This document shows positions 1 to 64,000 of a stretch of 64,000 nucleotides of DNA, piece by piece. Origin of the DNA: an uncultured bacterium (GTDB lineage Bacteria > Bacillota_I > Bacilli_A > RFN20 > CAG-826); the NCBI GenBank assembly GCA_949295325.1, contig CASFKG010000001.1, forward strand, positions 391,928 through 455,927. The letters run 5' to 3'. Under the pieces are notes generated by a model. The model saw only the letters and a list, made by a program, of their open reading frames with translations. It had not been told where the DNA came from and made no database searches. The translations under genes and the position numbers were made by a program. Within the stretch, counting starts at the first letter, position 1, and the number at the start of each line of letters is the position of its first letter.

Positions 1-1
1 C

Positions 2-400
2 CGGGAAAGCTACCGCTACGAGCCGACTTCCCGGATGAACAATACCTACATCCTCCCGGGGAAAAGCACCCCGGAGGAAATAATCGCTTCGACGAAACTC
101 GGCATATACGTCGTGAGTTTCACCGGAGGTTCGGTCAATCCCTCCACCGGCGAATTCAACTTCTCGGCGAGCGTTGCCTACGCCGTCAGGGACGGCAAGA
201 TCGCCGAACCCCTCAAGGGCTGCACCCTGATAGGATCGGGAAAAGAGGTACTCATGAACATCGACATGGTCGGCAACGACCTGGCCCTCGGCCAAGGCAA
301 CTGCGGCTCGGTCTCCGGGTCGGTACCGGTCAACGTCGGACAGCCGACCATAAGGCTTAGTTCCATAACCGTCGGCGGAAGGGGAGGAAACTCACTATGA
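2..400 (+). CDS. TldD/PmbA-family metallopeptidase, C-terminal fragment (5' end outside window)
   Basis: Reading frame is open from the window edge through ORF 35..400. The C-terminal sequence, including the GNCG motif, looks like the TldD/PmbA family. Its stop overlaps the start of the next family member by 4 nt. Confidence 0.7.
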   Translation, partial: RESYRYEPTSRMNNTYILPGKSTPEEIIASTKLGIYVVSFTGGSVNPSTGEFNFSASVAYAVRDGKIAEPLKGCTLIGSGKEVLMNIDMVGNDLALGQGNCGSVSGSVPVNVGQPTIRLSSITVGGRGGNSL

Positions 401-1725
401 AAACCAATTTCGGAAAACTCTTCGAACTGGCAAAACAAGAAGGCTTGGAAGGACTCCAGATCGAAGTAAGCGGCTCGAACAGGATGTCGTTCAGCTACTT
501 CCAAGGCAGTCTCGACTCCTATTCCGTCCAAGAGCAGAAAAACCTGGTCGCCGTCGGCCTTTTCGGCGGCAAGCTCGCGGTGTACCGCACCGAAAAATTC
601 GAGCAGAGGGACTTCCCGGAAATCATCTCCGCCTTGAAGGAAGCCGCCAAGTACAAATCCGAAACGAGCACGGTCGGCCTCTACGGAGGGGCCAAGAAAT
701 ACAAACGCCGGAAAAAGCCGCTTAGCGACGTCGGGGAAATCGGAATCTCCGAAAAGATTGCCCTCGTGAAGTCCATAGCCGAGAAGGCCATGGCCTATGA
801 CCCGCGCATCGACGGTACCGTCCAGTGCTTCTATAGCGAAAGCAGCTCGGAATCCTTCTTCCAAAACGACAAGGGCATCAAGCTCAAGGACAAAGACGAA
901 TACTTCTCCATAGCCTTGGACGTCCCGGCCACCAGCGAGGGGGTTACCAAGGACAACGGAATCTACCGTGTCGGAAGGACCCTCGGGGGATTCGATGCGG
1001 ACGGCTTCGTCAAGGAAGCCGCGGAAGCGACCCTCTCCAAGTTCGGCGGCGAGCCGATCGCCTCGGGGAACTACCCCACCGTCATCAAGAACGAGGTCAT
1101 GGCGTCCCTCATCCCCTCCTTCGTGTCCGCGGCTTCGGCGGAAGAAATCGAAAGGAAGACTTCCTTCCTGCTTGGCAAGCTCGGGCAACCGGTTGCCTCG
1201 AAGAAGGTGACCATTTCCGAGAAGCCGCTCGAACCAACTACCGGCTACTACTTCTACGATTCGGAAGGCGTCCCGGCGATGTCCAAGGACATAGTCAAAA
1301 ACGGGGTGCTTGCCACCTACCTATACAACCGGGAAACCGCGGCCAAGGCCGGTACCGATTCCACCGGCAACGGCTCCCTTGGCTCCGGCAGGTTCGGAAT
1401 CGGCTTCTCCAACATCTTCCTTAAACCCGGAAAGAAAACGTTCGAGGAAATGATTTCGAAGATCAAGAAGGGGGTCTACGTGACCGACGTCGCCGGGCTG
1501 GGGACCGGCCTCAACGAAACCTCGGGCGATTTCTCGCTCCAGGCGGAAGGCTTCCTCATCGAGGACGGCAAGCTGACCAAGCCCTTGGCGCTCATCACCT
1601 TGGGCGGGAACCTTCTTTCGATGCTCGCTTCCGTCAAGGACCTGGACAACAGGGTGTCGAGGGAAGGAAGCGCCTCCTACTGCCCCGACGCCTACATCTC
1701 GTCGATGGCGATCGGCGGGAAATGA
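397..1725 (+). CDS. TldD/PmbA-family protein (PmbA/TldE-like partner)
   Basis: 442-aa ORF with family-typical N-terminus and length, translationally coupled (ATGA overlap) to the upstream TldD-like gene. Confidence 0.8.
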   Translation: MKTNFGKLFELAKQEGLEGLQIEVSGSNRMSFSYFQGSLDSYSVQEQKNLVAVGLFGGKLAVYRTEKFEQRDFPEIISALKEAAKYKSETSTVGLYGGAKKYKRRKKPLSDVGEIGISEKIALVKSIAEKAMAYDPRIDGTVQCFYSESSSESFFQNDKGIKLKDKDEYFSIALDVPATSEGVTKDNGIYRVGRTLGGFDADGFVKEAAEATLSKFGGEPIASGNYPTVIKNEVMASLIPSFVSAASAEEIERKTSFLLGKLGQPVASKKVTISEKPLEPTTGYYFYDSEGVPAMSKDIVKNGVLATYLYNRETAAKAGTDSTGNGSLGSGRFGIGFSNIFLKPGKKTFEEMISKIKKGVYVTDVAGLGTGLNETSGDFSLQAEGFLIEDGKLTKPLALITLGGNLLSMLASVKDLDNRVSREGSASYCPDAYISSMAIGGK

Positions 1726-1832
1726 CCGTATCCCGATCTAGGCCGGGAAACCGGCCTTTTTCTTTTGTCCGGGGAGGGTTTTGCGGGAAAGGCGGATAAA
1801 CCGGTTCGCAAATAACGACGGCAGAGTGGCAC

Positions 1833-1868
1833 AAAAAAAGGGGCCGCCGCGGCTTTTGCGGCAGCCCC
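1833..1868 (-). terminator. Rho-independent terminator for the minus-strand membrane-protein gene
   Basis: GC-rich hairpin GGGGCCGCCGC/GCGGCAGCCCC (one mismatch). The plus-strand A-run on its 5' side reads as a T-run after the hairpin on the minus strand. It lies between convergent genes. Confidence 0.5.
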
Positions 1869-1878
1869 CATAAACAAC

Positions 1879-3099
1879 TCATTGGTCCTCTTTGCTATTT
1901 TCCTCGGCGTCCCTGATGACGTCTTCCCGTTCTGTCCCGGGTTCTTCGACGGCCGCTTCGGGGGCGGGGGAGAAAACGTTCCAATCCGGATGGAGGGCCT
2001 GGGCCTTCTCCAGGCTTCCGACATAGAGGGCTTCCTCGGTCTCCTTGGTCTTTTCGGGGAGCTTCTTGGCAAGGGTGACGTGCCTGGCGATCGCGACTTC
2101 GCTTTCCGATTCGCTTTCCTCTATCAAAGCGGAAATAAGGAGATAGGCCCTGACGGCAGCCATGCTCGGCATCGAGGCGATGTACTTCTTCTCCTCGCTT
2201 TTGAGGGTCTCGAAATACTTCTTTCCCTCGGACAGATCCTTATAAAGAAGGAGGAGGGAAAGCTTCATGGCGACGGCATCGCCGTAGACCGCGGCGGAAA
2301 CGCCTTTCTTGCTCTCTATCGCGATATCGCATATCGAGAGGGCCTTGTCGACGTCTTTTGCCTTCAAGGCGTCGTAGAGAAGCACCGAATTGATGGAAGC
2401 GGTGAAGTCGGTCAGGTCGCGGTAGGGTTCGATTTCCGGCATCGGCTCGCCAAAGAGGGCGCACTTCTCGCTTAGCAGGAGGTCGTTATAGGCGATTTTG
2501 TTCTTGGGGTTGGAAACCAGTACGAGCCTGTAGCCGTCGTTCGTGCTGTCTAGCGCGGCCGGGAAGATATCGTAGAGAAGCACCATTCCGGCGATGGTCA
2601 AAACGATGAGGGAAGAAAGGTAGAGCCACGGGGTTTCCGGGGCTTCCTGGGGCCCCGAGAAGGCCATGCAGAGGCACATGGCGACGATAAGCAGGACCAG
2701 GAACAGCAAAGGCAGGTAGATATAGGCCCGGAGGCTGGATTTCTCGCGGTCCTTCGGGGCGACCGCGGTCCCGCCGGTAAGGCCGTCGAAGCCGCCGACG
2801 TGGAATTTCCATTTGCCGTCCTTGTTCTTCTTGACGCCGAGTCCCAAGACGACGAAGGAGAGTACTTCGTACTTCCCGATTTTCGCCCCGAGCAGGTGTC
2901 CGAGTTCGATGAGACCGGCGGCCAAGATGATGCCCACGACAACGGCAAGGACGATGACCACGACCGGACTTAGCCCGCCGAGGCTTTCCTCCACGGCCGG
3001 ATCGAGGGCCAGAGGCCTGACCATCGTTATGCCGACGGCCAAGGCGATGGCCAGTATGACGACGTAGACGATTAACGATAAGGTGTCGTTTTTCTTCAT
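1879..3099 (-). CDS. hypothetical polytopic membrane protein with acidic C-terminal tail
   Basis: 406-aa ORF with several hydrophobic segments in the N-terminal half, then a charged Glu/Lys-rich helical C-terminal region. No motif recognised. Confidence 0.55.
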   Translation of the reverse strand: MKKNDTLSLIVYVVILAIALAVGITMVRPLALDPAVEESLGGLSPVVVIVLAVVVGIILAAGLIELGHLLGAKIGKYEVLSFVVLGLGVKKNKDGKWKFHVGGFDGLTGGTAVAPKDREKSSLRAYIYLPLLFLVLLIVAMCLCMAFSGPQEAPETPWLYLSSLIVLTIAGMVLLYDIFPAALDSTNDGYRLVLVSNPKNKIAYNDLLLSEKCALFGEPMPEIEPYRDLTDFTASINSVLLYDALKAKDVDKALSICDIAIESKKGVSAAVYGDAVAMKLSLLLLYKDLSEGKKYFETLKSEEKKYIASMPSMAAVRAYLLISALIEESESESEVAIARHVTLAKKLPEKTKETEEALYVGSLEKAQALHPDWNVFSPAPEAAVEEPGTEREDVIRDAEENSKEDQ

Positions 3100-3198
3100 T
3101 TGCTAACTCCTTTTATAGCGGTTTCCCCGCTTCCGGCTTGCCACCAGACGTGTGCATCCCGGGAAGTTACCGCGACATTATAATTCGATAACCCCGGA

Positions 3199-3762
3199 CT
3201 AACTAGTTTTGCCTCTTTCGCGGCCGGCTTCTTCCGCGAGCGCCGGCAAAATGTATTTCAGCGACAGATCGGTGAATTTCCGCATGGCCTTGGTGAAGCC
3301 TTCCGCGTCCAAGGAGGAGTCCTTGAAGGCGTAGGCGTATTCGTCGCCGATGAGCTGGGCGTACCTCCGCGCGGTCAGGCGGTAGCCGTCCAAGGTCAGT
3401 TTGTACTTCTTTTCCTTGAGCAGCACGGGCAATAGCCTCGTGAGGATCTTCGTGTAGAAAAAGTCGTCCACGAGTTCGTGGGCCGCCGAGAAGTAGACCG
3501 ACTTTAGGAAGGTGAAGTTGTGTTTGGCGTAACCGAAAAACGAGTAGAGGATGGCCTGCGGGGTTTCCGCCCCGGCAAGGCCCGGCACTTCCTCGTTTAG
3601 GATTATCGCGGCGAGCAGATCGAATATGTCCTGGTAATGGTAGTAGAACGTCTGCCGGTGGCAGCCGCACTTCTTGCATAGAGCCGTGACGTTGATGTCG
3701 GAAAGGGGCTTTTCCTTCATCATCTCCTTGAGGGCGTATTTGAATTTGGCTTCGGTCGTCAT
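3199..3762 (-). CDS. TetR/AcrR-family transcriptional regulator
   Basis: N-terminal helix-turn-helix with the characteristic ...TALCKKCGCHRQTFYYHYQD... pattern seen in DhaS-like regulators. 4-nt overlap with upstream psuG. Confidence 0.8.
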   Translation of the reverse strand: MTTEAKFKYALKEMMKEKPLSDINVTALCKKCGCHRQTFYYHYQDIFDLLAAIILNEEVPGLAGAETPQAILYSFFGYAKHNFTFLKSVYFSAAHELVDDFFYTKILTRLLPVLLKEKKYKLTLDGYRLTARRYAQLIGDEYAYAFKDSSLDAEGFTKAMRKFTDLSLKYILPALAEEAGRERGKTS

Positions 3763-4658
3763 AATTCGGTGAGGGCTTTGGCGATCCTCGCCCCGAGGAC
3801 GGCGTTGTTTATGACCAGCCTGATGTTCGTATCGAGCGATTTTCCGCCCGTCAGTTCGGTGATCCTCTTCAATAGGTACGGGGTGATGTCCTTCCCCCTT
3901 ATCCCCTGCTCGCCGGCTTCCTTCAAAGCCTCTTTTATGTAGCCTTCGATGTAATCCTTCGGAAGGGCATATTCCTCTTCCGGGGGATTCGATATAAGGA
4001 TTCCGCCCCGTAGTCCGAGGTCCCGCTTGGCCTTGATTATCGCGGCGGCCTCTTCCGGGCTAGCGAAAACGTAGTCCGCGGGATAACCGGAGTCGCGGCT
4101 ATAAAAGGAAGCGAAGTCCCTTTCCCTATACGAAAGGACGCTTACCCCTTCGGTTTCGAGCACTTCCAGGGTCTTGGGGATATCGAGTATGGCCTTTGCC
4201 CCGGCGCAGACGACCGTGACGTTCCTGAGGCCGAGTTCCTTCAAGTCGCGGCTCACGTCGAAGGTGAGTTCCGCCCCGCGGTGGACCCCGCCGATCCCGC
4301 CGGTGACGAACACCTCGATTCCGGCCTTTTCGGCAACGACCATGGTCGCGCTGACGGTGGTCGCGCCCCAGGCCTTCGTGGCCTTCACGATGGGTATGTC
4401 CCTATAGGAAACCTTGTAAATCCCCTTTCTTTTGCCGAATTCCTCTATTTCCTCCTTCGACATGCCGACCACGGCTTCGCCGTCGATGATGCCGATGGTC
4501 GCGGGAACGGCGCCTTCTTTGGAAATGGTTTCCTCCACCTTGAGGGCCGTTTCGACATTGAGGGGATAGGGCATGCCGTGGCTTATGATCGTGGACTCCA
4601 AAGCCACGACCGGACGGCCTTCCTTCAAGGCTTTTTCCACTTTCTTCGATATTCTCAT
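3759..4658 (-). CDS. psuG: pseudouridine-5'-phosphate glycosidase
   Basis: IndA/PsuG-like sequence (GMPYPLNVETA...). Start trimmed to Met31 of the ORF (MRISKK...), giving an ATGA overlap with the upstream ATPase stop. Confidence 0.8.
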   Translation of the reverse strand: MRISKKVEKALKEGRPVVALESTIISHGMPYPLNVETALKVEETISKEGAVPATIGIIDGEAVVGMSKEEIEEFGKRKGIYKVSYRDIPIVKATKAWGATTVSATMVVAEKAGIEVFVTGGIGGVHRGAELTFDVSRDLKELGLRNVTVVCAGAKAILDIPKTLEVLETEGVSVLSYRERDFASFYSRDSGYPADYVFASPEEAAAIIKAKRDLGLRGGILISNPPEEEYALPKDYIEGYIKEALKEAGEQGIRGKDITPYLLKRITELTGGKSLDTNIRLVINNAVLGARIAKALTEL

Positions 4659-7141
4659 TTTTCGGCCTCCCTGCGCCGGCTGCGTCTTACCAAATAGCTT
4701 TCGATTGCCACGAATAGCGCCGCGCCGACCGCGAACGCGGCGATGCATAGGCTAAGCGGTCCGGGTCCGAAGTACGTCGCCGCATAGTCGATGCCGAGCA
4801 GCCCGCCTATGTCCAGCGGGATAATCCCCTTCGCCAAGGCGACGTCGAGGAAAACCACGAGAACGGCCAAGGACAGCATCGACCCGAATACCGCCAGGCG
4901 GTACCTGCTTGGCGGCAGCGATACCCGGAACAAAGTGACGAACGAGAGGGCGCTGAAGGCGAAGACGGACATGGTAACCGCGGTCTCTTCACTCATGAAG
5001 CCCGGGGATATCAGGAATGATAGATAGATGACTAAGACCACTAGGGACTCCATCGTCCCGGCCGGTATGGCTTTGAAAAGTATGTTCTTGAGGAAGGAGC
5101 CGTGGAGCCTCTCCCTGGTGGGCTGCAGCGAAAGGAAGAAGGCCGGTACCCCGATGGACAGCACTTCCCAAAGAAGCATGTTCTGGGTCGTGAAGGGATA
5201 GGAAACCCCGCCGCACCAATCGGATATCAGGAAGACGACCGAAAGGACGCCCGCGAAGATGGTTTTGCTCAGGAACAAGGAAGCGGTCCTTTGGAGGTTG
5301 TTGATGACCCTGCGGCCCTCCCCCACCACTTCGGGCAAATGGGAGAAGTCGTTGTCGAGGGCGACCAAATGGCTGATGTTCCTCGCCGCCGCGGAGCCCG
5401 AGGCCATGGCAATCGAGCAGTCGGCTTTCTTCAAGGCCAGGATGTCGTTTACGCCGTCGCCGGTCATCGCGACCTTGTGGCCCTTCTTCTGCAAGGCTTC
5501 CACGAGGGCGGCCTTCTGTTCCGGCGAAACTCTCCCGAATACCGTGTAGCGGTCGGCCAAGTCGGGAATCCGTTCGAGGGGAACGCCGTTCATGGAGATG
5601 GCTCTTCCGGCGTTCGGCACTCCGACCAGCTCGGCGATCCTTCCGACCGTAAGGGCATCGTCGCCGGAGATGACCTTGATGTCCACCCCGGAATCGACGA
5701 ACCATTTGATGTTGGCGGCCGCGTCTGGTTTTATCGTGTCGACGAAGCTGAAGACGGCCAAGGGTTCGGACATCCCTTCGATGGCCCCGTCTTCGATGCC
5801 TTTCTTGACGCGGTAAAGGACCAAAACCCTATAGCCTTTTTGGCTCAGGCTTTCGATGCGGCTCGATAGTTCGGCGCTGTCCCTAGATTTGACGAAGCCG
5901 AAGGCGCCGACCGCGTAGGTTCCTTTGCCCTTCAGGGTCGCCGCGCTGTACTTGCGGGACGAATCGAAGGGAACGTTCAGCGTCGATCCGTAGGCTTCCG
6001 TTCCCTCGCCCGCGTCAAGCAGGGCCTCCGCGGTGGAGTTCCTGTCCCCGGTGGCCTTCACTATCGAATAGGCCAGCCTTCTGGCTTCCTGTTCGCTTAC
6101 GTCCCCTAGCAAATCGATGCCGTGAAGGGATAGCGTCCCGTCGGTCAAGGTGCCCGTCTTGTCGAAGCAGACCGTGTCGACGCGCGCCAGCATTTCGATG
6201 CAGTAGAGTTCCTGGACGTTCATGCGCTTCCTCGCCATGGCGATGACGCCGACCGCGAGGGTAAGCGAAGTAAGCAGATATAGTCCCGAGGGGATCATCG
6301 CGACCATCTTGCCGGAAAGCTGCAAAACGAATTCCCGGAAACTGTATTCGGCGGCCCGGCCGCACCAAATCGGCACATAGTAGGTCAGAAAGGTCGCCAG
6401 CCCGACGAGGATGGAGGCGATGCCGGTAACGAGGAAGATCGAAAGGGTGGAACGCTTTATCTCGGACCTGGGACGGCCGAAGGTCTGGGCGCTGGTCCTT
6501 AGCGTTTCCGAATAGGAAGCCGCGCCGACCTTGACGGCCCGGCAATAACCGTGGCCCGACTTGACGAAGGAGGCACCAAGAAGCGTGTCTCCCCTTCTTT
6601 TGTTTACGGGTTCGGCTTCCCCGGTAAGCAGGGATTCGTCCGCGGACAAGTTACCGTCGAGCAGCAAACAGTCGCAGGGAACCTGGTCCCCCGTATCGAG
6701 ATAGACGATGTCGCTTAGAACAACGTCCTCGATTGCGATTTCCTCTTTCTTGCCGTCCCGGATTACCTTGGCTTTGGGGTCGGTGAGCAGGCGGAGTCTG
6801 TCGACCAAGACGCGGGCCCTTATGTCCGAGACGAGCCCGATTACGATGTTCGCGGCCAGTATGACGACGAAAAGGTAGCTCGAAAGGCTGTCGATTCCGG
6901 CAACGAACATCAAAGTGGCGATGGCGAAAAGGATGATGTTGAAGAAGCTGAAAAGATTGTCGAAGAAGATGCGGAAATAGCTTTTGGTGACCTGCTTCTT
7001 GATGCGGTTGGTCAAGAAGGCCTTCCGGCGGCTATTGACCTGTTCGCCGGTCAGCCCTTCGCCCACCGAAGCCTCGTAAATCGGGGCTTTGGCGATATTC
7101 TCTTCCATCAACTGGCTTGCGTACCTAATCGGTTTCATCAT
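4655..7141 (-). CDS. P-type cation-transporting ATPase (P2/P3-like, HAD superfamily)
   Basis: DKTGTLT phosphorylation motif (CFDKTGTLT), TGDGVND hinge motif, and about 10 TM segments. 828 aa. Confidence 0.85.
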   Translation of the reverse strand: MMKPIRYASQLMEENIAKAPIYEASVGEGLTGEQVNSRRKAFLTNRIKKQVTKSYFRIFFDNLFSFFNIILFAIATLMFVAGIDSLSSYLFVVILAANIVIGLVSDIRARVLVDRLRLLTDPKAKVIRDGKKEEIAIEDVVLSDIVYLDTGDQVPCDCLLLDGNLSADESLLTGEAEPVNKRRGDTLLGASFVKSGHGYCRAVKVGAASYSETLRTSAQTFGRPRSEIKRSTLSIFLVTGIASILVGLATFLTYYVPIWCGRAAEYSFREFVLQLSGKMVAMIPSGLYLLTSLTLAVGVIAMARKRMNVQELYCIEMLARVDTVCFDKTGTLTDGTLSLHGIDLLGDVSEQEARRLAYSIVKATGDRNSTAEALLDAGEGTEAYGSTLNVPFDSSRKYSAATLKGKGTYAVGAFGFVKSRDSAELSSRIESLSQKGYRVLVLYRVKKGIEDGAIEGMSEPLAVFSFVDTIKPDAAANIKWFVDSGVDIKVISGDDALTVGRIAELVGVPNAGRAISMNGVPLERIPDLADRYTVFGRVSPEQKAALVEALQKKGHKVAMTGDGVNDILALKKADCSIAMASGSAAARNISHLVALDNDFSHLPEVVGEGRRVINNLQRTASLFLSKTIFAGVLSVVFLISDWCGGVSYPFTTQNMLLWEVLSIGVPAFFLSLQPTRERLHGSFLKNILFKAIPAGTMESLVVLVIYLSFLISPGFMSEETAVTMSVFAFSALSFVTLFRVSLPPSRYRLAVFGSMLSLAVLVVFLDVALAKGIIPLDIGGLLGIDYAATYFGPGPLSLCIAAFAVGAALFVAIESYLVRRSRRREAEK

Positions 7142-9981
7142 TCGCTCCTTAACGCTTTCACGGGGTCCTTCCGCGCGGCGAGGCTCGACGGGACAAGGCC
7201 GCTAAGAAGAGCAAGAAGTACGGCAAAGACAATCAGTATGACGGCCGACAGAGGCGACAGGGCGGCGATTGAACCGAGGGCGAATTCCGGGAAGAGGTGG
7301 TTGAGGATGGCATTTATCGGGACGGTGAGCAGCAGCGAAACGAGGATGCCGATGACGCCGGCGACGATGCCAATTAGGGAGCACTCGATTTCGAATAGGC
7401 GCCGTATGTCCTTCTTTCTGGCCCCGAAGGAACGGAGTATTCCGATTTCCTTCGTCCTCTCGAGGACGGAGACGTAGGTGATGATGGCCATCATGACCGA
7501 GGAAACGACGAGCGACACCGAAGCAAAGACGATCAAAACGGCCGGAATCACCGTGGTAAGCACGCCGATGGCATCGGTTATGGTGCCCATTATGTCGCTA
7601 TAGAGGATCTGCTCGTCCGACGGCTTGTCGGCGTTATAGGCATCTAGATAGGCCAGGAGGGCCGGCTTGTCCGCGAGGGAAGAGGGGAATATCGAAATGG
7701 AGGTAATGAGGCTATAGCCATTTACGTAGGCAACCAAATCGAAGAGGTCGTAGCCGTCCCCCGTGCCGTTATAGAAATCGGGGTCGAGGAAATTGACGAG
7801 CAGGGCGACCGGATCCGAGAAGTCGATGTCGAGATCGCTTACGGGGTCTCCCCCGACGCTGCGGCAGAAGCGCATGTAGCCGGCCACGTTCATGTCGTTG
7901 CCCGGAAGGGTGCCTTTGTAGGCCCACGGATAGTAGTAGCTGTAGATGGAGTTCATCGCGTTCTGGATGGCGGCCGTATTCCCGCTGTTCAGCAGCTCGT
8001 CGACGGGAGTGGCCAAGAAGGTCCTCAGATTGGAAATCCCGGTGTTGGAAATGACGAGGCTCTGCCCGGTCAGGTCGCCGACCGCGCGGCCCGGTCCCCC
8101 GGGCGCCACGTCCGCGGCCATGGTGTCGGCGAGGGCCTCCGTGTAGCCGATCGAAGCGGGCATCATGCTCAGTACCGAATTCTCGTTCGGCCTAAGCACA
8201 CCGACGATTTTTAGCTCAATCGGATTGTATTTTGCGTCGTTTTCGAAAATATCCGCCGCGTCTTCGCCGGGATGATACGGCGATTCGTAGTAATAGATGG
8301 TCCTATCGACCTCGTGGTAGGAAACGTCGAAGTGGTCGATGTTGCCGATATCGCCGGGAGCGACTTCGTTCCCGTTTTCGTCGACCGGATAAATCGAATC
8401 TATTTCGTGGTCCGTGCCAGCCGGAAGGCGCCACTGTTTCGGCCCGTTTTCCTCGACTTGGTAGAAGTCGCTGACCCGGTAGGCCTTGTATTGCTTGTAC
8501 TCCGTATCCCCTTCGCGGTCGTAGACCAATTCCGAAAAGGATATCGCCGTTCCGCTTGCAACCTCTTCCCTAGCGGAAACGATTCCCAGGCCTTCGAGGG
8601 TGGATAGCTGGATCCTGTTGTACCTGTCGGTGACGAGCACGATCTCGTTGGCGTTTTCGGGGAACTTCCCGTAAATGAGATCGTAGTTGCTCGACAGCGT
8701 TGTTTCGTCTCCGTAAAGCTCGTGGAAAATCGTGCTCGGCAGGCCGTCGACCAGGGAACCGATGGCGGAAGCGGAGGTGTCTTGGCTGACCATGGTATAG
8801 GTGCCGGTATGGCCGTCTTCGGTGAGGACGTTGAAGGAAAAATTATCGCGGTTGAACATGATCGAGCTGGCAAGGCCCCGTTCCACCGCCCCTTCCAGGT
8901 AATCGAGATATTCCTGTGTGTAGTTGTTCCTGTGGACGACGTAGGAGGTATAGCCAGGATCGTAGACGTAAAGGTCGTCGCTGTCGGGGTAAGAGGTGAA
9001 TTCGATGTCCTCCGAATTGGAAACAGATCCGTAGTAGGTCGGGGTAACGGTGACGGGTACCGAGCCCGCGACCGAGCTTTCGATGTTGCCGACGTAGTTG
9101 GTGAAACCGTTGGCGACCGCGAGGACCAAAGCCACCCCGATGATGCCGACCGAGCAGGCCAACGCGGTCAAAATTGTCCTGCCGGCCTTGGCTTTGAGGC
9201 TATGCATGGAGTTCCCGGCCGCGGTAAGCAGGCCCATGGAGGACTTGCGTTCCTTCTTCCCCAAAGCGGCTCCTTCTTTTTCCACGGGTTTTGTCTCGTT
9301 AACGACGCGGTCGCTAACGATCTTGCCGTCGCTCATTTCGATGAGGCGGTCTCCGTACTTCAGGGCCAGTTCCTTGTTGTGGGTGACCATGATGACCAAG
9401 GTCGTGCGGCTCAGGCCCTTGAGTATCTCCATGACCTGGACCGAGGTCTTCGAATCGAGCGCCCCGGTCGGCTCGTCGGCCAGGATGACGGAAGGACGGC
9501 CGGCGATGGCCCTTGCAATCGCGACCCGCTGCTGCTGGCCGCCGCTAAGTTCGTTGGGTTTTTTCCTTTCCATGCCGACCAGTCCGACGTCGGCCAAAGC
9601 CTGCAGGGCGATGCGCTTCCTGTCCTCTTTCCCCAAACCTCTTAAAGCCAGCGGTTCTTCGACGTTGCCGAGGACGTCCAAATGGGGGATGAGGTAATAG
9701 TTCTGGAAGACGAATCCGACCTTTTTGTTGCGGTAATCGTCCCAATCCGCGTCCTTGAAATCGGAAGTCGGCTGGCTTTCGATCTCAACGACGCCTTCGC
9801 TTGCCCTGTCTAGTCCCCCGAGGATATTCAAAAGGGTGGTCTTGCCGCAGCCGCTTTGGCCTAGGACCATACAGAAGCCGCTGGAAGCGAAGGAAACGCT
9901 CACATCCGACAAGGCATGGAAAGGCCGGTCTTCGATGGAATAGGTCTTCGAAACGCCCTTTAGGGCAATCATGGGATCCAT
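7138..9981 (-). CDS. MacB-like ABC transporter, fused ATP-binding and FtsX permease domains with a large extracytoplasmic domain
   Basis: Walker A GQSGCGKTT, signature LSGGQQQRVAIARA, then a TM, a roughly 500-aa soluble domain, and a C-terminal FtsX-type 3-TM bundle. 4-nt overlap with the downstream ATPase. Confidence 0.85.
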   Translation of the reverse strand: MDPMIALKGVSKTYSIEDRPFHALSDVSVSFASSGFCMVLGQSGCGKTTLLNILGGLDRASEGVVEIESQPTSDFKDADWDDYRNKKVGFVFQNYYLIPHLDVLGNVEEPLALRGLGKEDRKRIALQALADVGLVGMERKKPNELSGGQQQRVAIARAIAGRPSVILADEPTGALDSKTSVQVMEILKGLSRTTLVIMVTHNKELALKYGDRLIEMSDGKIVSDRVVNETKPVEKEGAALGKKERKSSMGLLTAAGNSMHSLKAKAGRTILTALACSVGIIGVALVLAVANGFTNYVGNIESSVAGSVPVTVTPTYYGSVSNSEDIEFTSYPDSDDLYVYDPGYTSYVVHRNNYTQEYLDYLEGAVERGLASSIMFNRDNFSFNVLTEDGHTGTYTMVSQDTSASAIGSLVDGLPSTIFHELYGDETTLSSNYDLIYGKFPENANEIVLVTDRYNRIQLSTLEGLGIVSAREEVASGTAISFSELVYDREGDTEYKQYKAYRVSDFYQVEENGPKQWRLPAGTDHEIDSIYPVDENGNEVAPGDIGNIDHFDVSYHEVDRTIYYYESPYHPGEDAADIFENDAKYNPIELKIVGVLRPNENSVLSMMPASIGYTEALADTMAADVAPGGPGRAVGDLTGQSLVISNTGISNLRTFLATPVDELLNSGNTAAIQNAMNSIYSYYYPWAYKGTLPGNDMNVAGYMRFCRSVGGDPVSDLDIDFSDPVALLVNFLDPDFYNGTGDGYDLFDLVAYVNGYSLITSISIFPSSLADKPALLAYLDAYNADKPSDEQILYSDIMGTITDAIGVLTTVIPAVLIVFASVSLVVSSVMMAIITYVSVLERTKEIGILRSFGARKKDIRRLFEIECSLIGIVAGVIGILVSLLLTVPINAILNHLFPEFALGSIAALSPLSAVILIVFAVLLALLSGLVPSSLAARKDPVKALRSE

Positions 9982-10084
9982 TACATTTTAATATAACATA
10001 TAAGGTCGCGCGTGGACTAAGGAATTCAAAAATTTTTTGACATTGTAAAAACGCCGTGTTCCCGTGGTATTCCTGAGCTTTGTG
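9982..10084 (-). promoter_or_regulatory. AT-rich putative promoter region for the ABC/ATPase/psuG/tetR operon
   Basis: Only sizeable AT-rich gap upstream of the operon. Several -10-like hexamers (TTATAT/TATATT) appear on the minus strand. Exact hexamers not confidently placed. Confidence 0.3.
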
Positions 10085-10534
10085 TTAATGATACACGTTT
10101 CTTTGCTTCTTGAAAAAGGAAGTTAGGAGGTTCTCGCATTCCTCCCTGCGTTCGCCCATGTAGATAAGGGGGTGGTTGGGGTCCCGGTTGTCGTCGTAGA
10201 CCCTGTAGCGGCCGGTGACCGCCCCTTCTTTTGGGTCATAAGCCCCGAAATGGATGGATTTTATCCTGGCGGCCTTCAACGCACCCGCGCACATGAGGCA
10301 GGGTTCGAGGGTTATGTAGATTTCGCAGTCGCTAAGATCAAGCCGGCCGAGGACTCCCGAGGCGTTTTTAAGTGCCTCGATCTCCGCGTGGCCGGAGATG
10401 TCGAGTTTCCGTTCCCTCGTGTTGCGTCCCCTTGCGATTATCTTCCCGTCTTTGACGATAACCGCCCCGACCGGGATCTCTCCTTCCCTTTCGGCCGTTT
10501 TGGCCTCGATGATTGCTTCGAGCATGAAATCCAT
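10085..10534 (-). CDS. tadA: tRNA-specific adenosine deaminase
   Basis: CMP/dCMP deaminase zinc motifs HAE(IEAL) and PCLMCAGAL. Start trimmed to MDFMLEAIIEAK because the longer ORF N-terminus is low-complexity. Confidence 0.8.
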   Translation of the reverse strand: MDFMLEAIIEAKTAEREGEIPVGAVIVKDGKIIARGRNTRERKLDISGHAEIEALKNASGVLGRLDLSDCEIYITLEPCLMCAGALKAARIKSIHFGAYDPKEGAVTGRYRVYDDNRDPNHPLIYMGERREECENLLTSFFKKQRNVYH

Positions 10535-10650
10535 AGGACAAATAAAACAAAAACCACCGCACAGGGGAAGGGGGTTTAGGGCTGCTCGGTTCCCCGCCTG
10601 ACCCGGTTCGCCTCCCGCTCCTCGCGATGGCATAGCGATTATATACGCTT

Positions 10651-11928
10651 TTACTTCTTGGGTGTTAGATACTCCAGGCCGCCCATGTACGGGCGCAGGA
10701 CCTCGGGGATCCTGACCGATCCGTCGGCCTGCTGGAACTGTTCCAAGATGGCCGGGAATACCCGCGAAGTGGCCAGTCCCGAGCCGTTGAGGGTATGGCA
10801 GTAATGGGTTTTCCCGTCTTCTCCCCTATAGCGGATCATGCCGCGCCGGGCCTGGTAGTCCCGGGCGTTGGAAACGGAAGAAACCTCCTTGTAGATGTTC
10901 ATGGAGGGGATATAGACCTCGATATCGTACGTCCTCGCCATGGAGTGGGAGCAGTCGCCGGCGGCCAGCTTGTCGATCTGGTAGGCAAGGCCCAGCCCTT
11001 CGACCAGGGCCTTGGCTTTGTTAACCATTTCCTCGAAGGCGGCGTCGCTTCCGTCCTCGGTGGTGTACTGGACCATCTCGACCTTGTTGAACTGGTAACC
11101 CCTGACCATCCCGCGTTCCTCGGTGCGGTAGCTGCCGGCCTCGCGGCGGTAGCACGGGGTGTAGGCAAAGTACTTCTTCGGCAGCTCCTTTAGCGGAAGT
11201 ATTTCGTTGCGGTGCAGATTGACGAGCGCGGTTTCCGCGGTAGGCAGCAGGAATTTCTCCGGTTCGGTGCCGTCAAGCCAGAAGACCTCGTTTTTGAATT
11301 TCGGGAACTGTCCGGCCGTAAAGCCGCTTTCCTCGTTCAAAAGATGCGGCGGCAAGATGAAGGTGTACCCGTCCCTGAGGTGGGCGGAGACGAAGTAGTT
11401 GAGAAGCGCCCACTCGAGCTGTGCCCCGAGACCGGTATATATCCAGGTCCCGGTGCCGCTTATCTTCGCGGCCCGTTTGTAATCGATTAGGCCGAGCGAT
11501 TCGGCCAGTTCCACGTGGTTTTTGGGGGCAAAGCCGAATTTGGTCGGCTCGCCGAAACGGTAAATCGGATGGTTGTTCTCCTTATAGCCGGCAGCGAGGT
11601 CCGGATCGGGCAGATTCGGCAGTACTTCCACCGATTCCTTGATGGACCGCTCGATTTCTGCGAGGGTTTTCTCGTATTCCTCGTTTTCGCTCGAGAGTTT
11701 CTTCACCTCGGCGAAAATGGCCTGGACATCCCCTCCTTCCTTTTTTACCGAGGGAACGGATTTGGAAAGGCGGTTGCGTTCCGCCTTGTTGCTTTCGACC
11801 TTGGAGAGATAGGTCCTTCTGTCCCCGAAAAGCTTGAGCAAGGGCTCGGGATCGAAGTCCCAGCCCTTCTTGGCGAGGGCTTCCTTTACGTACTCCGGCT
11901 TTTCTTCGATGAGTTTGTAGTCAATCAT
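10651..11928 (-). CDS. serS: seryl-tRNA synthetase
   Basis: 425 aa with an N-terminal coiled-coil arm and class II aaRS core motifs. Typical SerS length. Confidence 0.95.
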   Translation of the reverse strand: MIDYKLIEEKPEYVKEALAKKGWDFDPEPLLKLFGDRRTYLSKVESNKAERNRLSKSVPSVKKEGGDVQAIFAEVKKLSSENEEYEKTLAEIERSIKESVEVLPNLPDPDLAAGYKENNHPIYRFGEPTKFGFAPKNHVELAESLGLIDYKRAAKISGTGTWIYTGLGAQLEWALLNYFVSAHLRDGYTFILPPHLLNEESGFTAGQFPKFKNEVFWLDGTEPEKFLLPTAETALVNLHRNEILPLKELPKKYFAYTPCYRREAGSYRTEERGMVRGYQFNKVEMVQYTTEDGSDAAFEEMVNKAKALVEGLGLAYQIDKLAAGDCSHSMARTYDIEVYIPSMNIYKEVSSVSNARDYQARRGMIRYRGEDGKTHYCHTLNGSGLATSRVFPAILEQFQQADGSVRIPEVLRPYMGGLEYLTPKK

Positions 11929-12937
11929 CTTTGGCTCCTTTCAATACTTCCTTATAGGATTCGACGATTGCTTTCCCGACGTTTGCGGGCGAAGCCTTCC
12001 TAACCTCTTCTTGTTCCGCTGATATAGTAGGCCTTAATTCCCCTTTGCGGTACAAGGACACCTTGAGGGCGAGTTCCTCGGGGGTGAGGCACCCGTAGGC
12101 CAGCCCGTCGCCGTATAGGGGGTCGCCTTCCAGGCTGGGCCCCAGCCTGAACACCTGAACCCCCGAAGCGAAGGCTTCGTAGGTGCCGATGGGGTCGTTA
12201 TGCCGGTAGGACAGGCTCAGATAGAAGGCAGACGAGGTCAGGCCGCTGCGGTAGAGATCGTCCGACCCGGAATCGCAGAAACGGATGTTGTCCGGCGTCT
12301 TGACGTTCAGCCTGTGTTTCTTCGAAGCGGTCTTCCTCGGGCTTTTGGCCAAGCCGAAGAAGTAGAAATCGATGTCCTTCAGGAGCTCCGCCACCCTGAG
12401 CACGGCCTCTAGCCCTTCTTCGTCGTCGTAGTCGCCCTTAAGGAAGGCGTGTTCGTGTCCGCCGCGGACCATGAAGTAACGGTAGAAGGCCCCTTTGGTG
12501 ACTTCGTCGAGGTTTTGGTAACGCTTTGGGTCGCTCGGCGGCGGCACTATGAGCGTATTGACTTCCGGCAGTTCCCTTTTGACCAGTCTTTCGGCATAGG
12601 CGGAAGGAACGTAAACCGCCTTGCTGCGGGTCAATAGGACCTTGGCTTTGGCGCTCAGTTTCGGCTTTCCGTCTACCCCGTATTCGAGGTAACGGGCTTC
12701 CGGGTCGTTCTCGGCATACAGGGCGGAGCAGACGACGTCGTAGCCCATGGCGGTCAGGTCCACGGCTTCCTTCTCGTGTATGGGGGAAAGCACGTGGACC
12801 AGATCGGGAAGGTCGCTCAGGGAGTCGACGGTTTTCACGCCGCACTCTTCGAGGGCGCCCTTCAGGTTCTTGCGCAACCTCGTACCGTCGTAGACGTCGA
12901 TCGCGTCCAACGGGGAATAGAGGACATAGACGCGCAT
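11921..12937 (-). CDS. hypothetical protein (possible Rossmann-like/glycosyltransferase-like fold, function unknown)
   Basis: 338-aa ORF packed between gyrA stop (12939) and serS start (8-nt overlap). No catalytic motif recognised. Confidence 0.55.
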   Translation of the reverse strand: MRVYVLYSPLDAIDVYDGTRLRKNLKGALEECGVKTVDSLSDLPDLVHVLSPIHEKEAVDLTAMGYDVVCSALYAENDPEARYLEYGVDGKPKLSAKAKVLLTRSKAVYVPSAYAERLVKRELPEVNTLIVPPPSDPKRYQNLDEVTKGAFYRYFMVRGGHEHAFLKGDYDDEEGLEAVLRVAELLKDIDFYFFGLAKSPRKTASKKHRLNVKTPDNIRFCDSGSDDLYRSGLTSSAFYLSLSYRHNDPIGTYEAFASGVQVFRLGPSLEGDPLYGDGLAYGCLTPEELALKVSLYRKGELRPTISAEQEEVRKASPANVGKAIVESYKEVLKGAKDD

Positions 12938-12938
12938 T

Positions 12939-15575
12939 TTATTCGACTTCGTCCGGAGTCACGACCTCTTCCGGCGCGGAGCCGCCGTCCTCGGCCGGCA
13001 TTTCTTCGGCTGCCGCCGCCTCTTCCTCGTCGCTATGGGGGACGACGGCAATCGAGGCGACCTTCTGGCGGTCTTCGAGCGCGATTATCTTGACGCCTTG
13101 GGTGTTGCGCCCGGCGATCTTGACCTGGGATAGCGGGGTCCTGATGACGATGCCCTGCTGGGTTATGACCAGCAGGTCTTCGTCGCCGTTCACGGCCCGC
13201 ATGGCTATGAGCTTGCCGTTCTTGTCGGTCGTCTTTAACGAAAGGACGCCTTTGGCTCCGCGCTTGGTCAAGCGGTAGCCGTCGTAGTGCCTTCCGTCTT
13301 CCGTATCGACGTCCTTGGCATAGCTGATCTTGCCGTAGCCCTTCTGCGTCAAGACGAGTATCTTGTCGCCTTCCAGGCTGCTGGTGATTCCGACGATGTG
13401 TTCGTTTTCCTCCAAGTCCATGCCGCGGACGCCGGCGGCGGTCCTGCCCATCGGACGGACGTCGGTTTCGTAGAAGGAACAGACCTTCCCGTTGTCGGCG
13501 CCCAGCGAGACGATCACGTGGCCGTCGGTAAGCTTGACGTCCAAGAGGTTGTCGCCTTCGCGGAGCGAAAGGGCGATCTTGCCGTTGTTGTGGATGGATT
13601 TGAATTCGCTGAGGGCGGTGCGCTTTACCACGCCGTTTGCGGAGCAGAAGAAGAGATAGCGGCCGTCGTCGTAGTTGTCGCACGGCACTATCGAGACGAT
13701 GCGTTCTTCCTTGTCGAGGTTCAACAGGTTGTTGACGGGCATGCCCTTGCCGACCCTCGAGGAGTCGGGGACGCGGTAGCCCCTCATGCGGTAGACCTTC
13801 CCGAAGCTCGAGAAGAAGAGCAGGTCGGTGTGGGTATGGGCATGCAGCATGATCGAAACGATGTCGTTGCTGTAGGTGGAAATGCCCTTCACGCCCTTCC
13901 CTCCCCTGTTCTGGGTACGGAAGGTGTCGTCGTTCATCCTCTTGAGATAGCCGTTCTTGGTGAGGACGATTATGAGGTCTTCCTGCGGAATCAGGTCTTC
14001 GTTATCGATGTCTCCGGCGGCGTCGGTTATTTCGGTCAGGCGCTTGTCGCCGAATTTCCCCTTGATCTCGTTGAGTTCCTCGATCATGAGATCGACGATG
14101 TTGTCGCGGTTAGACAGCAGGCGGTTGTACTCGGCGATGTTCCTCAGCAACTGTTCGTGCTCGTCGCGGAGCTTCGCCTGTTCCAATCCCTGAAGGCGGC
14201 GGAGGGTCATGGCCAAGATGGCGGCGACCTGCGGCTCGTCGAAGCCGAAGCGTTCGTTTAGCCTACGTCCCGACTCCTCGTCGTTCTTGCTGTCGCGGAT
14301 TATGTGGATTACCTCGTCGATGTTGTCGTGGGCCATCATGAGTCCGACGACTATGTGGTCGCGGTCCGAATCCTTCTTGAGGCGGAATTTGGTGCGCCTG
14401 GTCAAAACGCGGACCTGGAATTCGATGTAATTGCGCAGAAGCTCGGTAATCGGGAGGATTTTCGGGGCTCCGTCGACCAAGCAGAGGTTGATGACCCCGA
14501 AGTTGCACTGCAGCTGGGTGTGTTTCAGGAGGTTGTTGGCGACGACCTCCGGAACGGCCTCGCGCTTGACTTCGATGACGATGCGGATGCCTTCCTTGTT
14601 GGATTCGTCGCGGACGTCGGTTATGCCTTCGACCACCTTGTCGCGGACCAGCTGGGCGATGTTGGAAATCATCGCCGATTTATTCACCTGGTAGGGGATT
14701 TCGGTGACTATTATTCGGGATTTGCCGTTGTCCATTTCCTCGATGTGGTAACGCGAACGGATGGTTATGGTGCCGGTGCCGGTCGTATAGGCGTCGAGGA
14801 TTCCTTGGCGGCCGAGTATGACGCCGCCGGTCGGGAAATCGGGTCCCGGTAGGTAATTGGCCATTATTTCGGCCGGGGTGAGATCGGGGTTCTTCGAAAG
14901 CGCGACGACCGCATCGATGGTTTCCGAAAGGTTGTGGGGCGGCATGTTGGTGGCCATGCCGACGGCGATGCCTTCCGCGCCGTTGACGATCAGGTTCGGG
15001 AAGCGGCTCGGGAGTACTTCCGGTTCCTTTTCGGTGCCGTCGTAGTTGTCGACGAAATCGACGGTTCCCTGGTTAATGTCGCGGACCATTTCCACGGCCA
15101 GCTTGCTCATGCGGGCTTCGGTATAACGCATGGCGGCCGGTTCGTCGCCGTCGACGGAGCCGAAGTTGCCATGCCCGTCCACCAGCGTGTAGCGGAGGCT
15201 GAAGGGCTGGGCCAGGCGCACGAGGGTCATGTAGATGGCGCTATCGCCGTGCGGGTGGTATTTGCCCATGACGTCGCCGACGATACGGGCGGATTTCTTG
15301 TAGGGGCTGCCGGGTTGCATGCCGGTTTCGTTCATCGCGTAGACGATGCGGCGCTGGACGGGCTTGAAGCCGTCCCTCACGTCCGGAAGGGCACGCGACA
15401 CGATGACCGACATCGCGTAGTTCAGGAAAGCGGTTTGGACTTCCTTAGTCAAGTCGCGGTCGATCATACCCGGGACGATGCCCTCGACCGCTTCCCCGAA
15501 TTCCTCCTCGGGGGCGGCTTTGGAGTCTTCTGCGTTCTCCCCTTCGGCCGGGGTCTTCTTGTCTTCGTTTTCCAT
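12939..15575 (-). CDS. gyrA: DNA gyrase subunit A
   Basis: Canonical ...[25 protein letters not shown]... active-site region, 878 aa, acidic C-terminal tail. Confidence 0.97.
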
Positions 15576-15585
15576 GTGCTTCTCC

Positions 15586-17622
<2,037 letters not shown>

Positions 17623-18693
17623 TTATTTATCCTCCATGCGGATGGTGTTGGTATCGATACGGTTGATGTCTTCGGCCGGTATGTCCTCGGCGCTCGTGAT
17701 TATGGTCTGTTCGTAACTTCGCAAGAGCCCGAAGAGCCGATCGCGGTGTGCGGCATCCAGTTCGCTCAGGACGTCGTCCAGGAGCACGACCGGTTCGTTT
17801 TCGCTGCCTCTTAGCAGTTCGTAGGGGGCGAGTTTCAGGGCCAGGGCCCCCATGCGGTTTTCGCCTTGGCTTCCGTATAGCCCAATGTCCTTCCCATTGA
17901 GCAGCATGCGGAAGTCCTCGCGGTGGATGCCTCCCTGGGTGGCCCCGTAGCGGAGGTCCGATTCGAGGCTTTGCCGGTAATAGTTCCCGGCGGCCTCCCC
18001 GTAGTCGTGTCCCTCATCGACGAACGGCTTGTAGAGGAGGAGGGCCCTCTTGTCTTCGCCGTATAGCGCCGAAGAAGTCGTTCCGATGGCCTCGGAAAGA
18101 CCGGAGAGATAGGCCGAGCGTTTCCTTTCGACGGGGGCGGAAACCGCTATCAGCCTCTGCGTGACGGCCTCTATCGCGGCCAAGTCGGGTTCTTCTTCCT
18201 TGAGAAGCGCATTGCGGTCCTTCAGGAGCTTCCCGTAGTCGCTTAGGGCCTTCAGGTAGTCTTTGTCTTCCCTACTGATGCAGAGATCCAGGAACGACCT
18301 TCTCGCGCTCGGGGACCCGAGGAAGAGCCCGACGTCTTCCGGATAGAAGAGCAGGGCGTTCAGCCGGCCTATCAGCGAGCTGAGTTTCCTGAGGGGTTTG
18401 CCGTCCACGGTGACCTTCTTGCCTTCCTTGGAGAAGCAAGACGCAACGCGGTAGGAGCCGCTCCCCCTTAGGACCCGCGCCTCGGCATAGGCTTCCTTTT
18501 TGCCATATGCGATTAGCGGCAGGTCGGAGTCGGTCCGGAAGCTGCGGCCGACGCTCAGGGCATAGACGGCCTCGAGTATGTTGGTCTTGCCCGAGCCGTT
18601 GGGTCCGTGGATCAGGTTGACCCCCTTTCCGAACGCGATGTCCAGTCTTGGGTAGTTCCGGAAATCGCGGAGCCTTAGAGAGGCGACCCTCAT
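17623..18693 (-). CDS. recF: DNA replication and repair protein RecF
   Basis: Walker A GPNGSGKTN and conserved RecF N-terminus MRVASLRLRDFRNY. Start set at that Met, 357 aa. The 448-aa ORF extension was rejected. Confidence 0.9.
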   Translation of the reverse strand: MRVASLRLRDFRNYPRLDIAFGKGVNLIHGPNGSGKTNILEAVYALSVGRSFRTDSDLPLIAYGKKEAYAEARVLRGSGSYRVASCFSKEGKKVTVDGKPLRKLSSLIGRLNALLFYPEDVGLFLGSPSARRSFLDLCISREDKDYLKALSDYGKLLKDRNALLKEEEPDLAAIEAVTQRLIAVSAPVERKRSAYLSGLSEAIGTTSSALYGEDKRALLLYKPFVDEGHDYGEAAGNYYRQSLESDLRYGATQGGIHREDFRMLLNGKDIGLYGSQGENRMGALALKLAPYELLRGSENEPVVLLDDVLSELDAAHRDRLFGLLRSYEQTIITSAEDIPAEDINRIDTNTIRMEDK

Positions 18694-18914
18694 GTGGACA
18701 AAATCCTGAACGTCCCTTCCTTGAGCGTCACCGTATCGCCGGGATGGAGCTTTCTCCCCCGGCGGTTGTCGGGTTCGCCGTTGACGTAGACCTCGTTGCT
18801 CGAAAGGTAGGATTTTGCCTCCCCTCCGGTCGAAATCACGTCCGCGAATTTCAGGAATTGCCCCAGGGCAATCGTGTCGCCTTTGATATAGACGTTTTTG
18901 GCACTTTCTTCCAC
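18690..18914 (-). CDS. yaaA: S4-domain RNA-binding protein YaaA
   Basis: 74-aa S4-like protein in the conserved dnaN-yaaA-recF position. 4-nt overlap with recF start. Confidence 0.8.
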   Translation of the reverse strand: MEESAKNVYIKGDTIALGQFLKFADVISTGGEAKSYLSSNEVYVNGEPDNRRGRKLHPGDTVTLKEGTFRILST

Positions 18915-18985
18915 GCGGATAGTTTACTACTACGTAGTAAAAAAGAAAACGCCTTTCGGCGTCTTCCAAGCACTATTCAGAAGGC

Positions 18986-20107
18986 TTAGCGGGACCTCAT
19001 CGGAGTGACGACTTCGATGATCGAATCGTCCTTGGGGTTCTTGACCATGAACGGCTTCATTTCCCCCAGGAAGGAAATGATGACGTCTTGCCCCCGGACG
19101 GCCTTGACGGCATCGGCGACGAAGGTCGAGTTGAAACTGATCTCGAGACGTTCGCCGGTATATTGGAAGTTTTCAAGGCACTCGGTACCGGACCCCGTGG
19201 CGTCCGATCTGGTCGAAACCTCGACCCTGTCCCTGGTCATGGTCAGTTTGACGACCGGGGCGCGGTCGGCGTTTAGAACGCCGATGCGTTCGATGGCGCT
19301 GAGGAGCTCCAGGGCGTTGGTCTCGAGATAGTAGTTGAAGGTGGTCGGAATGATGTGGTCGTTTATCGGATATTCGCCCGAGAGGACGGAGCACGAAACG
19401 AGGGTGCTGCCGAACGCGAAGATGGTCTTGTCGGGGAAGCACGACATGCGGACCTTGTCGTAGCCCTCCAGCATCCTCACGACGGTCGTGAGCGTTTTGG
19501 CGGGTACGTTGGTCGCAAAGGCGATGTTGGCGGGAATATCGACGCATTTGCGGGAAAGCCTCGCCGAGTCGCTCGCAGTGGCGGTCAGCCTGCCGCCGGC
19601 GGCTTTGAGGAATATGCCGGTCAATACCGGCCGGCTGGACTTGATGGGGGCCGCAAAGGAAGTCTGGTCGACCAGTTCGGTAAGGGTCTTCGCGGAGAGT
19701 TCGAAGGAATTTTCGGACTCTTCCAAGACGACGTCGGGGTACTGGGCGGCATCGATGCAGTTGAGTTTGAACTCGCTCTTGCCGTCGCTTAGCTTGGCCA
19801 CGGAGCCGTCAACCACTTCGATGGTGACTTCGGCGGAGTCGATCTTTTTCAGCAGTTCGCTAAGTACGCGGGCGTTGAGGAGGATGGCGCCGCTGGCGGC
19901 GTTCCTTATTATTTCGGTTTCTCCGATCGCCAACGGTACAAGCGTAAAGACCGTTATGTCGTTGTCGCTTCCGGTGATCTCGAGCCCCCTGCTGGTCATT
20001 TCGAGCTTGAAGGTCATGAGAACCGGGTTGGCGGACTTCGCTCCTATGGCGTGCCCGGCCGTTACCAGGCCTTTGAGAAACTCTTCTTTGTTAATGGTTA
20101 AGCGCAT
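18986..20107 (-). CDS. dnaN: DNA polymerase III beta sliding clamp
   Basis: 373 aa with a three-domain clamp pattern, immediately downstream of dnaA. Confidence 0.95.
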   Translation of the reverse strand: MRLTINKEEFLKGLVTAGHAIGAKSANPVLMTFKLEMTSRGLEITGSDNDITVFTLVPLAIGETEIIRNAASGAILLNARVLSELLKKIDSAEVTIEVVDGSVAKLSDGKSEFKLNCIDAAQYPDVVLEESENSFELSAKTLTELVDQTSFAAPIKSSRPVLTGIFLKAAGGRLTATASDSARLSRKCVDIPANIAFATNVPAKTLTTVVRMLEGYDKVRMSCFPDKTIFAFGSTLVSCSVLSGEYPINDHIIPTTFNYYLETNALELLSAIERIGVLNADRAPVVKLTMTRDRVEVSTRSDATGSGTECLENFQYTGERLEISFNSTFVADAVKAVRGQDVIISFLGEMKPFMVKNPKDDSIIEVVTPMRSR

Positions 20108-20258
20108 GACTTGGCCCCCCTTAAGTTTATTTATTCTTTCTTGCTTTTTATTAACTACGACGATGATTATGTCGGTGGAAAATGTGGATAACTCGATTTT
20201 CGACCTCCGACATTATACTTTTCCTATTTCGGTCTGACACGGATTTCTTAGGAAATCA
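20108..20258. promoter_or_regulatory. oriC part 2: dnaA-dnaN intergenic DnaA box plus AT-rich candidate unwinding element
   Basis: Perfect DnaA box TGTGGATAA at 20183-20191 and an AT-rich tract at about 20121-20170 (ttaagtttatttattctttcttgctttttatt). Firmicutes often have a bipartite origin flanking dnaA. Confidence 0.6.
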
Positions 20259-21614
20259 CTAACCTTTTAACTTGGCCTTGAGGGTGCTTACGGTCTTGCG
20301 GAGATCGGCGTCTGTTTTCAACGTTTTTTCCACTTTTTGTACACCGTTCATAACCGTGGCGTGGTCTTTGCCGCCGAAGTACTCCCCTATCTTGGCGAAA
20401 GGAAGATCCAATATATTCCTTATTAGATACATGGCGATGTGACGGGCCAAGGCTATCTGCCCGGTACGGTTCCTTCCGGTAATCTGGGCCGGGGAAAGAT
20501 AGAAGAAATCGGCTACCGTGTTGACGATTTTCTCCTCGCTTATCTTGGTGTCTTCTTCCTTGGCCTCGATGTCGTCCTGGACGGCCCTTTTTGCTTCTTC
20601 GAGGGTAATCGTCTTGGAGGGGTGCCCCGTCATGAAGAAAATCAGGCGGACCAGCCTTCCCTCGAGCTCGCGTACGTTGCTCGAGAACTGCTTCGCGAAG
20701 AAAGGAATGATTTCTGGGTCAAAGGCCGATTCGTCAAGACCGTAGGCTTTAATTTTTGTTCTCAATATCCTTTCCGACGTTTCTTGGTCCGGCGGGTTTA
20801 CCGATAGCGTCAGCCCTTGGGCGAACCTCGTGAGAAGACGTGAGGAGAAGCCCTCCATCTTCGAGGGGTGGGTATCGCTCGTAAGCACGACCTGCCTACC
20901 CAAGCTTATCAACATATTAAAGATCGAAAAGAACGTTTCCTCGGTATTTCTGCGGCCTTTTAGAAATTGCACATCATCGACGAGGAGCATATCGACACGA
21001 TCGCGGAAAAATCCACGCAATTCGTCACCTCTTTTTTCACCAGTGACGAATTTCACGTATTCATCGAAGAATCCGTCCGCCGTGACATAGAGGACTTCTT
21101 TGCCGGGGAAACGCGCCTTGTAAGCATTTCCTATGGCGGTCAAAAGATGTGTTTTCCCGAGTCCCGAGCCTCCATAAATAAAGAGAGGATTGTATATGCC
21201 GGCCGGAGCCTTAGCCGCCATAAGGGCGGCTTGGTAGGCGGCGCGGTTGCTGTCGCCCTCGACGAAGTTCTCGAAGGTGAATTTTGGATCGAGGACGGAG
21301 TCCTTGAAGAATGAAGTCGTTTCTTTATTTTTCTTGTTGTCTTCGGCTTTGTCGCCTTCTTCGACGAATTCGACTGAGTAGTCGGACTGCGTAACGTCGC
21401 GGATTACCCTGTTTACCATCGGAGTATAGGATTTTGTAAGTACCTGAACGGCGACCGGCGAATTGACGGCGACGTAAAGGGTTTTACCGACGGCCCCGTT
21501 TATCTTGGTCGAAGAGAAAAACGAATCATAGACCTGGTTGTCGTCTATCTCGGAGGCGATTCTTTTCTGGGCCTCCTTCCAGATGTCGGCTAGTGCGGTG
21601 ACGGTGGTATCCAT
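20259..21614 (-). CDS. dnaA: chromosomal replication initiator protein DnaA
   Basis: AAA+ Walker A GGSGLGKTHLL, a C-terminal DnaA-box binding domain, 451 aa. Confidence 0.97.
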   Translation of the reverse strand: MDTTVTALADIWKEAQKRIASEIDDNQVYDSFFSSTKINGAVGKTLYVAVNSPVAVQVLTKSYTPMVNRVIRDVTQSDYSVEFVEEGDKAEDNKKNKETTSFFKDSVLDPKFTFENFVEGDSNRAAYQAALMAAKAPAGIYNPLFIYGGSGLGKTHLLTAIGNAYKARFPGKEVLYVTADGFFDEYVKFVTGEKRGDELRGFFRDRVDMLLVDDVQFLKGRRNTEETFFSIFNMLISLGRQVVLTSDTHPSKMEGFSSRLLTRFAQGLTLSVNPPDQETSERILRTKIKAYGLDESAFDPEIIPFFAKQFSSNVRELEGRLVRLIFFMTGHPSKTITLEEAKRAVQDDIEAKEEDTKISEEKIVNTVADFFYLSPAQITGRNRTGQIALARHIAMYLIRNILDLPFAKIGEYFGGKDHATVMNGVQKVEKTLKTDADLRKTVSTLKAKLKG

Positions 21615-21636
21615 TTCGGGGAAAATTTACCACTTT

Positions 21637-21993
21637 TCAACAATTGCTAGTATACGAAAGGTCAAAATCTAAAGTTATCCACAATCGATAATTCGAAAAC
21701 ACAGCGCCGCTGCTAGGAAAAACGTTTTCCACAACTTTGAGAATGTGGATAAAATGTGGATAACTTATTAACAACCGAACGAAATGTGGATAACTAGAAG
21801 GGAATCGCCTGTTTTCCACGGTCGGACATCCTTGAAAAACCAGAAACCGTCTAGCTGAAATGCCTGTTTTCCACAGGAATGTTGATAATTTTTCCACCGG
21901 TGAGTGGATAACTTTTTCGGTCTCGCGTGCGAGAGGGCGCGCAATAGATATTCCTTGTGGGCGGGTGCCCGAGTCCCTATAATCTACCCGCAC
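21637..21993. promoter_or_regulatory. oriC part 1: DnaA-box cluster upstream of dnaA
   Basis: Perfect DnaA boxes TTATCCACA at 21674-21682 and TGTGGATAA at 21744-21752, 21755-21763 and 21785-21793. Near-matches TTTTCCACA at 21725-21733 and 21867-21875, and AGTGGATAA at 21903-21911. Confidence 0.8.
21955..21983 (+). promoter_or_regulatory. sigma-A-type promoter of rpmH
   Basis: -35 TTGTGG (21955-21960), 17-nt spacer, -10 TATAAT (21978-21983), then RBS AGAGGAGAG before the rpmH ATG. Confidence 0.5.
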
Positions 21994-22025
21994 GCACGTT
22001 TTTACCGCGAAGAGGAGAGTAGATC

Positions 22026-22163
22026 ATGAGCAAGAAAACCTATCAGCCCAGCAAGCTAAAGCACCAAAACGTCAACGGCTTCAGGGCCCGCATGAGCACC
22101 CATAACGGCCGCAAGGTCCTAGCCCGCCGCCGCGCCAAGGGCCGCGCCGTCATCAGCGCCTAA
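22026..22163 (+). CDS. rpmH: 50S ribosomal protein L34
   Basis: 45-aa [48 protein letters not shown]. Too short for the ORF track. Classic L34 sequence directly upstream of rnpA. Confidence 0.85.
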
Positions 22164-22165
22164 GG

Positions 22166-22504
22166 ATGAAAAAAACCGACCGGATCCTTTCTTACGAGGA
22201 GTTCGCGGAGATTAGGAAAAACGGGACCCGCGTCAGAAGCGGGTCCTTCCTAATAAGCTACCGGAAAGGCAGCACCGGCCGCGCCCGTGTCGGGATAAGC
22301 GTAAGCAAGAAAAACGGCAATGCCGTCATCCGCAACCTAATCAAAAGGCAAGTCCGTGCCGCCATCGACGACTGTCTCGATTATTCCTCGGGCCTAGATA
22401 TCGTCATTACCGCCCGTTACGGTTACGACACCGCCAAAGGCCGGGAAAACGCAGCCGAGTTGGCCGCGGAACTGAAAGCCATCGGAGCAACTAACATTGA
22501 ATAG
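22166..22504 (+). CDS. rnpA: ribonuclease P protein component
   Basis: 112-aa basic protein in the conserved rpmH-rnpA-yidC position. Confidence 0.9.
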   Translation: MKKTDRILSYEEFAEIRKNGTRVRSGSFLISYRKGSTGRARVGISVSKKNGNAVIRNLIKRQVRAAIDDCLDYSSGLDIVITARYGYDTAKGRENAAELAAELKAIGATNIE

Positions 22505-24110
22505 AAGCAGACTAACCAAGGTACTTGGAATTTCGGCCCTCGGTCTCGGGGGTCTGCTGCTTTTGAGCGGCTGTACCGCCAATTTCTGCAGCGAACTCGA
22601 CCAGGCCAACATGCTCTACCCCTACGAACAGGGGGTGACCGTGTACTGCGACAAGGCAGATTTGCCGGAAGCCTATGCCGAATCTGCCTTCCCCGTTTTC
22701 GCCGGGAACGACACCCTATACGGGTATGTTCCTTACGACGAAGACGGGAATTTTTCCGCACCGGGTGCGGAATTTTTGGTAAATTCGGTCTTTAGCAACG
22801 CCATTAGCAACGGTCAGGAAATTCCAAGCGATACCTATTTCATTTCGATCGACCAGAAAACCGTGACGGTCGCCGCCGAAGCCTTTATCGCCGCCCACCC
22901 CGAAATCACCACGGAATCGGGAGAACCTCTGAGCCTAACCAACATCACCGCGGAATACATCACCGCCTACAACTACGACGAAAACGGCAACCAGACCACC
23001 CTTAAACCAGCCGAAGCCAGCGCTTTAAGGCAATTCGGCTACCTCAAATACTGGGGACCCGAGGACAACGCGGCCCTTTGGGCCTATTGGGATTCCTGGA
23101 CCGACGAGTTCCGCCTATCCGACCAACCGGGCTTGGGCTACCTCAACTGCCCCAGCAGCGCCTTCGAGAACACCTACAAGACGCTTGTACTGAACAACAT
23201 AGCCGCCGCCCGGTCCTGCATTGCCACCCAAGACGGTTATTTCGGCCATTACGGCCCGGATTCCAATTGGGAGGTCGCCATCGAAGGCAAGGACTGGGGT
23301 TATGCCTGGAGCAAGGGCTTCTTCGACGGCCTGATCGTTTACCCCGTCGCTTGGCTTACCGACACCATCGCCTATGCCATAGACCCGGTTATGAGCGGCA
23401 TTCCGCAGATCGTCGCTTTGATAATCGTCACGCTTATCGTCCGTGCCTTCATGGTATTGGTAAGTTTCCGTTCGACCATGAGCCAGCAGAAGATGCAGGC
23501 TTTGCAGCCGCAATTGGCCAAACTCCAGGCCAAATATCCCCACAGCAATGACAACAAGGCCCAGCAGGCCCGTTTGGCCCAGGAGCAGATGGCCTTATAC
23601 AAGCGGAACAAGATCAATCCGTTCTCCTCTTTGCTGGTGCTTGTTGTCCAATTCCCCCTGTTCATCTGCGTCTGGGGCGCCTTCCAAGGAAGTAGTGCCC
23701 TTTCTAGCGGCGCGGTACTAAACCTTAGCCTGAGCGACACGGTTTCCAGCGTCTTCTTCAATTTCACCGGCGGATGGTACGTTAATTCCACCGGCTGGTG
23801 GACGGCCCTGATACTCTTCCTGCTCATGGCTGCCGCCCAGATCGTGTCCATGCTGCTGCCGCAGTGGATCAACAACAAGAAGATGAAGAAGGTCGCGCGG
23901 CTTTCAAAGAACCCGGCCCAGGACCAGAACTCCAAACGTATGAAGTGGATCATGTACGGCATGATGATCTTCACCATCGTCATGGGCTTCTTCCTGCCCA
24001 GCGCCATGGCCGTCTACTGGTTTATCGGCGCTCTCATATCCATGGCCCAGACCGGCATAACCCAGGCCGTATTGGCGAAGCAAGACAAAAAGAAAAAGGA
24101 AAGAAGGTAA
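22497..24110 (+). CDS. yidC: membrane protein insertase YidC/Oxa1 family, lipoprotein-type with extended N-terminal extracytoplasmic domain
   Basis: Lipobox LLLSGC, a roughly 280-aa soluble N-terminal domain, then the conserved 5-TM YidC core and a basic C-terminal tail (KKKKERR). Confidence 0.9.
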   Translation: MNRSRLTKVLGISALGLGGLLLLSGCTANFCSELDQANMLYPYEQGVTVYCDKADLPEAYAESAFPVFAGNDTLYGYVPYDEDGNFSAPGAEFLVNSVFSNAISNGQEIPSDTYFISIDQKTVTVAAEAFIAAHPEITTESGEPLSLTNITAEYITAYNYDENGNQTTLKPAEASALRQFGYLKYWGPEDNAALWAYWDSWTDEFRLSDQPGLGYLNCPSSAFENTYKTLVLNNIAAARSCIATQDGYFGHYGPDSNWEVAIEGKDWGYAWSKGFFDGLIVYPVAWLTDTIAYAIDPVMSGIPQIVALIIVTLIVRAFMVLVSFRSTMSQQKMQALQPQLAKLQAKYPHSNDNKAQQARLAQEQMALYKRNKINPFSSLLVLVVQFPLFICVWGAFQGSSALSSGAVLNLSLSDTVSSVFFNFTGGWYVNSTGWWTALILFLLMAAAQIVSMLLPQWINNKKMKKVARLSKNPAQDQNSKRMKWIMYGMMIFTIVMGFFLPSAMAVYWFIGALISMAQTGITQAVLAKQDKKKKERR

Positions 24111-24114
24111 ACAC

Positions 24115-24714
24115 ATGAAAGAATTTTCCGGGAAAACCCTCGAGGAAGCGCTCGAAACCGCTTCGAACGAAACAGGCACGCCAGTCGGCGGGCTGGTCTA
24201 CCGCGTCACCGAGGAAAAGAAGAGCCTCTTCTCCAAGAAGGTGACCATCGAGGTGAGCGACATCAACGATGCCACCGAATATGCCGAGGACTACCTCCGC
24301 AAGGCCGTCGGCGGCATGGGCGTCGACCTCGAATTCGCCGAGACCATCGAAGACGATGTTATCCGCATCACGCTGAATTCGCCCCGCAACCCGATATTGA
24401 TCGGCAAGAACGGGCGGACCCTCCAGGCCCTCAACGAGCTCACCAAACTCGCCGTTTCCAATCGTTTCCACCACCGCTACAGGGTTTTGCTGGACGTCAA
24501 CGGCTACAAAGAGGACAAATATTCCCGCATCGCCTATATGGCCCGCAAGACGGCACAGGAGGTCCTCAGGACCAGGCTTGATGCCAAACTCGAGCCGATG
24601 ACCCCCGACGAGAGACGCGTGGTCCACAACACCTTGTCCAACGCGGCCAATATCAAGACCGAATCGGTGGGCGAAGGCAAGGACAGGGCCGTCGTAATCA
24701 AGTACGTCGACTAG
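24115..24714 (+). CDS. jag: Jag/KhpB RNA-binding protein (KH and R3H domains)
   Basis: 199 aa with a KH-like central region and a C-terminal R3H-like region, in the conserved position after yidC. Confidence 0.85.
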   Translation: MKEFSGKTLEEALETASNETGTPVGGLVYRVTEEKKSLFSKKVTIEVSDINDATEYAEDYLRKAVGGMGVDLEFAETIEDDVIRITLNSPRNPILIGKNGRTLQALNELTKLAVSNRFHHRYRVLLDVNGYKEDKYSRIAYMARKTAQEVLRTRLDAKLEPMTPDERRVVHNTLSNAANIKTESVGEGKDRAVVIKYVD

Positions 24715-24768
24715 CGCAATTCAAACAAAGGCGGGGCAACCCGCCTTTTCCTTCCTTATACTTCTAGC

Positions 24769-26085
24769 ATGAACAGTTTCATCTACGCCCCGGCCACCCC
24801 GCCCATCGTAAGTGCCCTTTCGATAATCCGCCTGTCCGGAAGCGGCGTTTTCGGCGCGCTGGGAAAGTGTTTTTCCAAACCTTTGGGAGCGGTGGCGAAA
24901 AGAGGTATCTACGTCGGCTACATAAAAGACGGGGATAGGGAAATAGACCAGGTGGTTTTGCTGCTCTACAAGGCCCCGCGCTCCTACACCGGCGAGGACA
25001 TGGCCGAGATCATCTGCCATGGATCTCCTTTGCTCGTTGGCGAAATATGCGGCCTCCTTGAAGTGCTGGGGGGAAGACTTGCCGAACGCGGGGAATTCAC
25101 CTCGCTTGCCTACTATAACGGCAAGATAGACCTCGTGCAGGCCGAAGCCGTCAACGACCTCATAAATGCAAGGACGGAAGGCGCGGCCGAGCTCGCTATA
25201 AAAAGCGTCAAGGGCGAAGCTTCCGCCTTGGCAAAATCGCTCAGGGACAAAACGGCCGAGCTGCTTGCCTCTCTCGAGGTCGGCATAGACTACCCCGAGT
25301 ATGAGGACATCGCCAAGACGGAGACCGAAGACGTGGCTGCCAAATGCGGAGAAATCCTCAAGGAACTAGAAGGCTTGATAGCCGGATCAAAAGGCGCCCA
25401 TTACGTTTCCAACGGCATCAACGTCGCTCTTGTCGGGGCACCGAATGTCGGCAAATCGTCCTTGCTCAACGCGATTTTGGGCAAGGACAAGGCAATCGTG
25501 AGCGATACCCCGGGCACTACGCGCGATATCGTGGAAGGAGAAAGGGCCGTTGCGGGGATTTTGTATCGTTTCTACGATACCGCCGGTCTTCGCAAGGGTG
25601 AAGGCGAAATCGAAGAAAAAGGCATCGGCAAGAGCCTCGAGGCCATAAAAGACGCGGATATCGTGATACACGTAATCGATGCTTCCGGAAAGATAAAAGA
25701 CCCCTATGTGGACCTTTCCGGGAAGGAGCATATCGAGGTATACAACAAGTCGGATTTGCTCGAAGAGGAGGAGCCAGGGAAACTATACATAAGCGCCCTA
25801 AGGGGAAACGTGGAACCTTTGCTCGAAGAGATAGGCAAGCGCCTTGGCCTGAAAGGGGCGGACAAAATCGGGGCGAGCCTTTATAGCGCCCGCCAGATTG
25901 CCCTGCTCGATAAAGCCAGGGAACGCCTTGAACAGGCCCTGGAACTCGCAAAAGGGAACGAACCGGTGGACATAATCTCCTCGGTCGTGTTTTCCGCCTA
26001 CAACGACTTCCGCGAACTGCTCGGGGAAGGGGCAACGGATGATTTGAGCGACGAGATATTCTCGCGCTTCTGCGTAGGTAAATAG
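24769..26085 (+). CDS. mnmE: tRNA modification GTPase MnmE
   Basis: G-domain motifs [12 protein letters not shown] and DTAG, with a C-terminal ...CVGK tail. 438 aa. Confidence 0.92.
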
Positions 26086-26086
26086 G

Positions 26087-26857
26087 ATGATCGACAGCCA
26101 CTGCCATTTAAACGACGAAGCCCTATACGGAGAAAGGGCCGCTATCGTGGGCAAGGCCCTCGATGTCGGGGTCCGTGCCCTTTTGTGCGTTGGCTACGAC
26201 CTCGACAGTTCTTCCAAGGCGGTAAGGATAGCCCATGAATTCCCCAACGTCTATGCGGCGGTCGGCTACCAGCCCGAGAACATAGAAGGGGTGGATATCT
26301 CCGCCCTTTCGGAGATAAAAAGGCTAGCCGCAGACGATAGGGTCGTCGCCATCGGGGAAATAGGTCTCGATTACCATTGGTTCAAAAAGGAAGAAGCCGG
26401 GGAAAGGCAAAAGGAATTTCTCGTCGCCCAGCTGGATATGGCCAATAGGTTGGGGCTTCCGGTAAGCATCCATTGCAGGGATGCCATAGGCGATTTATTC
26501 GAAATCGTTTCCAAATTCTCTATTAAAAATAAAGCCGTGCTCCACTGCTATGGGGGGTCCCCGGAGATGATGATGAGATTCGCCAAGCTCGGTTGTTATT
26601 TCGGCTTCGGTGGAGTCACCACGTTCAAAAACGCCAGGATTCCGAAAGAAAGCGCGGCCGCCTGCCCCGCTGACAGGCTGCTTTTGGAAACGGACGCACC
26701 CTACCTCGCCCCCGCCCCGTTTAGAGGCAAAAGAAACGAACCCGCGTATATCCCCTATATCCTAAAGGAAATCGCAACGCTTCGCGGCGAGGACGAAAAA
26801 GAGCTCGAACGCCAGACCGACCTAAACTTCCAAAACCTATTCCACGTGAAACTATGA
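26087..26857 (+). CDS. tatD: TatD-family metal-dependent DNase/hydrolase
   Basis: MIDSHCHLND start and a TIM-barrel metal-dependent hydrolase pattern. 256 aa. Confidence 0.9.
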   Translation: MIDSHCHLNDEALYGERAAIVGKALDVGVRALLCVGYDLDSSSKAVRIAHEFPNVYAAVGYQPENIEGVDISALSEIKRLAADDRVVAIGEIGLDYHWFKKEEAGERQKEFLVAQLDMANRLGLPVSIHCRDAIGDLFEIVSKFSIKNKAVLHCYGGSPEMMMRFAKLGCYFGFGGVTTFKNARIPKESAAACPADRLLLETDAPYLAPAPFRGKRNEPAYIPYILKEIATLRGEDEKELERQTDLNFQNLFHVKL

Positions 26858-27399
26858 ACAAAAGAAAATTCGATGGCATTCTAGTAGTTGAAGGCAAGAC
26901 AGACCGTGAGTTTTTGTCCTCTTTTTTAGAAGGCGAAATCATAACGACAAACGGGTCAGAAGTTCCACGTGAAACAATAGAATACCTGAAAACTTCTTCT
27001 CGTAGCAAACCCATTATCGTGCTAACCGACCCCGATTTCCCGGGATTGAGGATCCGCAAACTCATCGAAAGCGAAATCCCGGGGGCAATCCACGCCCATA
27101 TGGATAGGAGCAAGTGCATCGGCAGACACAAACTCGGGGTGGCGGAATCATCTCAGGAAGCGGTTTTGGAAGCTTTGGACAAGATGCTTCCCGCTCCTGG
27201 AGGAAAGTCTTTTACCGATGTATGTTATTCCGATTTGCTCGCTTTGGGACTAGCCGGATCGCCATCAAGCAAGGATAAACGTATTAAAATAATGGACAAG
27301 ATGGGGTTGGGCTACGGCAACGCCAAGACGATGTTAAGCCGGCTAGCGCATAACCGCATAATGCTGGATAAACTAAAGGAGGCCGCCGATGAACTCTGA
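26854..27399 (+). CDS. rnmV: ribonuclease M5 (Toprim domain)
   Basis: N-terminal Toprim ...ILVVEGKTDREFL.... 181 aa, in the conserved tatD-rnmV-ksgA order. Confidence 0.85.
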   Translation: MNKRKFDGILVVEGKTDREFLSSFLEGEIITTNGSEVPRETIEYLKTSSRSKPIIVLTDPDFPGLRIRKLIESEIPGAIHAHMDRSKCIGRHKLGVAESSQEAVLEALDKMLPAPGGKSFTDVCYSDLLALGLAGSPSSKDKRIKIMDKMGLGYGNAKTMLSRLAHNRIMLDKLKEAADEL

Positions 27400-28192
27400 A
27401 AACTACTTCGAAGGGATTAGGCAATACAAACTCCTTGCCAAGCGGGAAGTAGGCCAGAACTTCTTGGCCAACCCGGTGCTTGCCTCCAAGGTTGTGGACC
27501 TACTGGGCGGCGATACTTCGGGAAAGGTTTTGGAAATCGGTTCGGGTGCGGGATCTCTCACCTACTTTCTAATCGAAAGGGGCTTCCGCGGCAAGGCCAT
27601 AGACATCGACGAAGGCCTGGTTGCCAAACTCAGCAACGATTTCCCCCACAACGACTCCATCGAGATAGTCCGTTCGAATGCCTTGGAAGAAGACATGTCG
27701 GGCTATGCCTACATCATAGGCAACCTGCCCTACTACATAACATCGGCCATCCTCGAAAGATGCCTATTGGAAACCAAATCGGCTTCCAAGGCGGTTTTCA
27801 TGGTCCAAAAGGAAGCCTACGAAAGGATAACCGCGAAACCCGGCAGCAAGGATTATTCTCCCTTGGGCATCGTTTTCGGGCTCGTCGGCAAGGCCAAGAA
27901 AGAATTTTCCGTGTCGCCGTCGAATTTCGTCCCCGCGCCGCACGTGGACTCCCTCGTTTTCTCCTATTCATATAGCCAAGGCAGGGATTTGGAATTCTAT
28001 TCCGAGTTCTACGATTTCCTGAAGGCCGCCTTCTCGCTCAGGAGGAAGACCATCGCGAATTCCCTGTCGAGGAAATACGGGGGAAAAGCCCTCGGCGATG
28101 CGCTGAAGGACCTCTGTTTGGAAAAGGCCAGGGCGGAATCACTAGACGTCCAAACCCTCCTTCGGCTTTTCCTTAGACTAAGGAAAAACTGA
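27389..28192 (+). CDS. rsmA: 16S rRNA (adenine1518/1519-N6) dimethyltransferase
   Basis: SAM-binding motif VLEIGSGAGSLT and conserved NLPY motif. 267 aa. Confidence 0.9.
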   Translation: MNSENYFEGIRQYKLLAKREVGQNFLANPVLASKVVDLLGGDTSGKVLEIGSGAGSLTYFLIERGFRGKAIDIDEGLVAKLSNDFPHNDSIEIVRSNALEEDMSGYAYIIGNLPYYITSAILERCLLETKSASKAVFMVQKEAYERITAKPGSKDYSPLGIVFGLVGKAKKEFSVSPSNFVPAPHVDSLVFSYSYSQGRDLEFYSEFYDFLKAAFSLRRKTIANSLSRKYGGKALGDALKDLCLEKARAESLDVQTLLRLFLRLRKN

Positions 28193-28241
28193 CAAATCGT
28201 TCTTCTATAACGGAGGCAAACCGCTAATAATAGACTGAGCC

Positions 28242-29093
28242 ATGATAGTCAAATCGTTCGGGAAGATTAATCTAAGCCTCTCCGTCAAGGGAGTTAAGGA
28301 TGATGGCTACCACCTTCTTGAGATGGTGAATCTCCCCATTGAACTCCACGACACAATCGAAATCACCTCCTCCCCCTATCTGCAGGATAGTTTCGTCACC
28401 TGCGACGATGCCCACCTGAATGCCCTGCACCACAACCTTTGCAGCAAAGCCCTCGAGGCCATGCGTGCCAAGTACGGCTTCAAGGAAAACTTCCTCATCC
28501 ACATACACAAGGAAATCCCCTTCGCCGCCGGATTGGGCGGAGGATCGAGCAACGCCGCCGCGGTGATGCTCGCCGTCGCCAAAATGCTCAAGCTCAAGGC
28601 CGACATCAAGGATTTGACGGAAATCGGCGCCTCGATCGGTGCCGACGTCCCCTATTTCCTGGCTTCTTCTCCGGCCTATCTGACCGGAATCGGCGAAAAC
28701 GTCCGTCCGCTTAAGGCCAAGGACTCCTACGAAGTGCTTTTGATAAAGCCCGAAAAAGGACTTAGCACCAAGGAAGTCTATGCCATCTGCGATAAATACG
28801 GCCGCTTGGACATCCATACAGAAAAGGTCATCGAAGGCCTGGAAAAAGGCGACACCGACCTAATCGTCAAAAACGCCGGAAACGACCTGACCTCCGCGGC
28901 CATAGAGCTATTGCCCGAAATCGACACGGTCATCGAGGAACTGAAGTCGGACGGCGCCTTCTTCTACGTCGCCATGACGGGGTCCGGATCGTCCGTCTAC
29001 GGACTTACCAAAGACGCCCGCCGGGCGCGTGAAGCCTTCAGGCGCTTCGACAAGAAGGGCTACAACGTTTATTTGACGAGGACCATGAGATGA
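28242..29093 (+). CDS. ispE: 4-diphosphocytidyl-2-C-methyl-D-erythritol kinase
   Basis: GHMP kinase with start MIVKSFGKINLSL and glycine-rich PFAAGLGGGSSNAAA motif. Confidence 0.9.
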   Translation: MIVKSFGKINLSLSVKGVKDDGYHLLEMVNLPIELHDTIEITSSPYLQDSFVTCDDAHLNALHHNLCSKALEAMRAKYGFKENFLIHIHKEIPFAAGLGGGSSNAAAVMLAVAKMLKLKADIKDLTEIGASIGADVPYFLASSPAYLTGIGENVRPLKAKDSYEVLLIKPEKGLSTKEVYAICDKYGRLDIHTEKVIEGLEKGDTDLIVKNAGNDLTSAAIELLPEIDTVIEELKSDGAFFYVAMTGSGSSVYGLTKDARRAREAFRRFDKKGYNVYLTRTMR

Positions 29094-30487
29094 ACAGATA
29101 CGCAATCGTTTTGGCGGCCGGGAAAGGCAGCCGCATGAAAAGCCTCAGGGACGATATATCGAAGGTCAGCTACCCCATATTGAAGGTGCCCCTTGTCGAT
29201 TATGTCCTCAGGAGTCTCAAACCCCTTGGGCTCAGCCGCGTCATAACCGTCCTCGGCTTCGGCGGGGAAACATCCGAGAAGATTGTCGAAGGCAAGGCGG
29301 AAGTCGTTTGGCAAAGGGAACAGAAAGGCACCGGCCACGCGATAATGCAGGCTTCTCCGCTGCTGGGGGGTTTGGAAGGCTCCACCATAATCTGCTGCGG
29401 AGATACGCCACTATTAACGACGCAAACCCTGGATGATTTATTGAAAAAACACGAGGATTCGCATAACGATTTGACGATTCTCACCGGTATTTTGGATGAT
29501 CCCCGCGGCTATGGGAGAATAATCGAAAACGGCGGAGGGCGGGTCGTTGCCATCCGCGAGCAGAAGGACTGCTCGGAGGAAGAAAACGGAATCCGCAAGA
29601 TAAACGCCGGCGTATACGTCTTCGACAACAGGCTCCTCTTCGAATGCCTGCCGCTTCTGAAGCCGGGAAACAAAGCCAAGGAATACTACCTGACCGACCT
29701 CGTCGGCATCTTCAACGAAAAAGGCTATAGGGTCGGCGCGATGGTATGCGAGGACTTCGACGAAACGTTGGGGGTCAACGACCGCGTCCAGCTCGCCGCC
29801 GCGGCGAAGATTATCCGCGGGCGCATCAACCGTGCCCTCATGCTAAGCGGCGTCTCCATAGAGGATCCGGAGAATACCTATATCGGCCCGGACGTCGAAA
29901 TCGGCCCGGACACCGTTATCGCCCCCGGCACCCATATCTACGGGCATACGAAGATCGGATGCGGGAACCACATCGGACCCTCGACCTATCTCGAAAACAC
30001 GGCAATCGGCAACGACAACGTCATCGAATTTTGCCATATTACCGATAGCGAAGTCTTCAACCACACGACGCTCGGCCCCTATTTCCGGGCCCGCAAGGGC
30101 GTGAAGGTCCGCGACGGCGCCCACATAGGAAACTTCAATGAAATGAAAAACGTCGACTTCGGCGAAGGCAGCAAGTGTGCCCATCTTAGCTATCTCGGCG
30201 ATTCCGACATAGGCAAAAACGTCAATGTCGGCTGCGGAACGATCGTCGCCAACTACGACGGTGTGAACAAATTTCACTCCAAGGTCGACGACAATGCCTT
30301 CATCGGTTCCGGCACCATCCTCATCTCCCCCGTGCACATGGGGAAAGGAAGCCTATCCGCCGCCGGAAGCACTATTACCAAGGACATAGAGGAAGATTCG
30401 ATGGGAATCGCCCGCGGCAGGCAGGAAAACAAGCCCGGTTATGCCATAACCTACCACCGAAAGGCTTTGGACAAAAAAGGCAGATAA
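29090..30487 (+). CDS. glmU: bifunctional UDP-N-acetylglucosamine pyrophosphorylase/glucosamine-1-phosphate N-acetyltransferase
   Basis: N-terminal LAAGKGSRMKS nucleotidyltransferase motif and C-terminal left-handed beta-helix hexapeptide repeats. 465 aa. Confidence 0.93.
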   Translation: MNRYAIVLAAGKGSRMKSLRDDISKVSYPILKVPLVDYVLRSLKPLGLSRVITVLGFGGETSEKIVEGKAEVVWQREQKGTGHAIMQASPLLGGLEGSTIICCGDTPLLTTQTLDDLLKKHEDSHNDLTILTGILDDPRGYGRIIENGGGRVVAIREQKDCSEEENGIRKINAGVYVFDNRLLFECLPLLKPGNKAKEYYLTDLVGIFNEKGYRVGAMVCEDFDETLGVNDRVQLAAAAKIIRGRINRALMLSGVSIEDPENTYIGPDVEIGPDTVIAPGTHIYGHTKIGCGNHIGPSTYLENTAIGNDNVIEFCHITDSEVFNHTTLGPYFRARKGVKVRDGAHIGNFNEMKNVDFGEGSKCAHLSYLGDSDIGKNVNVGCGTIVANYDGVNKFHSKVDDNAFIGSGTILISPVHMGKGSLSAAGSTITKDIEEDSMGIARGRQENKPGYAITYHRKALDKKGR

Positions 30488-30504
30488 ATCATTTTCCACC
30501 GAAG

Positions 30505-30531
30505 AAACGCACGAGCGACGTGCGTTTTTTC
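30505..30531 (+). terminator. Rho-independent terminator of glmU
   Basis: Hairpin ACGCACG-agcga-CGTGCGT followed by TTTTTT. Confidence 0.55.
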
Positions 30532-30541
30532 ATATAAAAAA

Positions 30542-30570
30542 GCCAGCCCGTGGAAGGGCTGGCCCGAAGC
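30542..30570 (-). terminator. Rho-independent terminator of ppdK
   Basis: Hairpin GCCAGCCC-gtggaa-GGGCTGGC with a T-run on the minus strand (plus-strand AAAAAA at 30536-30541). Confidence 0.55.
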
Positions 30571-30576
30571 GTTAAT

Positions 30577-33261
30577 CTACTTCTTGATGATGTAGGTCTT
30601 CTTGACGTCCTTAACGGCCTTTTCCCTCTCGTGGAGGATATTGGCCTGGGCCGCGGCGAGGCGGGCGACAGGGACGCGGAAGGGCGAGCAGGAGACGTAA
30701 TCGAGTCCGACCTTGTCGTAGAACGTGATGGATGCCGGATCGCCGCCGGTTTCGCCACAGACGCCAACGGTGAGGTTGGGATTGGTGGCACGGCCGCGTT
30801 CGAAGGCGATCTTCACCAGTTCGCCGACGCCTTTGACGTCGATGGTCTGGAACGGATCGAATTCGTAGATCTTCTTGTCGTAGTAGTAACCGAGGAACTG
30901 TTGGGCATCGTCACGGCTGAAGCCCATGGTAAGCTGGGTCAGGTCGTTGGTGCCGAAGCTGAAGAATTCGGCTTCCTGGGCGATTTCGCCGGCCATGAGG
31001 GCGCCCCGCGGGACTTCGATCATCGTACCGACGTGGTACTTCATGTGGCTGCCGGCCTTGGCGATTTCGCCGTCGACGGCTTCGGTCACGATGTTCTTGA
31101 CGTAGCGGAACTCCTTGATCTCTTCGGTCAAAGGAATCATGATTTCCGGCTCGACGGGCTGCCCGAGGTCCTTTTCGGCCTTGAGGGCGGCTTGCGCGAT
31201 GGCGGTGGCCTGCATCCGGTAGATTTCCGGATAGGCAACGGCCAGACGGCATCCGCGGAAGCCCATCATCGGGTTCATCTGGATAAGGGAAGTAATCCTG
31301 TCGCGGACTTTCTGCTCGGTGACTCCGAGGTCATGGGCGATTTCCTTGATCTTGTCGGTTTCGGCAAGCGAAGGAAGGAACTCGTGCAAAGGCGGATCCA
31401 GCAAACGGATGCAGACATGGCTGCCCGGATTTGCCATATACATCTTGTAGAAGTCCTCGACCTGGTAAGGACGGAGCTTCTCAAGGGCGGCAACCCTCTG
31501 TTCGGTGGTATCGCTTAGGATCATCGCGCGCATATGGAGTATGCGGTCGGTGCCGAAGAACATGCGTTCGGTACGGCAGAGGCCGATGCCTTCCGCGCCG
31601 AAATTGTTGCCGACGTCGGCATCGGTCGGGGTGTTGGCGTTCACGCGGATCTTGAGGCGGCGGTACTTGTCGGCCCAATCCATCATGCGTCCGAAGTCTC
31701 CGCTCAAGGAGGCATCGATCATCTTGATGGAGCCTTCGTAGATGTTCCCGGTGGAACCGTCGACGGAGACGATGTCGCCGTCATGGAATACCTTGTCGCC
31801 GACGGTGAGAGTCTTCTTCTCTTCGTCGATAAGGGCGTTGGAGCAGCCGACGACGCAGCACTTGCCCATGCTACGGGCAACGACCGCGGCGTGGGAGGTC
31901 ATGCCGCCACGCTGGGTGATGATGGCTTCGGCGTTGACCATGCCGATGATGTCTTCGGGGCTGGTTTCCGCACGGGCCAATACCACGTTGACCTTGCTAT
32001 CCTTCCTGGCTTTCGCCTCTTGGGCGGTGAATACCAAAGCGCCGGTTCCGGCACCCGGTGATGCGGGTAGACCGGTAAGGAACGGGGTGTGCTTCTTTTC
32101 GTCCTCGGCGTCGAAGGTCGGGTGAAGCAGATCGTTTAGCTGCTTGGGTTCGACGCGGAGGCAGGCTTCCTTCTCGTCGATCAGGCCTTCGTCGACCAAA
32201 TCGCAGGCAATCTTGAGGGCCGCCCTGGCGGTACGCTTGCCGTTACGGGTCTGCAGGAAGTAAAGTTTGCCGTCTTCGATGGTGTACTCCATGTCCTGCA
32301 TGTCCTTGTAGTGATGTTCCATCGATTTGATGGTTTCAAGGAACTGTTTGTAGACATCCGGCATGAGCTTGTTCAGCTCGTCGATGTGCATCGGGGTGCG
32401 GACGCCGGCAACGACGTCTTCGCCTTGGGCATTGAGTAGGAATTCGGCATAGACCTTGTTTTCGCCGGTCGAGGGGTTGCGTGAGAAGGCAACGCCGGTG
32501 CCGGAACGTTCATTGAGGTTTCCGAAGACCATGGATTGGACGTTGACGGCGGTGCCCCATTCGTAGGGGATGCCGTTCATCTTGCGGTAGACGTTGGCAC
32601 GTTCGTTGTCCCAGCTGCGGAACACGGCGGCAACGGCTTCGCGGAGCTGAACGTAGGGATCGGTCGGGAATTCCTCGCCGACGGTCTTCAGATAATAGGC
32701 CTTGTACTTTTTGACTAGTTCCTTGAGGTCTTCGGCTGGGACCTCGTAGTCCATCTTGTAGCCCTTCTTTTCCTTGAGTTCATCTAGCATCGCGTCCATT
32801 TCGGTACGGGGGAATCCCTTGGCGATGTTAGTGAACATCAAGATGAAGCGGCGGTAGGAGTCGTAGGCAAACCTGGCATTGTTGGTTTCCGAGGCCAGCA
32901 CTTCGACCGTTTTGTCGTTCAAGCCGAGGTTCAATATGGTATCCATCATGCCCGGCATGGAGATGCGGGCGCCGGAACGGACCGACACCAGCAAGGGACG
33001 GTGGTCCCCGCCGAAGGTCTTTCCGGTTTTCTTCTCAACCTCGTGGATGTGAGCGACAATGTCGTTCCAGACAAAGTCCGGGATGTTCTTGCCGGACTTG
33101 TAGTAGAGCGTGCAGGCAGCGGTGGTGACGGTAAATCCAGGGGGGATGGGCACCCCGATGGAGGTCATCTCGCTGAGTCCAGCGCCTTTGCCCCCGAGAA
33201 GGTCCTTGCCGAGTTTGGCTTCATGGCCTTCTTCGAAGGAGTAGACGTATTTTTCTTCCAT
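30577..33261 (-). CDS. ppdK: pyruvate, phosphate dikinase
   Basis: 894 aa with an N-terminal ATP-grasp GGKGAGL..., a central phosphohistidine domain and a C-terminal PEP-utilising TIM barrel. Confidence 0.95.
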   Translation of the reverse strand: MEEKYVYSFEEGHEAKLGKDLLGGKGAGLSEMTSIGVPIPPGFTVTTAACTLYYKSGKNIPDFVWNDIVAHIHEVEKKTGKTFGGDHRPLLVSVRSGARISMPGMMDTILNLGLNDKTVEVLASETNNARFAYDSYRRFILMFTNIAKGFPRTEMDAMLDELKEKKGYKMDYEVPAEDLKELVKKYKAYYLKTVGEEFPTDPYVQLREAVAAVFRSWDNERANVYRKMNGIPYEWGTAVNVQSMVFGNLNERSGTGVAFSRNPSTGENKVYAEFLLNAQGEDVVAGVRTPMHIDELNKLMPDVYKQFLETIKSMEHHYKDMQDMEYTIEDGKLYFLQTRNGKRTARAALKIACDLVDEGLIDEKEACLRVEPKQLNDLLHPTFDAEDEKKHTPFLTGLPASPGAGTGALVFTAQEAKARKDSKVNVVLARAETSPEDIIGMVNAEAIITQRGGMTSHAAVVARSMGKCCVVGCSNALIDEEKKTLTVGDKVFHDGDIVSVDGSTGNIYEGSIKMIDASLSGDFGRMMDWADKYRRLKIRVNANTPTDADVGNNFGAEGIGLCRTERMFFGTDRILHMRAMILSDTTEQRVAALEKLRPYQVEDFYKMYMANPGSHVCIRLLDPPLHEFLPSLAETDKIKEIAHDLGVTEQKVRDRITSLIQMNPMMGFRGCRLAVAYPEIYRMQATAIAQAALKAEKDLGQPVEPEIMIPLTEEIKEFRYVKNIVTEAVDGEIAKAGSHMKYHVGTMIEVPRGALMAGEIAQEAEFFSFGTNDLTQLTMGFSRDDAQQFLGYYYDKKIYEFDPFQTIDVKGVGELVKIAFERGRATNPNLTVGVCGETGGDPASITFYDKVGLDYVSCSPFRVPVARLAAAQANILHEREKAVKDVKKTYIIKK

Positions 33262-33320
33262 TCTGTCCTCCTAAGACAAATTAGGGGTGGAACCACCCCA
33301 ACGGCGAAACTATAACACGG

Positions 33321-34982
33321 TTGCTTTCTTCAAAGAAGAAGGATAACCGGAACATTTGCCTACAAAGACCTTCCGGGACGTATAAAATGGTCTCTATGGA
33401 AAATAACGGAAACGACTCTCCCTTGGTCCTGACGGTCGACTTCGGCACGCAGAGCGTCAGGGTCACCCTGTTCAACAAGAAGGGGGCAGCGGTTGTGATG
33501 GAGCGGGAAAAGTACGATCCGCCCTATTTTTCGAAGGAGCCCAACTTCGCCGAGCAGGATCCCGAGGTCTACTATGCCTGCCTATGCAGGTGTTGCAGGA
33601 AGATAGCTTCGGAGCATGCCACCTTATTAAATAGGGCGAAGGCGATGACCCTTACCTGTTTCAGGGACTCAGCGGTCACCCTCGACAAGGACTATAAACT
33701 CGTCCGGCCGATGATACTTTGGCTCGACCAAAGGGTCGCGAAATGTTCGAAAAAGCTGCCGGTTATTTCCAGACTGCTTTTCTCCATAGTCGGAATGCTT
33801 CCTACCGCGGAGCTGAACCGCGAGAGATCGATGGCCAATTGGATCAAGGAACACGAACCGGAAAATTATGCAAAAATCGCCCATTACATATCGGTTTCCA
33901 CATATTTCACTTGGAAATTGACGGGGATAATGAAGGACTGTGCCAGCAACTATGCCGGCCACTACCCCATCGATTTCAAGAAAAAGAAGTTCTACCGTTC
34001 CCCCGAACGCCATTTGAAAGGGCAGATATTCGGAGTCAAGAAAGAGTGGCTGCCGGAACTCGTGAAGGAAGGGGCATTCATCGGGAAAATAACTCCGAAG
34101 GCAGCTGAGGAAACCGGTCTCCCGGAAGGGTTGCCTTTCTATGCCGGCGGAAGTGATAAATCCTGTGAGACCCTGGGACTCGGGGTAATCGACGACAGGG
34201 ACGTCGCTATCAGTTGCGGCACCGCATCCACGATCGAGACGACCGTGAAAAAATACATACCATCCGAGCCGTTTTTGCCTGGGTATGCCGCTTGTCTTGA
34301 CGGATATTACAACATGGATATCCAGATTTACCGCGGATATTGGATGATCAACTGGTTCTTAAAGGAATTCGGGGCCCAGCCAATCGAAGACCTCATAATC
34401 TCCCAGACCAACGCAGACGAGTTCAATAAAAAGCTCTCCAATGTACCCCCGGGATGCGACGGCTTGGTGCTTCAGCCCTATTGGGGACCGGGCCTTTCCA
34501 GGCCTCTGGCCAAAGGGGCGATAATCGGGTTCAGCGACGTCGTTACCCAAGAACATCTTTACCGGGCCATAATCGAAGGAATCGGCTATGCCTTGCGGGA
34601 AGGGATGGAGCGCTTTGCCAAGAAGCTCGGCCATTCCTTCGGGAACATCCGTATATCCGGCGGCGGTAGCCAGTCAGACGAAGTCTGCCAAATCACCAGC
34701 GACATTTTCGGTATGCCGGTTAAACGGGTGCAGACGAGCGAAACCTCTTCTTTGGGCGCGGCAATATGCGCCTTTCTCGCCATAGGCGAGTTCAACAGCG
34801 TCGAGGAAGCCGTCTTCAACATGGTGCACGAAAAGGAGACTTTCAGGCCCAATCCCGAAAACAAGAAGATTTACGATTATCTTTTCTACAACGCCTACGA
34901 ACTCATCTACCCCCGCCTCAGGACGATTTACGGGAACATCAAGGAGTTCAACATCGAACACACCCGCAAGCTCAAGGGCTAG
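33321..34982 (+). CDS. FGGY-family carbohydrate kinase (xylulokinase/ribulokinase-like)
   Basis: N-terminal ...LVLTVDFGTQSVRVTLF... actin-fold kinase motif. The start could instead be Met23 at 33387. Confidence 0.85.
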   Translation: MLSSKKKDNRNICLQRPSGTYKMVSMENNGNDSPLVLTVDFGTQSVRVTLFNKKGAAVVMEREKYDPPYFSKEPNFAEQDPEVYYACLCRCCRKIASEHATLLNRAKAMTLTCFRDSAVTLDKDYKLVRPMILWLDQRVAKCSKKLPVISRLLFSIVGMLPTAELNRERSMANWIKEHEPENYAKIAHYISVSTYFTWKLTGIMKDCASNYAGHYPIDFKKKKFYRSPERHLKGQIFGVKKEWLPELVKEGAFIGKITPKAAEETGLPEGLPFYAGGSDKSCETLGLGVIDDRDVAISCGTASTIETTVKKYIPSEPFLPGYAACLDGYYNMDIQIYRGYWMINWFLKEFGAQPIEDLIISQTNADEFNKKLSNVPPGCDGLVLQPYWGPGLSRPLAKGAIIGFSDVVTQEHLYRAIIEGIGYALREGMERFAKKLGHSFGNIRISGGGSQSDEVCQITSDIFGMPVKRVQTSETSSLGAAICAFLAIGEFNSVEEAVFNMVHEKETFRPNPENKKIYDYLFYNAYELIYPRLRTIYGNIKEFNIEHTRKLKG

Positions 34983-35548
34983 TAGGACAACAGTTTCATG
35001 CAGGCCGCTTTGTTGAAGGCGGCCTTTTTGCTTTCCCTCAATCTAAGCAGATATCCTATCAGGTAGTCGAAAACCGCACGGCTTTTTTCCGCATAATCCC
35101 CATAGGGGATAAGTTCTTCCCTGGCCGCCTGTTCGAGCAATTGGGACATGGCCGATAACGGCTCGGGCCCGAATTGCCGGTTGTCTTTGTCCTTCCGCAA
35201 GTCCCGTCTAAGTTCAAACAGGGCGAAGTTTATTTCCCTATCGCTCAAATCGCGGTTTTCGAAAAACGAAGTTACCATCCCGAGACCTTCCAAGGAGCCG
35301 GAACGTTGTGCCCTTGCCCAGGCAATGGTGTGCATCTTTTCCTTGGCCTTTGCCAAAGCGGAGATGAGTTCTTCCCTGTTTCCGAAATAATGGTAGGCCA
35401 GTCCGTGGCTCGCGCCGGCGGTTTTGCCGAGTTCGTTGAAGGTAAGGCCACCCAGGCCTTTTTCGGAAATTATCAGGAAAGCGGCTTCGAGCAGGCTTTC
35501 CTTCCTTGCTTCCTTGATTTTCCTGTTCGCTAGACTCGTCCTTGGCAT
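34979..35548 (-). CDS. TetR/AcrR-family transcriptional regulator
   Basis: N-terminal HTH ...GLTFNELGKTAGASHGLAYHYF.... 189 aa. Confidence 0.8.
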   Translation of the reverse strand: MPRTSLANRKIKEARKESLLEAAFLIISEKGLGGLTFNELGKTAGASHGLAYHYFGNREELISALAKAKEKMHTIAWARAQRSGSLEGLGMVTSFFENRDLSDREINFALFELRRDLRKDKDNRQFGPEPLSAMSQLLEQAAREELIPYGDYAEKSRAVFDYLIGYLLRLRESKKAAFNKAACMKLLSY

Positions 35549-35596
35549 CGCGAATATTCTAAAACACTTCCGGCTTCGTGGTAGAATGGCCCGACC

Positions 35597-36133
35597 ATGA
35601 AAACGGTAGTCCTTTACAAAAGCCGCACCGGCAATACCCAGAGATACGCCGAAGACATCGCTAGGCGCGTGAACGGCGAAGTCTATCCGTTGAAGAAAGG
35701 CTGGCTTAAAAAGATCGAGGATGCCGACTGCATCGTTTTTGGCGGCTACGTACAGGCCGGAATCATCGCCGGCCTAGACGATTTTTTGAGCGAATTCGAG
35801 CGCTTCAGCGACGTACCGATCCTGATATTCGCGGTAGGAATGGCCTACCCCACGAAGGAAGGCAGGCAGGATCTCATCACCGGGAACCTCTTGGACATGT
35901 ATCATGTGCGCTTCTACCAGGTTCAAGGCGGGTTCGATTTAAACAAACTCGGTTTATTCAACCGCCTGATGATGAAAAGGACCCTTTCGGCGATGGCTGG
36001 AAAGGAAGACGCAACCGCGGCGGAAAGGAGCCTCGGCGATTTGCTTAACCGTCCGCTCGCCGTCTACGACCATGAGAAAATCGACAAGATAGTAAGCGTC
36101 ATCAATACCCTTTCGCTGGAGGCCAAGGCGTGA
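35597..36133 (+). CDS. flavodoxin-like protein
   Basis: MKTVVLYKSRTGNTQRYAEDIA... FMN-binding flavodoxin N-terminus. 178 aa. Confidence 0.75.
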   Translation: MKTVVLYKSRTGNTQRYAEDIARRVNGEVYPLKKGWLKKIEDADCIVFGGYVQAGIIAGLDDFLSEFERFSDVPILIFAVGMAYPTKEGRQDLITGNLLDMYHVRFYQVQGGFDLNKLGLFNRLMMKRTLSAMAGKEDATAAERSLGDLLNRPLAVYDHEKIDKIVSVINTLSLEAKA

Positions 36134-36690
36134 TTCTCGTCGCGGGACTGGGAAATCCCGGAAGGGAGTACGAAGGAACCCGGCACAACATGGGGTACAT
36201 GGCGGTCGATGCCCTTGCCGATGATTTGTCGCTCAGCTTCGACAAAAAGGATTTTAAAGGAATATATTGCCGTTATAGGAATCCTGAGTTAGACGATGAT
36301 GTAATTTTGCTGAAACCAGAAACTTTCATGAATCTATCCGGAGAAAGCGTCCAAGCTTGTGCATCTTTCTTTAAAATTCCATTAGATAAGATTGTTGTCG
36401 TCTATGACGACATGGCTATAAACCCCGGGCATATCCGCCTTAGGAAGGATGGTTCCTCGGGTGGCCACAAAGGCATGGGCGACATCATAAACAAGATGGG
36501 TACCGCCAATATAAAAAGGATTAGAATCGGCATCGGGGAACCGGCGTTCAACCCCGTCGACTTCGTCTTGGGCAAGCCGAAGGGGGACGAGCTTGCCTTA
36601 TGCGAACAGGGCATCGATTTGGCCAAGAAAGCCATCAAGGATTACCTGTTACGTGGTTTCGACCACGCAATGAATGCCTATAATCGGTAA
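36130..36690 (+). CDS. pth: peptidyl-tRNA hydrolase
   Basis: ILVAGLGNPGREYEGTRHNMG... canonical Pth N-terminus. 186 aa. Confidence 0.92.
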   Translation: MILVAGLGNPGREYEGTRHNMGYMAVDALADDLSLSFDKKDFKGIYCRYRNPELDDDVILLKPETFMNLSGESVQACASFFKIPLDKIVVVYDDMAINPGHIRLRKDGSSGGHKGMGDIINKMGTANIKRIRIGIGEPAFNPVDFVLGKPKGDELALCEQGIDLAKKAIKDYLLRGFDHAMNAYNR

Positions 36691-36734
36691 GGGGGCTATT
36701 TATAGAACTCCTAAAGATACTTACTGATGCCGGT

Positions 36735-39700
36735 TTGACCTCCCCCCTCCATGGCGGCAGGGGGCGTTTCGTCGTGGACGAGACGGCCGGCCTAGCGCCG
36801 CTTCTTGCCGCGGAGTTTAGCAAATACCGCCGTCCTTTCGCCGTGGTTGCCACCACCCTGTATTCAGCCGAAAAACTTTATACTTCGTTGCTCGATTACC
36901 TGAAGGAAGAGGAGGTCGTCTATTTTCCGGCGGATGAACTTCTCAGGGCCGAGGCGATTACCTCCGGAAAAGAATTCCTTGCCCAAAGGCTATATGCCCT
37001 TTCGAGGCTTTTGGATAAATCCCCTAAGGTACTGGTTACCCATCCGGCGGCGCTTCTCCGTTACCAAAGCGACCCCAAGGTATTCGGCGAGTCGGTCGTA
37101 AGGCTGAAGGTCGGGGACCATTACGATATTTCCAAACTCAAGGCCGAGCTCTCGAGCCTTGGCTATACCAGGGTCGATAAAATCGACCAAAGTCTCCAAT
37201 TCGCTTCGAGGGGCGACATCGTCGACTTCTTTTCCGTAAGCGACGAGGCCCCGACGAGAATCGAGTTTTTCGATGACGAAGTGGAATCGATACGCAGTTT
37301 CGACGTGGCAACCCAGGTATCAAAAAACGAGCTAAAGGAAGCCGTGGCGATGCCTGGCTCCGACATGGTACTAAGCGAAGACGAACTGGCCGACTTCGCA
37401 AGGCGCATAACCGAACTAGGCAAGAGGGATTCAGATACCATGCCGGGCGAGATGGCAAGGGAATTCAATGCCAGGATTTCCGATGCCATAAGCGCCTATA
37501 TTGAGAGACGCTACGACCCAAAACTGTACAAATACTTTGGATTTGCGGTGAATAAACCGTGGTCGGTTTTGGATTATTTCTCGCCTGATTTTGTATTTAT
37601 CGCCAACAAAACCCACTTCGAACAATCGGTTTCATCTTTGATTAGCGAAGCCGATAGATATTACGGCGAACTCAGGGAAAGGCTGCTCATACCGGCGGGA
37701 CTGGAACAATACATGAATCCCGCCAAGGCCCTCAAGGACAAGGAAGTCATCTATAGCGAGCGCTTTGCCAAAAGCAGGGACGAGGAAGTAATAGATCTTA
37801 AGCCAATCGTTTCCAACGGCCACGGCCTTGCCGCGATAGCCAACACCATCAAGGCCTACTCCGATCCGGCCTACCGTACCGTTTTGTGCATCAGCCAGCC
37901 TCATGAACGGGAAGTCGTTGCCGGGCTGCTAAAGGAGAACTCATACGAATATAGGGAAATAAAAGGCCTCGATATACCGGAAGGCCCGGGAATATACGTA
38001 AGTTCCTATCCCATTTCCGCTGGATTCGAGTCCCCCGGGCTCAAGCTCGCGGTAATTTCCTCCTATGAATTATTCGGACGGCAAGGCGGCCGAAGGGTCA
38101 ATTCGAGATTTAGGGAAGCCACGGTTTTGAAATCGTACGAAGACCTCCATCCCGGCGACTACGTCGTCCACGAATATAACGGCATCGGACAGTTCCTCGG
38201 GGTTTCCACCTTGGAGACCAACGGGCGCCATCGCGACTACCTGACCATCATCTACGCGGACAACAACAAACTCTATGTCCCCTTGGAACAATTCAGGCTG
38301 GTAAGGAAATATGCCGGACGCGAAGGTGCGGCGCCAAAGCTAAGCCGCCTATATAGCAAGGATTGGGAAAAGCGTAAGGCCAAAATCCAGGAAAAGGTCA
38401 ACGAACTGGCCGAACGCCTGATGGCCCTTTATAGCGAACGGGCCAAAATCGACGGCTTTGCCTTCAAACCAGATAGTCCCAGGCAAGAAAGATTCGAGGC
38501 GGAATTCCCCCACGAACTAACTCCTGACCAGAAGAGGTCGCTCGAAGAGATAAAACACGATATGGAAGCCCCGGAGGTCATGGACCGTCTCCTCTGCGGT
38601 GACGTGGGATTTGGGAAAACCGAAGTGGCTTTCAGGGCCGCTTTCAAGGCACTCGACAACGGGAAACAGGTAGCCTTGCTCTGCCCGACAACCCTGCTCG
38701 CCAGACAACACTACGAAGTGGCGCTGGAGAGGTTTGCCGGCTATTACGGAAAGGAACAGATCGCCCATCTTTCGAGGCTCGTAAAGCCAAACGACCAAAA
38801 AACTATAATTTCAGGTCTAAAAGATGGGAAAGTACGCTTGGTGATAGGTACGCACAGGCTACTTAGCAAAGAAATAGAATTCCAAGACTTAGGGCTTCTC
38901 ATCATTGATGAGGAACAGAGGTTCGGGGTCGAGCAAAAAGAAAAAATAAAGGAACTAAAGAAGAATGTTGACGTCCTAAGTCTCTCCGCTACGCCGATTC
39001 CTAGGACCCTCCAGATGTCCCTGCTTGGAATAAGACCGCTTAGCGAAATCAATACGGCTCCCAGCGAGCGGACCCCGGTCGAAACCTACGTTGCCCCCTA
39101 TAACGAGGATATAGCCGTGGAACTTCTCTCCCGCGAAATCGCTAGGCACGGCCAAGCCTACTACGTTCACAATGTCATCGATTCGATTTACGGGAAGGCC
39201 GCTTCTTTGAATAGGCGCCTTCCGGCGGCTTCTTTCGGCGTGGTCCACGGAAAGATGGACAAATCGGAAACCGAAGACGTCATGAACGACTTTTACGACG
39301 GGAAGATCGACGTGTTGGTCGCCACTTCCATAATCGAAAACGGAATCGATGTGCCCAACGCCAATTTGCTCATAGTCGAGGATGCCGACCACTTCGGATT
39401 GAGCCAGCTTTATCAGATAAAGGGGCGTGTCGGCCGCAGCAACCGCATGGCCTATGCCTACCTTTTCTACCGCCCCGAGAAGAACATGAACGAAGACGCG
39501 GTCAAGCGGCTTCAGGCCATACAGGAATTCTCGGAATTGGGAAGCGGATACAAAATCGCCCAGCGGGACCTGCTCATCCGCGGGGCCGGGGATATCCTCG
39601 GCCCGGAGCAGGCCGGGTTCATCGATTCCATCGGTCTCGATCTCTATCTGAAGATGCTTAACGAAGCCATCGAGGAAAGGAAATCCGGAGTCAAAAAAGA

Positions 39701-40169
39701 AGAGCCAAAGCCCGTCACCGTCTTCGATATCGATGCCTATATCCCGAAGGATTTTGCCTCCGAGGAAGACCGCATCGCCATATATCAGGAGCTCGGCTCC
39801 ATCGATAGTCTCAAGGAAATCCGGAAGTACGTGGCCAAGCTGAAAGACATACACGGCCGGCTGCCGAAAGAAGTGGAACTTCTGGTGGAAAAAAGAAAGG
39901 TGGATATCTTGGCCACGAAGCCGGCTTTCGAGTCGCTCGAAGAAACGAAGGCCTACGTGGATGTCACATTGAGTTCCGCGTTTACTTCCATTTCCGGGAT
40001 AGGCACCGACCTTTTTTCCGCGATGGTCCCCTACCTATCTAACATCCGCATGACCTATATCGACAAAAAACTGAAACTCAGATATACGAAAAGCAGGGCT
40101 TGGCTTAGGGATCTTCAGAACATTCTTAGCATCATAGAAGAACTTTATGAAAGCAAAAAGAATCCGTAA
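36735..40169 (+). CDS. mfd: transcription-repair coupling factor
   Basis: 1144 aa with a UvrB-homology N-terminal region, an RNAP-interaction domain and an SF2 helicase core (GDVGFGKTEVA, DEEQRFG). Lies downstream of pth. Confidence 0.95.
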   Translation: MTSPLHGGRGRFVVDETAGLAPLLAAEFSKYRRPFAVVATTLYSAEKLYTSLLDYLKEEEVVYFPADELLRAEAITSGKEFLAQRLYALSRLLDKSPKVLVTHPAALLRYQSDPKVFGESVVRLKVGDHYDISKLKAELSSLGYTRVDKIDQSLQFASRGDIVDFFSVSDEAPTRIEFFDDEVESIRSFDVATQVSKNELKEAVAMPGSDMVLSEDELADFARRITELGKRDSDTMPGEMAREFNARISDAISAYIERRYDPKLYKYFGFAVNKPWSVLDYFSPDFVFIANKTHFEQSVSSLISEADRYYGELRERLLIPAGLEQYMNPAKALKDKEVIYSERFAKSRDEEVIDLKPIVSNGHGLAAIANTIKAYSDPAYRTVLCISQPHEREVVAGLLKENSYEYREIKGLDIPEGPGIYVSSYPISAGFESPGLKLAVISSYELFGRQGGRRVNSRFREATVLKSYEDLHPGDYVVHEYNGIGQFLGVSTLETNGRHRDYLTIIYADNNKLYVPLEQFRLVRKYAGREGAAPKLSRLYSKDWEKRKAKIQEKVNELAERLMALYSERAKIDGFAFKPDSPRQERFEAEFPHELTPDQKRSLEEIKHDMEAPEVMDRLLCGDVGFGKTEVAFRAAFKALDNGKQVALLCPTTLLARQHYEVALERFAGYYGKEQIAHLSRLVKPNDQKTIISGLKDGKVRLVIGTHRLLSKEIEFQDLGLLIIDEEQRFGVEQKEKIKELKKNVDVLSLSATPIPRTLQMSLLGIRPLSEINTAPSERTPVETYVAPYNEDIAVELLSREIARHGQAYYVHNVIDSIYGKAASLNRRLPAASFGVVHGKMDKSETEDVMNDFYDGKIDVLVATSIIENGIDVPNANLLIVEDADHFGLSQLYQIKGRVGRSNRMAYAYLFYRPEKNMNEDAVKRLQAIQEFSELGSGYKIAQRDLLIRGAGDILGPEQAGFIDSIGLDLYLKMLNEAIEERKSGVKKEEPKPVTVFDIDAYIPKDFASEEDRIAIYQELGSIDSLKEIRKYVAKLKDIHGRLPKEVELLVEKRKVDILATKPAFESLEETKAYVDVTLSSAFTSISGIGTDLFSAMVPYLSNIRMTYIDKKLKLRYTKSRAWLRDLQNILSIIEELYESKKNP

Positions 40170-40321
40170 GGATATGCTTTTTTGACCCTTTTTAACGGCA
40201 TTTGTCTATTTTTGTATGTGTCCAACCAAGCAAAAAACTCCCGAATCCCCTAACGTTTTTTGCCGGTTTGTCTAGAATTTTTCCTTATGGTGCTCAAATG
40301 CATATCGATAAATTTGAATTG

Positions 40322-40343
40322 CATTTGTAAGCCCTTACAAATG
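40322..40343. promoter_or_regulatory. cre-like 22-bp palindrome (CATTTGTAAG-CC-CTTACAAATG), putative CcpA/LacI-family operator
   Basis: Perfect 10-bp inverted arms. The core TGTAAGCCCTTACA matches the cre consensus TGWAANCGNTNWCA except at the central CG. An extra half-site CAAATGCA lies at 40295-40302. Confidence 0.5.
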
Positions 40344-40376
40344 TTTGAGACTTTTAATGAGATAGAGGAATAGATT

Positions 40377-41810
40377 ATGGATAAGAAGACTCCCCTCCCG
40401 CTTCTATTGGCATTGGGTTCCTTGATTTTGGTGGGCTGCACGAATTCAAACCGCGATGACACCGGCACCGAAACCACGAGCGAATCGAGCATCGACCTCG
40501 ATATAAACGACCTTGACTACATCCTTGATAAATACGACGAGGCCGGATATCAGTACTCCTATTCAGGGGAACCGTGCACCATAACGATGACCCACTGGGA
40601 CTCTTCCGGTGCTTCCGTCGAAAGGGCCGTCATCGAAGCAATGCTGCAGGGCTTCGAGGCCAGATATCCTGACATAAAGGTCATATTGGAAATTTTTCCA
40701 AGTTACGAAGAAACATACGGCAACAACCTCGTTGCCAACAAGGTTACCGACGTCTTCCTGGTTCCGGACGGCGCCTTCACTTCCTGGGCTGGATTCAACA
40801 AGATGGTGAACCTCGACCCTTACATAGCTGCCTCCACCTTGGTCACGCCGGAAGACATGTTCCCGAGCGTCATTTCCCGTTATCAGTACAACTCTGCCGA
40901 GCAGAAAGCCGGCTCGGGTGTCCAACTTGCCCTTCCCAAGGACGTCGGTCCTTACGTCATGTTCTATAACAAGGACCACTTCGACGAGATGGGCGTTGAC
41001 TATCCGCCCGATGACCGGATCATGACCATCGACGAAGCCATCGACATGTGGACCGCCCTTACCAAATACGATTCGGACGGCAACACATCGCGTTACGCGT
41101 TGGGCGGCATCGGTCCCGAAGGACTCGTCTGGAGCGCCGGCGGCGACTTCCTCAACGAAACGCGCGACGCCTTCCCGACTTCCGAAAGCGACCTGAACGG
41201 CCTCCGCCGCGGATACCAGTTCCTCCAGGACGCCTATTTGACGACGAAGATCATGCCTCCCAACGAGTGGACCGCCGGCACCGACGCCGAAACGCTTTTC
41301 TCCATGCAGAGGATTTCCACGCTCGTCGCCGGGCGCTGGAACGTCACCTCCTTCCGTAGCCTTGGCTTCGATTGGGACGTCGCCTACGTTCCGGCTTTCG
41401 AAGTAGATCCTGTCAAAAACATGTATAGCGGTTCCGTCGGCTATGCCGTTTTCAACGGAAGCCAGCACATCGAAGCGGCTTGGAAACTGGTCGAGTACAT
41501 CGCTTCGCCGGAAGGACAGGAAATTCTTTCGGCGACCGGTTTCCAAATCCCCTGCTACTACGAACTGGCCAAGTCCGAAGACGTCAGGGCCCGGGAAGCC
41601 GACCTGTTTGGTTACGAGAACTACGATGTCTTCGTCGAGAGTGCACAGAACCAGTCCTACGGCCTCTGGCAGTACCGTTCAAATATTCGTTGGAAGACCT
41701 TGGGCTACGACACCGTTTCGGAGCGTCTCTTCAGTACCGATCCTTCGACCCGTTATACCGTCGACGAATTCCTGAATGTCGCCAGGACTGAGGTTAACAA
41801 ATACCTATAA
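40377..41810 (+). CDS. ABC sugar transporter substrate-binding lipoprotein (family-1 SBP)
   Basis: Lipobox LILVGCTNS and a 477-aa extracellular solute-binding fold, followed by two MalFG-type permeases. Confidence 0.85.
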   Translation: MDKKTPLPLLLALGSLILVGCTNSNRDDTGTETTSESSIDLDINDLDYILDKYDEAGYQYSYSGEPCTITMTHWDSSGASVERAVIEAMLQGFEARYPDIKVILEIFPSYEETYGNNLVANKVTDVFLVPDGAFTSWAGFNKMVNLDPYIAASTLVTPEDMFPSVISRYQYNSAEQKAGSGVQLALPKDVGPYVMFYNKDHFDEMGVDYPPDDRIMTIDEAIDMWTALTKYDSDGNTSRYALGGIGPEGLVWSAGGDFLNETRDAFPTSESDLNGLRRGYQFLQDAYLTTKIMPPNEWTAGTDAETLFSMQRISTLVAGRWNVTSFRSLGFDWDVAYVPAFEVDPVKNMYSGSVGYAVFNGSQHIEAAWKLVEYIASPEGQEILSATGFQIPCYYELAKSEDVRAREADLFGYENYDVFVESAQNQSYGLWQYRSNIRWKTLGYDTVSERLFSTDPSTRYTVDEFLNVARTEVNKYL

Positions 41811-41829
41811 GCGCTAATGCGGTGAAACC

Positions 41830-42738
41830 ATGGTCAAAGCGAAAATAAGCCGCAAAACTAAGAAGAAAATCGATGCCTTGGAGGGCATGGCCTTTGCCGC
41901 GCCCCTTGTTATAGGTTTGCTTCTGTTTCTGGCATTTCCTTTGGTTTATGCGGTGATAATTTCCTTCACCGACTATACCTTTGCCACCGCGAACTCGTTT
42001 AATTTCATAGGATTCCAGAACTACATCGATGCCTTCAACGACCACTACTTCGTGAGGTCGCTGCTGAATGCCCTGATCAACTGCATAGGCGTTCCCATCG
42101 GAATGGCTCTTGCCTTGGTGCTTTCCGTCTTCCTCACGAAGATAAAGTGCTTCTCCAGCTTCTTCCGCTCGGTCCTTTATATCCCTACCGTCTGCGGCGC
42201 TGTCGCCATTACCTTCATTTGGAGTTGGATGTACCAGCCTCTTTACGGACTTATCGCCCAGCTCGGTAATGTTCTGGGTTGGGGGACCATCAATTTCCTG
42301 GGCGAAGACCTCTTTCTTCCTTCCATGATAGCGATGGGCATCTGGTCGGGGCTTGGAACGTCGATATTGCTGCTTTACGCGGCTCTCAAAAACGTACCCA
42401 AAGCCTTGTACGAAGCCGCCCAGGTCGACGGTGCCAACGCCGTTCAGCAGTTCTTCCACATAACGCTGCCGGCGGTCAGTCCCATCACTTTCTACATACT
42501 ACTCACCGGCATATCCGGTTCCTTCCAGGACTTCACCCGCTTCCAGGTCATGCGGGGCGACCAGATAACCGATTGGTCGATAATGCCGGTCTGGTACATA
42601 TACAAATACACTACCAACGCCTTCAACTACGAAGCCGGTTATGCCTGCGCGATGGGCATAATACTCGGATTGATCCTCCTCGCTTTTTCAGCCGTCCAGT
42701 TCGTGGCCAGCCGCTATTGGGTACATTACGATGAGTAA
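41830..42738 (+). CDS. ABC sugar transporter permease (MalF/UgpA-type)
   Basis: 6-TM protein with an EAA-loop region (...LYEAAQVDGAN...). Confidence 0.85.
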   Translation: MVKAKISRKTKKKIDALEGMAFAAPLVIGLLLFLAFPLVYAVIISFTDYTFATANSFNFIGFQNYIDAFNDHYFVRSLLNALINCIGVPIGMALALVLSVFLTKIKCFSSFFRSVLYIPTVCGAVAITFIWSWMYQPLYGLIAQLGNVLGWGTINFLGEDLFLPSMIAMGIWSGLGTSILLLYAALKNVPKALYEAAQVDGANAVQQFFHITLPAVSPITFYILLTGISGSFQDFTRFQVMRGDQITDWSIMPVWYIYKYTTNAFNYEAGYACAMGIILGLILLAFSAVQFVASRYWVHYDE

Positions 42739-43624
42739 AAAAGAGTTGAACGGGCAGGCGACGGCCATATCGCGGAGCACGGCCAAGAAATTGGCCAAGG
42801 CCCGGCATTTTCTAAGCCAGACCGGGATGTATCTCGTTTTGATAATATTCGCCCTCGTTATACTGATTCCTTTCCTGTTCGCCGTATCGACTTCCTTCAC
42901 GACCCCGGAAAACATTTTCGATTTCAAGTGGATACCTTCGCCTATAGATATCGGGAACTACGACAAACTGTTTACCGAAAACAACGTCTGGCAGGCGTTC
43001 CTCAACACCTTCCTCTACACCGTTCCGACCACTATAGTCGGTACCTTCTGCAGCGCCCTTTGCGCCTATAGCTGCGCCCGCATGAAATGGCCGGGGAGAA
43101 GGGTTGTCTACTACCTTATTCTGGCCACCATGGTCATTCCCGGCGTGATTACCCTCATGCCCAGTTACGTCCTTTTTGTCAATTTCTACGGCTGGTATGG
43201 CACCGCGCTTCCTATCGTCATCCCGGGAATGTTCGGATCGGCTGGGGCCATGTTCTTCCTCCACCAGTACTTCAAGACCCTTCCCAAGGAACTGGAAGAA
43301 GCGGCCGAAATCGACGGCATGGGACGTCTTAGGATCTTCCTGAAAATCATATTGCCGCTTTCGGTTCCGGCCGTTTTGACCCAGTTCATCTTGGCCTTCA
43401 ACGGGGCCTACAACGACTATATGACCCCGTTGCTTTACGTCGGAACCAATCCCGACATGTTTACCATCCAGCTATTGGTAAGCGGCCTTTCGACCGCCCA
43501 TAACCGCCAATACACCCTCCTTATGGCCGGGGCCGTTACCGCCCTGGTCCCGACGCTGATTCTCTATGTGGCCTGCCAACGCTTCTTCGTGGACGGCATC
43601 GCCATGACCGGTTTGAAGGAGTAA
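42731..43624 (+). CDS. ABC sugar transporter permease (MalG/UgpE-type)
   Basis: 6-TM protein with EAA motif (...LEEAAEIDGMGRLRIF...). Overlaps the upstream permease by 8 nt. Confidence 0.85.
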   Translation: MSKKELNGQATAISRSTAKKLAKARHFLSQTGMYLVLIIFALVILIPFLFAVSTSFTTPENIFDFKWIPSPIDIGNYDKLFTENNVWQAFLNTFLYTVPTTIVGTFCSALCAYSCARMKWPGRRVVYYLILATMVIPGVITLMPSYVLFVNFYGWYGTALPIVIPGMFGSAGAMFFLHQYFKTLPKELEEAAEIDGMGRLRIFLKIILPLSVPAVLTQFILAFNGAYNDYMTPLLYVGTNPDMFTIQLLVSGLSTAHNRQYTLLMAGAVTALVPTLILYVACQRFFVDGIAMTGLKE

Positions 43625-43626
43625 CC

Positions 43627-45999
43627 ATGAACAAGAAAGCACTGTATTTCGCCCTCCCCTTGGCCCTCGTTCTTGCTTCCTGCGGCCCTTCCTCGGGCGG
43701 GCCTTCTTCAGACAGCTCTTTGCAAAGCAGCCAAACCGACTACGATTTGCCGGACGCTCCGGCCGGATCGGTAACCGAGGGGAAAATCACCGTCGGCAAC
43801 GCTTCGATTTCTTTTGTTTTGAACAATTCGGGGAGGTATTACGTCGATTTTGGCTATTCCGGCAATACGGTCTATCGGAGTGTTGCCCCGGCGATAATCA
43901 ACACGAGAAGCGAGTCTTCCGGCATACTGGCAACCTACGACGAGAACACCTACGAGAGTACTTACGGGCGTCTCGAGGAAACCTCTTTCGGGATATTGGC
44001 AACCGCGAACATCGAAACCGGCGAAGGAAGCGTCTTCGAGGTAGCGGATGCCTATTACATACCGCTTGGATCTTCTTCTTTCGCCATCGAAAGGACCGTG
44101 ACGGTCAAGCAGAAGAAAGGCGAGGACGAAGGTTTCCAAAGCGAGATGTTGATTACCAATGTCGAAGGGAGCAGCAATTACGAAGACTTTACCTATTTCA
44201 TTCCGGCGATCATATATAAAGACACTGCGGAAATGAGGTCTGGTTCGATTGCCAGCAACCTCAACCTGACAGGGAAGGTCATGGTGAAGGAAACCCGTAC
44301 CGGGCTTCCCCTTTCCTTTATCCGCCATGACGGCGGGCCGTCCATCGGCCTATACCACTACGAACCGGAAATTAGCGTGGGCGACGAGATAGGCGGGGGC
44401 TTCAACGGCGAAGTAAGCGAAATGCTCGAATACGGATCGGTAGGGTTCCAAATCACCCCGCTTGTTGGCGTTGATCTCTGCTACCCCGCCACCGAAGGAC
44501 CCAATACCTATGATTCCGGCCAAGGCTGGGCCAAGCGTTTCCATCCGGTCGAAGAAGGATTCTCCCACAACTACACGATGGGTATCGTTATCCGCAGCGA
44601 CGGGGATTACAACACCGCGATGGCGGAAACGTATAAGGAAGCCTTCAGGGCGCAGAGCCACGAGTATCCGAAGGTAGACATGGAACAGATTTACGAAGAC
44701 AACCTTTATCTTTTCGGGCAGGAGTATCGGACATTCGGTGACAACGACGTCTACGGCGGCCTTCCTTGGTCGCTGACCCTGCCGGATGCCTCGGCCGACC
44801 AGGGTTACGCTTCCCAGTCGGGCTTCGTCGGGCAGCAGGCCCCGGCTGCTTATCAAATGCTTCGTTATGGTAGAAGCAACGGCGATAGCGGCTATATCGA
44901 AATGGGCACCAGGGCCCTCGATTTCTGGACTTCCCGAACCATCATGGGCAACTATTTCCCAATCATCTGGTGGGATCCCGGAAACGGATCTGCAGGCGGG
45001 ACTAGAAGGGACTACCCGACTTTCTTGCGCTGCATGGTCGATGCCGCCGAAGGCATTTTGGACGGGTATCTGATGGAAAAAGGCCTCGGCGTGGAACACG
45101 CCCAATGGCTTGAAGCGGTGACCAAAATCGCCGACAACCTGGTTGCCGTTCAAAACGAAAACGGTTCATTCTACCGGGCTTATAACCTTAACGGCACCGT
45201 CTGCACCGATACTTCCAACGCGACCTATCAGGGCACTAGCGAGCTGAATACTCCGATTGCCGTCCGCTTCTTGGCCAAGATGTTCGAGATGACCAGCGAT
45301 GCCAAGTACAAGGAGGCTGCCCTTTCCGCGGCCGATTACAGCTACGACGAACTTTATCTCGGACGCGGAAAATATGTCGGCGGTACCCCCGATAATCCCA
45401 ATACCGTCGACAAGGAAGCCGCGGTCTATGCGATGTATTGCTTCGAAGCCGCCCATTCCCTGTCCGGCGACGACAAATATCTGGCCGCCGCCGAACATGC
45501 AGCGGTCTGTGCGATGAGCTGGGTATATACCTACGACTTCGCGGTCCCAAGCCAACTGTCAAATCAGGAAATAAACACCTTCGAGGACGGCGGAGTCATC
45601 GGCTTTTCCTTCATTGCCACCGGGCATAGCTCCGCTGACAACTACGCCGCCTATATCTTCTTTGCCCTGTACCGTCTTTACCTCGAATCCGGCGACGACT
45701 TCTATTTCGACGCCGCGCTTCTCATCGAAAACGCCAGCAAATTGAGCAACGACTACGACGGACGCATGGGCTTCAAATACCGGGCCATGGGTCCCGAAGC
45801 CACCACCGTGGCCGACTTCAACTTCGCCTCCGTTGGAACCTGGCTTCCCTGGAGCGGTATCGCCAACATCGAGCCGATCATCCACTTCAAGACCTGCTTT
45901 GGAACCTATTCCATCGAAGATCTCACGATGGATCTGGGCGAACAGAAAGCCGCTCTCGAAGCCTATGGCATGGGCGGCAAACAAATTGGAAACGTTTAG
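43627..45999 (+). CDS. lipoprotein of unknown function, possible (alpha/alpha)6-toroid glycoside-hydrolase-like protein
   Basis: Lipobox LVLASCGPSS, 790 aa, with a Trp/Tyr-rich helical-hairpin C-terminal half. Starts 3 nt after the permease stop. Confidence 0.6.
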   Translation: MNKKALYFALPLALVLASCGPSSGGPSSDSSLQSSQTDYDLPDAPAGSVTEGKITVGNASISFVLNNSGRYYVDFGYSGNTVYRSVAPAIINTRSESSGILATYDENTYESTYGRLEETSFGILATANIETGEGSVFEVADAYYIPLGSSSFAIERTVTVKQKKGEDEGFQSEMLITNVEGSSNYEDFTYFIPAIIYKDTAEMRSGSIASNLNLTGKVMVKETRTGLPLSFIRHDGGPSIGLYHYEPEISVGDEIGGGFNGEVSEMLEYGSVGFQITPLVGVDLCYPATEGPNTYDSGQGWAKRFHPVEEGFSHNYTMGIVIRSDGDYNTAMAETYKEAFRAQSHEYPKVDMEQIYEDNLYLFGQEYRTFGDNDVYGGLPWSLTLPDASADQGYASQSGFVGQQAPAAYQMLRYGRSNGDSGYIEMGTRALDFWTSRTIMGNYFPIIWWDPGNGSAGGTRRDYPTFLRCMVDAAEGILDGYLMEKGLGVEHAQWLEAVTKIADNLVAVQNENGSFYRAYNLNGTVCTDTSNATYQGTSELNTPIAVRFLAKMFEMTSDAKYKEAALSAADYSYDELYLGRGKYVGGTPDNPNTVDKEAAVYAMYCFEAAHSLSGDDKYLAAAEHAAVCAMSWVYTYDFAVPSQLSNQEINTFEDGGVIGFSFIATGHSSADNYAAYIFFALYRLYLESGDDFYFDAALLIENASKLSNDYDGRMGFKYRAMGPEATTVADFNFASVGTWLPWSGIANIEPIIHFKTCFGTYSIEDLTMDLGEQKAALEAYGMGGKQIGNV

Positions 46000-46016
46000 T
46001 AAAGGAGAGGAGAAGT

Positions 46017-48866
46017 ATGAACACTTTACTAGCCATGGTGCTGGCCCTTTCCTCCTTCGGCGGCCTTGCATCGGGAGACAGGCTTGGTGCCTTTGTCCCC
46101 TCTGACTGGTCGCTGTCGGGAGGCGGGGCGGTAAGTGCCTACTACGACATCGGCGACACCATAACCGCCAAGAGCACCCAAACAACGTTAAGGGGCAATT
46201 TCCTCATCAATGAATCCGAAACGCATCTTGGCGATTATACCGTTTCTATAACCGGAAGCGCCGAAGAGTCCTGGCCGGTAAGCAAATCAGTCCAGATCGG
46301 CATAGTCCCATGGTACTTGGATAGTAACAACTACATTCTCGTCTATATGGAATGGAGTCCGACTGAAAGACCAACCGGCATGCGCGTAGTCGAATTCACC
46401 GGGCGCATCGACGGACAGAACCCGGTCGTCTACAAGGACGGCGGATTCGTCCAATCGGAATGGAACGATGCCTGGATGGACGGGGCCAACGAACCATATG
46501 CCATCGATCCGTCGAGCGACTGGACGTTCAGCGTCAAAAAGGAAAGGAGCGCGGCCGGCGATACCGACGAGTTCACGGCCTATATAAACGGCAACAAAGT
46601 CGGATTCTATGGATTCCGTGACGTTCCCAAGTATTCGGCCAAGCCTGCCAAATCAGGTATCTACTGCTATAACGACAACGTCACCATAACCGATTATTCG
46701 GTGACGCCGGTCGCCGATGATAGTTTGTTTCACGATATCGGGGGAGGCTATGTCGGCAAGGCCGCTAGCGGCGACTGGGACGTAAGCGGGAACACCCTTT
46801 CTATCGATGCCTCTTCCAGCGTCGATCCCATATCCTCTACCATTGCCATTACGGAAAATACCTACGAAGGCAATTTCCGCTTAAAGGGAACGTTTGCTTC
46901 TTCCTCCCTCGTCAATAACGGCGGCATCGGCTTGGTGCCTTGGTACCAAGACGAAACCAACTATTTGACTGCTTATGTCGGTATGGTTGGAGGAACCAAA
47001 TCGCTCATGGTCGAAGGAATGGTCACCGCATATTCGGGCGGTGGCATGAGCCAAACCCCTATTAACGACACATTACCGTTGGATTCGGTGGAAAACGTCG
47101 GAGATATTTCGCTTATTGCCGATAAACAAGGCAGCAGAATTTCCCTATATCTCGAAGGTGGCGAAGATAACAAGCTCGAAGTAAGCAATCCCGCTTTCGC
47201 CACCGCTTCTTATATCGGGACTGCGGTCAGTGCCTGTAACGTAAGCATCGACTTCGAAAGCGAAGCCCTCGTCTACAACTCCTTCGACTGGTATGACCTA
47301 ACTCTCGGAGGAAACAAGGTAAGCGTCAAATCCGCGACCGATGCCGAAGGCCTCTTCGCGTACGACGAAGGCACCTACACAGTTTCCGATGAAGCGGTCG
47401 TTTCAGGCGATTTGACCAAACAGGCCGCCTTGTCCCTAGCCACTTCCTATGTCGGCGAAATATCCGTTTCCGCCGATTTCGCTCCTTTGGCGGAAGGCCA
47501 GGAATACGGTCTCTATCCGTTTTTGGTCGACGAAGACAACTACGTGCGCATCGGTCTTAAATCCGATGCATTTACCGTTTACTTGGCAAATAACGGAACC
47601 GAAACCCAGAGAGGTTATGTCCTGCCCGCCAATTTCGATTCCGCGGCTTCTCACAATATTTCCGCCGAACTCGCCAGCGGTACGCTCAATGTTACGGTAG
47701 ATGGCGCTTCGGTAGTCGAGAACCTGCCTGTCGATGGTTACGATTTCTCCGACTCCCTTATGATCGGTTTCTTCTTTGCCGGCAAGGGCGGCAGCGTTTC
47801 CAATCTTAGCTATAGCGGTTTCTATCCTAATTCCGCGAAGAACGTTGGAGCCTGGACCGTCTACGGTCCCCGGCCGGACACCTGGACATTCGACGAAGAA
47901 AACAACACCATCACCGGAAAATACGATGGAGGTACCGTTTGGCAGGCTACCAACGCACTAATGAGCAACGAAAAAGCCGATTTCTGGTGCGCTTCCACCA
48001 TCAATGTGTCCGCGGTGACCGCTTCCGAGCACAAAGTCGGACTCGTCCCCTATTATCTCGATTCCAACAACTACGTCTTCGTCTGGTTCAGCCGCTGGGC
48101 CGGTTCTACCGCCAACACCAATGTCACCGTGCGTATCAACGGCCAGATCCTCCCGCCGGAATGGGGAGAAAGGGAAATCGGAATCCAATTCGAAGGGACC
48201 GACAACAAACTCGAAGCCCATATCGAAGGGGACACCGTTTCCGTTTATGTTTCCGGGGCCTTCGCACCGGTATATACCGGCAATTACCCCGGATTGTCGG
48301 AGAGAACGCTGTCCGGAGCGAAGAGCGGCCTTAACATCTCCAACGTTTCGGCCACCTTCAAGGACACCGTCCTCGGTGCCGACGATAGGCCATATGCCTT
48401 CAACGAGAAGCCGTCCATCAACGAAATTGGCACCCGCGTCACCGCCGGCGTGGTAGGCGAAAGGATTGCCCTGCCGATCTACACCGCGACCAACAGCAAC
48501 AACGATCCGCTGACGGCGGTTGTCAACGTTACGGATCCTTCAGGCGAAGCCGTGGTTCTCGAAAGGAACGGATTTGTCCCCGAAACGGCCGGTATCTACC
48601 ACGTCGAAGTTACCTGCACCGACGACTGGGGCAATTCCGCCGACCCCGTTTCCTACGACATAACGGTAACAGAAGCCCAAACCGGCGGAGACACTTCTTC
48701 AGAGCCGGACACCGGCGGCAACACCGGCGGAGGGACAACCGATCCCGAAGGCAACGGGCTAGGTCTAATGCTCGGCATTGTGTTCGGTTGCCTAGGCGGC
48801 GCAGCCGTTATCGGCCTGGCTATCTTCCTCTTCATACGTTATCGCAACAAAAAGACAACGGAATAA
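46017..48866 (+). CDS. large surface protein with four tandem copies of an uncharacterised beta-rich module, Gly/Thr linker and C-terminal TM anchor
   Basis: Signal peptide and four roughly 200-aa repeats, each with the motif G-[IL]-[VY]-P-[WFY]-[YL]-x-D-x-[DN]-N-Y. A low-complexity GGDTSSEPDTGGNTGGGTTDPEGNG stalk follows. C-terminal hydrophobic helix plus RYRNKKTTE. Confidence 0.7.
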   Translation: MNTLLAMVLALSSFGGLASGDRLGAFVPSDWSLSGGGAVSAYYDIGDTITAKSTQTTLRGNFLINESETHLGDYTVSITGSAEESWPVSKSVQIGIVPWYLDSNNYILVYMEWSPTERPTGMRVVEFTGRIDGQNPVVYKDGGFVQSEWNDAWMDGANEPYAIDPSSDWTFSVKKERSAAGDTDEFTAYINGNKVGFYGFRDVPKYSAKPAKSGIYCYNDNVTITDYSVTPVADDSLFHDIGGGYVGKAASGDWDVSGNTLSIDASSSVDPISSTIAITENTYEGNFRLKGTFASSSLVNNGGIGLVPWYQDETNYLTAYVGMVGGTKSLMVEGMVTAYSGGGMSQTPINDTLPLDSVENVGDISLIADKQGSRISLYLEGGEDNKLEVSNPAFATASYIGTAVSACNVSIDFESEALVYNSFDWYDLTLGGNKVSVKSATDAEGLFAYDEGTYTVSDEAVVSGDLTKQAALSLATSYVGEISVSADFAPLAEGQEYGLYPFLVDEDNYVRIGLKSDAFTVYLANNGTETQRGYVLPANFDSAASHNISAELASGTLNVTVDGASVVENLPVDGYDFSDSLMIGFFFAGKGGSVSNLSYSGFYPNSAKNVGAWTVYGPRPDTWTFDEENNTITGKYDGGTVWQATNALMSNEKADFWCASTINVSAVTASEHKVGLVPYYLDSNNYVFVWFSRWAGSTANTNVTVRINGQILPPEWGEREIGIQFEGTDNKLEAHIEGDTVSVYVSGAFAPVYTGNYPGLSERTLSGAKSGLNISNVSATFKDTVLGADDRPYAFNEKPSINEIGTRVTAGVVGERIALPIYTATNSNNDPLTAVVNVTDPSGEAVVLERNGFVPETAGIYHVEVTCTDDWGNSADPVSYDITVTEAQTGGDTSSEPDTGGNTGGGTTDPEGNGLGLMLGIVFGCLGGAAVIGLAIFLFIRYRNKKTTE

Positions 48867-48881
48867 CTTATAGATAATCGC

Positions 48882-48918
48882 AAAAAAGTCGGTGTGGCCT
48901 TGACCAGCCGACTTTTTC
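48882..48918 (+). terminator. Rho-independent terminator
   Basis: AAAAAGTCGG...CCGACTTTTT hairpin (inner TGG...CCA pairing) followed by a T-run. Confidence 0.5.
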
Positions 48919-49042
48919 GTTTCATGGTGCCAAAATGCATAAAGGGCAAGTCTCGCGATATTAAGCAGCATAGTGCCAATTCATACAATGAAACTGCGAA
49001 GAACATCGTTTTGCTGGAACCAGCAGTTGAATTTTGAATCGA

Positions 49043-49056
49043 TGTAAGCGCTTACA
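49043..49056. promoter_or_regulatory. catabolite responsive element (cre) TGTAAGCGCTTACA
   Basis: Perfect 14-bp palindrome matching cre consensus TGWAANCGNTNWCA. It sits 17 bp upstream of the ATG at 49073 and abuts the RBS AGGAGA. Confidence 0.55.
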
Positions 49057-49072
49057 AGAAAGGAGACCGATC

Positions 49073-50989
49073 ATGAACGGAAAATGGCTCAGAATCGCCG
49101 GTGTCGCATTGCTCGCCGCTGGCGTTGTTACGGCCGGAACCGTCATTGCGACTTTGCCCGACACACTTCTGATGGCCGGAGCCAATGACGGCTACACCAT
49201 CAATCTCGACAGCGAAAACGCCCCGGAGCTCGCCGAAGGGACCGGTAGCATAACCGCTGTTAGCAATACTGGCTACGGCTTAGTTGGAATCGTCTATGAC
49301 GGGGCCACATCCAATGAAGGCAACCACGTTGCTCTAAACGAAGGAGGGAGCATCAGGAACTCCGACCAGATTACCGCCATTACCGATATTCAAATAAATT
49401 ACACCGGAACTCTCACGTTGGGCTTCGGTCGGACTGCTGAGGTTTTTGTTCCCGTCGCCGGTATCCCTAGCGGCGTTCCGACCGAAGTGGTTGGAACCCC
49501 TCTGTATTTTGATATTTCCGCCGGCGCCGGCGGGGCCGTTATCGAAAGCATAACCGTTACGTATTCGTGCGATCCGTCCCCGGTTTACGCGGATTTGGAC
49601 GTAACCGTTCGCCTTCCCGGCTATCTTGAGGGCGGCGAGGCCGTGACATTGAAACAAGGCGATTCCTCCGCGTCCATGAGTGTTACAACCGAAGACATAT
49701 TGACATACGAGGCGAACGTCAAAAATGTCGATCCCTATAGTGAGTTCACGGTCGTCGTCGGCGAAGCCACTAGCAACCCATTCCGTCTCGATTCCCTAAA
49801 TGGCCTGAGGGCCACGAAGGTTCTGTCTTCGGAAATCGACTACGACGGGTTCGTGAAAGGATTCGAGATGACGGACTACAAAGGTTCCGTTACCTATTCG
49901 CAGAGCGCGCCAGACGCCATAAAAGTCACGAGCAACGAATCCAACGGAAACTTCCTAACCAAGGACGCCGAACTTGGCAATAAGTATTCCGTAGAAGCCC
50001 ACATTCAAGGCACCGTTGATGCGTTGCCGGTTGCCAATAACATCAATGCCGGTCTCCTTGCCTATTACCAAGACGCCGACAATTGGCTGGCATTCTATGC
50101 CGAATGGAAGGTTGCTACCGAAACCAACAGGCCAAACGAATTGGCTTCTATCCAACCGGCCGTTTCAACAAACGGAGTTGTCAGTTATCCTTCTCCGATC
50201 TGGTGCGACGGAATTAGTGCCACCCCTCATGACGGGCTTGACCTCAAGATCGATGTCGAGATATCCACTGCCGGCGTCGTTGCCACCGCCACGGCATTGG
50301 TCGGCGGACAGACCAAGACCGGATCCGCGACCATGTCCGGAACCTTCGCGGAAGGCAGCAAAGTCGGTGTCTACTGTTTCGGCGATACCGTAGATTTCAC
50401 TTCCTTCTCCTACGAAAAATTGGAGATAACGACCGATTGGCAGGTCCTTGCCCCTGGCAGCAATCCTACTACATTCAAAGAGGACGGCGGTTCACTGGTC
50501 GTCAACAACGATGGAAACTGGAAAGCCGGTTTTGTCGGCAAGCCCGTTACCGTTGGTGCATCCTACAGCATCTCGTCTCATATTGCGGGAACTACTACCG
50601 GAAATGTCGAAAGCGAGTTGATGCTCGGATTCCTTGCCTACTATACCGATCCGGACAACTTCATCATCGCGTATGTCCAGTACTCACCAACAGACAGGCC
50701 CCACGAAGCACGGGAAGTCCAGATTACCGGCCATATCGGCGGGAACGATATCGGATGGTGCGATATCTGGACCGACGGGAACGGCGTTCATCCGGCAGAC
50801 GGCTTCGACCTGAAAGTCGACGTCGAAATCGGAGGCGGGAACGCCACCGTCTCGGCGACCATGACCACCGGGGCCGGCTATGTGAAAACCGGTAGTCGGA
50901 CGGTCGAAAACGTGGAAAATCTTCCTACCCATCTCGGCGTTTATTGCCAAAACGAGACGGCGACCTATACCGGCCTCGTCATCGAATAA
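49073..50989 (+). CDS. surface protein paralog with N-terminal signal-anchor and two or more copies of the same beta-rich repeat module
   Basis: Start chosen at MNGKWLRIAGVALLAAGVV (RBS AGGAGA 6 nt upstream). Repeats carry GLLAYYQDADNW and GFLAYYTDPDNF motifs like those of the 46017..48866 protein. Confidence 0.7.
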   Translation: MNGKWLRIAGVALLAAGVVTAGTVIATLPDTLLMAGANDGYTINLDSENAPELAEGTGSITAVSNTGYGLVGIVYDGATSNEGNHVALNEGGSIRNSDQITAITDIQINYTGTLTLGFGRTAEVFVPVAGIPSGVPTEVVGTPLYFDISAGAGGAVIESITVTYSCDPSPVYADLDVTVRLPGYLEGGEAVTLKQGDSSASMSVTTEDILTYEANVKNVDPYSEFTVVVGEATSNPFRLDSLNGLRATKVLSSEIDYDGFVKGFEMTDYKGSVTYSQSAPDAIKVTSNESNGNFLTKDAELGNKYSVEAHIQGTVDALPVANNINAGLLAYYQDADNWLAFYAEWKVATETNRPNELASIQPAVSTNGVVSYPSPIWCDGISATPHDGLDLKIDVEISTAGVVATATALVGGQTKTGSATMSGTFAEGSKVGVYCFGDTVDFTSFSYEKLEITTDWQVLAPGSNPTTFKEDGGSLVVNNDGNWKAGFVGKPVTVGASYSISSHIAGTTTGNVESELMLGFLAYYTDPDNFIIAYVQYSPTDRPHEAREVQITGHIGGNDIGWCDIWTDGNGVHPADGFDLKVDVEIGGGNATVSATMTTGAGYVKTGSRTVENVENLPTHLGVYCQNETATYTGLVIE

Positions 50990-51007
50990 GGCCTTAGCCT
51001 CCCTTAA

Positions 51008-51037
51008 AGCGGGTTCCTTCAACGGGACCCGCTTTTT
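51008..51037 (+). terminator. Rho-independent terminator
   Basis: AGCGGGT-tccttcaacggg-ACCCGCT followed by TTTTTG. Overlaps the last codons of the convergent ABC ATPase gene. Confidence 0.5.
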
Positions 51038-51714
51038 GTTGTACGGTCCGCCACCAAGTTAAGCTTCCCGCCTTCCAAACGGTAATGCCTGTCGAAGTGG
51101 CGCGACTCGTTTACGTCGTGTCCGACGTATATCAAGGTCGTGTCGCTGTTTTTTACCAGACGGAACATTTCTTTTAAAAGGGCGTCTTTTGTTCTGACGT
51201 CCACGCCGGAAAATGGCTCGTCGGCCAGGAAGAGCGACGGTTTCCTTACCAGCGCCCGGTAAAGGGCCACGGTTTCCTTTTGGCCGAGGCTCAGCTCTTT
51301 AGGCTTGAAATTGAGCAGTTTTGCCACCGGCGAGCCTTTGATTATTTCCTTGATCAGTTTGTCTTTCTCCATTCTTTTCAGGCCGTAGCCGTCCAAAGCC
51401 GCATAGAGATTCCCGTAGACGGTCAGAAACGGATATAGGAATGCTTCCTGGAAGCAAAAGGCGACGTCGCGGCTCGAAGCCTTGATGTCCAGTATTTCCT
51501 CTCCCCTGAATTTCAGGGAACCTTCATCGGGGTCCAATAACCCGGCAAGGATTTTCAGCAATGTGGTTTTGCCCTCCCCGCTTTGGCCGCTAAGGAAGAT
51601 GGTATCCCCTTGATCGAATTCGAAGCAGAGATTTTCGAACACTTTGGTTACCGGCTCTTTCCTCGTTTTCCCTTTGTAGGAAAAATCCAATCCCCGGAGC
51701 ACGTAATCACTCAT
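51019..51714 (-). CDS. ABC transporter ATP-binding protein with degenerate signature motif
   Basis: Walker A GQSGEGKTT, Walker B LFLADEP, and signature LSLGQKE in place of LSGGQ. 231 aa. Confidence 0.8.
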   Translation of the reverse strand: MSDYVLRGLDFSYKGKTRKEPVTKVFENLCFEFDQGDTIFLSGQSGEGKTTLLKILAGLLDPDEGSLKFRGEEILDIKASSRDVAFCFQEAFLYPFLTVYGNLYAALDGYGLKRMEKDKLIKEIIKGSPVAKLLNFKPKELSLGQKETVALYRALVRKPSLFLADEPFSGVDVRTKDALLKEMFRLVKNSDTTLIYVGHDVNESRHFDRHYRLEGGKLNLVADRTTKSGSR

Positions 51715-52570
51715 TTTGGCCCTCCCTATAAAGCCCTTTCCGGTATTGGGAAGGAAAACCGTTTTTGTTTACGGATTCGTCGGCCATGTAGGCAAACAAA
51801 AGAAAGTTCGAAATTCCGGCAAGGGAGTTGAAGAAGGCATAGAGGAAATCCAGAACGAGCACCGCGATTATGCAGATGCCGGAAGGAATGGCGCCCGCGA
51901 ACAAATAGAAAAGGGCAAACGGCCATATGCCCATCAGGGCGGCCAGAAGGGAATAAGGCAGGTATTTGAATAGAAGCCCGGCCGCGGCCTTGAAATATCC
52001 GGGCACCGTATTTTTGTAGATGTCGCGCAGGAATATCATGTATGTAAGGGAAACGAACAAAAGGCCAAGCAAAACAAAATAGACGATCAGCAGGCCGTAA
52101 TGGAGGAACACCGCTTCCCCGGACGATACCAAGGAAATGAGAAAATAGAGTCCGTAGGCAGCCGTTCCGTAAGCCAGGCCCGTTGCCAGATTGGGCTTCC
52201 AGTTGTCCTTTAGTCCTTCGAGAAAATCGTCTTTCAGGATGTAACCCTCGTTGTAGCTGTAGCGGCGATATACCCTCGCCGCACCGGTTGCGGCAAGCGA
52301 ATAGAGGACGGAAAAGGCAATCAAGGACAAATAGGAAAGGCGCCTGAAGGCTACAAGTTCAAGCCATTGTTTTTCGGCATCTTCGGCGTAGGCGATGATG
52401 ATCGAGCCTTCGGCAATCAGTCCGTAAAGGCCGTAGGCCATAACGGGCAGAAGAAAAAGGAAAACGATTAGGGAGAGTTTGAAAAGTACTAGCTTTTGGT
52501 ATTTCAGGGCATTCAAAAGGAGCCCCCTTCTCGTAAGCGGCAGTTCGAGATCGCGGCTAACTATTTTCAC
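51707..52570 (-). CDS. polytopic membrane protein (putative permease partner of the ABC ATPase)
   Basis: 287 aa with about 6 hydrophobic helices. Overlaps both the downstream ATPase start and the upstream GH2 stop. Confidence 0.6.
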   Translation of the reverse strand: MKIVSRDLELPLTRRGLLLNALKYQKLVLFKLSLIVFLFLLPVMAYGLYGLIAEGSIIIAYAEDAEKQWLELVAFRRLSYLSLIAFSVLYSLAATGAARVYRRYSYNEGYILKDDFLEGLKDNWKPNLATGLAYGTAAYGLYFLISLVSSGEAVFLHYGLLIVYFVLLGLLFVSLTYMIFLRDIYKNTVPGYFKAAAGLLFKYLPYSLLAALMGIWPFALFYLFAGAIPSGICIIAVLVLDFLYAFFNSLAGISNFLLFAYMADESVNKNGFPSQYRKGLYREGQNE

Positions 52571-54344
52571 CGGTGATTATCTTAGTCAGTTTTTCCAAGG
52601 GAATCTTGGGTTTTCTATCGGCGTCCAAGATGCCGTTTTGCTCGCTGTAGGTATCGGTCAGCTGGGTCAAGCAATATCCGGCCACGGATTTGTTCGTCCG
52701 CGCGGCGTCGAGTATGCCCTTTAGCCTTTCGGCGAAGGAGTCTTCGTCATTCACGACGCCATAACCCCAGGCTCCTTCCTTCACCGAGTAGCCGATTCCT
52801 CCTATTTCGTCCAGGAAAATCGGTTGGCCTTGGTAATTGTAGCCATTGGCGAAAGTAAGGCGGGTCTGCGAGTATTTCGGAAGTCCTTTGTTTTGCGTGA
52901 TTATGTCGATATCGCTGTAGAAGTCCGCCAATTCCGCCGGGTTTTGCGCGTAATTGTGAAGCGTTATGGCATCGCTCAGAGTATGTTCCCAACCGTCGTT
53001 GGAAATGACGATTCTCGTCTCGTCCAAGGCTTTGGTCGCGTGGTAGAGGGCAAGGCTTAGCTCTTGCTCGTTTTTCCTCGAATCTATGTCCGGCACGCCC
53101 CATGATTCGTTTATAGGCATGTACATCACGATGGACGGGTGGTTGTAGTGGCCCAAAACCGCTTCCGGCCATTCCCTCAATAGCGACCTAACCGTGTTGT
53201 CGCCAAACGAATACGGCGAGGGCATTTCCAGGCTGCAAAATAGACCGACCACGTCGCAGGCGTAGTAGAAGCGGTCGTCTTCGATTTTCTGGTGCATCCT
53301 CACGCCGTTGAAGCCCAGGGATTTGATGAGGGTGACTTCCCTCATTATTTCCCCCATGTCCTTGTAGGTAGGACCGCTATCCGGAAGGAAACCCTGATCC
53401 ATGACCATGCTCAGGAAAACCGGATTCCTATTTAGGAGAAACGCGTTGTTGCGTGTTTCGAAGAAACGGACGCCGAAATAGGTATCGACGGCGTCTGAAC
53501 CATTCCCGGCCTTGAGAATCGCCCTTACCTCGTAGAGTTCCGGGCTCTGGGGCGACCATAGGCCGCGGTTGAAGTCGCTTCCTTCGTCGGTTTTCGTCGA
53601 TACGGAAATGCGGCCCTTGGATTGGCTCGAGGCCGCGGAAAACGTTCCGATCGGCTTGCCTTTGAAACTGACATCGAGGGAAAGCACCATGTTTTGGACC
53701 GGATTTTCGATCTCGTAGTCCGCAACCGCGGTTTCTCCTCCCTTTGACGGGGTAAAACGCAGGGATTTGATCCTGGTATGGGGAACTTCCTCGATGAAAA
53801 CGCTTTGGTAAATGCCGCTAAAAGGCGTATACCAGCATCCCCAAGGCTTCTCACGCCATGACTGCTTCCCGCGCGGTCGGTCGTTGGCGTTGTCGTCTTC
53901 GACCCTCACGGCAATCAGGTTTTCGCCGTTTTTCACGCTGCCGGTTATGTCGATTTGGAAGGAACTGAAACCGCCTTCGTGGGTGCCGCAAAGCATACCG
54001 TTGACGTAAATCTCGGCCTTGTAGTCGACAGCCATGAAGTTCAGGAGCAGATCATTGCCTTTAGCCGGCCTATGCAGCTCCCTTTTTAGGAAATACCAAA
54101 CGACGGGATGGTAGCCTTCTTCCCCTATCCCAGAACTTTTGGTCTGGTAGGCAAAAGGCACGGTGATACTGCGAATTTCGTTAGGTATTCTCTTATAAAA
54201 ACCCTTAGCTTTCCCCAAATTGCCGTCATCGTATAGGAAACCCCATTCGCCGTTAAGCAGTGTGTAGTTTTCTCTTACGAAGTTAGGACGTGGGTAGGCT
54301 TCCCGGAAGCCTCTTACATGGCGGATATGTTCCATAATTAACAT
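52557..54344 (-). CDS. glycoside hydrolase family 2 (beta-galactosidase/beta-glucuronidase-like)
   Basis: 595 aa with GH2 domain order (sugar-binding jelly roll, Ig-like, TIM barrel) and a ...FNGVRMHQKIED... segment resembling the GH2 catalytic region. Confidence 0.8.
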   Translation of the reverse strand: MLIMEHIRHVRGFREAYPRPNFVRENYTLLNGEWGFLYDDGNLGKAKGFYKRIPNEIRSITVPFAYQTKSSGIGEEGYHPVVWYFLKRELHRPAKGNDLLLNFMAVDYKAEIYVNGMLCGTHEGGFSSFQIDITGSVKNGENLIAVRVEDDNANDRPRGKQSWREKPWGCWYTPFSGIYQSVFIEEVPHTRIKSLRFTPSKGGETAVADYEIENPVQNMVLSLDVSFKGKPIGTFSAASSQSKGRISVSTKTDEGSDFNRGLWSPQSPELYEVRAILKAGNGSDAVDTYFGVRFFETRNNAFLLNRNPVFLSMVMDQGFLPDSGPTYKDMGEIMREVTLIKSLGFNGVRMHQKIEDDRFYYACDVVGLFCSLEMPSPYSFGDNTVRSLLREWPEAVLGHYNHPSIVMYMPINESWGVPDIDSRKNEQELSLALYHATKALDETRIVISNDGWEHTLSDAITLHNYAQNPAELADFYSDIDIITQNKGLPKYSQTRLTFANGYNYQGQPIFLDEIGGIGYSVKEGAWGYGVVNDEDSFAERLKGILDAARTNKSVAGYCLTQLTDTYSEQNGILDADRKPKIPLEKLTKIITGENS

Positions 54345-54373
54345 TATTCTAGACGGACTAAGCGATAGCCATC

Positions 54374-55282
54374 ATGTTCGGCGCGTGGCATTATATGCAA
54401 GTTGACACCATGGGAGTTAAGGCTAAGTTCAACGACGATTTCCTCAAAGGGAGTCTGACCTTATACAACTACAATCCGAGCGTTTCCCGTTCCTTTTTGA
54501 TTTACCCGCAGCTGGTCGGCCACCAGATCGTGGGTCCCGCTTACTACAACGAAGTGGAATTCGGGAACACCTACATGCTCAATTTCACCGTCTCCGGTTC
54601 CGGCGAATTCCGCAGTCCGGGCTTGACCCAAACCGTCGGGCCAGGCGACTTGATATTCATTCATAACTACCTCCATCATTCTCTGAAGCCAAGCAAGGGC
54701 AAGCCGTGGGAGTTCTACTGCATCCATATTTTCGATAACGACATTGTCAGCCGTTTTTACCGTTCGGTCTTGGCCAAGCAGGGATTTTTGATCCGCGGGT
54801 TTCCCAAGCAGAAGGTCGTGCCGGCCATTCTCTCGATTCTAGACAAGCTCGAGGAACAGACGGAGCACGACGACTTCGCCATTTCCAAGGTCCTATACAA
54901 CATGCTTGCCGATATTACCGAGGAAGCCGAATCGCGGGCCTTCAAATCATTCAATCCCGCGGTTGACGACGTCGTGGCCTTCATCAAGGACAATTTCGAC
55001 AAGCCGTTGCCCCTTAAGGCCATATTGGCCAAGACGACATATAGCAAAAACCATCTCGAGCGCCTGTTCAAAGCCCAGATGAACATGACCATCCAGGAAT
55101 ACATTTTTTACCTGAGACTGCTGAGGAGCCAGGAACTTCTGGTTTCGACCGATATGCCGTTAAAGGAAATCGCGGACAAGGTGGGATTAAGCGAGTACCG
55201 TTCCCTTTATCACATGTTCAAGAAAGCAACCGGCTTCTCACCAGACGAATATAGGAGGGTGGCCGGGTCCAAAAAAGCATGA
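54374..55282 (+). CDS. AraC-family transcriptional regulator (cupin sensor plus HTH)
   Basis: N-terminal cupin-like domain and C-terminal tandem HTH (...YSKNHLERLFKAQMNMTIQEYIFYLRL...). Divergent from the GH2 gene. The start could be a downstream Met. Confidence 0.85.
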   Translation: MFGAWHYMQVDTMGVKAKFNDDFLKGSLTLYNYNPSVSRSFLIYPQLVGHQIVGPAYYNEVEFGNTYMLNFTVSGSGEFRSPGLTQTVGPGDLIFIHNYLHHSLKPSKGKPWEFYCIHIFDNDIVSRFYRSVLAKQGFLIRGFPKQKVVPAILSILDKLEEQTEHDDFAISKVLYNMLADITEEAESRAFKSFNPAVDDVVAFIKDNFDKPLPLKAILAKTTYSKNHLERLFKAQMNMTIQEYIFYLRLLRSQELLVSTDMPLKEIADKVGLSEYRSLYHMFKKATGFSPDEYRRVAGSKKA

Positions 55283-55320
55283 GGGCAATAACGCGCGCCC
55301 ATATGTGCTAAACTACGGCC

Positions 55321-55608
55321 GTGCGGATCGACAAGTTCCTGAAGGTAAGCCGGCTTACCAAGCGCCGGGAAACGGCGAGGGCGTTATGCGATGCCGGTCT
55401 GGTAAGCATGAACGGCAAGGTCGCCAAACCTAGCAGCGAAGTCGATGCCGGGTCCCTCTTGGTATTGAGAATGGGCCGGAGGGTCGTTACCGCGAAAGTA
55501 CTCTCCGTTAGGCCCTACGCCAACAAGGACGAAGCGCAGAAGATGTACCAGATAGAAAGCGATGAACCGCTGAAGGAGGACGCTACTGATGGAATACAAG
55601 ATAATTAA
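55321..55608 (+). CDS. S4-domain RNA-binding protein (YabO/Hsp15-like)
   Basis: 95 aa with an S4 fold pattern (MRIDKFLKVSRLTKRRETARAL...). Overlaps tilS start as in Bacillus yabO. Confidence 0.8.
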   Translation: MRIDKFLKVSRLTKRRETARALCDAGLVSMNGKVAKPSSEVDAGSLLVLRMGRRVVTAKVLSVRPYANKDEAQKMYQIESDEPLKEDATDGIQDN

Positions 55609-56842
55609 GGGACGCAATTATTTGCTGGCCTGTTCTTTTTCCGCCGAATCGATGGCATTGCTCGACTGGCTACTGGGCCGCGGCTGCTGCCCGATCGTTC
55701 TGTTCGTCGACTATCAGCAGGCGCCTTCCGCCGACAGCGATTTGGACCGCATGAAGAAGTACTGTGCGGAAAAGGGCCTGGTCATAGAGATCTGCAAAGC
55801 CCTCGATATTCCCGCAAAAGAGGGGGAAAGCTATCAAGAATGGGCAAGAAGGGTACGTTACGACTTCTTCAAGGAGATGTACGTTAAGTACGATGCGGCG
55901 GCTTTGTTCGTCGCCCATATCCAGGACGACGTTTTGGAAACTTATATGCTGCAGAAGCAGTCCGGCGACAAGGTCGAGCACTACGGCCTTAACGAGGTCA
56001 ACACCTATCACGACATGATAGTGGTCAGGCCCCTGCTACCCTATTCCTACGACGACGTCATGGAATACATACAGGAACATTCCGTCCCCTATAGCGAGGC
56101 CATGACCCGTTTCGAGCTCGAGCACACCCATAGCGACCTGCGTCGGAACGTGATCGACAAGATGGACCAGGTCGAACGCGGCCGCATGGCCGACGAAATA
56201 AGGGCCGCCAACAACGAGCGGCTCTCTTATTTCGAGCATTTGGAGAAGGAATCCGAGGAATCCAACGAACTAAACATCCGCGAAATCATCGCCTTGGAGG
56301 AAGACGAATTCGCCCAGACCTTGATTGCCTTCGTGTCGCGGGCCGGGGACGATGTCACACTCACTCCGAAGAAAATAGCCGCCATAAGGGCTATGTGCCT
56401 GAACGGCAAGCTGTTCGACTACATGAAGATCATCGGCGATGTTTTCCTCATCAAGGAATACGACATATTGGCTTTGGGTACCAATCCCAAGGCCCTGCCC
56501 TACAGCTATACCCTGGAAAAGCCCGGCAAGCTCGAAACCGACGAATTCACTTTGGATTTCTCGATGGGAGCCGAGGACAGGGGCATTAAGGAAAGCGACT
56601 ATCCGCTTACCATCCGCACGGTCCTTCCGGCCGACCAATACGTTTCCGGCGACTACCTGCTATTCGTCAGGAGCCTTTTCCACGACTGGAAAATGCCCCC
56701 CGAATTCATCGCTAGATGGCCGGTCTTCGTAAACAAAAACGGAAAGATTGTCTACGTGCCGACATTCCGCCACGACTTCGTCGAGTACCACACTTCGGTG
56801 CTCAAACTCCACCTCGAAAACTTCGGCAAAAATAATAATTGA
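55589..56842 (+). CDS. tilS: tRNA(Ile)-lysidine synthetase homolog with non-canonical PP-loop
   Basis: TilS-like architecture and conserved RxxRYxFF and AHxxDDxxET motifs, but SGGxDS is replaced by SFSAES (nt 55634-55651). 417 aa. Confidence 0.75.
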   Translation: MEYKIIKGRNYLLACSFSAESMALLDWLLGRGCCPIVLFVDYQQAPSADSDLDRMKKYCAEKGLVIEICKALDIPAKEGESYQEWARRVRYDFFKEMYVKYDAAALFVAHIQDDVLETYMLQKQSGDKVEHYGLNEVNTYHDMIVVRPLLPYSYDDVMEYIQEHSVPYSEAMTRFELEHTHSDLRRNVIDKMDQVERGRMADEIRAANNERLSYFEHLEKESEESNELNIREIIALEEDEFAQTLIAFVSRAGDDVTLTPKKIAAIRAMCLNGKLFDYMKIIGDVFLIKEYDILALGTNPKALPYSYTLEKPGKLETDEFTLDFSMGAEDRGIKESDYPLTIRTVLPADQYVSGDYLLFVRSLFHDWKMPPEFIARWPVFVNKNGKIVYVPTFRHDFVEYHTSVLKLHLENFGKNNN

Positions 56843-56923
56843 AGTTATTCACGCCGTGATATACATTTGCGTTCGCCCTTCCTTTAAGGAAGGCACACGA
56901 GCCTTAGAAAGAGAAGAAGAACA

Positions 56924-59116
56924 ATGAACAACTCGCCAAAAAGAAGCACATTCGGTTATATTCTCCCCTATCTCCTGATAGGAGTTGTCGTGATACTGGT
57001 TATTTGGTGGATGGTCGCTGCCTTCGCCGGCGGTGGCGTCGGAATTGCCCTCGATGCGCTTGATTCCACTTTCTTCGCAACGGGAAGCAATACCCCCCAT
57101 ACAGGCCTGCACTACGTCTATCAGGTGAATGCCACGATCGGCGGCGAAATAGTGAACGTTTCCGGCTACTATGCCGATCCGCAGAATGCCAACGACCCGG
57201 AAAACTCGAGTTTCCTTTCCACTTCCTTTACCGTAGACATCCCCACCAACAGGTGGAACGAAGAATGGGCGGTCGGTACGGTTGATAGCGAAAACCCGGA
57301 AAACTACGACCATAACCTTTATTACGCCGATAGCGGGGTTTTGTTCCACTATAGCTACGCGACCCTATTCGAAAACAAAATCACGGAATGGAAGAACAGC
57401 GTTCCGAAACTTTCCAGTTCCGCGCTTTTCACCGTAAATAGCGCCTACGAAACCACCTGGTGGGAAGCCTGGGGCCCAACGATCCTTTGGATAATCATCA
57501 TGGGCGTGATGCTGTTCTTCCTTTTCCGCGCTTTCTCCAGCGTGGGAGGTTCCAACCGCCAGGCCATGGACTTCAACAAGTCCCCGGCAAGGCGCGAGGA
57601 TTCCAGCAAAGTCCGCTTCGACGACGTCGCTGGCTGCGACGAGGAAAAGGCCGAGATGGTCGAGCTCGTCGAATATCTCAAGGATCCCCAGAAATTCTCG
57701 AAATTCGGCGCCAGATTGCCCAAGGGCGTTCTTTTAATCGGCCCTCCGGGAACCGGCAAGACCCTTCTTGCCAAGGCGGTTGCCGGAGAAGCCGGCGTCC
57801 CCTTCTATTCCATTTCAGGCAGCGACTTCGTCGAAATGTTCGTCGGCGTCGGTGCCGGGCGTGTCCGCGACTTGTTCCGCAAGGCCAAGCAGACTGCCCC
57901 CTGCCTTATATTCATCGACGAAATCGATGCGGTAGGCCGCCAGCGCGGCGCCGGCCTAGGCGGGGGCAACGACGAACGCGAGCAGACCCTCAACCAGCTG
58001 CTCGTCGAAATGGACGGATTCGAGTCCAACAAAGGCATCCTCGTCATTGCGGCAACCAACCGCGAGGACGTTCTCGACCCGGCCCTCATGAGGGCAGGAC
58101 GTTTCGACCGCACCATAACGGTCAATCTGCCGGATAGGAAGGGCCGCGAAGCCATCTTCCGCGTCCATGCGCGCAACAAGAAGATCGATCCGAGCGTCGA
58201 CTTCGCCGCGCTTGCCAAGCGTACCGTCGGCTTCTCGGGCGCCGATATCGAAAACATCCTGAACGAAGCCGCGATTCTTGCGGTAAGGGAAAACGAAAAC
58301 GCGATCACCATCAAGGACATAGACGAAGCCATCGACCGCCGCATCGCCGGTCCCGCCAAACCCGGAACCCGCATGATGGCGGAGGAAAGGCGCCAAGTGG
58401 CCTACCACGAAGCCGGACACGCGGTCATCGGACTTACCCTTCCCTATAGCGACAAGGTCCAAAAGATCACCATCATCCCCAGGGGCCGCACCGGAGGCCA
58501 CGTCCTGATGACGCCCGATACCGACAGGTTCCTGCTCACCAAGCGGCAGCTTCTCGCCCGCATTACCGGGTATCTCGGCGGCCGCAGTTCCGAAGAAGTG
58601 TTCTTCGACGACATTTCGACCGGGGCCCAGAACGACATCGAGGAAGCCACCAGGATCGCACGTCTAATGGTTACCGAATACGGCATGTCGGCCCTCGGCC
58701 CGGTCCAATACGAGAAGGACTCCTCCAGCGTCTTCCTCGGCCGCGACTACAATTCGGTCCAGAAGAACTTCTCGACCCAGGTAGCCTATGAAATCGATAC
58801 TGCTGTTCGGCAGATAATCGATACCGCCCATAACGATGCCAAGAGGATCATCCTCGAGCACAAGGAACAGGTTAAGCTCATTGCCGAGACTCTTCTAGAA
58901 AAGGAAACCATCACGAGCGAAGAGATAGAGTCCTTGATCAAGGAGGGAAAGCTGCCGAGCACCGAGACCGGTGTCGTCCACCAAAAGGACGAACCTTCCG
59001 CCGCCGAGGCCAAAGCTGCCGAAGCCAAGGAGGAAACCCCGAAGCCGAAGGGAAGGCCCCGCAAGAAGGCAGAACCCAAGCAGAAGGAAGAAGAAACCAA
59101 GAAGGACGGGGAATAA
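56924..59116 (+). CDS. ftsH: ATP-dependent zinc metalloprotease FtsH
   Basis: AAA+ [13 protein letters not shown], zinc site HEAGHA, two TM helices flanking a roughly 150-aa ectodomain, Lys/Glu-rich C-terminal tail. Confidence 0.95.
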
Positions 59117-59145
59117 TCCCCGTCTTTTTTGCTATACTTCCGCGG

Positions 59146-60117
59146 ATGGATATCGGCGGAATAAATATCCCCTCACCCGTGGTGCTGGGACCGATGGCCG
59201 GAATAACGACCTTGGCCTACCGCGAATTTTGCCGTCCTTTTGGAGTGGGACTGTCCGTCAGCGAAATGATAAGCGACTGCGGACTGGCCTACGGAAACGC
59301 GAGGACATTCGACTATTTGAAAACTTCGAAGGAGGATAGGCCGGTTGCCCTGCAGCTATTCGGAAGCGACATCTCGATCACGAAGAAGGCCATCGTGCTC
59401 ATGGAAGAGAGAGCCGATTACGACATACTCGACCTCAATTTCGGCTGTCCGGTTCACAAGGTCACCAAAACCGGGGCCGGTTCTTCTTGGCTGTCCCGGC
59501 CCGGCGAACTCTACGATTACGTACGAGGGATAGTGGCGGTTTCCCATAAACCCGTGACGGCGAAGATAAGATTGGGGACGGATAGCGGCCATATAAACGT
59601 CGACGAAATTTCCTCCCTGCTCGAAAAAGCCGGCGTGAGCGCCGTCTGCGTACATGCCCGCACGAAGGCCGCGATGTACTCTGGCAAAGCCGATTACGAG
59701 GCCATAAGGGGCCTAGGGAAAAGGCTGTCGGTACCACTGATCGTTTCCGGCGACATATTCGAGGCCGGGGATGTGCAAATGGCCATGGACATTGCGGCCG
59801 CCTCTTTCGTCATGGTGGCCAGGGGCGGGGTCGGCCGGCCCACGCTCATCCGGGACATCAATTGCCTATTGAACGGCGAGGCGATTCCGCCCTCCCCTAC
59901 GATTTTTGAGCAGTGCGGCTATGCCATCGAGTTCGCCAACAGGCTTCATGGACTTCACGGCCCTAGGGCCAGTGCCCTCGAACTAAGGGGAATACTCCCC
60001 CATTTCTTCAAGGGATTCCCAGGCTACAAGAGGATAAGAAACGACATAGCCACCAACACGAGTAGCTTCGAAGACATACTCGCGTTGCTTGAGGGAATCA
60101 AGGCGAGATACGCCTGA
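59146..60117 (+). CDS. dus: tRNA-dihydrouridine synthase
   Basis: FMN TIM-barrel motif ...LNFGCPVHKVTKTGAGSSWL.... 323 aa. Confidence 0.9.
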   Translation: MDIGGINIPSPVVLGPMAGITTLAYREFCRPFGVGLSVSEMISDCGLAYGNARTFDYLKTSKEDRPVALQLFGSDISITKKAIVLMEERADYDILDLNFGCPVHKVTKTGAGSSWLSRPGELYDYVRGIVAVSHKPVTAKIRLGTDSGHINVDEISSLLEKAGVSAVCVHARTKAAMYSGKADYEAIRGLGKRLSVPLIVSGDIFEAGDVQMAMDIAAASFVMVARGGVGRPTLIRDINCLLNGEAIPPSPTIFEQCGYAIEFANRLHGLHGPRASALELRGILPHFFKGFPGYKRIRNDIATNTSSFEDILALLEGIKARYA

Positions 60118-60158
60118 AAAGAGCCCCGGTTCACTAAAGTGAAAGCGTTTTCAGAGTC

Positions 60159-60186
60159 TTGACGAAAAAGATGTTTTCTTTACAAT
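60159..60186 (+). promoter_or_regulatory. sigma-A-type promoter of the marR-ABC exporter operon
   Basis: -35 TTGACG (60159-60164), 16-nt spacer, -10 TACAAT (60181-60186). Palindrome TTCACTaaAGTGAA lies just upstream at 60130-60143. Confidence 0.45.
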
Positions 60187-60215
60187 GTTTGCGCCCGAAC
60201 TGAATAAGGAGACAC

Positions 60216-60680
60216 ATGGAAAACCAAATGCCGAAAGATTCGATCTTGGCCTTCTACGTCGCCAAGACCCATTACGGCGTCAAATCATACCTTGACGCCC
60301 AGCTCAAGAAATCCGGGTCCGACCTGACTCCCCCGGAAAGTTACCTTCTTCGTTTCATTTACGAAAACGACAAGGAAGGAGGAGTCCCTTTCTCGTTTCT
60401 GCAGCAGAAGGCCAAGGCTTCCAAAGGTACCATTTCCGAATGCCTTTCTTCGCTGGGAAGAAAGAAGATGATCGAATGCTTCATCGATCCGAAAGACCGC
60501 CGCAAGAAGAGCTTCGGGATGCTTCCCAAAGGCATCGCGGCCATCGAAGACAACCACAACTGCATCGTTAAGGCCCAACAGGTACTTACCCGCGGAATCG
60601 ATCCGCAGGATTTGGAAACTTACGTCCGCGTAAGCGAGCAACTCAGGAACAATGCATTGAACGGCGAACAGGAATTATGA
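60216..60680 (+). CDS. MarR-family transcriptional regulator
   Basis: 154 aa with a winged-helix region, 4-nt overlap with the downstream ABC exporter gene. Confidence 0.8.
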   Translation: MENQMPKDSILAFYVAKTHYGVKSYLDAQLKKSGSDLTPPESYLLRFIYENDKEGGVPFSFLQQKAKASKGTISECLSSLGRKKMIECFIDPKDRRKKSFGMLPKGIAAIEDNHNCIVKAQQVLTRGIDPQDLETYVRVSEQLRNNALNGEQEL

Positions 60681-62461
60681 GAACGGTCAAGATATTGGCC
60701 CGTTACCTCAAGGGGTTCTGGGGCGTTACCGTCTTGACCTGGATTCTCGTTTTGCTTGAATCCGGTTGCGACGTCGGCATTGCCTTCGTCCTCCAGTATC
60801 TTTCTCAGGCCGTTAACGAAGCCTATAGCGGCGGTCTTGGCGCGGTAACGGAAGCGATGAACGAAATATATCTTTATTCCGGCATCATCATCGCCCTCGC
60901 TTTCGGTGGGGCCTTTACCGGCATCTGGGCCGGTTTCACCGCGGCCAAAGCCGCTACCGGATTCGGTCGCAATCTCCGCAAGGGGATGTATTACCGCATC
61001 CAAACCTTCAGTTTCGACAACATCGACAAGTTCTCGACTTCCTCGATCGTTACCCGCATGACCACCGACGTCACCAACGTCCAAAACGCCTTCATGCAGA
61101 TAATAAGGGCCGTAATGCGTTCGCCCTTTTTGCTCATAATCTCTATCGTCATGGCCTTCATTGTCGCGCCGGAGGTGGCTTGGGTATTCCTCATCATCGT
61201 GCCCTTGGTCCTCGGTATCCTGATCGTCTTGGCCACCATCGTGCACCCCCTGTTCGTAAAGGTATTCGATACCTATGACGAATTGAACGAAGACGTCCAG
61301 GAAAACATCGACGGCGTCAGGGTCGTAAAATCCTTCAACCTTCAGGACAAGGCCAAGGAGAAATTCTCCGGCGTGAGCCTTTTCATCTTCAAGTGCTTCT
61401 CCAAAGCCGAGAAGATGTTGGCCTTCAATGCCCCGACCATGAACCTTGCCGTTTACCTGGCCATGATTGCCCTTGCCGTCCTCGGCGGACAACTTATCGT
61501 TGCCAACGCTTCCGATCCGACCCAAGGCTTCGAGGCCGGGGTCCTTACCACCTTATTCATGTACGTCCAGCTCATCATGCTATCCATGATGCTCATTTCC
61601 ATGGTCTACACGATGATCATCATCGCCCGTAACTCGAGCGAACGTATCGCTGCCGTGTTGACCGAGGAAAGCAACCTCGTTTCGCCGCAAAACGGACTTA
61701 AGAGCATCGATAACGGTTCGGTCGTCTTCGACCACGTCGATTTCGGCTACAGGAGTTCCGGAGGCAAGCTGGTGCTCCACGATATCGACATGAAGATCGA
61801 TTCCGGCGCTTCGATCGGCATCATCGGCGGCATCGGGTCCGGCAAGACCACGCTGATCAGCCTCATCGCCCGTCTTTATGACACCACCAAGGGGAACGTC
61901 CTCGTGGGCGGACATAACGTAAAGGAATACGACCTGGTTTCGCTCCGCGATTCCGTCGCCGTCGTCCTCCAGAAGAACACGTTGTTCACCGGCACCATCC
62001 GCGACAACCTGAAGTGGGGCAACGAAAACGCCACCGACGACGAAATCAAGGAGGTCTGCCGCATCGCCCAGGCCGACTCCTTCGTCGAGTCTTTCCCGGA
62101 CAAGTACGATACGATGCTCGTCGAAGGCGGCACCAACGTCTCCGGCGGACAAAAACAGAGGCTTTGTATCGCAAGGGCCCTCCTGAAGAATCCCAAGATC
62201 CTGATTCTCGACGATTCCACCAACGCGGTCGATACCCATACCGACGCGCTCATCCGGAACGAACTGCAGCACAAGATGCCCGGACTTACCCGCATCATCA
62301 TCGCCCAGCGCATCCTTTCGATCCGCGAGTGCGACGAAATATACGTCATGGATGAAGGACGCATAATCGCGCACGGTAGCAACGACGAGCTTATGGAAAC
62401 ATGTTCCGTCTATCGCGAACTCTACGAGTCGCAGCTAGGAGGAGGTGACTTCGATGAGTAA
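60677..62461 (+). CDS. ABC exporter, fused TMD-NBD half-transporter (subunit 1 of heterodimer)
   Basis: 6-TM N-terminal domain, then NBD with Walker A GGIGSGKTT, signature VSGGQKQRLCIARA and Walker B ILILDDS. Confidence 0.9.
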   Translation: MRTVKILARYLKGFWGVTVLTWILVLLESGCDVGIAFVLQYLSQAVNEAYSGGLGAVTEAMNEIYLYSGIIIALAFGGAFTGIWAGFTAAKAATGFGRNLRKGMYYRIQTFSFDNIDKFSTSSIVTRMTTDVTNVQNAFMQIIRAVMRSPFLLIISIVMAFIVAPEVAWVFLIIVPLVLGILIVLATIVHPLFVKVFDTYDELNEDVQENIDGVRVVKSFNLQDKAKEKFSGVSLFIFKCFSKAEKMLAFNAPTMNLAVYLAMIALAVLGGQLIVANASDPTQGFEAGVLTTLFMYVQLIMLSMMLISMVYTMIIIARNSSERIAAVLTEESNLVSPQNGLKSIDNGSVVFDHVDFGYRSSGGKLVLHDIDMKIDSGASIGIIGGIGSGKTTLISLIARLYDTTKGNVLVGGHNVKEYDLVSLRDSVAVVLQKNTLFTGTIRDNLKWGNENATDDEIKEVCRIAQADSFVESFPDKYDTMLVEGGTNVSGGQKQRLCIARALLKNPKILILDDSTNAVDTHTDALIRNELQHKMPGLTRIIIAQRILSIRECDEIYVMDEGRIIAHGSNDELMETCSVYRELYESQLGGGDFDE

Positions 62462-64000
62462 CAACGTCCATATGGCAGCGGCCAAGAAACTCGAATCCAT
62501 CACCAACAAGCAGAAGCTCGGTTCGGTGAAGAGGCTCCTCGGCTATGTCTTCAAGTATTACAAACTGCAGTTTGCCATCGTCGTGGTCTGCATCGTCCTT
62601 TCCAGCTTCGCCGGCGTTTTCGGCTCCTACTTCCTCGGTGTCGTCACCAACTTGGTGAACCCCCTGACCCCGGTCGACAACGAGTGGTACAACTACGTAA
62701 ACGGCGTTTTCGATTGGGCACGCTTCTACGGCATCATCGGCATAATGGCCGCGGTATACGTGGTCGGCATAGTTTCCTCGTATTTCTACAACCGTCAGAT
62801 GGTTGTCTTGTCCCAAGGCGTGCAGAAACGCATCAGGGACCAGCTGTTTACCCACATGCTTGATTTGCCGGTCAGTTATTTCGATACCAGGACCCACGGC
62901 GACATCATGTCGGTCTACACCAACGACGTCGATGCCCTGAACGAAATGCTCAGCCGCGTTTTGCCGATGATCGTCTCCTCTTTCATCACCATGTTCGCGG
63001 TATTCGTGATGATGGTAGTGACTTCTTGGATGCTGTCGCTCATCGTCATCGCCTTCGCCTTGTTCATATTCTGGTTGACCTTCTTTTTCGCGAAGACCTC
63101 CAGCAAGTACTTCATAAGGCAGCAAGGGGCCTTGGGCGCGACCGACGGATACATCGAAGAGATGACCAACGGCCAGCGCGTCATCAAGGTCTTCAACTAC
63201 GAGGAAAGGGCCAAGAAAGGCTTCGACGAGCTTAACGACGCCCTCTTCCTTTCGGCGAGAAAGGCCTCGAGCTACGCCTCGATTCTCATGCCCGCGGTAA
63301 GCCAGCTAGGCAACCTCCAGTACGCCCTGATCGGGCTAATCGGTGGCATCCTCGTCGTAAACGGCATCGGAGGCTTGGACTTCGGCATAATCGTCTCTTT
63401 CCTTCTATACAGCAAATCGTTCACCCAGCCGATCGGCCAGATCAGCCAGCAGATGAACATCGTCGCCCTCGCCCTCGCCGGATCGGTTAGAATCTTCGAG
63501 ATAATCGACGCGCCGGTGGAAGTCGACGACGGCTATGTCGAACTCGTCAATGCCAAGGAAGGCGAGAACGGGGAAATAATCGAAACCACGGAGAGGACCG
63601 GCCGCTGGGCCTGGAAGCACCCGCACCACGACGGCCATACCGACTACAAGTGGATGCAGGGAAAGATCGACTTCTATAACGTCGATTTCTCCTATATCCC
63701 CGGCAAGACCATCTTGCACGACATAACCCTCTATGCCAAACCCGGCCAGAAGATCGCTTTCGTCGGTCCTACCGGCGCCGGCAAGACGACCATAACGAAC
63801 CTCATCAACCGCTTCTACGACATCGAAGACGGGAAGATCCGCTATGACGACATCAATATCAACAAGATAAAGAAAGCGGACCTGAGGCGTTCCCTCGGCA
63901 TCGTTCTGCAAGACGTCAAGCTATTCACCGGGACCGTCAAAGAAAACATCCGTTACGGAAGGCTCGATGCCACGGACGAGGAAGTCTATGCGGCGGCCAA
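62454..64000 (+). CDS. ABC exporter, fused TMD-NBD half-transporter (subunit 2, 3' end outside window)
   Basis: Open frame from ATG 62454 to the window end. 6-TM domain and Walker A VGPTGAGKTT near 63769. Overlaps the upstream subunit by 8 nt. Confidence 0.85.
   Translation, partial: MSNNVHMAAAKKLESITNKQKLGSVKRLLGYVFKYYKLQFAIVVVCIVLSSFAGVFGSYFLGVVTNLVNPLTPVDNEWYNYVNGVFDWARFYGIIGIMAAVYVVGIVSSYFYNRQMVVLSQGVQKRIRDQLFTHMLDLPVSYFDTRTHGDIMSVYTNDVDALNEMLSRVLPMIVSSFITMFAVFVMMVVTSWMLSLIVIAFALFIFWLTFFFAKTSSKYFIRQQGALGATDGYIEEMTNGQRVIKVFNYEERAKKGFDELNDALFLSARKASSYASILMPAVSQLGNLQYALIGLIGGILVVNGIGGLDFGIIVSFLLYSKSFTQPIGQISQQMNIVALALAGSVRIFEIIDAPVEVDDGYVELVNAKEGENGEIIETTERTGRWAWKHPHHDGHTDYKWMQGKIDFYNVDFSYIPGKTILHDITLYAKPGQKIAFVGPTGAGKTTITNLINRFYDIEDGKIRYDDININKIKKADLRRSLGIVLQDVKLFTGTVKENIRYGRLDATDEEVYAAA

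Follow-up and report, generated by a model that had tools for sequence, protein, structure and literature searches.

In the window (the whole stretch of 64,000 nucleotides that was analysed), a 15-kb block carries ten genes, all of which are found at the positions and in the families (Pfam, NCBIfam) given by the original prediction. Its flanks also proved correct, with pth and mfd upstream and an S4-domain gene (yabO-like), tilS and ftsH downstream. The description of the block as an island holds for its position between housekeeping genes but not for its composition: GC content does not deviate across the 15 kb, and neither flanking repeats nor mobility genes are found around it, so that island status follows from position only. 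Related loci (83 in the gene-order table, designated by L numbers) come from gut Bacilli, Clostridia, Mollicutes-like metagenome-assembled genomes (MAGs) and Bacteroidota, all of them known from MAGs or metagenome contigs. In the two closest relatives the block lies at the same site beside mfd; more distant ones carry it in other contexts.

Three plus-strand genes encode parts of a CUT1-type ABC sugar importer: a substrate-binding lipoprotein (SBP, 40377-41810; Pfam SBP_bac_1, E 4.5e-23; lipobox LILVGC), a MalF/UgpA-like permease (41830-42738; Pfam BPD_transp_1, NCBIfam UgpA and GlcT) and a MalG/UgpE-like permease (42731-43624; Pfam BPD_transp_1, NCBIfam UgpE and MalG). Among solved structures, SBP comes closest to AbnE, which binds arabino-oligosaccharides (6rjy, E 4e-29). 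The SBP-permease operon contains no ATPase gene. On the minus strand, an ABC ATPase of the MalK/UgpC/MsmX type (51019-51714; Pfam ABC_tran, NCBIfam) adjoins a polytopic membrane protein with at least four transmembrane segments (51707-52570), which matches NCBIfam MusI_fam with E 7.9e-8, far under the curated cut-off (32 vs 160 bits). Together with a GH2 glycosidase gene, these form a set in which successive reading frames overlap, by 8 and 14 nt. The ATPase and the membrane protein are better read as the missing ATPase of the importer and a MusI-like accessory subunit than as a separate "GH2-ABC" system.

The ATPase is accordingly proposed as the energiser of the importer, and the MusI-like protein as an accessory subunit. 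The ATPase has intact Walker A, Q-loop, Walker B and H-loop motifs; its signature motif, LSLGQ instead of LSGGQ, counts against an energising role. It lacks the C-terminal regulatory domain, and its best NCBIfam matches (UgpC, GlcV, MalK) cover the N-terminal 200 residues only. Depending on the lineage, orthologues adjoining the MusI-like gene measure either 220-240 aa or 343-378 aa, and in two loci (L054 and L068) the MusI-like gene adjoins ATPases without GH2. As the ATPase and MusI-like genes are absent within 10 kb in L004 and in many loci of the GH51 type, the importer is evidently able to use an ATPase encoded elsewhere.

Directly behind the permeases lies the gene for a 790-aa surface lipoprotein (LIPO, 43627-45999, plus strand), whose lipobox LASC contains a cysteine, C19, conserved in at least 90% of 50 homologues. 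The structural model (pLDDT 92) consists of an N-terminal β-sandwich (about aa 50-325) and an (α/α)6 barrel (about aa 328-790). No Pfam model passes and no family-level match is found; the LIPO profile reaches only E about 1e-3 against the PDB, across one helical hairpin. The nearest structures belong to PL27, PL26, GH88, GH76 and sugar epimerases. Identity to PL27 BACCELL_00875, PL26, GH88/GH105, GH76, GH127 and the AGE-family epimerases amounts to 9-14%, and catalytic residues are not transferable from any of these six-hairpin families. The 44 invariant columns of LIPO are enriched in Arg, Asp, Glu and Lys. The protein is thus a member of an unclassified six-hairpin family with an enzyme-like model, presumed to cleave glycans.

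The two surface proteins that follow share a repeated module. SURF4 (949 aa, 46017-48866, plus strand) is a type-I membrane-anchored protein composed of a signal peptide, four modules, a presumed Ig-like domain, a linker of Gly, Thr and Ser, a transmembrane helix and a short basic tail. Module 1 (aa 27-235, 46095-46721) is the one modelled; modules 2 (aa 234-421, 46716-47279), 3 (aa 421-605, 47277-47831) and 4 (aa 609-792, 47841-48392) are recognised with domain E values of 2e-41, 3e-43 and 5e-51. The membrane-proximal domain (aa 795-885, 48399-48671), presumed to be Ig-like, is the best conserved part of the protein (median identity 53% vs 21-38% for the modules in 27 orthologues), and one homologue has a faint Pfam match to InlK_D3 on record. 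The C-terminal anchor (aa 913-931, 48753-48809), located by a hydropathy scan, is found in nearly all orthologues. SURF2 (638 aa, 49073-50989, plus strand) is anchored by an N-terminal transmembrane helix and contains two unassigned N-terminal domains and two modules (49829-50431 and 50426-50986). Its start is the ATG at 49073, as in the public gene call, and positional equivalents occur in seven loci (L001-L003, L053, L014, L017 and L018).

The repeat that had been predicted for both proteins is real: its HMM finds four copies in SURF4 and two in SURF2, with domain E values from 1e-16 to 1e-51. The model of the module (pLDDT 95) is a ConA-like lectin/glucanase jelly roll. Structurally it lies closest to CBM66, to the domains at the C-terminal end of GH43 enzymes and to DUF1080. 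Sequence identity reaches only about 12% both to CBM66, the levan-binding module of Bacillus subtilis SacC (4b1m), and to the DUF1080/3-keto-disaccharide hydrolase domains (PF06439), and neither family is matched by the surface proteins of the window at E<0.01 in Pfam or NCBIfam. A profile of 34 module sequences finds nothing significant among PDB sequences, and LIPO and the surface modules alike remain without a match at the curated family threshold (Pfam, NCBIfam). The claim that the surface components are undescribed therefore stands for sequence families (Pfam, NCBIfam, PDB sequences) but not for folds. The module family comprises about 400 cluster representatives among 1.84 billion. Elsewhere, the module is appended to GH43 (5/44), CE2/GDSL (5-6/44) and GH30 enzymes, and it also occurs with Big_2, dockerin and SLH domains. 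It is probably CBM-like and a putative glycan binder.

The GH2 glycosidase (52557-54344, minus strand; Pfam GH2 N, Ig and TIM domains) has no signal peptide and is predicted to be cytoplasmic. Both the NE motif (acid/base) and the nucleophilic Glu are retained. Its closest solved relatives are 7xyr (E 2e-75; GH2_19), 7sf2 and the GH2_18 Galf-ase 9j6n, which places it probably nearest to the furanosidase subgroup GH2_18/19, a group of α-L-Araf-ases and β-D-Galf-ases (PMC12243196). The entry 7xyr is itself uncharacterised and was deposited as a "beta-glucuronidase".

The tenth gene encodes an AraC-family regulator (54374-55282, plus strand; Pfam AraC_binding and HTH_18). Its start is probably the ATG at 54410 rather than 54374, since a conserved operator-like box overlaps at 54394-54411. 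This 18-bp box occurs three times in the window against 0.11 expected matches: box 1 (ATGGTGCTCAAATGCATA, 40287-40304, plus strand) lies 73-90 nt upstream of the SBP start, box 2 (ATGGTGCCAAAATGCATA, 48924-48941, plus strand) upstream of the SURF2 gene, and box 3 (ATGGTGTCAACTTGCATA, 54394-54411, minus strand) is oriented towards the GH2 operon. The same three positions, and the orientation of box 3, are kept in L053 and L001. That the box precedes each of the three transcription units, in the window as well as in two relatives, implies one regulon; that the AraC protein of the locus binds these boxes is our assumption. The cre site that had been predicted at the importer was located as a cre-like palindrome at 40326-40339 (TGTAAGCCCTTACA, one mismatch to TGWAANCGNTNWCA). 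A second, perfect palindrome (TGTAAGCGCTTACA, 49043-49056), absent from the original prediction, lies 17 nt before the SURF2 start codon. Both are positionally conserved, the former in L053, L005 and L014 and the latter in L053, L001 and L006, and both might be bound by CcpA. A terminator-like hairpin with a 12-bp stem (51006-51035) separates the convergent SURF2 and ATPase genes.

Gene order is widely conserved. The core (SBP, permease, permease, LIPO, SURF4) is colinear in about 45 of 79 related loci (83 in the gene-order table) and across many lineages; at least 14 loci show the order ATPase, MusI-like gene, GH2, and 25 have an AraC-family gene. Many core-carrying loci also have GH2, ATPase and AraC genes no more than 10 kb away. 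In three relatives (L001-L003) all ten genes of the locus are retained in other chromosomal surroundings, with protein identities of 32-65%. LIPO homologues occur even within canonical polysaccharide utilization loci (PULs) of Bacteroidota: L026, L027, L036 and L072 read GH51, SusC, SusD, (DUF3823), LIPO, (LIPO), HTCS, and L029 retains GH51, SusC, LIPO and HTCS. GH51 (ArfA-like at 553 bits), present in 24 loci, is the most frequent neighbour in both phyla, and a xylulokinase-like FGGY kinase recurs nearby.

The block is best read as a Gram-positive PUL (gpPUL) of an uncultured gut Bacilli lineage, most probably harvesting an arabinofuranose-bearing plant glycan, a reading to which we assign a probability of roughly 70%. 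The original prediction had already regarded the block as a PUL analogue, and neither of the contrary outcomes named beforehand occurred: fold searches on the three large proteins return carbohydrate-related folds and no adhesin families, and the surface genes co-occur strongly with the transporter and GH2 in related loci. The likely target is deduced from neighbouring genes and nearest homologues only. SURF4 and SURF2 would expose six ConA-like modules (CBM66/DUF1080-like), no two of them identical, which would capture the glycan in the manner of lectins and so correspond to the surface glycan-binding proteins of Bacteroidota; LIPO would cleave the captured polymer at the surface into oligosaccharides. 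The AbnE-like SBP could then pass these to the two permeases of an importer that, like MusEFGK2I, would have five components, powered by the short MalK-type ATPase and assisted by the MusI-like protein, both from the divergent operon. Cytoplasmic GH2, replaced or accompanied by GH51 in many relatives, would trim the imported oligosaccharides to monosaccharides. The AraC protein might activate all three transcription units via the common 18-bp box, and catabolite repression may act through the CcpA-type cre sites of both plus-strand promoters. Within this scheme, what is shown is gene content, folds, gene order and conserved motifs, whereas binding, catalysis, the substrate, the make-up of the transporter and regulation are inferred.

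The same gpPUL logic could serve an acidic target of the rhamnogalacturonan-I, arabinogalactan-protein (AGP) or gum-arabic type, with LIPO as a polysaccharide lyase or uronate-specific hydrolase and GH2, GH51 and CE2 only removing side groups such as arabinose, galactose or acetyl. Over its full length, LIPO is matched best in Foldseek by a PL27 L-Rha-α-1,4-GlcA lyase (5no8, E 1.5e-9) and a PL26 exo-rhamnogalacturonan lyase, the unsaturated uronyl hydrolases GH88 and GH105 are also among its fold matches, and four basic residues (R468, R517, R547 and K705) are invariant. Sub-threshold Pec_lyase matches occur in 37/50 family members, one homologue is named "pectate lyase" in its database record, and GH28 adjoins the PUL in B. 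timonensis. The PL27 and PL26 matches, the invariant Arg and Lys residues and the neighbouring GH28 make an acidic pectic or AGP target, by themselves, equally conceivable. However, LIPO scores poorly against PL27 and PL26 (TM-scores 0.2-0.4, 9% identity); GH51, GH2 and CE2 genes recur in the 83 loci, but genes of uronate catabolism, GH105 or GH88 do not; and SBP is closest to a binder of neutral arabino-oligosaccharides. On balance, an acidic target is unlikely, yet it is the strongest competitor of the arabinofuranose reading.

Somewhat less probable still is that at least one ConA-like module of SURF4 or SURF2 is catalytic (GH16, PL7 or DUF1080 type), which would turn the presumed capture proteins into multi-catalytic enzymes with endo-glycanase, lyase or 3-keto-glycoside hydrolase activity. 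The fold itself speaks for this, as it also houses GH16, PL7, PL18 and DUF1080 3-keto-glycoside hydrolases, and some distant module-bearing proteins match Pfam 3keto-disac_hyd. The four modules of SURF4 differ strongly from one another (13-25% identity), yet each is conserved among its own orthologues; a polar loop in module 1 (SEWNDAWMDG) is strongly conserved within the eight closest homologues. Against catalysis, the residues shared by at least 93% of the 27 SURF4 orthologues are Gly, Trp, Tyr or Asn with few exceptions (one Val, one Ala, one Leu); the sole acidic one is D102, in a WYxDxxNY motif, and the modules therefore lack a conserved Glu/Asp acid/base pair. Moreover, the top structural neighbour, CBM66, is non-catalytic, and elsewhere the module sits C-terminal to genuine catalytic domains (GH43, CE2), a CBM-like placement.

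It is highly improbable that SURF4 and SURF2 serve as adhesins for host or mucus, or as cell-envelope proteins, and are chance neighbours here, and that the ATPase and the membrane protein form an independent ABC exporter: both surface proteins are large, repeat-built and membrane-anchored, as adhesins typically are, and the ATPase scores 105-112 bits against exporter-type LolD, FtsE and bacteriocin exporters (NCBIfam), but SURF4 directly follows LIPO in about 45 loci across classes, SURF2 shares the operator box and cre site with the SBP operon, the module is fused to plant-cell-wall enzymes, importer ATPases score higher (UgpC, 135 bits), and the membrane partner matches MusI_fam only and none of the ABC-2, FtsX or exporter TMD families (Pfam, NCBIfam).

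Read as a gpPUL, the locus belongs to a category defined in Roseburia and Eubacterium rectale (Sheridan et al. 2016, PMC5320581). The novelty claimed for it was overstated, as the category has existed since 2016 and the locus fits its definition; new are the two unclassified families and the MusI-like fifth transporter component. With gpPULs the window shares one or more enzymes of glycan degradation, an ABC importer for carbohydrates and a regulator of transcription (AraC type) and, in our proposal, cleavage outside, oligosaccharide import and trimming inside. In contrast to the described gpPULs, the key extracellular enzyme and the binding modules of the window lie outside recognised Pfam/NCBIfam families, the modules reside in two dedicated, predicted non-catalytic transmembrane-anchored proteins instead of being attached to enzymes, and the intracellular GH2 shares its operon with a dedicated short ATPase and a MusI-like protein.

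For the importer, the comparison system is the maltose importer MusEFGK2I of Corynebacterium glutamicum (Henrich et al. 2013, as cited in PMC13008276), in which MusI is an essential fifth component. Common to both systems are a CUT1-type SBP and two permeases, together with an ATPase and one more polytopic membrane protein (MusI-like), the two parts being encoded apart. In the window, however, MusI_fam is matched only weakly, the MalK-type C-terminal domain is missing from the ATPase, the substrate differs and the fifth subunit is putative. Bacteroidota PULs (SusC/SusD, surface glycan-binding proteins (SGBPs), HTCS) follow the same functional logic, and in them LIPO homologues adjoin SusC, SusD, a DUF3823/DUF5013 lipoprotein, GH51 and HTCS. 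The window has no SusC/SusD pair and thus falls outside the definition of a Bacteroidota PUL: an ABC importer takes the place of the TonB-dependent transporter, AraC that of HTCS, and proteins built from ConA-like modules that of the DUF3823-type SGBPs.

The ten genes that the original prediction grouped into a single block (40170-55282) were all recovered by the ORF map and by the Pfam and NCBIfam scans. The plus strand encodes a SBP_bac_1 lipoprotein, the substrate-binding protein of an ABC sugar importer (SBP, 40377-41810, lipobox LILVGC), two BPD_transp_1 permeases (41830-42738 and 42731-43624), a 790-aa lipoprotein (LIPO, 43627-45999, lipobox LASC), and two surface proteins built from a repeated module, SURF4 (949 aa, 46017-48866) and SURF2 (638 aa, 49073-50989, with an ATG start). 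Minus-strand genes with overlapping start and stop codons encode an ABC ATPase (51019-51714), a MusI-like polytopic membrane protein (51707-52570) and a GH2 glycosidase (52557-54344); the gene of an AraC regulator (54374-55282), placed by Pfam in the AraC family and carrying a ligand-binding domain, diverges from this operon. The block is flanked upstream by pth and mfd and downstream by an S4-domain gene, tilS and ftsH. Its description as an island is justified solely by the break in synteny, since its GC content (0.50-0.55 in the GC profile of the window) is the same as that of the surroundings, and neither flanking direct or inverted repeats, nor an integrase or transposase, nor a GC anomaly was found at its edges; the term mobile element is not warranted for it. 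L053 and L005, the nearest relatives (74-88% protein identity), have the block at the same pth-mfd site, while in the more distant loci L001-L003 and L006 it sits between unrelated genes; the full set of ten genes persists in L001-L003, at 32-65% protein identity, in this other chromosomal context. Rfam and tRNA scans detected no RNA element within the locus, and the tRNA scan of the 64-kb window returned zero tRNA genes.

Several features outside the block concern its wider setting. The genes dnaA (20259-21614), dnaN, recF, gyrB and gyrA stand in a row on the minus strand (12939-21614), marking a presumed oriC neighbourhood where GC falls to 0.485 (20-22 kb of the window) and from which the glycan locus is only ~19-34 kb away. 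A bacterial small SRP RNA (10541-10638, minus strand; Rfam RF00169, 54 bits) overlaps a 182-aa ORF (10085-10633), which is therefore probably spurious. A P-type ATPase (4655-7141) adjoins a 947-aa fusion of an ABC ATPase and an FtsX-type permease (7138-9981, minus strand), of MacB-like architecture, ordinary but unusually large.

LIPO has no match above threshold in Pfam or NCBIfam, and a literature search found no described family relevant to it or to the module; such families are termed unclassified here, meaning absent from Pfam (2025), NCBIfam (2026) and, by sequence, the PDB. A word-index search yielded 61 LIPO homologues, one of them named 'pectate lyase' in the database, and a scan of species-representative genomes revealed 299 stretches encoding relatives. 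Represented among them are gut Bacilli (Enteromonas, Scatosoma, CAG:826, CAG:449), Clostridia (Christensenellaceae, Oscillospiraceae, Lachnospiraceae), Mollicutes-like MAGs (Haloplasma, Anaeroplasma, 'Tenericutes'), Bacteroidota (B. timonensis, Alistipes, Muribaculaceae, Paraprevotella) and single genomes of Actinomycetota and Planctomycetota. The AF2 model (pLDDT 92.3) consists of an N-terminal beta-sandwich (~aa 50-325) followed by an (alpha/alpha)6 barrel. Its best whole-chain Foldseek matches are PL27 BACCELL_00875 (E 1.5e-9, 9% identity, TM 0.37/0.42) and PL26, with GH94 phosphorylases and GH88 also among the matches. By sequence, PDB searches with LIPO alone and with its profile gave no more than E ~1e-3, over one hairpin of GH76 and PL10, and the family gives sub-threshold partial Pfam matches to Pec_lyase (37 of 50 members) and GH127_cat (23 of 50).

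These partial matches raise two assignments, neither of which is retained. A PL10 pectate lyase is rejected on a partial match that fails to reach the Pfam gathering score: Pec_lyase (PF09492) gives 20.3 bits against a cut-off of 22, over just 47 residues, and the LIPO profile reaches PL10 1gxo at E 0.025 over one hairpin. GH127 beta-L-arabinofuranosidases, of which HypBA1 is an example, have a Cys/Glu zinc site with a Cys nucleophile; LIPO is dismissed as a member on its sub-threshold partial matches and the absence of the conserved Cys cluster. The LIPO family itself has 44 invariant columns (including R468, D472, R517, R547, D589, D595, E597, D671, K705 and E724). Because of these columns, the conserved lipobox and its place in polysaccharide-utilisation loci (PULs), we read LIPO as a putative surface-exposed enzyme, a hydrolase or lyase of an unclassified six-hairpin family. 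Tandem LIPO paralogues are frequent (L026, L036, L063 and L072 in Bacteroidota; L033, L066 and L075), with two copies in Bacteroidota PULs and three in an Anaeroplasma MAG, which suggests a division of labour, e.g., endo and exo action.

The repeats of SURF4 and SURF2 are common to both proteins, as established by BLAST between the two. With the module HMM, SURF4 yields four copies (aa 27-235, 234-421, 421-605 and 609-792) and SURF2 two, at domain E-values of 1e-16 to 1e-51. In SURF4 the modules are preceded by a signal peptide and followed by a presumed Ig-like domain of ~90 aa, a Gly/Thr/Ser linker, a TM helix (aa 913-931) and a short basic tail; SURF2 comprises an N-terminal TM helix, two N-terminal domains with no assignment and two modules. 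Neither protein has a match above threshold, or to a relevant family, in Pfam and NCBIfam, and in particular none to PF06439 (DUF1080, 3-keto-disaccharide hydrolase) at E<0.01 in Pfam; PF06439 matches are confined to some distant module-bearing proteins. Searches of PDB sequences with single proteins or a 34-sequence profile gave no significant match, nor did the profile match 4b1m or 3hbk. The modelled fold is a ConA-like beta-jelly-roll, as in CBM66 and PF06439: the module model scores 16.0 (12% identity) against the CBM66 of B. subtilis levanase (4b1m), 14-15.5 against C-terminal beta-sandwich domains of GH43, ~13 against both DUF1080 structures and legume-lectin-like domains, and ~12 against GH16.

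A word-index search returned merely 8 relatives of SURF4 and 2 of SURF2, which made the family seem tiny. This impression was a sensitivity artefact, as demonstrated by tblastn on the loci and by a profile search run exhaustively over 1.84 billion cluster representatives, in which 401 proteins carry the module at E<=1e-3, each with 1-13 matched stretches; the module family is rare but real. Among 44 module-bearing proteins, the module is most often fused to GH43 (5/44) and CE2/GDSL (5-6/44), with one fusion to GH30 (1/44), and Big_2, dockerin and SLH domains also occur. The GH43 domain precedes the modules in P0210 and P0213, as CE2 precedes the module in P0199, and loci L004 and L010 encode CE2 esterases with a fused module. 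In 27 distinct four-module orthologues, residues conserved at >=93% are mostly Gly, Trp, Tyr and Asn; no catalytic residue and no acid/base pair is conserved, and the sole conserved Asp belongs to a WYxDxxNY motif that, by analogy with similar families, may be a core-strand motif. A binding role is favoured over catalysis, because of the CBM-like fusion to GH43, CE2 and GH30, the lack of conserved catalytic residues, and the non-catalytic CBM that is the nearest structural neighbour. The identification of the module as a putative carbohydrate-binding module, from its fold, these fusions and the same lack of conserved catalytic residues, is indirect.

The best conserved segment of SURF4 lies outside the modules. 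The presumed Ig-like, membrane-proximal domain (aa 795-885, 48399-48671), which has no significant Pfam assignment, shows a median identity of 53% among the 27 orthologues versus 21-38% for the modules, and this hints at a possible protein-protein contact near the membrane. SURF4-type proteins of related loci contain 3-6 modules and nearly always a C-terminal TM helix. Enlarged six-module variants are represented by P0008 (1545 aa) and by L007 4814-9502; in P0008 the modules are separated by long Cys/His-rich inserts that contain recurring segments of the kind '...HxYxxSTxYASDxENHxKxCxxC...'.

Gene order was compared in 83 related loci, whose ORFs were called, clustered and ordered. The Firmicute core – (GH51), SBP, permease, permease, LIPO, SURF4 – is colinear in ~45 of the 83 loci, with the SURF4-type gene directly behind LIPO. 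The triple of ATPase, MusI-like protein and GH2 occurs in at least 14 of the 83, usually with a divergent AraC gene, and an ArfA-like GH51 (553 bits) in 24. Further recurrent neighbours are CE2 esterases, SURF2-type proteins, a winged-helix regulator and a FGGY pentulose-kinase-like gene. In Bacteroidota, the LIPO gene, often as tandem paralogues, lies inside canonical PULs (e.g., in L027 and L072, with the order GH51, SusC, SusD, DUF3823/DUF5013 lipoprotein, LIPO, LIPO, HTCS); in two Bacteroidales loci (L037, L049), it is an orphan amid housekeeping genes and offers no substrate information. The co-conservation in Firmicute loci, together with the presence of LIPO in Bacteroidota PULs, supports the proposal that the block is a PUL analogue, and these comparisons show that the conserved heart of the system is LIPO and not the type of transporter.

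A FGGY kinase is also encoded in the window (33321-34982, plus strand), with xylulokinase XylB as its nearest match (253 bits, under the cut-off). Such a gene recurs beside the cassette in unrelated lineages (L020, L032, L050) and stands directly behind SURF4 in a Haloplasma MAG; its recurrence suggests a link to pentose catabolism.

The likely substrate can be approached from several components. The SBP is closest to AbnE, an arabino-oligosaccharide binder from Geobacillus (6rjy, E 4e-29). The closest solved relatives of the GH2 enzyme, in which no signal peptide was found, are 7xyr (E 2e-75, full length), 7sf2 and the beta-D-galactofuranosidase 9j6n. In the 2025 subdivision of GH2, 7xyr belongs to GH2_19, and 9j6m, the same enzyme as 9j6n, to GH2_18 (PMC12243196). 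The window GH2 may belong to GH2_18/GH2_19 (furanosidase group III), judging from its nearest PDB relatives and its motifs; unlike 7xyr, it retains the NE acid/base motif (INESWG) and the nucleophile Glu (LDEIGG). In both phyla GH51 is the most frequent partner, and the role held elsewhere by GH51 would be taken by GH2 in loci resembling that of the window. The AbnE-like SBP, the furanosidase-group relatives of GH2, the GH51 partner and the GH43 and CE2 fusions of the module point to an arabinan-, arabinogalactan- or arabinoxylan-like glycan with arabinofuranose decorations. The target may instead be a pectic or AGP glycan of acidic character, because LIPO resembles PL27 and PL26 and contains invariant basic residues, and because a GH28 gene adjoins the B. 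timonensis PUL.

The plus-strand SBP-permease operon encodes no ATPase. The ATPase of the locus (231 aa) has its top NCBIfam scores with UgpC, GlcV and MalK (135-119 bits), over the N-terminal 200 residues only; Walker A, Q-loop, Walker B and H-loop are intact, and the signature motif reads LSLGQ. It lacks the C-terminal regulatory (TOBE/MalK_C-like) domain and is shorter than MalK/MsmX-type ATPases, which total ~340-370 aa. The short form is not an assembly truncation, because the gene ends right at a strong terminator. The only match of the neighbouring membrane protein is NCBIfam MusI_fam (NF052431; 32.4 bits versus a cut-off of 160, E 7.9e-8), spanning profile positions 37-185 of 194. Membership of the MusI family by score is rejected, as the curated cut-off is not reached; the resemblance in context holds, the gene standing beside that of a MalK-type ATPase of a CUT1 importer. 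MusI is an essential fifth component, of unknown function, of the C. glutamicum maltose importer MusEFGK2I (PMC13008276). The pair of ATPase and MusI-like protein is widespread among the related loci, and occurs without GH2 in L054 and L068. The ATPase beside the MusI-like protein comes in two sizes depending on the lineage, 220-240 aa or 343-378 aa (the latter in L011, L023, L028, L034, L054 and L068), while many GH51-type loci have neither gene within 10 kb. The minus-strand trio thus exists as described in the original prediction of a GH2-ABC operon; it would not constitute a separate ABC system, the ATPase and the MusI-like protein being read as the importer's missing components.

The window contains three copies of an 18-bp box, ATGGTGCnnAAATGCATA, versus 0.11 expected: upstream of the SBP gene (40287-40304, plus), upstream of SURF2 (48924-48941, plus) and, inverted, in front of the GH2 operon (54394-54411). 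L053 and L001 have the boxes at the same three places and in the same orientations, although the proteins of L001 are only 32-65% identical to those of the window, and this conservation amounts to phylogenetic footprinting for one putative regulon, with the AraC protein of the locus as the obvious candidate binder. Because the third box overlaps the annotated AraC start, affecting the first 12 codons of the longest ORF (54374-54411), the start is probably the ATG at 54410, giving a GH2-AraC intergenic region of 65 bp instead of 29. Both plus-strand promoters also contain a cre-like palindrome at a position conserved in relatives, one downstream of the first box (SBP promoter, 40326-40339, one mismatch) and the other downstream of the second (SURF2 promoter, 49043-49056, perfect). 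A third perfect cre-like palindrome, TGAAAGCGTTTTCA, lies outside the locus (60140-60153), upstream of a gene (60216-60680) with a weak, below-threshold MarR_2 match. A hairpin with a T-run follows SURF4 (~48884-48918, identified by eye), and a strong hairpin (51006-51035) separates the convergent SURF2 and ATPase genes. Promoters were not assigned, because a sigma-70 scan gave fewer matches than in shuffled sequence and none at the expected places.

Taken jointly, these results outline a reading to which we give a probability of roughly one in three. LIPO would found a new GH or PL family, common to Gram-positive PULs (gpPULs) of Firmicutes and minimal PULs of Bacteroidota and always accompanied by an arabinofuranosidase; the ConA-like module of ~190 aa would found a new furanoside-directed CBM family; module-only proteins would be the monoderm, membrane-anchored counterpart of Bacteroidota surface glycan-binding proteins; and the truncated ATPase and the MusI-like protein would be the obligatory fourth and fifth subunits of widespread Firmicute sugar importers. 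The cassette is carried by uncultured gut Bacilli (Enteromonas, CAG-826 and Scatosoma relatives) and by many Clostridia MAGs, and two of its core parts, LIPO and the module, escape standard annotation. Once characterized, they would probably bring CAZy a new enzyme family and a new CBM family; their study would also identify the substrate of a conserved PUL/gpPUL present in at least 299 species-level genomes from three or more phyla, and show, in a testable case, how monoderm or wall-less gut bacteria capture polymers in the absence of SusD-type proteins. A way into the function of MusI is offered by the repeated association of MusI-like proteins with MalK-type ATPases. The concept itself is not surprising; the locus is a well-delimited target for the discovery of enzyme and CBM families.

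A gpPUL is defined by a degrading enzyme, a transporter and a regulator (Sheridan et al. 2016, PMC5320581). The locus encodes at least one putative polysaccharide-degrading enzyme, the GH2 with intact motifs, and LIPO as a probable second; carbohydrate transport is represented by SBP_bac_1, the two BPD_transp_1 permeases and the ABC ATPase, and transcriptional regulation by the AraC family protein, with the shared operator-like box conserved as well. As all three elements are present, the locus belongs to an established type of system, and the claim of novelty stands for its families, unclassified in Pfam, NCBIfam and PDB sequences, but not for the PUL-like system type. The adjacent genes of a SusC-like TonB-dependent transporter and a SusD-like lipoprotein that mark Bacteroidota PULs are absent from the window; SusC/SusD genes are present only at the Bacteroidota loci carrying LIPO homologues. 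In contrast to described gpPULs, the conserved extracellular enzyme predicted here (LIPO) lies outside every recognised family, and the cytoplasmic glycosidase shares its operon with a MusI-like protein and a truncated MalK-type ATPase. Capture, too, differs from that in described gpPULs, being apparently delegated to dedicated TM-anchored, multi-module lectin-like proteins, whose module has a CBM66/DUF1080-like fold and forms a sequence family of its own.

Follow-up and report, generated by a model that had tools for sequence, protein, structure and literature searches.

The window analysed here is a stretch of 64,000 nucleotides from an uncultured bacterium and covers the chromosomal origin region of a Bacillota-type genome. 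The dnaA, dnaN, recF, gyrB and gyrA genes lie on its minus strand; several DnaA boxes (TTATCCACA, TGTGGATAA) are found at 21615-21775 upstream of dnaA, and yidC and mnmE are on the plus strand of the same replication origin region. The host was placed in the Bacillota because of its pth-mfd, tilS-ftsH and dnaA-dnaN-recF-gyrBA genes and because of the names of related records, whose sources are uncultured Bacilli MAGs from herbivore and bird guts. One homologue of the AraC-family protein described below bears the name Candidatus Enteromonas, order RFN20. The Bacillota are the group in which CcpA and its cre sites operate. Elsewhere in the window, a small SRP RNA is encoded at 10541-10638 on the minus strand (Rfam RF00169, 54 bits) and overlaps the 5' end of the longest tadA-like open reading frame (ORF; 10085-10633), and the tadA-like deaminase probably starts further downstream than this longest ORF.

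The region of interest follows pth (36130-36690) and mfd (36735-40169). After mfd comes an intergenic region that contains a palindrome, and then a plus-strand operon (40377-48866), assigned from Pfam matches and synteny, for a solute-binding lipoprotein (SBP; 40377-41810), two permeases (41830-43624), a conserved protein of 790 aa (43627-45999) and a conserved protein of 949 aa (46017-48866). Beyond a terminator, a plus-strand gene at 49073-50989 encodes a secreted 638-aa protein with a signal peptide. The minus-strand operon at 51019-54344 encodes a GH2 glycosidase, a MusI-like membrane protein (a sub-threshold NCBIfam match, in the 51019-52570 region of the minus strand) and a short ABC ATPase that is MalK/UgpC-like and is without the C-terminal regulatory domain. 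The MusI-like protein and the ATPase probably supply the ATPase that is missing from the SBP-permease operon. Divergent to the GH2 operon, an AraC-family regulator is encoded at 54410-55282 on the plus strand, with a cupin AraC_binding domain and two HTH motifs by Pfam; its best NCBIfam match is AraC, below the cut-off. The family of this protein is narrow, with 37 proteins at E <= 1e-30. Searches of Pfam and NCBIfam assigned none of the 790-, 949- and 638-aa proteins to a family with significance, and PDB sequences gave no match; the only functional hint is a pectate-lyase match below threshold in the protein of 790 aa. Genes for GH28, a CE2/GDSL esterase and GH51 occur near related loci.

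The window was compared with orthologous SBP loci of 83% to 56% protein identity (L001, L002, L030, L032, L033, L034, L035/36 and L040), with L003, where the SBP lies inside a longer operon, and with four loci collected via the AraC protein (L037-L040). From ppdk to the secreted protein, L001 and L002 show full synteny with the window, and more distant genomes keep the same operon gene order. The order GH2-MusI-like-ATPase is conserved in L033, L034, L037, L039 and L040; in L038 the genes for the MusI-like protein and the ATPase follow araC instead. The comparison yielded nine SBP promoters, including that of the window, and a wider set of 22 promoters from 12 genomes that carry the activator box described below. 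Because the SBP promoters are orthologous to one another, counts made across them do not represent independent events.

The mfd-SBP intergenic region contains the inverted repeat CATTTGTAAG-CC-CTTACAAATG at 40322-40343, with 10-nt arms that are 100% complementary and 2 nt apart. The preliminary description of this DNA had called it a perfect 22-bp palindrome; the arms are indeed perfectly complementary, but because the CC centre is non-symmetric the whole is not strictly perfect. The window has two perfect inverted repeats whose arms reach 10 nt or more with a spacer of 0-4 nt; 30 first-order Markov simulations of the window gave 0.53 such repeats on average and never more than 4. The palindrome is unremarkable by this count, and the case for it therefore rests on context and conservation. 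The only other perfect repeat with 10-nt arms, TTTTCCTTAG-A-CTAAGGAAAA at 28167-28187, lies at the end of an ORF (27389-28192) just before a GHMP-kinase gene (28242).

Within the palindrome, the 14-bp sequence TGTAAGCCCTTACA at 40326-40339 is the conserved unit and the predicted repressor operator. The cre consensus TGWAANCGNTNWCA is bound by CcpA with HPr-Ser-P in the Bacillota, and sites that have TGTAAA/TTTACA arms but differ in their centre (crevar) have also been reported for CcpA (PMC5263246). The core in the window was correctly recognised from the outset as one position off this consensus: it matches at 13 of 14 positions, and the mismatch is the central G (CC for CG). A cre-like 14-mer stands at the same place in all nine orthologous SBP promoters, starting about 19-26 nt after the activator box, and reads TGTAAGCCCTTACA in the window, TGAAAGGGGTTTCA in L001, TGTAAGGGCTTACA in L002, TGTAACCCCTTTCA in L030, TGTAACCCCTTACA in L032, AGTAAGCGCTCACT in L033, TGTAAGCGGTTTTT in L034, TGTATGCGCTTTCA in L035 and TGTAACCGATTTCA in L040. 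The start of the L003 operon also has one (AGAAAGCGCTTTTA). What is kept across the SBP orthologues is the pair of arms TGWAA/TTWCA; the 22-bp extension is peculiar to the window, and in the orthologues the flanks outside the 14-mer are asymmetric and diverged. The centre of the SBP site is CC or GG in the five closest species (the window, L001, L002, L030 and L032) and CG in four more distant ones. The central CpG is normally the most conserved step of cre. Compensatory covariation at cre positions 3 and 12 was considered, since the pair is T:A in the window and A:T in L001. T/T occurs in several orthologues, however, and we therefore claim only W at these two positions and no covariation.

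A second conserved element, which we call the P box, lies upstream of the palindrome. In the window it occurs as TGGTGCTCAAATGCATA at 40288-40304 on the plus strand before the SBP operon, as TGGTGCCAAAATGCATA at 48925-48941 on the plus strand before the gene for the secreted 638-aa protein, and as TGGTGTCAACTTGCATA at 54394-54410 on the minus strand before the GH2 operon, where there is no cre. The P-box consensus, TGGTGY-N4-TTGCATA, is 17 nt long and asymmetric; its two conserved blocks, TGGTG and WTGCATA, are separated by roughly one turn of the helix. The slightly longer ATGGTGCNNAAATGCATA is found without mismatch at 40287-40304 and 48924-48941 and with three mismatches at 54394-54411 on the minus strand. 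By chance, 0.22 matches to the motif would be expected in the window; the actual count is three, a number that no shuffle out of 100 attained. Each of the three is upstream of a transcription unit and points towards it; likewise, all 22 P boxes in the 12 genomes are oriented as their downstream gene, and 18 or more of the 22 keep the conserved base at each of positions 1-5 and 11-17. L001 retains the second P box of the window (at 18568) and has TAGAAT at an equal offset from it. This element changes the meaning of CAAATGCA (40295-40302), which the preliminary description had taken for an upstream operator half-site: it is instead positions 8-15 of the separate, asymmetric P box, a box that also precedes the 49073 gene and the GH2 operon.

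The protein that binds the P box is most likely the cupin-AraC protein encoded at 54410-55282, to which the sites are linked by neighbourhood only. Wherever an araC orthologue is carried (7 of 7 genomes), it is divergent to GH2 and a P box abuts its start codon. The longest AraC ORF in the window begins at 54374, and alignments to orthologues begin at residue 14-15. The ATG at 54410 is the probable start by this comparison and overlaps the 5' end of the opposite-strand P box, which would allow autoregulation. In L035 and L036 a P box is present and no cupin-AraC gene was found within 10 kb.

The P box also served to locate the core promoter. When promoters were anchored on the box, likeness to TATAAT rose to a single sharp peak at x = 43 nt after the box end. 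A2 and T6 fall exactly at x = 43 in 11 of the first 15 promoters and within ±1 in all 15, and a -10-like hexamer stands at 43±1 nt in 22 of 22 promoters. Because of this fixed hexamer the P box is placed at about -71 to -55, and therefore it is an upstream site and not the promoter itself. By the same comparison the SBP promoter of the window has a weak predicted -10, GAGACT (40347-40352, plus strand); the orthologues have GAAACT, TAGACT, TATACT, TATGAT or TATAAT at this position. The 49073 gene has TACAAT (48984-48989, plus strand) and the GH2 operon has TAGAAT (54351-54346, minus strand). The predicted -35 of the SBP promoter, TTGTAA (40325-40330, plus strand), is part of the left arm of the palindrome, with a 16-nt spacer to GAGACT. 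Across SBP promoters the -35 is TTGTAA, TTGAAA or TTGTAT, 16-18 nt upstream of the conserved -10, and it falls on the left cre arm, 20-25 nt past the P box. SBP transcription would accordingly be placed by position to start near 40359, giving a leader of 18 nt before the ATG at 40377, with a ribosome-binding site AGAGGAA at 40364-40370.

This assignment bears on an earlier suggestion that the palindrome overlaps a promoter made of TTGAAT and TACAAA. The overlap itself holds, as the palindrome covers the -35 defined by comparison, but those particular hexamers do not. Neither is conserved in L001 or L002, and a TTGAAT-N16/17-TACAAA or ACAAAT promoter fails a sigma-70 scan and was rejected. TTGAAT lies at 40314-40319, one base off the 40315-40320 first given, and TACAAA lies at 40336-40341. 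At the GH2 promoter, the -10 TAGAAT ends 1 nt before the annotated ATG (54344). Transcription is predicted to begin near 54339, and 54335 is the position of the next ATG; the mRNA of GH2 is therefore probably leaderless or nearly so. TAGAAT is also found 8-9 nt before the ATG of a tetR gene (start 35548) and of a flavodoxin gene (start 35597).

The fixed downstream -10 likewise bears on whether the P box could itself be a -24/-12 promoter of the sigma-54 type, with the palindrome just downstream of the start. There is a resemblance between TGGTGC-N4-TTGCATA and TGGCAC-N5-TTGCA, and the P box directly follows terminators at 48925 and at L001 18568. In sigma-54 promoters the GG-GC spacing of 10 nt is invariant. 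In all boxes that keep both elements, however, GG and GC are 9 nt apart, and a -24/-12 promoter would have no need of the sigma-70-type -10 that stands at a constant 43±1 nt, nor of the TTG-type -35 that precedes it. Furthermore, no gene for an enhancer-binding protein was seen in any locus. We rejected the sigma-54 reading on the wrong spacing (GG-N9-GC) and the fixed downstream -10, and consider it very improbable.

A putative weak proximal half-site of the P box can be drawn at 40309-40325 on the plus strand, 21 nt downstream of the P box. As a whole, 40309-40325 scores poorly against the P profile, and only its TTGCATT (40319-40325), which contains the TGCAT remarked on earlier, is conserved. 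The second box reads TTGCATT, GTGCATT, TAGCATT or TTGTATT in eight of nine SBP promoters. In the full set, the +21 same-strand offset is among the three best secondary P matches in 7 of 22 promoters, with low scores. TTGCATT is conserved at the proximal position at SBP promoters only, and most GH2 promoters show no evident half-site there.

The preliminary description had paired CAAATGCA with TGCATTTG (40320-40327) as inverted copies of one arm, creating overlapping dyads that could be tandem or alternative operators for CcpA or a LacI-family repressor. The two 8-mers are exact complements in the window, but the inverted relation is not kept in the orthologues: these have TTGCATA or TTGTATA followed, 21 bp on, by TTGCATT, that is, a direct repeat. 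The complementarity arises because the species of the window has the self-complementary ATGCAT, and TGCATTTG is the end of the proximal box joined to the first bases of the cre. Overlapping or tandem operators are thus unsupported, because the orthologues carry a direct repeat and because the P box stands alone at the GH2 promoters, all seven of which have the 17-nt box and are free of the palindrome. We regard such dyads as highly improbable operators for one LacI- or CcpA-type protein.

That the palindrome works as an RNA hairpin (a terminator, attenuator or stabiliser) and not as a DNA site is the least probable of the readings that we weighed. The sequence does fold, at -8.9 kcal/mol with z = -2.7, and 3 of 200 shuffles fold at least as well. 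The palindrome lies upstream of the predicted transcription start, however; no T-run follows it, and a scan finds no terminator-like site. The orthologues keep the 14-bp core only, which would leave A/U-rich stems of 5-6 bp (for example TGAAA-GGGG-TTTCA), and the palindrome matches a known protein-site consensus. Rfam searches returned only the SRP RNA at the gathering score over the whole window, and only noise at E <= 10 over 40150-40400. An RNA element was rejected on the lack of an Rfam match, the modest hairpin and the position upstream of the predicted start.

Additional cre-like sites occur in the window. A perfect cre, TGTAAGCGCTTACA, with 14 of 14 positions matched, lies at 49043-49056, at about +48 to +61 of the predicted transcript of the 49073 gene and 5 nt before its ribosome-binding site. 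L001 has TGGAAGCGCTTACA at the same offset, x = 102 after the P box. Promoters of the secreted-protein type thus carry their cre-like site in another place than SBP promoters do, near +48 in the window and L001, and in L039 over the -35 and spacer. The cre-like sites are found in or just downstream of catabolic-gene promoters, the core over the -35 and spacer of the SBP promoter and the other at about +48 to +61. No cre-like site was found at GH2 promoters (seven of seven). Between the promoter and the cre of the 49073 gene, a terminator-like hairpin (TTGCTGGAACCAGCAG then TTGAATTTTG, 49011-49026) lies within the predicted 5' leader and may be an attenuator.

A second perfect cre, TGAAAGCGTTTTCA, also with 14 of 14 matches, is at 60140-60153 before a MarR-family gene and an ABC exporter. 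It is 5 nt upstream of a good promoter (TTGACG, 16-nt spacer, TACAAT). As a catabolite-control target and in its position this site is unusual, and it could be a MarR operator instead. Cre-like sites before genes that have no P box were found here, at L039 15322 and at L039 18480 (CC centre), the L039 sites preceding genes that adjoin GH123 and LysR genes. The DNA surveyed from the lineage amounts to about 252 kb and covers a minor portion of each genome. It has 29 cre-like sites with no more than one mismatch, and 12 of these are in non-coding DNA, which makes up 5% of the sequence (p = 6e-9); the non-coding fraction comes from a crude ORF mask, and several "coding" sites, such as that at 49043, are really upstream of true starts. 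As with cre, then, many such sites stand before unrelated operons.

Together these results support the view, already put forward in the preliminary description, that the palindrome serves a sugar ABC operon promoter in the manner of a cre or LacI-family operator: it is kept in orthologues, recurs before a neighbouring gene and overlaps the promoter. Most likely, the palindrome is a true cre-type operator that has been conserved and that covers the -35 of a promoter dependent on an activator, where protein binding is predicted from sequence comparison. Like known cre sites, the element here is a 14-bp pseudo-palindrome with TGTAA/TTACA arms, which matches the consensus at 13 of 14 positions at 40326-40339 and at all 14 at 49043-49056; it lies over the -35 and spacer or in a downstream roadblock position, before carbohydrate-uptake genes of a Bacillota genome; and several sites per genome lie in promoter regions. 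In contrast to cre, the centre at the SBP promoter is CC or GG in five related species.

No LacI or Peripla_BP domain was found in the 40 window ORFs scanned, and no LacI-family gene was found within ±10 kb in about ten related loci (gene lists including L033-L040). The 64 kb of the window likewise showed no ccpA, ptsH or hprK. A global regulator of the CcpA type is the most economical reader of the palindrome because the loci hold no LacI gene and because the motif is not confined to the regulon. The non-CpG centre calls for caution over the CcpA reading. With moderate confidence, we favour a model that combines activation by the AraC-type protein with repression by a LacI-family, probably CcpA-like, global regulator.

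It is possible, if unlikely, that the palindrome belongs to a dedicated LacI-family repressor that is encoded elsewhere in the genome and released by its substrate. LacI-family operators are palindromes of 14-20 bp that resemble cre, the CC/GG centre in five species is unusual for CcpA sites, and the cre-like sites are specific to promoters of the SBP and secreted-638-aa types, with none at seven GH2 promoters. Dedicated repressors are usually encoded adjacent to their own operon, and a local LacI repressor was rejected, as neither the window nor ±10 kb of the related loci has such a gene. Furthermore, the same motif precedes the unrelated genes at window 60140, L039 15322 and L039 18480, and the AraC gene is already a candidate for the dedicated regulator.

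A more speculative alternative, to which we give little credence, is that the cre-reading repressor of this lineage tolerates or even prefers a non-CpG centre. This repressor would be an altered CcpA, or a second global regulator of the LacI type with its own regulon, wired to the AraC regulon. The pattern TGWAA-SSSS-TTWCA with a CC or GG centre is kept in the SBP promoters of five species, and TGAAAGCCCTTACA is found at an unrelated L039 promoter. In that case the regulator would be tied to a lineage-specific AraC regulon whose main products (790, 949 and 638 aa) have no recognisable family.

Under the favoured model of AraC-type activation and global repression, the mfd-SBP intergenic region would be an activator-dependent promoter of the sigma-70 type under dual control. 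An activator of the AraC/XylS type would bind the P box at 40288-40304, and the weaker copy 21 nt downstream may assist its binding. The cupin-AraC protein would in this way switch on the SBP-permease operon, the gene for the 638-aa protein and the GH2-MusI-like-ATPase operon together. The cre-like core, by its position in the comparison, would cover the -35 TTGTAA and the first half of the spacer, such that binding of a LacI-family repressor dimer would keep RNA polymerase out; a global repressor of the CcpA type would thereby impose carbon catabolite repression. At the 49073 gene, the cre (about +48 to +61) would form a roadblock, and the GH2 promoters would have the activator box without a cre.

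At araI1-araI2, AraC binds tandem asymmetric half-sites of two boxes each, with the proximal copy abutting the -35. Sites for XylS at Pm are similarly direct repeats of two boxes (PMC5481539). The P box has the features of sites for this family, being an asymmetric 17-nt box of two blocks whose orientation and distance to the -10 of the core promoter are both fixed. Additionally, a putative weaker copy 21 bp downstream would reach the -35, the core promoter elements are weak, and a divergent AraC-family gene with a cupin sensor adjoins the site, with a box at its start. The arrangement differs from AraC/XylS in that many promoters have a weak proximal half-site or none, and in its host, which is an uncultured Bacilli lineage. 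To our knowledge, TGGTGY-N4-TTGCATA matches no described site of the AraC family.

AraC-type regulators of the MsmR/RafR kind control streptococcal CUT1 sugar ABC operons that are also under CcpA control. As in those systems, the AraC gene here diverges from a glycosidase gene, with an operon encoding an SBP and two permeases beside it, and we propose the same pairing of a local activator with global catabolite repression. The present locus differs in that the glycosidase is a GH2 enzyme, in the separate ATPase and MusI-like protein of the glycosidase operon, and in the large uncharacterised proteins of the transporter operon. A literature search combining MsmR or RafR with cre returned nothing directly usable; PMC9722767 mentions the MsmR family.

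Pairing a local activator of the AraC type with a cre-type repressor that covers the -35 is a well-known arrangement, in the Bacillota and beyond. The mechanism is in this sense conventional, and the locus is a new example of a known design in a little-known lineage. Its value is as a testable regulatory map of a carbohydrate-uptake locus of gut Bacilli, comprising an activator box, a repressor site and three units under common control. Of modest interest are the CC/GG centre, an AraC-type box that is newly defined and, in the regulon, three large proteins that are uncharacterised. Because the 790-, 949- and 638-aa proteins belong to what appears to be a sugar-induced, glucose-repressible regulon, they are candidates for new carbohydrate-active enzymes.

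A divergent intergenic region of L034 (9708-9964) contains two P boxes, one per direction, and two copies of TGTAAGCGGTTTT. One of these copies lies upstream of the leftward P box, outside its promoter.

Follow-up and report, generated by a model that had tools for sequence, protein, structure and literature searches.

Two neighbouring genes in the window (the whole 64-kb stretch of DNA analysed here) encode proteins that carry the same module of about 190 amino acids, four times in protein A (949 aa) and twice in protein B (638 aa). All six modules are homologous and are old copies of one unit. This unit is an unmodelled, divergent relative of the DUF1080/CBM66 domains and not a new fold. The main clue to the function of A and B is their operon context. 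On balance, we favour the reading that both are membrane-anchored, multivalent glycan-binding surface proteins, which would capture sugar polymers for a Gram-positive-style polysaccharide utilisation locus.

Six copies of one module in two proteins

The two proteins present the following features.

46017-48866, + strand: protein A, 949 aa, an ORF with the ribosome-binding site GGAGAGGAG upstream; identical to database protein P0001
46017-46076, + strand: probable signal peptide of A, aa 1-20, MNTLLAMVLALSSFGGLASG, as read from the sequence
46086-46715, + strand: module A1, aa 24-233, motif GIVPWYLDSNNY at 46299-46334
46716-47273, + strand: module A2, aa 234-419, motif GLVPWYQDETNY at 46929-46964 (hhalign)
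47292-47825, + strand: module A3, aa 426-603, the most divergent, motif GLYPFLVDEDNY at 47508-47543 (hhalign)
47826-48386, + strand: module A4, aa 604-790, motif GLVPYYLDSNNY at 48039-48074 (hhalign)
48387-48695, + strand: conserved domain of A of about 100 aa, aa 791-893, probably Ig-like (sub-threshold Pfam/NCBIfam matches)
48696-48761, + strand: low-complexity stalk of A rich in Gly/Thr/Pro/Asp, aa 894-915, read from the sequence
48762-48863, + strand: C-terminal transmembrane (TM) segment of A, aa 916-941, with the basic tail YRNKKTTE (Kyte-Doolittle)
49073-50989, + strand: protein B, 638 aa from ATG, with AAGGAG 8 nt upstream of the ATG
49088-49156, + strand: N-terminal hydrophobic segment of B, a signal peptide or signal anchor (Kyte-Doolittle 2.19, aa 19-42 of the 651-aa ORF)
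49157-49819, + strand: N-terminal region of B, about 220 aa, not a module copy (hhalign to every module profile at most 0.2%)
49835-50425, + strand: module B1, motif GLLAYYQDADNW at 50051-50086 (hhalign)
50411-50986, + strand: module B2, motif GFLAYYTDPDNF at 50627-50662, closing the protein (hhalign)

The start of B is most likely the ATG at 49073, preceded by the ribosome-binding site AAGGAG. At 49034, the TTG merely opens the mechanical ORF. The database copy of B (P0009) has 638 aa as well.

The original prediction described a signature motif recurring with a period of roughly 200 aa. The six motif instances it gave are exact translations at their coordinates. They begin at aa 95, 305, 498, and 675 of A. 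In B, they begin at aa 327 and 519 in the 638-aa numbering, or at 340 and 532 when counted along the mechanical ORF of 651 aa. The resulting spacings, 210, 193, and 177 aa in A and 192 aa in B, agree with that period. Translated in all six frames, the whole window contains no signature match besides the six sites in A and B. Shuffling A and B gave no match to the signature in 20,000 shuffles, and a looser pattern appeared 0.0008 times per shuffle on average versus six observed.

Homology among the modules was examined at two levels. In BLASTP of the cut units, B1 and B2 share 35% identity (E 1.6e-24), and A1 matches B2 (E 4e-15), B1 (E 2e-12), and A4 (E 7e-7). Module A3 is weak in these pairwise comparisons. 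We also compared, by hhalign, one profile for each module position, built from 31 A-type and 14 B-type orthologs. All 15 pairs of modules align with a probability of 96.5-100% (E 9e-10 to 1.4e-46, 114-183 columns) in this HMM-HMM comparison. More precisely, the probabilities are 99.0% for A1-A2, 97.7% for A1-A3, 98.8% for A2-A3, 99.6% for A1-A4, and 100% for A1-B1 (E 2.7e-39) and B1-B2 (E 1.4e-46). The controls, the C-terminal region of A and the N-terminal region of B, reach at most 3% against the modules. This rules out a degenerate fifth module in the former and a seventh in the latter.

The units had been described as divergent products of old duplications, and this holds. We sought DNA-level repeats among the modules, as a sign of recent duplication, and found none. 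Other copies of module 1 share 41-70% identity with module 1 of A, against 12-25% for the other module positions. The module positions are each conserved across orthologs, so the duplications are old.

Three later segments had also been proposed as shared. Two of them, TAYINGNKV and TVDGASV, align together at profile positions ~143-146, but VRINGQILP is a separate conserved strand at positions ~105-108 (G108 is 93% conserved). The residues conserved at all module positions are structural Gly, Asn, and aromatics alone. Those conserved at single positions are mostly Trp, Tyr, and Asp.

Modules A2 and A3 have few conserved residues apart from glycines, and beta-sandwich repeats of surface proteins are often spacers. 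This could suggest that the modules are mainly a structural scaffold with no specific ligand, for example projecting from the membrane a solute-binding protein or P790, the lipoprotein encoded directly upstream of A. However, the signature and the position-specific aromatic and acidic residues are kept over deep divergence, and every module position is maintained as a distinct ortholog group. Besides, A is already spaced by its separate Ig-like domain and its stalk. We regard a mere spacer role as very unlikely.

Fold and family of the module

Pfam and NCBIfam scans of A, of B, and of 32 modules taken one by one gave no module above threshold; the matches, SH2, PA14, and GH12 among them, were noise. 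By hmmscan, PF06439 (3keto-disac_hyd, formerly DUF1080), a family of the Concanavalin-like clan, has no match in A or B at E<=1, nor in 32 individual modules at E<=10; its gathering threshold of 26.8 bits is not reached by the modules. Searches of PDB sequences with phmmer and hmmsearch gave no meaningful match to the modules either. The motif had not been recognised as a named family. This stands with regard to Pfam, NCBIfam, and PDB sequence-model matches, but the module is not an orphan, as it matches PF06439 at the profile level. The alignment of the modules against 18 PF06439-type domains, 16 of which pass as PF06439 and all of which were drawn from the module profile's own matches (a selection bias), has an hhalign probability of 98.5% (E 2.8e-15) over 165 columns, the whole domain. 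In protein P0113, the envelope of the module HMM (1739-1918) coincides with the PF06439 match (1742-1915). We place the module as a divergent relative of DUF1080/CBM66 because its profile aligns with genuine PF06439 at 98.5%. A confident alignment to a well-known Pfam family of established function, DUF1080 for instance, had been named as what would count against the original prediction. The result comes close to this, at the profile-profile level only and with no confident direct Pfam match.

[quoted passage not shown] The PF06439-type profile matches it with E 2.5e-14. In the search of PDB sequences with the module profile, BsCBM66 was not listed at E<=10. A direct assignment of the module to CBM66 was dropped, since the module profile and the single sequence of BsCBM66 align with a probability of 4.8% (hhalign). 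The link between them is only structural and transitive, via the PF06439-type domains.

The structure model predicts a two-sheet jelly-roll of ~12-14 strands, as in the Concanavalin A-like lectin/glucanase superfamily. The predicted beta-sandwich is superposable on BsCBM66, with 12% identity. This agrees with the earlier proposal of a beta-rich unit with a concanavalin- or lectin-like sandwich. In the DSSP assignment of the model, strands 70-80 and 83-91 bracket the motif (model residues 73-84). The signature, G-[ILV]-x-[PA]-[WYF]-Y-x-D-x-x-N-[YF], is, as modelled, the central beta-hairpin (strand, D-x-x-N turn, strand). It lies opposite IGVMFRYQDxNNYY in the PF06439 alignment and corresponds to the DUF1080 hairpin G-V-M-F-R-Y-Q-D-x-N-N-Y-Y, with an aromatic replacing the arginine. 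The Arg is conserved in PF06439, whereas the module has Trp, Tyr, or Phe there, after Pro or Ala. Unlike PF06439, module 1 and the modules of B present the extra segments E-W-x(3)-R-P...R...I-T-G and W-N-D-x-W-x-D-G. The arrangement also differs: PF06439 domains are single and periplasmic, and the modules form tandem arrays on membrane-anchored proteins.

CBM66 modules recognise the ends or side chains of glycans and enhance the action of the enzymes to which they are appended (PMC10992016, PMC11002231). The ligands known to date are fructan termini and xanthan after lyase treatment. In contrast, A and B have four or two tandem copies and no catalytic domain. A profile search gives a family of about 660 cluster representatives. 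Catalytic domains of GH43 or GH30 adjoin related modules within one polypeptide, and CE2 esterase domains also occur in some of the 32 distant proteins scanned.

The modules could themselves be enzymes, like 3-keto-glycoside hydrolases or the beta-jelly-rolls of endo-glycanases and lyases, which would make A a tandem multi-catalytic surface enzyme. PF06439 includes proposed 3-ketoglycoside hydrolases (bioRxiv 10.1101/573055), and the fold is common to GH16 and PL7 enzymes too. A literature search on a hydratase role of DUF1080 returned nothing usable. However, the best structural neighbours of the model are non-catalytic (CBM66, a GH43 C-terminal module, and lectins), and arrays of four to thirteen tandem copies per protein, with fusion to GH43 or GH30 catalytic domains, are usual for CBMs. 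The module positions have no conserved acidic residue in common, and A and B contain no GH16 motif (E[ILV]D..E, E.D..E, and E.D.E were searched). Among the scanned ORFs of the locus, no dehydrogenase of a 3-keto pathway was seen, and P790, always found next to A, is a separate candidate for the enzyme. A catalytic role of the modules is therefore unlikely, and binding is the role we prefer.

Anchoring and gene neighbourhood

The orthologs of A have classical K-rich signal peptides. At the other end of A, the Kyte-Doolittle profile peaks at 2.53 (aa 913-943). The layout of stalk, TM segment, and basic tail is present in 31/31 of the A orthologs examined. Neither an LPXTG nor an NPXTG motif occurs in A or in these orthologs. 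With the LPXTG_anchor model (TIGR01167), the ortholog tails score 12.5 bits against a cut-off of 15.9, and A itself has no match. So, A shares with LPXTG/sortase-anchored proteins the signal peptide, modular ectodomain, low-complexity stalk, hydrophobic segment, and basic tail, but not the LPXTG-type motif. The TM anchor with a basic tail proposed earlier is supported for A and all 31 orthologs, and its display may be sortase-independent. Such display had been likened to that of Mollicutes-like organisms. The same architecture appears in MAGs labelled Christensenellaceae, Oscillospiraceae, and Clostridia, which means that this type of anchor is not tied to wall-less cells.

The stalk and C-terminal anchor had been attributed to both proteins. 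They belong to A; B has neither. It carries one hydrophobic segment, at the N-terminus, and its C-terminus is module B2. Pfam and NCBIfam scans of the N-terminal region of B gave no match. The Ig-like domain of A is strongly conserved among orthologs and unrelated to the module (hhalign). Its sub-threshold matches are InlK_D3 (E 0.016), Filamin (0.09), and the LapB repeat (0.12).

The neighbouring genes are the following.

40377-41810, + strand: sugar ABC solute-binding protein (Pfam SBP_bac_1)
41830-42738 and 42731-43624, + strand: two sugar ABC permeases (Pfam BPD_transp_1)
43627-45999, + strand: P790, a 790-aa lipoprotein directly upstream of A, with an N-terminal beta-sandwich and an (alpha/alpha)6 barrel
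51019-51714, - strand: ABC ATPase (Pfam, NCBIfam)
51707-52570, - strand: MusI-like membrane protein (Pfam, NCBIfam)
52557-54344, - strand: GH2 glycosidase (Pfam, NCBIfam)
54374-55282, + strand: AraC regulator (Pfam, NCBIfam)

The genes for the solute-binding protein, the two permeases, P790, and A follow each other closely on the same strand. Their order is kept in about 30 gut MAG species of RFN20 Bacilli and Christensenellales, and the linkage persists where A shares only 22-28% identity. P790 invariably adjoins A across these loci, and the ABC ATPase, MusI-like protein, GH2, and AraC genes accompany the cassette in many of them. None of the CAZy-type models recognises P790; from its modelled architecture, it is probably an uncharacterised carbohydrate-active enzyme. 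Close relatives are annotated as Candidatus Enteromonas, which its naming paper places in the GTDB order RFN20, family CAG-826, with a genome of ~1.2 Mb.

Judged by its genes, the locus is a putative polysaccharide utilisation locus of the Gram-positive type: a transporter, predicted carbohydrate-active enzyme(s), a regulator, and a putative surface binding protein, in conserved linkage.

Gut organisms could also use A and B as adhesins, outside nutrient acquisition, through lectin or protein-protein contacts with host mucus, epithelium, or other cells. The predicted fold also resembles galectins, thrombospondin/COMP C-terminal domains, and staphylococcal Aap/SraP lectin modules, and a stalk-plus-anchor layout is typical of adhesins. 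Nevertheless, A is clustered with the sugar ABC importer and P790 in ~30 species, down to 22% identity, and this linkage argues for a metabolic role. The GH43 and GH30 fusions of related modules, and the CE2 domains of some distant proteins, point away from adhesion as well. We consider it improbable that A and B are adhesins, and glycan capture remains the preferred reading.

The SusE/F-like surface glycan-binding proteins (SGBPs) of Bacteroidota and the CBM-rich proteins of Gram-positive polysaccharide utilisation loci offer a comparison. Like A and B as we picture them, they are non-catalytic, surface-tethered, and made of tandem beta-sandwich modules. Their genes also lie beside those for a transporter and a regulator, together with an enzyme at the surface and a glycosidase inside the cell. 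However, SusE/F belong to a different fold family, and A is fixed by a TM helix at its C-terminus rather than by lipid or sortase. The importer of the A/B locus is an ABC system instead of SusC/D, and its hosts are uncultured lineages of RFN20 and Christensenellales. The resemblance is an analogy of role, with no homology.

Proposed role and meaning

For A and B, we infer surface exposure, carbohydrate binding, a non-catalytic role, and cooperation with P790 and the transporter. Protein A would be exported through its N-terminal signal peptide and held at the membrane by the C-terminal TM helix, behind the short flexible stalk and the Ig-like spacer. Protein B would be held, or released, through its N-terminal hydrophobic segment. 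Together with the surface lipoprotein P790, they may capture and process an extracellular polysaccharide. The co-encoded ABC transporter would import the fragments, and the cytoplasmic GH2 could trim them, under AraC-type control.

A further reading is offered tentatively. The module may be the founding member of a new CBM family, sister to CBM66/DUF1080, and P790 may represent a new glycoside hydrolase or lyase family. Jointly, they would form an undescribed surface capture-and-cleave system for a glycan of the diet or the host in uncultured, small-genome RFN20 Bacilli and Christensenellales of the gut.

On the preferred reading, A and B would be proteins of an ordinary type that belong to a family not yet catalogued. 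Concepts would not change, as tandem ConA-like binding modules in glycan-utilisation loci are a well-known design. Proteins of the A and B type are at present all labelled 'hypothetical'. The gut lineages of RFN20 and Christensenellales are uncultured or barely cultured, and their diet is poorly known. For them, the locus is a concrete, conserved, and experimentally tractable candidate for glycan use. Once the ligand is defined, a binding-module family of ~660 sequence clusters would be gained, and probably an enzyme family too.

Repeated modules of proteins A and B

The modules are encoded by two genes on the same strand:

46017-48866, + strand, protein A (949 aa, modules A1-A4)
49073 (ATG, after AAGGAG), + strand, protein B (638 aa, modules B1 and B2; the mechanical start is TTG 49034, and the 638-aa form is also in public databases)

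A six-frame translation of the 64 kb found the module signature at six places only. Each peptide translates exactly as the original prediction had quoted it, and 20,000 shuffles of A and B produced no match. Spacings of 210, 193, 177 and 192 aa agree with the proposed unit of about 200 aa. By BLASTP of the cut units, B1 and B2 share 35% identity (E 1.6e-24). The pairs A1-B2, A1-B1 and A1-A4 are also clearly significant, and A3 is marginal. For hhalign, we then aligned the orthologs (31 A-type, 14 B-type) separately at each module position. The 15 pairwise comparisons of these alignments all gave a probability of 96.5-100% (E 9e-10 to 1.4e-46, 114-183 columns). The A C-terminal and B N-terminal regions reached at most 3% against every module. 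Therefore, the periodicity survives proper alignment.

The duplications are old, as had been proposed. No DNA-level repeat was found between modules, and each position forms its own conserved ortholog group. Module-1 copies of orthologs share 41-70% identity with A module 1, and other positions 12-25%. The signature is present at every module position in all close orthologs. Of the later segments described as shared, TAYINGNKV and TVDGASV are indeed one segment; VRINGQILP is a different one.

The layout of A is common to 31/31 A-type orthologs, and LPXTG is absent from all of these:

aa 1-20, probable signal peptide
aa 24-233, 234-419, 426-603 and 604-790, modules
aa 791-893, conserved domain of about 100 aa (Ig-like matches sub-threshold only)
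aa 894-915, Gly/Thr/Pro/Asp stalk
aa 916-941, single TM helix
C-terminal end, basic tail YRNKKTTE

The stalk, TM anchor and basic tail attributed to both proteins thus belong to A only. At its N-terminus, protein B has a single hydrophobic segment. A region of about 220 aa comes next, and B1 and B2 fill the rest up to the C-terminus. That region (49157-49819, + strand) is conserved in B-type proteins (14 cluster representatives). No family was detected for it, and it is not a degenerate module copy.

In roughly half of the A-type orthologs, a conserved Cys motif ([KN]KGCGGS, GCGCGS or GCGS) stands directly in front of the hydrophobic segment and basic tail at the C-terminus (P0003, P0004, P0028, P0030, P0032, P0035, P0036, P0039, P0041, P0065, P0074, P0075, P0096). 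The motif is not found in this part of protein A (48696-48863). Against the MYXO-CTERM, Loki-CTERM and LPXTG anchor models, these C-termini show sub-threshold similarity only. They may carry an undescribed Cys-containing sorting or lipidation signal of these gut lineages. Two longer orthologs from Logan assemblies (P0008 and P0019, 1545-1787 aa) exceed A by two or three module copies at the N-terminus. Between these, at aa ~217-443, lie Cys/His-rich repeats (C-x2-C ... H-x-H, e.g. HTHDYETSTQYASDGENHYKVCSECG), which resemble small inserts of a metal-binding or disulfide-rich kind.

Fold and family of the module

Pfam-A and NCBIfam recognized neither A, B nor any of 32 individual modules. Sequence and profile searches with the modules against all PDB chains gave nothing. 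The guess of a concanavalin-like sandwich was right: Foldseek matches of the module model are galectins, legume lectins and CBM66. The figures listed for the fold comparison are ~14 for legume-type lectins and ~12-13 for GH16 and PL7 enzymes. In the predicted model, the signature maps to a hairpin: strand 70-80, a D-x-x-N turn, then strand 83-91.

We searched 1.84 billion cluster representatives exhaustively by HMMER, using the module profile. This retrieved 660 proteins at E<=1e-3, of which 226 reached E<=1e-10 and 91 reached E<=1e-30; each has 1-13 copies. Among 431 modules taken from the 150 best proteins, conservation of the signature is G 91%, [PA] 73%, Y 83%, D 84%, N 90% and [YF] 83%. 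Two more glycines reach 88-93%.

The weaker matches form two groups. The first has PKYGIYACYKDxxN hairpins and adjoins GH43 or GH30 catalytic domains; a scan of 32 distant proteins also showed CE2 esterase domains in some of them. The second has IGVMFRYQDxNNYYRFSMD hairpins and overlaps PF06439 matches residue for residue (in P0113, envelope 1739-1918 and PF06439 match 1742-1915). We aligned the window-type module with 18 domains of this second group, 16 of which pass as PF06439, a set drawn from the module profile's own matches (hhalign 98.5%, E 2.8e-15, 165 columns, hairpins in register). A confident DUF1080 alignment, which the original prediction would have taken against it, is thus nearly reached, at the profile-profile level only. 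The PF06439-type profile matches BsCBM66 (E 2.5e-14); the window-type profile compared directly with the BsCBM66 sequence gave 4.8%, no match. These profile links place the module, as a divergent family that has no model so far, within the concanavalin-like superfamily, in its DUF1080/CBM66 branch. The module is homologous to both DUF1080/PF06439 and CBM66, but below the membership thresholds of both.

Gene cluster and distribution

Within a same-strand cluster of tightly packed genes, A comes fifth. It starts 17 nt after the gene for P790, a 790-aa lipoprotein with an (alpha/alpha)6 barrel, and B lies 206 nt downstream of A:

40377-41810, same strand as A, solute-binding protein
up to 43624, same strand as A, two ABC permeases
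43627-45999, same strand as A, P790 lipoprotein
downstream, convergent to A and B, short ABC ATPase, MusI-like membrane protein and GH2 glycosidase; an AraC regulator comes next

The ATPase (230 aa, without a MalK-type regulatory domain) overlaps the 286-aa MusI-like protein (51019-52570, - strand). In many loci the two are again found together close to the cassette, and they may energize the sugar importer encoded on the other strand.

The locus lies ~20-30 kb from oriC. The origin neighbourhood (12939-22500) includes dnaA (20259-21614, - strand), dnaN (18986-20107), recF-like (17623-18969), gyrB (15586-17622) and gyrA (12939-15575). GC dips to 0.485 at 20-22 kb, where the cumulative GC skew changes slope.

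Scanning one genome per GTDB species, we found 32 loci with A-type proteins, all in gut MAGs (titled Bacilli, Candidatus Enteromonas, Coprobacillus CAG:826, Firmicutes CAG:449, Erysipelotrichaceae, Christensenellaceae, Clostridia or similar). P790 is upstream of A in about 30 of them, usually directly. The order SBP-permease-permease-P790-A is kept wherever the contig permits, even with A at 22-28% identity. GH2, AraC and ATPase genes are often nearby, and one locus has a GH51 arabinofuranosidase and CE2 esterases among its neighbours. A few titles are implausible: GTDB representative MAGs L007, L004, L006, L014 and L023 have the Firmicutes-type cassette but are titled Alistipes onderdonkii, Staphylococcaceae or Bacteroidaceae, and are probably chimeric or mislabelled bins. 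One close relative of A carries the annotation Candidatus Enteromonas sp. This genus has been placed in order RFN20 (family CAG-826); its genomes are ~1.2 Mb in size and have 57% GC (PMC8035907). The window GC of 51-59% is consistent with this value.

Predicted role of the locus

Most likely, A and B are multivalent proteins that are exposed on the cell surface and bind glycans non-catalytically, as part of a predicted Gram-positive-style polysaccharide utilisation locus. They would hold the polymer at the membrane surface, where P790 would cleave or modify it. The ABC system would import the products, GH2 would finish degradation in the cytoplasm, and AraC would control expression. The solute-binding protein is weakly GanS-like and the GH2 weakly beta-galactosidase-like; these similarities are hints to the ligand, nothing more.

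The modules are unlikely to be enzymes themselves. Putative binding is favoured over catalysis because the nearest structures of the modelled module are non-catalytic modules, and because the modules occur in tandem arrays and also appended to GH43 and GH30 catalytic domains. Moreover, no acidic residue common to all module positions and no GH16 motif were found in A and B. Trp, Tyr and Asp make up most of the residues conserved at individual module positions (A1 W99, W113, D151; B2 R547, W562, D564, W566), and a separate candidate enzyme always adjoins A. Since each position has its own conserved set, the modules may differ in sub-specificity, or divide binding and spacing among them. That the modules are mainly spacers seems improbable, and we give a similarly small chance to A and B being host adhesins.

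The fold and the superfamily are already known, and so is the design, in which an anchored surface protein with tandem lectin-like modules accompanies a transporter and enzymes. New are a module family of ~660 clusters with a distinctive aromatic hairpin signature, overlooked by current domain libraries, and its fixed pairing, in gut lineages of which little is known, with an (alpha/alpha)6 lipoprotein that is just as unannotated. The locus is not surprising; it is a useful annotation and a lead for CAZyme discovery.

Follow-up and report, generated by a model that had tools for sequence, protein, structure and literature searches.

A conserved cre-type palindrome upstream of a putative surface-protein gene in a glycan-utilisation island of an uncultured Bacilli bacterium

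The palindromic 14-mer TGTAAGCGCTTACA, which lies just upstream of the gene for a 638-aa probable surface protein in an uncultured bacterium, is very probably a working catabolite-repression operator of the CcpA/LacI type, given that it is kept 5′ of the same gene in four related uncultured gut-type Bacilli. It was analysed within a 64-kb stretch of contiguous DNA, referred to below as the window, whose relevant features are collected in Table 1. The palindrome ends 3 nt 5′ of the Shine-Dalgarno sequence AAGGAG and 16 nt 5′ of the ATG at 49073. The original prediction had placed it between a terminator and the ribosome binding site and start codon; that location stands, but the coordinates given for the ribosome binding site were a few bases off (AAGGAG occupies 49060-49065 and the ATG 49073-49075).

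Table 1. Coordinates of genes and of observed or predicted control elements, numbered from the first nucleotide of the window.
Feature	Position	Strand	Remarks
Companion cre-like box TGTAAGCCCTTACA	40326-40339	.	Centre CC, not CG; overlaps the predicted -35 of the transporter operon
Motif B copy	40287-40304	+	Before the sugar ABC-transporter operon
949-aa surface-protein gene	46017-48866	+	From the ORF list; last gene of the transporter operon
Intrinsic terminator of the 949-aa gene	48883-48918	+	Stem-loop about 48883-48913, U-run to 48918
Motif B, ATGGTGCCAAAATGCATA (18-bp box, also given as ATGGTGCNNAAATGCATA)	48924-48941	+	5 nt 3′ of the terminator; before the 638-aa gene
Predicted -35, TTAAGC	48961-48966	+	TTAAGG in L001, at identical distance
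Predicted -10, TACAAT	48984-48989	+	TAGAAT in L001, same 17-nt spacer (relaxed promoter scan)
Putative cre-type operator TGTAAGCGCTTACA	49043-49056	.	Palindromic 14-mer 5′ of the 638-aa gene
Shine-Dalgarno sequence, AAGGAG	49060-49065	+	7 nt 5′ of ATG 49073; GGAG kept in L001, L007 and L008
Target gene (638 aa)	49073-50989	+	N-terminal hydrophobic segment, uncharacterised domain, two tandem concanavalin-A-like beta-sandwich repeats
Motif B copy ATGGTGTCAACTTGCATA	54394-54411	-	Before the divergent GH2 / membrane protein / ABC ATPase operon
AraC-family regulator gene	54374-55282	+	Pfam and NCBIfam: cupin AraC_binding domain and two HTH
Third cre-consensus site TGAAAGCGTTTTCA	60140-60153	.	Just 5′ of promoter TTGACG-16-TACAAT

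The conserved cre positions used for comparison with the consensus were taken from published work (PMC3463425). Together with its flanking bases (A TGTAAGCGCTTACA A), the 14-mer matches the classical cre pattern WTGNAANCGNWNNCW with 0 mismatches when read on either strand, and it fits the stricter pattern TGNAANCGNTTNCA, again with 0 mismatches, bearing out the claim that the consensus is matched at every constrained position. Two sites of the stricter pattern were found in the 64-kb window against 0.05 expected, and none of 100 shuffled sequences contained two or more. The pattern TGWAARCGYTWWCA, which includes G2, C7 and G8, is likewise matched on both strands without mismatch, as in a consensus cre; the cre-type motif is also written as TGNAAGCGNTTNCA. 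Compared with the high-affinity B. subtilis consensus TGAAAGCGCTTTCA, 12 of 14 positions agree, and the mismatches fall at positions 3 and 12, a symmetric pair under weak constraint (PMC3463425). Cre-like matches with two mismatches occurred in the window at chance level. The palindromy of TGTAAGCGCTTACA is not special, because the window contains 10 perfect 14-bp palindromes compared with 4.4 in shuffled sequences. Palindromy alone is not evidence; the significance of the element comes from its consensus match, its intergenic position and its conservation across species. A literature search with the exact 14-mer and near variants returned nothing relevant.

Conservation was assessed in four species with a common gene order, namely that of the window and three others, represented by the loci L001/L002/L004, L007 and L008/L009. 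The first of these is a sister species, with housekeeping proteins 69-80% identical to those of the window and a target protein that is 52% identical; L007 was reached through a remote full-length homolog, and L008/L009 through a 54%-identical homolog of the 790-aa gene that lies further upstream. A cre-like box with an invariant AAGCGCTT core is present 5′ of the orthologous or homologous surface-protein gene in all four syntenic species (TGTAAGCGCTTACA in the window, TGGAAGCGCTTACA in L001, TGAAAGCGCTTACC in L007 and AGAAAGCGCTTTCA in L008), and the differences among these boxes are at consensus-N or terminal positions. In a gapless alignment the L001 box is identical to that of the window at 13 of 14 positions, the sole change being at N-position 3; the P value for this conservation is about 2e-4 per 14-nt segment and about 0.025 when all segments are counted. 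Over positions 48919-49066 the same gapless alignment gives 44% identity outside the named blocks, and the only conserved islands are motif B, described below, and the cre box. Retention of 13 of 14 positions over this background, together with the boxes in L007 and L008, is the pattern expected of purifying selection. In these last two species the box lies within the -35/-10 spacer of a motif-B-dependent promoter, 50-57 nt from the ATG. The predicted element is kept in all four species while its position has shifted between the core promoter and the site abutting the ribosome binding site, which argues for a DNA-binding repressor and against an RNA role linked to ribosome binding.

These comparisons bear on the idea that the box has no protein partner at all, being either a palindrome that arose by chance and persisted because it adjoins the ribosome binding site or a small mRNA hairpin beside the Shine-Dalgarno sequence. 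Perfect 14-bp palindromes are indeed common in the window, and with a start where it is predicted the site would be part of the transcript. Set against this are the conservation of the box well above the 44% background and its retention elsewhere, in the core promoter, in two further species, which excludes an RNA role tied to the ribosome binding site. An unspaced palindrome can moreover give only a 5-bp stem with a 4-nt loop, and in the consensus fold predicted for the leader, which at -6 kcal/mol is negligible, the box takes no part in pairing. An explanation without a protein partner is accordingly regarded as highly improbable. An RNA element in the leader was also considered and rejected, given the same -6 kcal/mol fold, the absence from L001 of a terminator-like hairpin at 49011-49026, and an Rfam search that gave no family match near the leader.

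The 638-aa gene is separated from the preceding 949-aa gene by an intrinsic terminator at the end of the latter: a G+C-rich stem-loop with a U-run behind it and a folding energy of -17.8 kcal/mol (z = -4.1). Hairpins of other sequence are found at the equivalent place in L001 (-27.4 kcal/mol), L007 (-21.9 kcal/mol) and L008 (-18.2 kcal/mol), those of L007 and L008 with U-runs as well. The terminator is genuine, and it is its structure, not its sequence, that is conserved in the four species; a simple terminator scanner missed it at 48883-48918. Just downstream of it lies motif B, which is conserved at 16 of 18 positions in L001. Three copies of motif B were found in the window against 0.22 expected (allowing up to 3 mismatches), and every copy precedes an island transcription unit; the copy on the minus strand overlaps the probable start codon of the AraC-family gene (54410). 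Downstream of motif B, a relaxed scan identified the predicted -35 and -10 hexamers of Table 1, and the promoter has the same spacing to motif B, and the same spacing to the cre box, in the window as in L001. A strict promoter scanner found nothing in this region, and the predicted -35 is weak. The layout, consisting of motif B, 19 nt, the -35 position, 17 nt and a -10-like hexamer, is common to 11 promoters in 4 species, among them those of the transporter and GH2 operons, all with a fixed 41-42 nt from motif B to the hexamer. The hexamers include TACAAT, TAGAAT, GATAAT, TAAAAT and TAATAT, as well as the weaker GAGACT, GAAACT and AAAAAT; GATAAT stands at the equivalent distance from motif B in both L007 and L008. 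Transcription is predicted to start near 48996, with motif B centred near -63.5, and the 638-aa gene appears to have its own activator-dependent promoter.

Motif B is probably the site of the island's AraC-family activator. AraC/XylS-family activator sites stand at a fixed distance from the -10, as motif B does here. The box is asymmetric, its length is within the range of about 17-20 bp for sites of this family, and it co-occurs with a gene for such a regulator, properties that together mark it as a predicted AraC-family site. In two loci that encode a member of the 790-aa family with an ArsR-like regulator and without an AraC gene (L010 and L011), neither motif B nor cre was found. The true start of the AraC-family gene is probably the ATG at 54410, from which the N-terminus MGVKAKF aligns with MSVKAKF of L007. 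Other readings of motif B were rejected. As a sigma-54 promoter it would need GG-N10-GC, where it reads GG-N9-GC, and the island's own regulator, being of the AraC type, is no enhancer-binding ATPase; as a sigma-A -10 or -35 it has no consistent partner hexamer, and its fixed 42 nt to a separate -10 is better suited to an upstream activator site. The original prediction, in which this second conserved box, on which the promoter appears to depend, did not figure, held that the 638-aa gene has its own catabolite-repressed promoter and is not simply read through. The terminator and the conserved promoter-like architecture favour that view, but the cre stands outside the promoter, in the 5′ untranslated region about 53 nt 3′ of the predicted -10. 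A promoter overlapping the cre, with TTGAAT at 49027 or 49034 lying 20 or 13 nt from TACAAG at 49053, was rejected, as its start would be inside the Shine-Dalgarno sequence.

A regulator of another family could in principle occupy the box, either the AraC-type protein at a second, distal site joined to motif B by a DNA loop or a dimer of the MerR or MarR type. Motif B and the promoter keep exactly the same distance to the box in the window and in L001 (53 nt from -10 to box, no indels), a TTG stands 20 nt 5′ of TACAAG/TACAAA in both, loosely like the long-spacer promoters of MerR-type regulators, and the third cre-consensus site of the window precedes a MarR-like gene. The box is nevertheless unlike motif B in sequence, and AraC-family sites are asymmetric rather than CG-centred dyads, while a MerR-type start 7 nt 3′ of TACAAG would fall inside the Shine-Dalgarno sequence and yield an mRNA without a ribosome binding site. 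Furthermore, the GH2 promoter has motif B without such a box, and the spacing from motif B to the box is not conserved in L007 or L008. A regulator from outside the LacI family is thereby rendered most unlikely, and a LacI-type protein is preferred.

The companion site upstream of the transporter operon was confirmed as a real feature of the window, although it differs from the target box in lacking a central CG. It is centred near -26.5 of the predicted transcript of the transporter operon. Its counterpart in L001, at the equivalent place, reads TGAAAGGGGTTTCA: the symmetric positions 3 and 12 differ in concert, so that the dyad is preserved, and the central CG is absent from both species. 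No counterpart of the companion box was found in L008. Since it has no central CG in two species and no counterpart in L008, the companion box is the weaker candidate. The third site precedes an operon for a MarR-like regulator and an ABC exporter that is unrelated to the island, and it is conserved in L001 as GGAAAGCGTTTTCA between diverged flanks. Counted over the 64 kb of the window, there are thus three conserved cre-type sites, one of them before this unrelated operon. The upstream region of the GH2 operon contains motif B and no cre-like site. The proposal that the whole island is under catabolite control was therefore overstated, given a GH2 operon without cre and a companion box that lacks the CG and is absent from L008; predicted cre-type control extends to two of the three island transcription units. 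Elsewhere in the window, a cre-like match at 53794, inside the GH2 gene, was dismissed as not conserved, and the palindrome GTAAGCCGGCTTAC at 55345 was dismissed because of its location within the S4-domain gene and its absence from L001.

The window has a G+C content of about 51-59% (roughly 55%) and carries dnaA-dnaN-recF-gyrB-gyrA, tatD-ksgA-ispE-glmU, mfd, and an S4-domain gene followed by tilS-ftsH-dus, an order that we take to be that of B. subtilis around its origin. The only match to the target protein in the genome collection comes from a sister-species MAG labelled 'uncultured Bacilli bacterium', and a homolog of the 790-aa protein is labelled 'Bacilli bacterium'. Judged by its gene order and by these labels, the host is a Firmicute of the class Bacilli with about 55% GC. 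A Firmicutes-type regulon in a high-GC organism, as the original prediction put it, is no paradox: the host is itself a Firmicute, and a Firmicutes-type cre is expected in it without anomaly.

CcpA regulons have been reconstructed in all analysed groups of Firmicutes (PMC4052901). Across the LacI family as a whole, nearly every operator is an even palindrome centred on CG, and about 90% of the regulators act locally (PMC4052901). Because the even, CG-centred palindrome is typical of the LacI family generally, sequence alone cannot name the binding protein. The reading preferred here, with moderate confidence, is that the palindrome is the cre of a LacI/GalR-family dimer encoded in trans, likeliest a CcpA ortholog, and that it subjects the 638-aa gene to catabolite repression. 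The principal competitor is a dedicated, pathway-specific LacI-family repressor encoded elsewhere and released by a glycan breakdown product, which would make the box an induction switch rather than a catabolite-repression element. The predominance of local regulators in the family speaks for such a repressor, as do the form of TGTAAGCGCTTACA, an even palindrome with a central CG like the operators of local LacI-type proteins (PMC4052901), the identical half-sites TGTAAG / CTTACA of both island sites in the window, and the fact that two of the three good sites in the 64 kb are within this one island. Yet no cognate gene was found in or next to the locus: LacI-family genes (PF00356, Peripla_BP) were absent from the 64-kb window, from 10 kb more upstream (L006) and from the three other syntenic loci, L001, L007 and L008. 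Local LacI repressors are normally encoded beside their targets. The island, moreover, already has a local regulator of the AraC family with its own conserved site, the conserved third site stands before the unrelated MarR/ABC-exporter operon, and the half-sites drift across species only within the degenerate cre consensus. A dedicated repressor is on this evidence a good deal less probable than the global one; the lack of a nearby LacI gene, the AraC regulator with its site and the third site suggest a global rather than a local regulator.

Some observations count against CcpA itself as the protein concerned. The two island sites have identical half-sites, which a dedicated repressor could bind just as well; CcpA sites strongly conserve a central CG, which the companion site does not have; and reduced, Mollicutes-like orders of Bacilli could lack CcpA, if the host is among them. 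Searches for hprK and ptsH found neither gene in the window, in the 10 kb upstream or in the 11-22-kb loci of the relatives. A more speculative and rather doubtful scenario is that the lineage may be without canonical CcpA/HPrK and that its TGNAAGCGCTTNCA boxes may be read by another global LacI-family regulator acting with an AraC-type activator, on an undescribed Gram-positive polysaccharide-utilisation locus built on two unannotated ConA-like surface glycan-binding families, in which the position of the box has moved while the logic has been kept.

In B. subtilis, a cre 3′ of the transcription start blocks elongation (xyl, ara, gnt, sigL, acsA), one overlapping the promoter occludes it, and one 5′ of the -35 can activate (PMC3463425). 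On the preferred reading, the 638-aa gene is a separate transcription unit, the preceding gene being ended by its intrinsic terminator. The AraC-family activator would bind motif B when the substrate glycan is present and recruit RNA polymerase to the weak sigma-A promoter (TTAAGC / TACAAT) with its start near 48996. In the presence of a preferred sugar, the cre at about +47 to +60 would be bound by the CcpA-type repressor (which in Bacilli acts with HPr-Ser46-P), and the bound cre, centred near +54, would be a roadblock to the elongating polymerase just 5′ of the ribosome binding site. A centre near +54, in the 5′ untranslated region, implies an elongation roadblock and not promoter occlusion. 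At the transporter operon, where the companion box lies over the -35, repression would instead be by promoter occlusion. We infer the direction of regulation, the identities of both DNA-binding proteins and the transcription start.

The plus strand of the island encodes, in order, a sugar-binding protein (40377), two permeases, the 790-aa and 949-aa proteins, the terminator and the 638-aa gene; the minus strand encodes an ABC ATPase, a MusI-like membrane protein and a GH2 glycosidase, after which the AraC-family gene follows on the plus strand. With its sugar ABC transporter, GH2 enzyme, pectate-lyase-like protein and ConA-like proteins, the island is a carbohydrate unit, and the box lies in the 5′ region of one of its genes, where a cre would be looked for; its exact place relative to the transcription start is a predicted one. 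The 790-aa protein has weak similarity to pectate lyases. No Pfam match was obtained for the 949-aa protein, which has a C-terminal hydrophobic stretch followed by basic residues, a transmembrane anchor, and which matches the profile of the 638-aa family (E = 1.2e-10) in 3 stretches; a ConA-like repeat is common to both. The surface proteins have C-terminal transmembrane helices as anchors and no recognisable sortase signal. Neither Pfam nor NCBIfam gave a match for the 638-aa protein, whose form starting at ATG 49073 is the one on record in the protein collection. Only 2 close clusters are on record for it. An exhaustive profile search returned 184 remote relatives with the tandem C-terminal repeat, the upstream 949-aa protein among them, and some of these relatives have weak GH43_C2 matches or a Laminin_G_3 match above Pfam's threshold. 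A structural model built from a 2-sequence alignment had low confidence (pLDDT 52; 65-85 in the C-terminal half) and matched laminin-G, legume-lectin, galectin and PL7 folds; no more than a fold class, and that for the C-terminal half, can be read from it. The 638-aa product is probably an exported or membrane-anchored, surface-exposed ConA-like glycan-binding protein. The pectate-lyase-like and GH2 genes nearby point to pectic or galactan-type glycans as candidate ligands.

Taken together, these data provide a concrete and testable regulatory map for an uncharacterised glycan-utilisation island of an uncultured gut or rumen-type Bacilli, with three transcription units that would have a common AraC-linked activator box and two that would also carry a cre-type veto. 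According to this map, the catabolite-control logic of B. subtilis extends to the lineage. The ConA-like families of the 638-aa and 949-aa proteins, both unannotated, are flagged as sugar-regulated and hence as probably glycan-related. The map leaves knowledge of cre and CcpA unchanged, describing the ordinary control of sugar genes in a Firmicute; the activator box, with its constant spacing, and two ConA-like surface-protein families that lack annotation are side results of some value.

Several known systems resemble the predicted arrangement. The core of the symmetric lac operator (TGTGAGCGCTCACA) differs from TGTAAGCGCTTACA at only one symmetric pair of positions. Local LacI-family operators such as the lac, MalR and RbsR boxes share with it the even palindrome, the central CG and a location in or near the usual zone 30-140 bp upstream (PMC4052901), whereas here no cognate LacI gene is adjacent in the four species and a further conserved site stands before an unrelated operon. 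The levanase operon of B. subtilis, controlled by LevR and by CcpA at a cre, likewise combines the site of a pathway-specific activator 5′ of a weak promoter with a vetoing cre (PMC3463425). LevR, however, is a sigma-54 enhancer-binding protein, in contrast to the AraC-type regulator and the sigma-A-like promoter predicted here, and sigma-54 spacing is GG-N10-GC compared with GG-N9-GC in motif B. Many AraC-family dimers bind two direct repeats, whereas motif B, the predicted binding site, occurs as one copy per promoter. The closest parallel is with the cre sites recognised by CcpA and HPr-Ser46-P in B. subtilis (amyO of amyE, and the roadblock sites of xyl, ara, gnt, sigL and acsA). The present case is unlike them in that binding by CcpA is a prediction in an uncultured lineage of about 55% GC, in that the box is a perfect palindrome, which is rare among natural cre sites, and in that the companion site has no central CG. 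It is like them in being a 14-bp, CG-centred (pseudo-)palindrome that fits WTGNAANCGNWNNCW and agrees at 12 of 14 positions with TGAAAGCGCTTTCA, in its place in the 5′ region of a carbohydrate gene and in its host of the class Bacilli; the first seven bases of the amyE cre, TGTAAGC, are those of TGTAAGCGCTTACA (PMC3463425). The positional logic of the B. subtilis sites, with a downstream roadblock, occlusion of the promoter and possible activation from 5′ of the -35, maps onto the three sites of the window.

An 18-bp box, ATGGTGCNNAAATGCATA, stands before each of the island's three transcription units, and equivalents lie at the syntenic loci of the sister species (L001) and of two further species (L007 and L008). 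A -10-like hexamer always follows 41-42 nt downstream of the box in the four species. Since related loci without the AraC-family gene have no copy of it, the box is probably the binding site of the AraC-family regulator. The longest open reading frame of the regulator gene (region 54374-54412) begins at 54374; conservation of the predicted N-terminus (MGVKAKF in the window vs MSVKAKF in L007) points to the ATG at 54410 as the start. On the minus strand, one copy of the box overlaps this codon, a hint that the regulator may control its own gene.

Predicted features and their positions in the window
Feature	Position	Strand	Remark
SRP RNA, small bacterial	10541-10638	-	Rfam, 54 bits
18-bp box	40287-40304	+
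18-bp box	48924-48941	+
18-bp box	54394-54411	-
Terminator-like hairpin and T-rich stretch	49011-49036
GH2 operon -10	54351-54346	-	TAGAAT
GH2 probable start codon	54335	-	ATG
Look-alike palindrome	55345-55358
Third cre-consensus site	within 60140-60186		perfect match

On the GH2 side, only 9-10 nt separate the end of the predicted -10 from the probable ATG in three of the four species (the window, L001 and L007), and no Shine-Dalgarno sequence precedes GH2 in three of the four. Given the predicted -10, the GH2 operon mRNA would be nearly leaderless in three of these species; L008 differs in having a leader of 24 nt that contains AGGA. In the predicted 5′ UTR of the 638-aa surface-protein gene, a small hairpin with a T-rich stretch after it was called terminator-like; as it is not conserved in the sister species, it is unlikely to be an attenuator.

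The third perfect match to the cre consensus (the CcpA/LacI-type operator), TGAAAGCGTTTTCA, is kept in the sister species. It lies directly 5′ of a strong promoter (TTGACG-16-TACAAT), a placement that would suit activation rather than repression of the operon behind it, which encodes ABC exporters and a 154-aa MarR-like regulator. The palindrome GTAAGCCGGCTTAC has the half-sites of the cre at 49043-49056 with a centre 2 bp wider; it was judged coincidental as a regulatory site, being intragenic (in an S4-domain gene, where it encodes KVSRLTK) and not conserved in L001.

Both surface proteins (46017-48866 and 49073-50989) share a tandem ConA-like repeat (relatives P0018-P0165) not covered by any model in Pfam or NCBIfam. 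At the N-terminus of the 638-aa protein, ~170 residues make up a domain of their own, which is also N-terminal in dozens of otherwise unlike proteins.

Elsewhere in the window, in the region 12939-22500, a dnaA-dnaN-recF-gyrB-gyrA cluster occupies the minus strand, and the stretch at ~21.6-22.5 kb, before yidC, has few genes and lower G+C; the window therefore probably spans the chromosomal replication origin. The SRP RNA was its only Rfam match.

In two other Bacilli MAGs (L010 and L011), the GH2, transporter and 790-aa genes form one co-directional cluster with an ArsR-like (HTH_5) regulator gene and CE2/GDSL esterase or sulfatase genes. The AraC gene is absent from this cluster, which is the same utilisation locus under different wiring.
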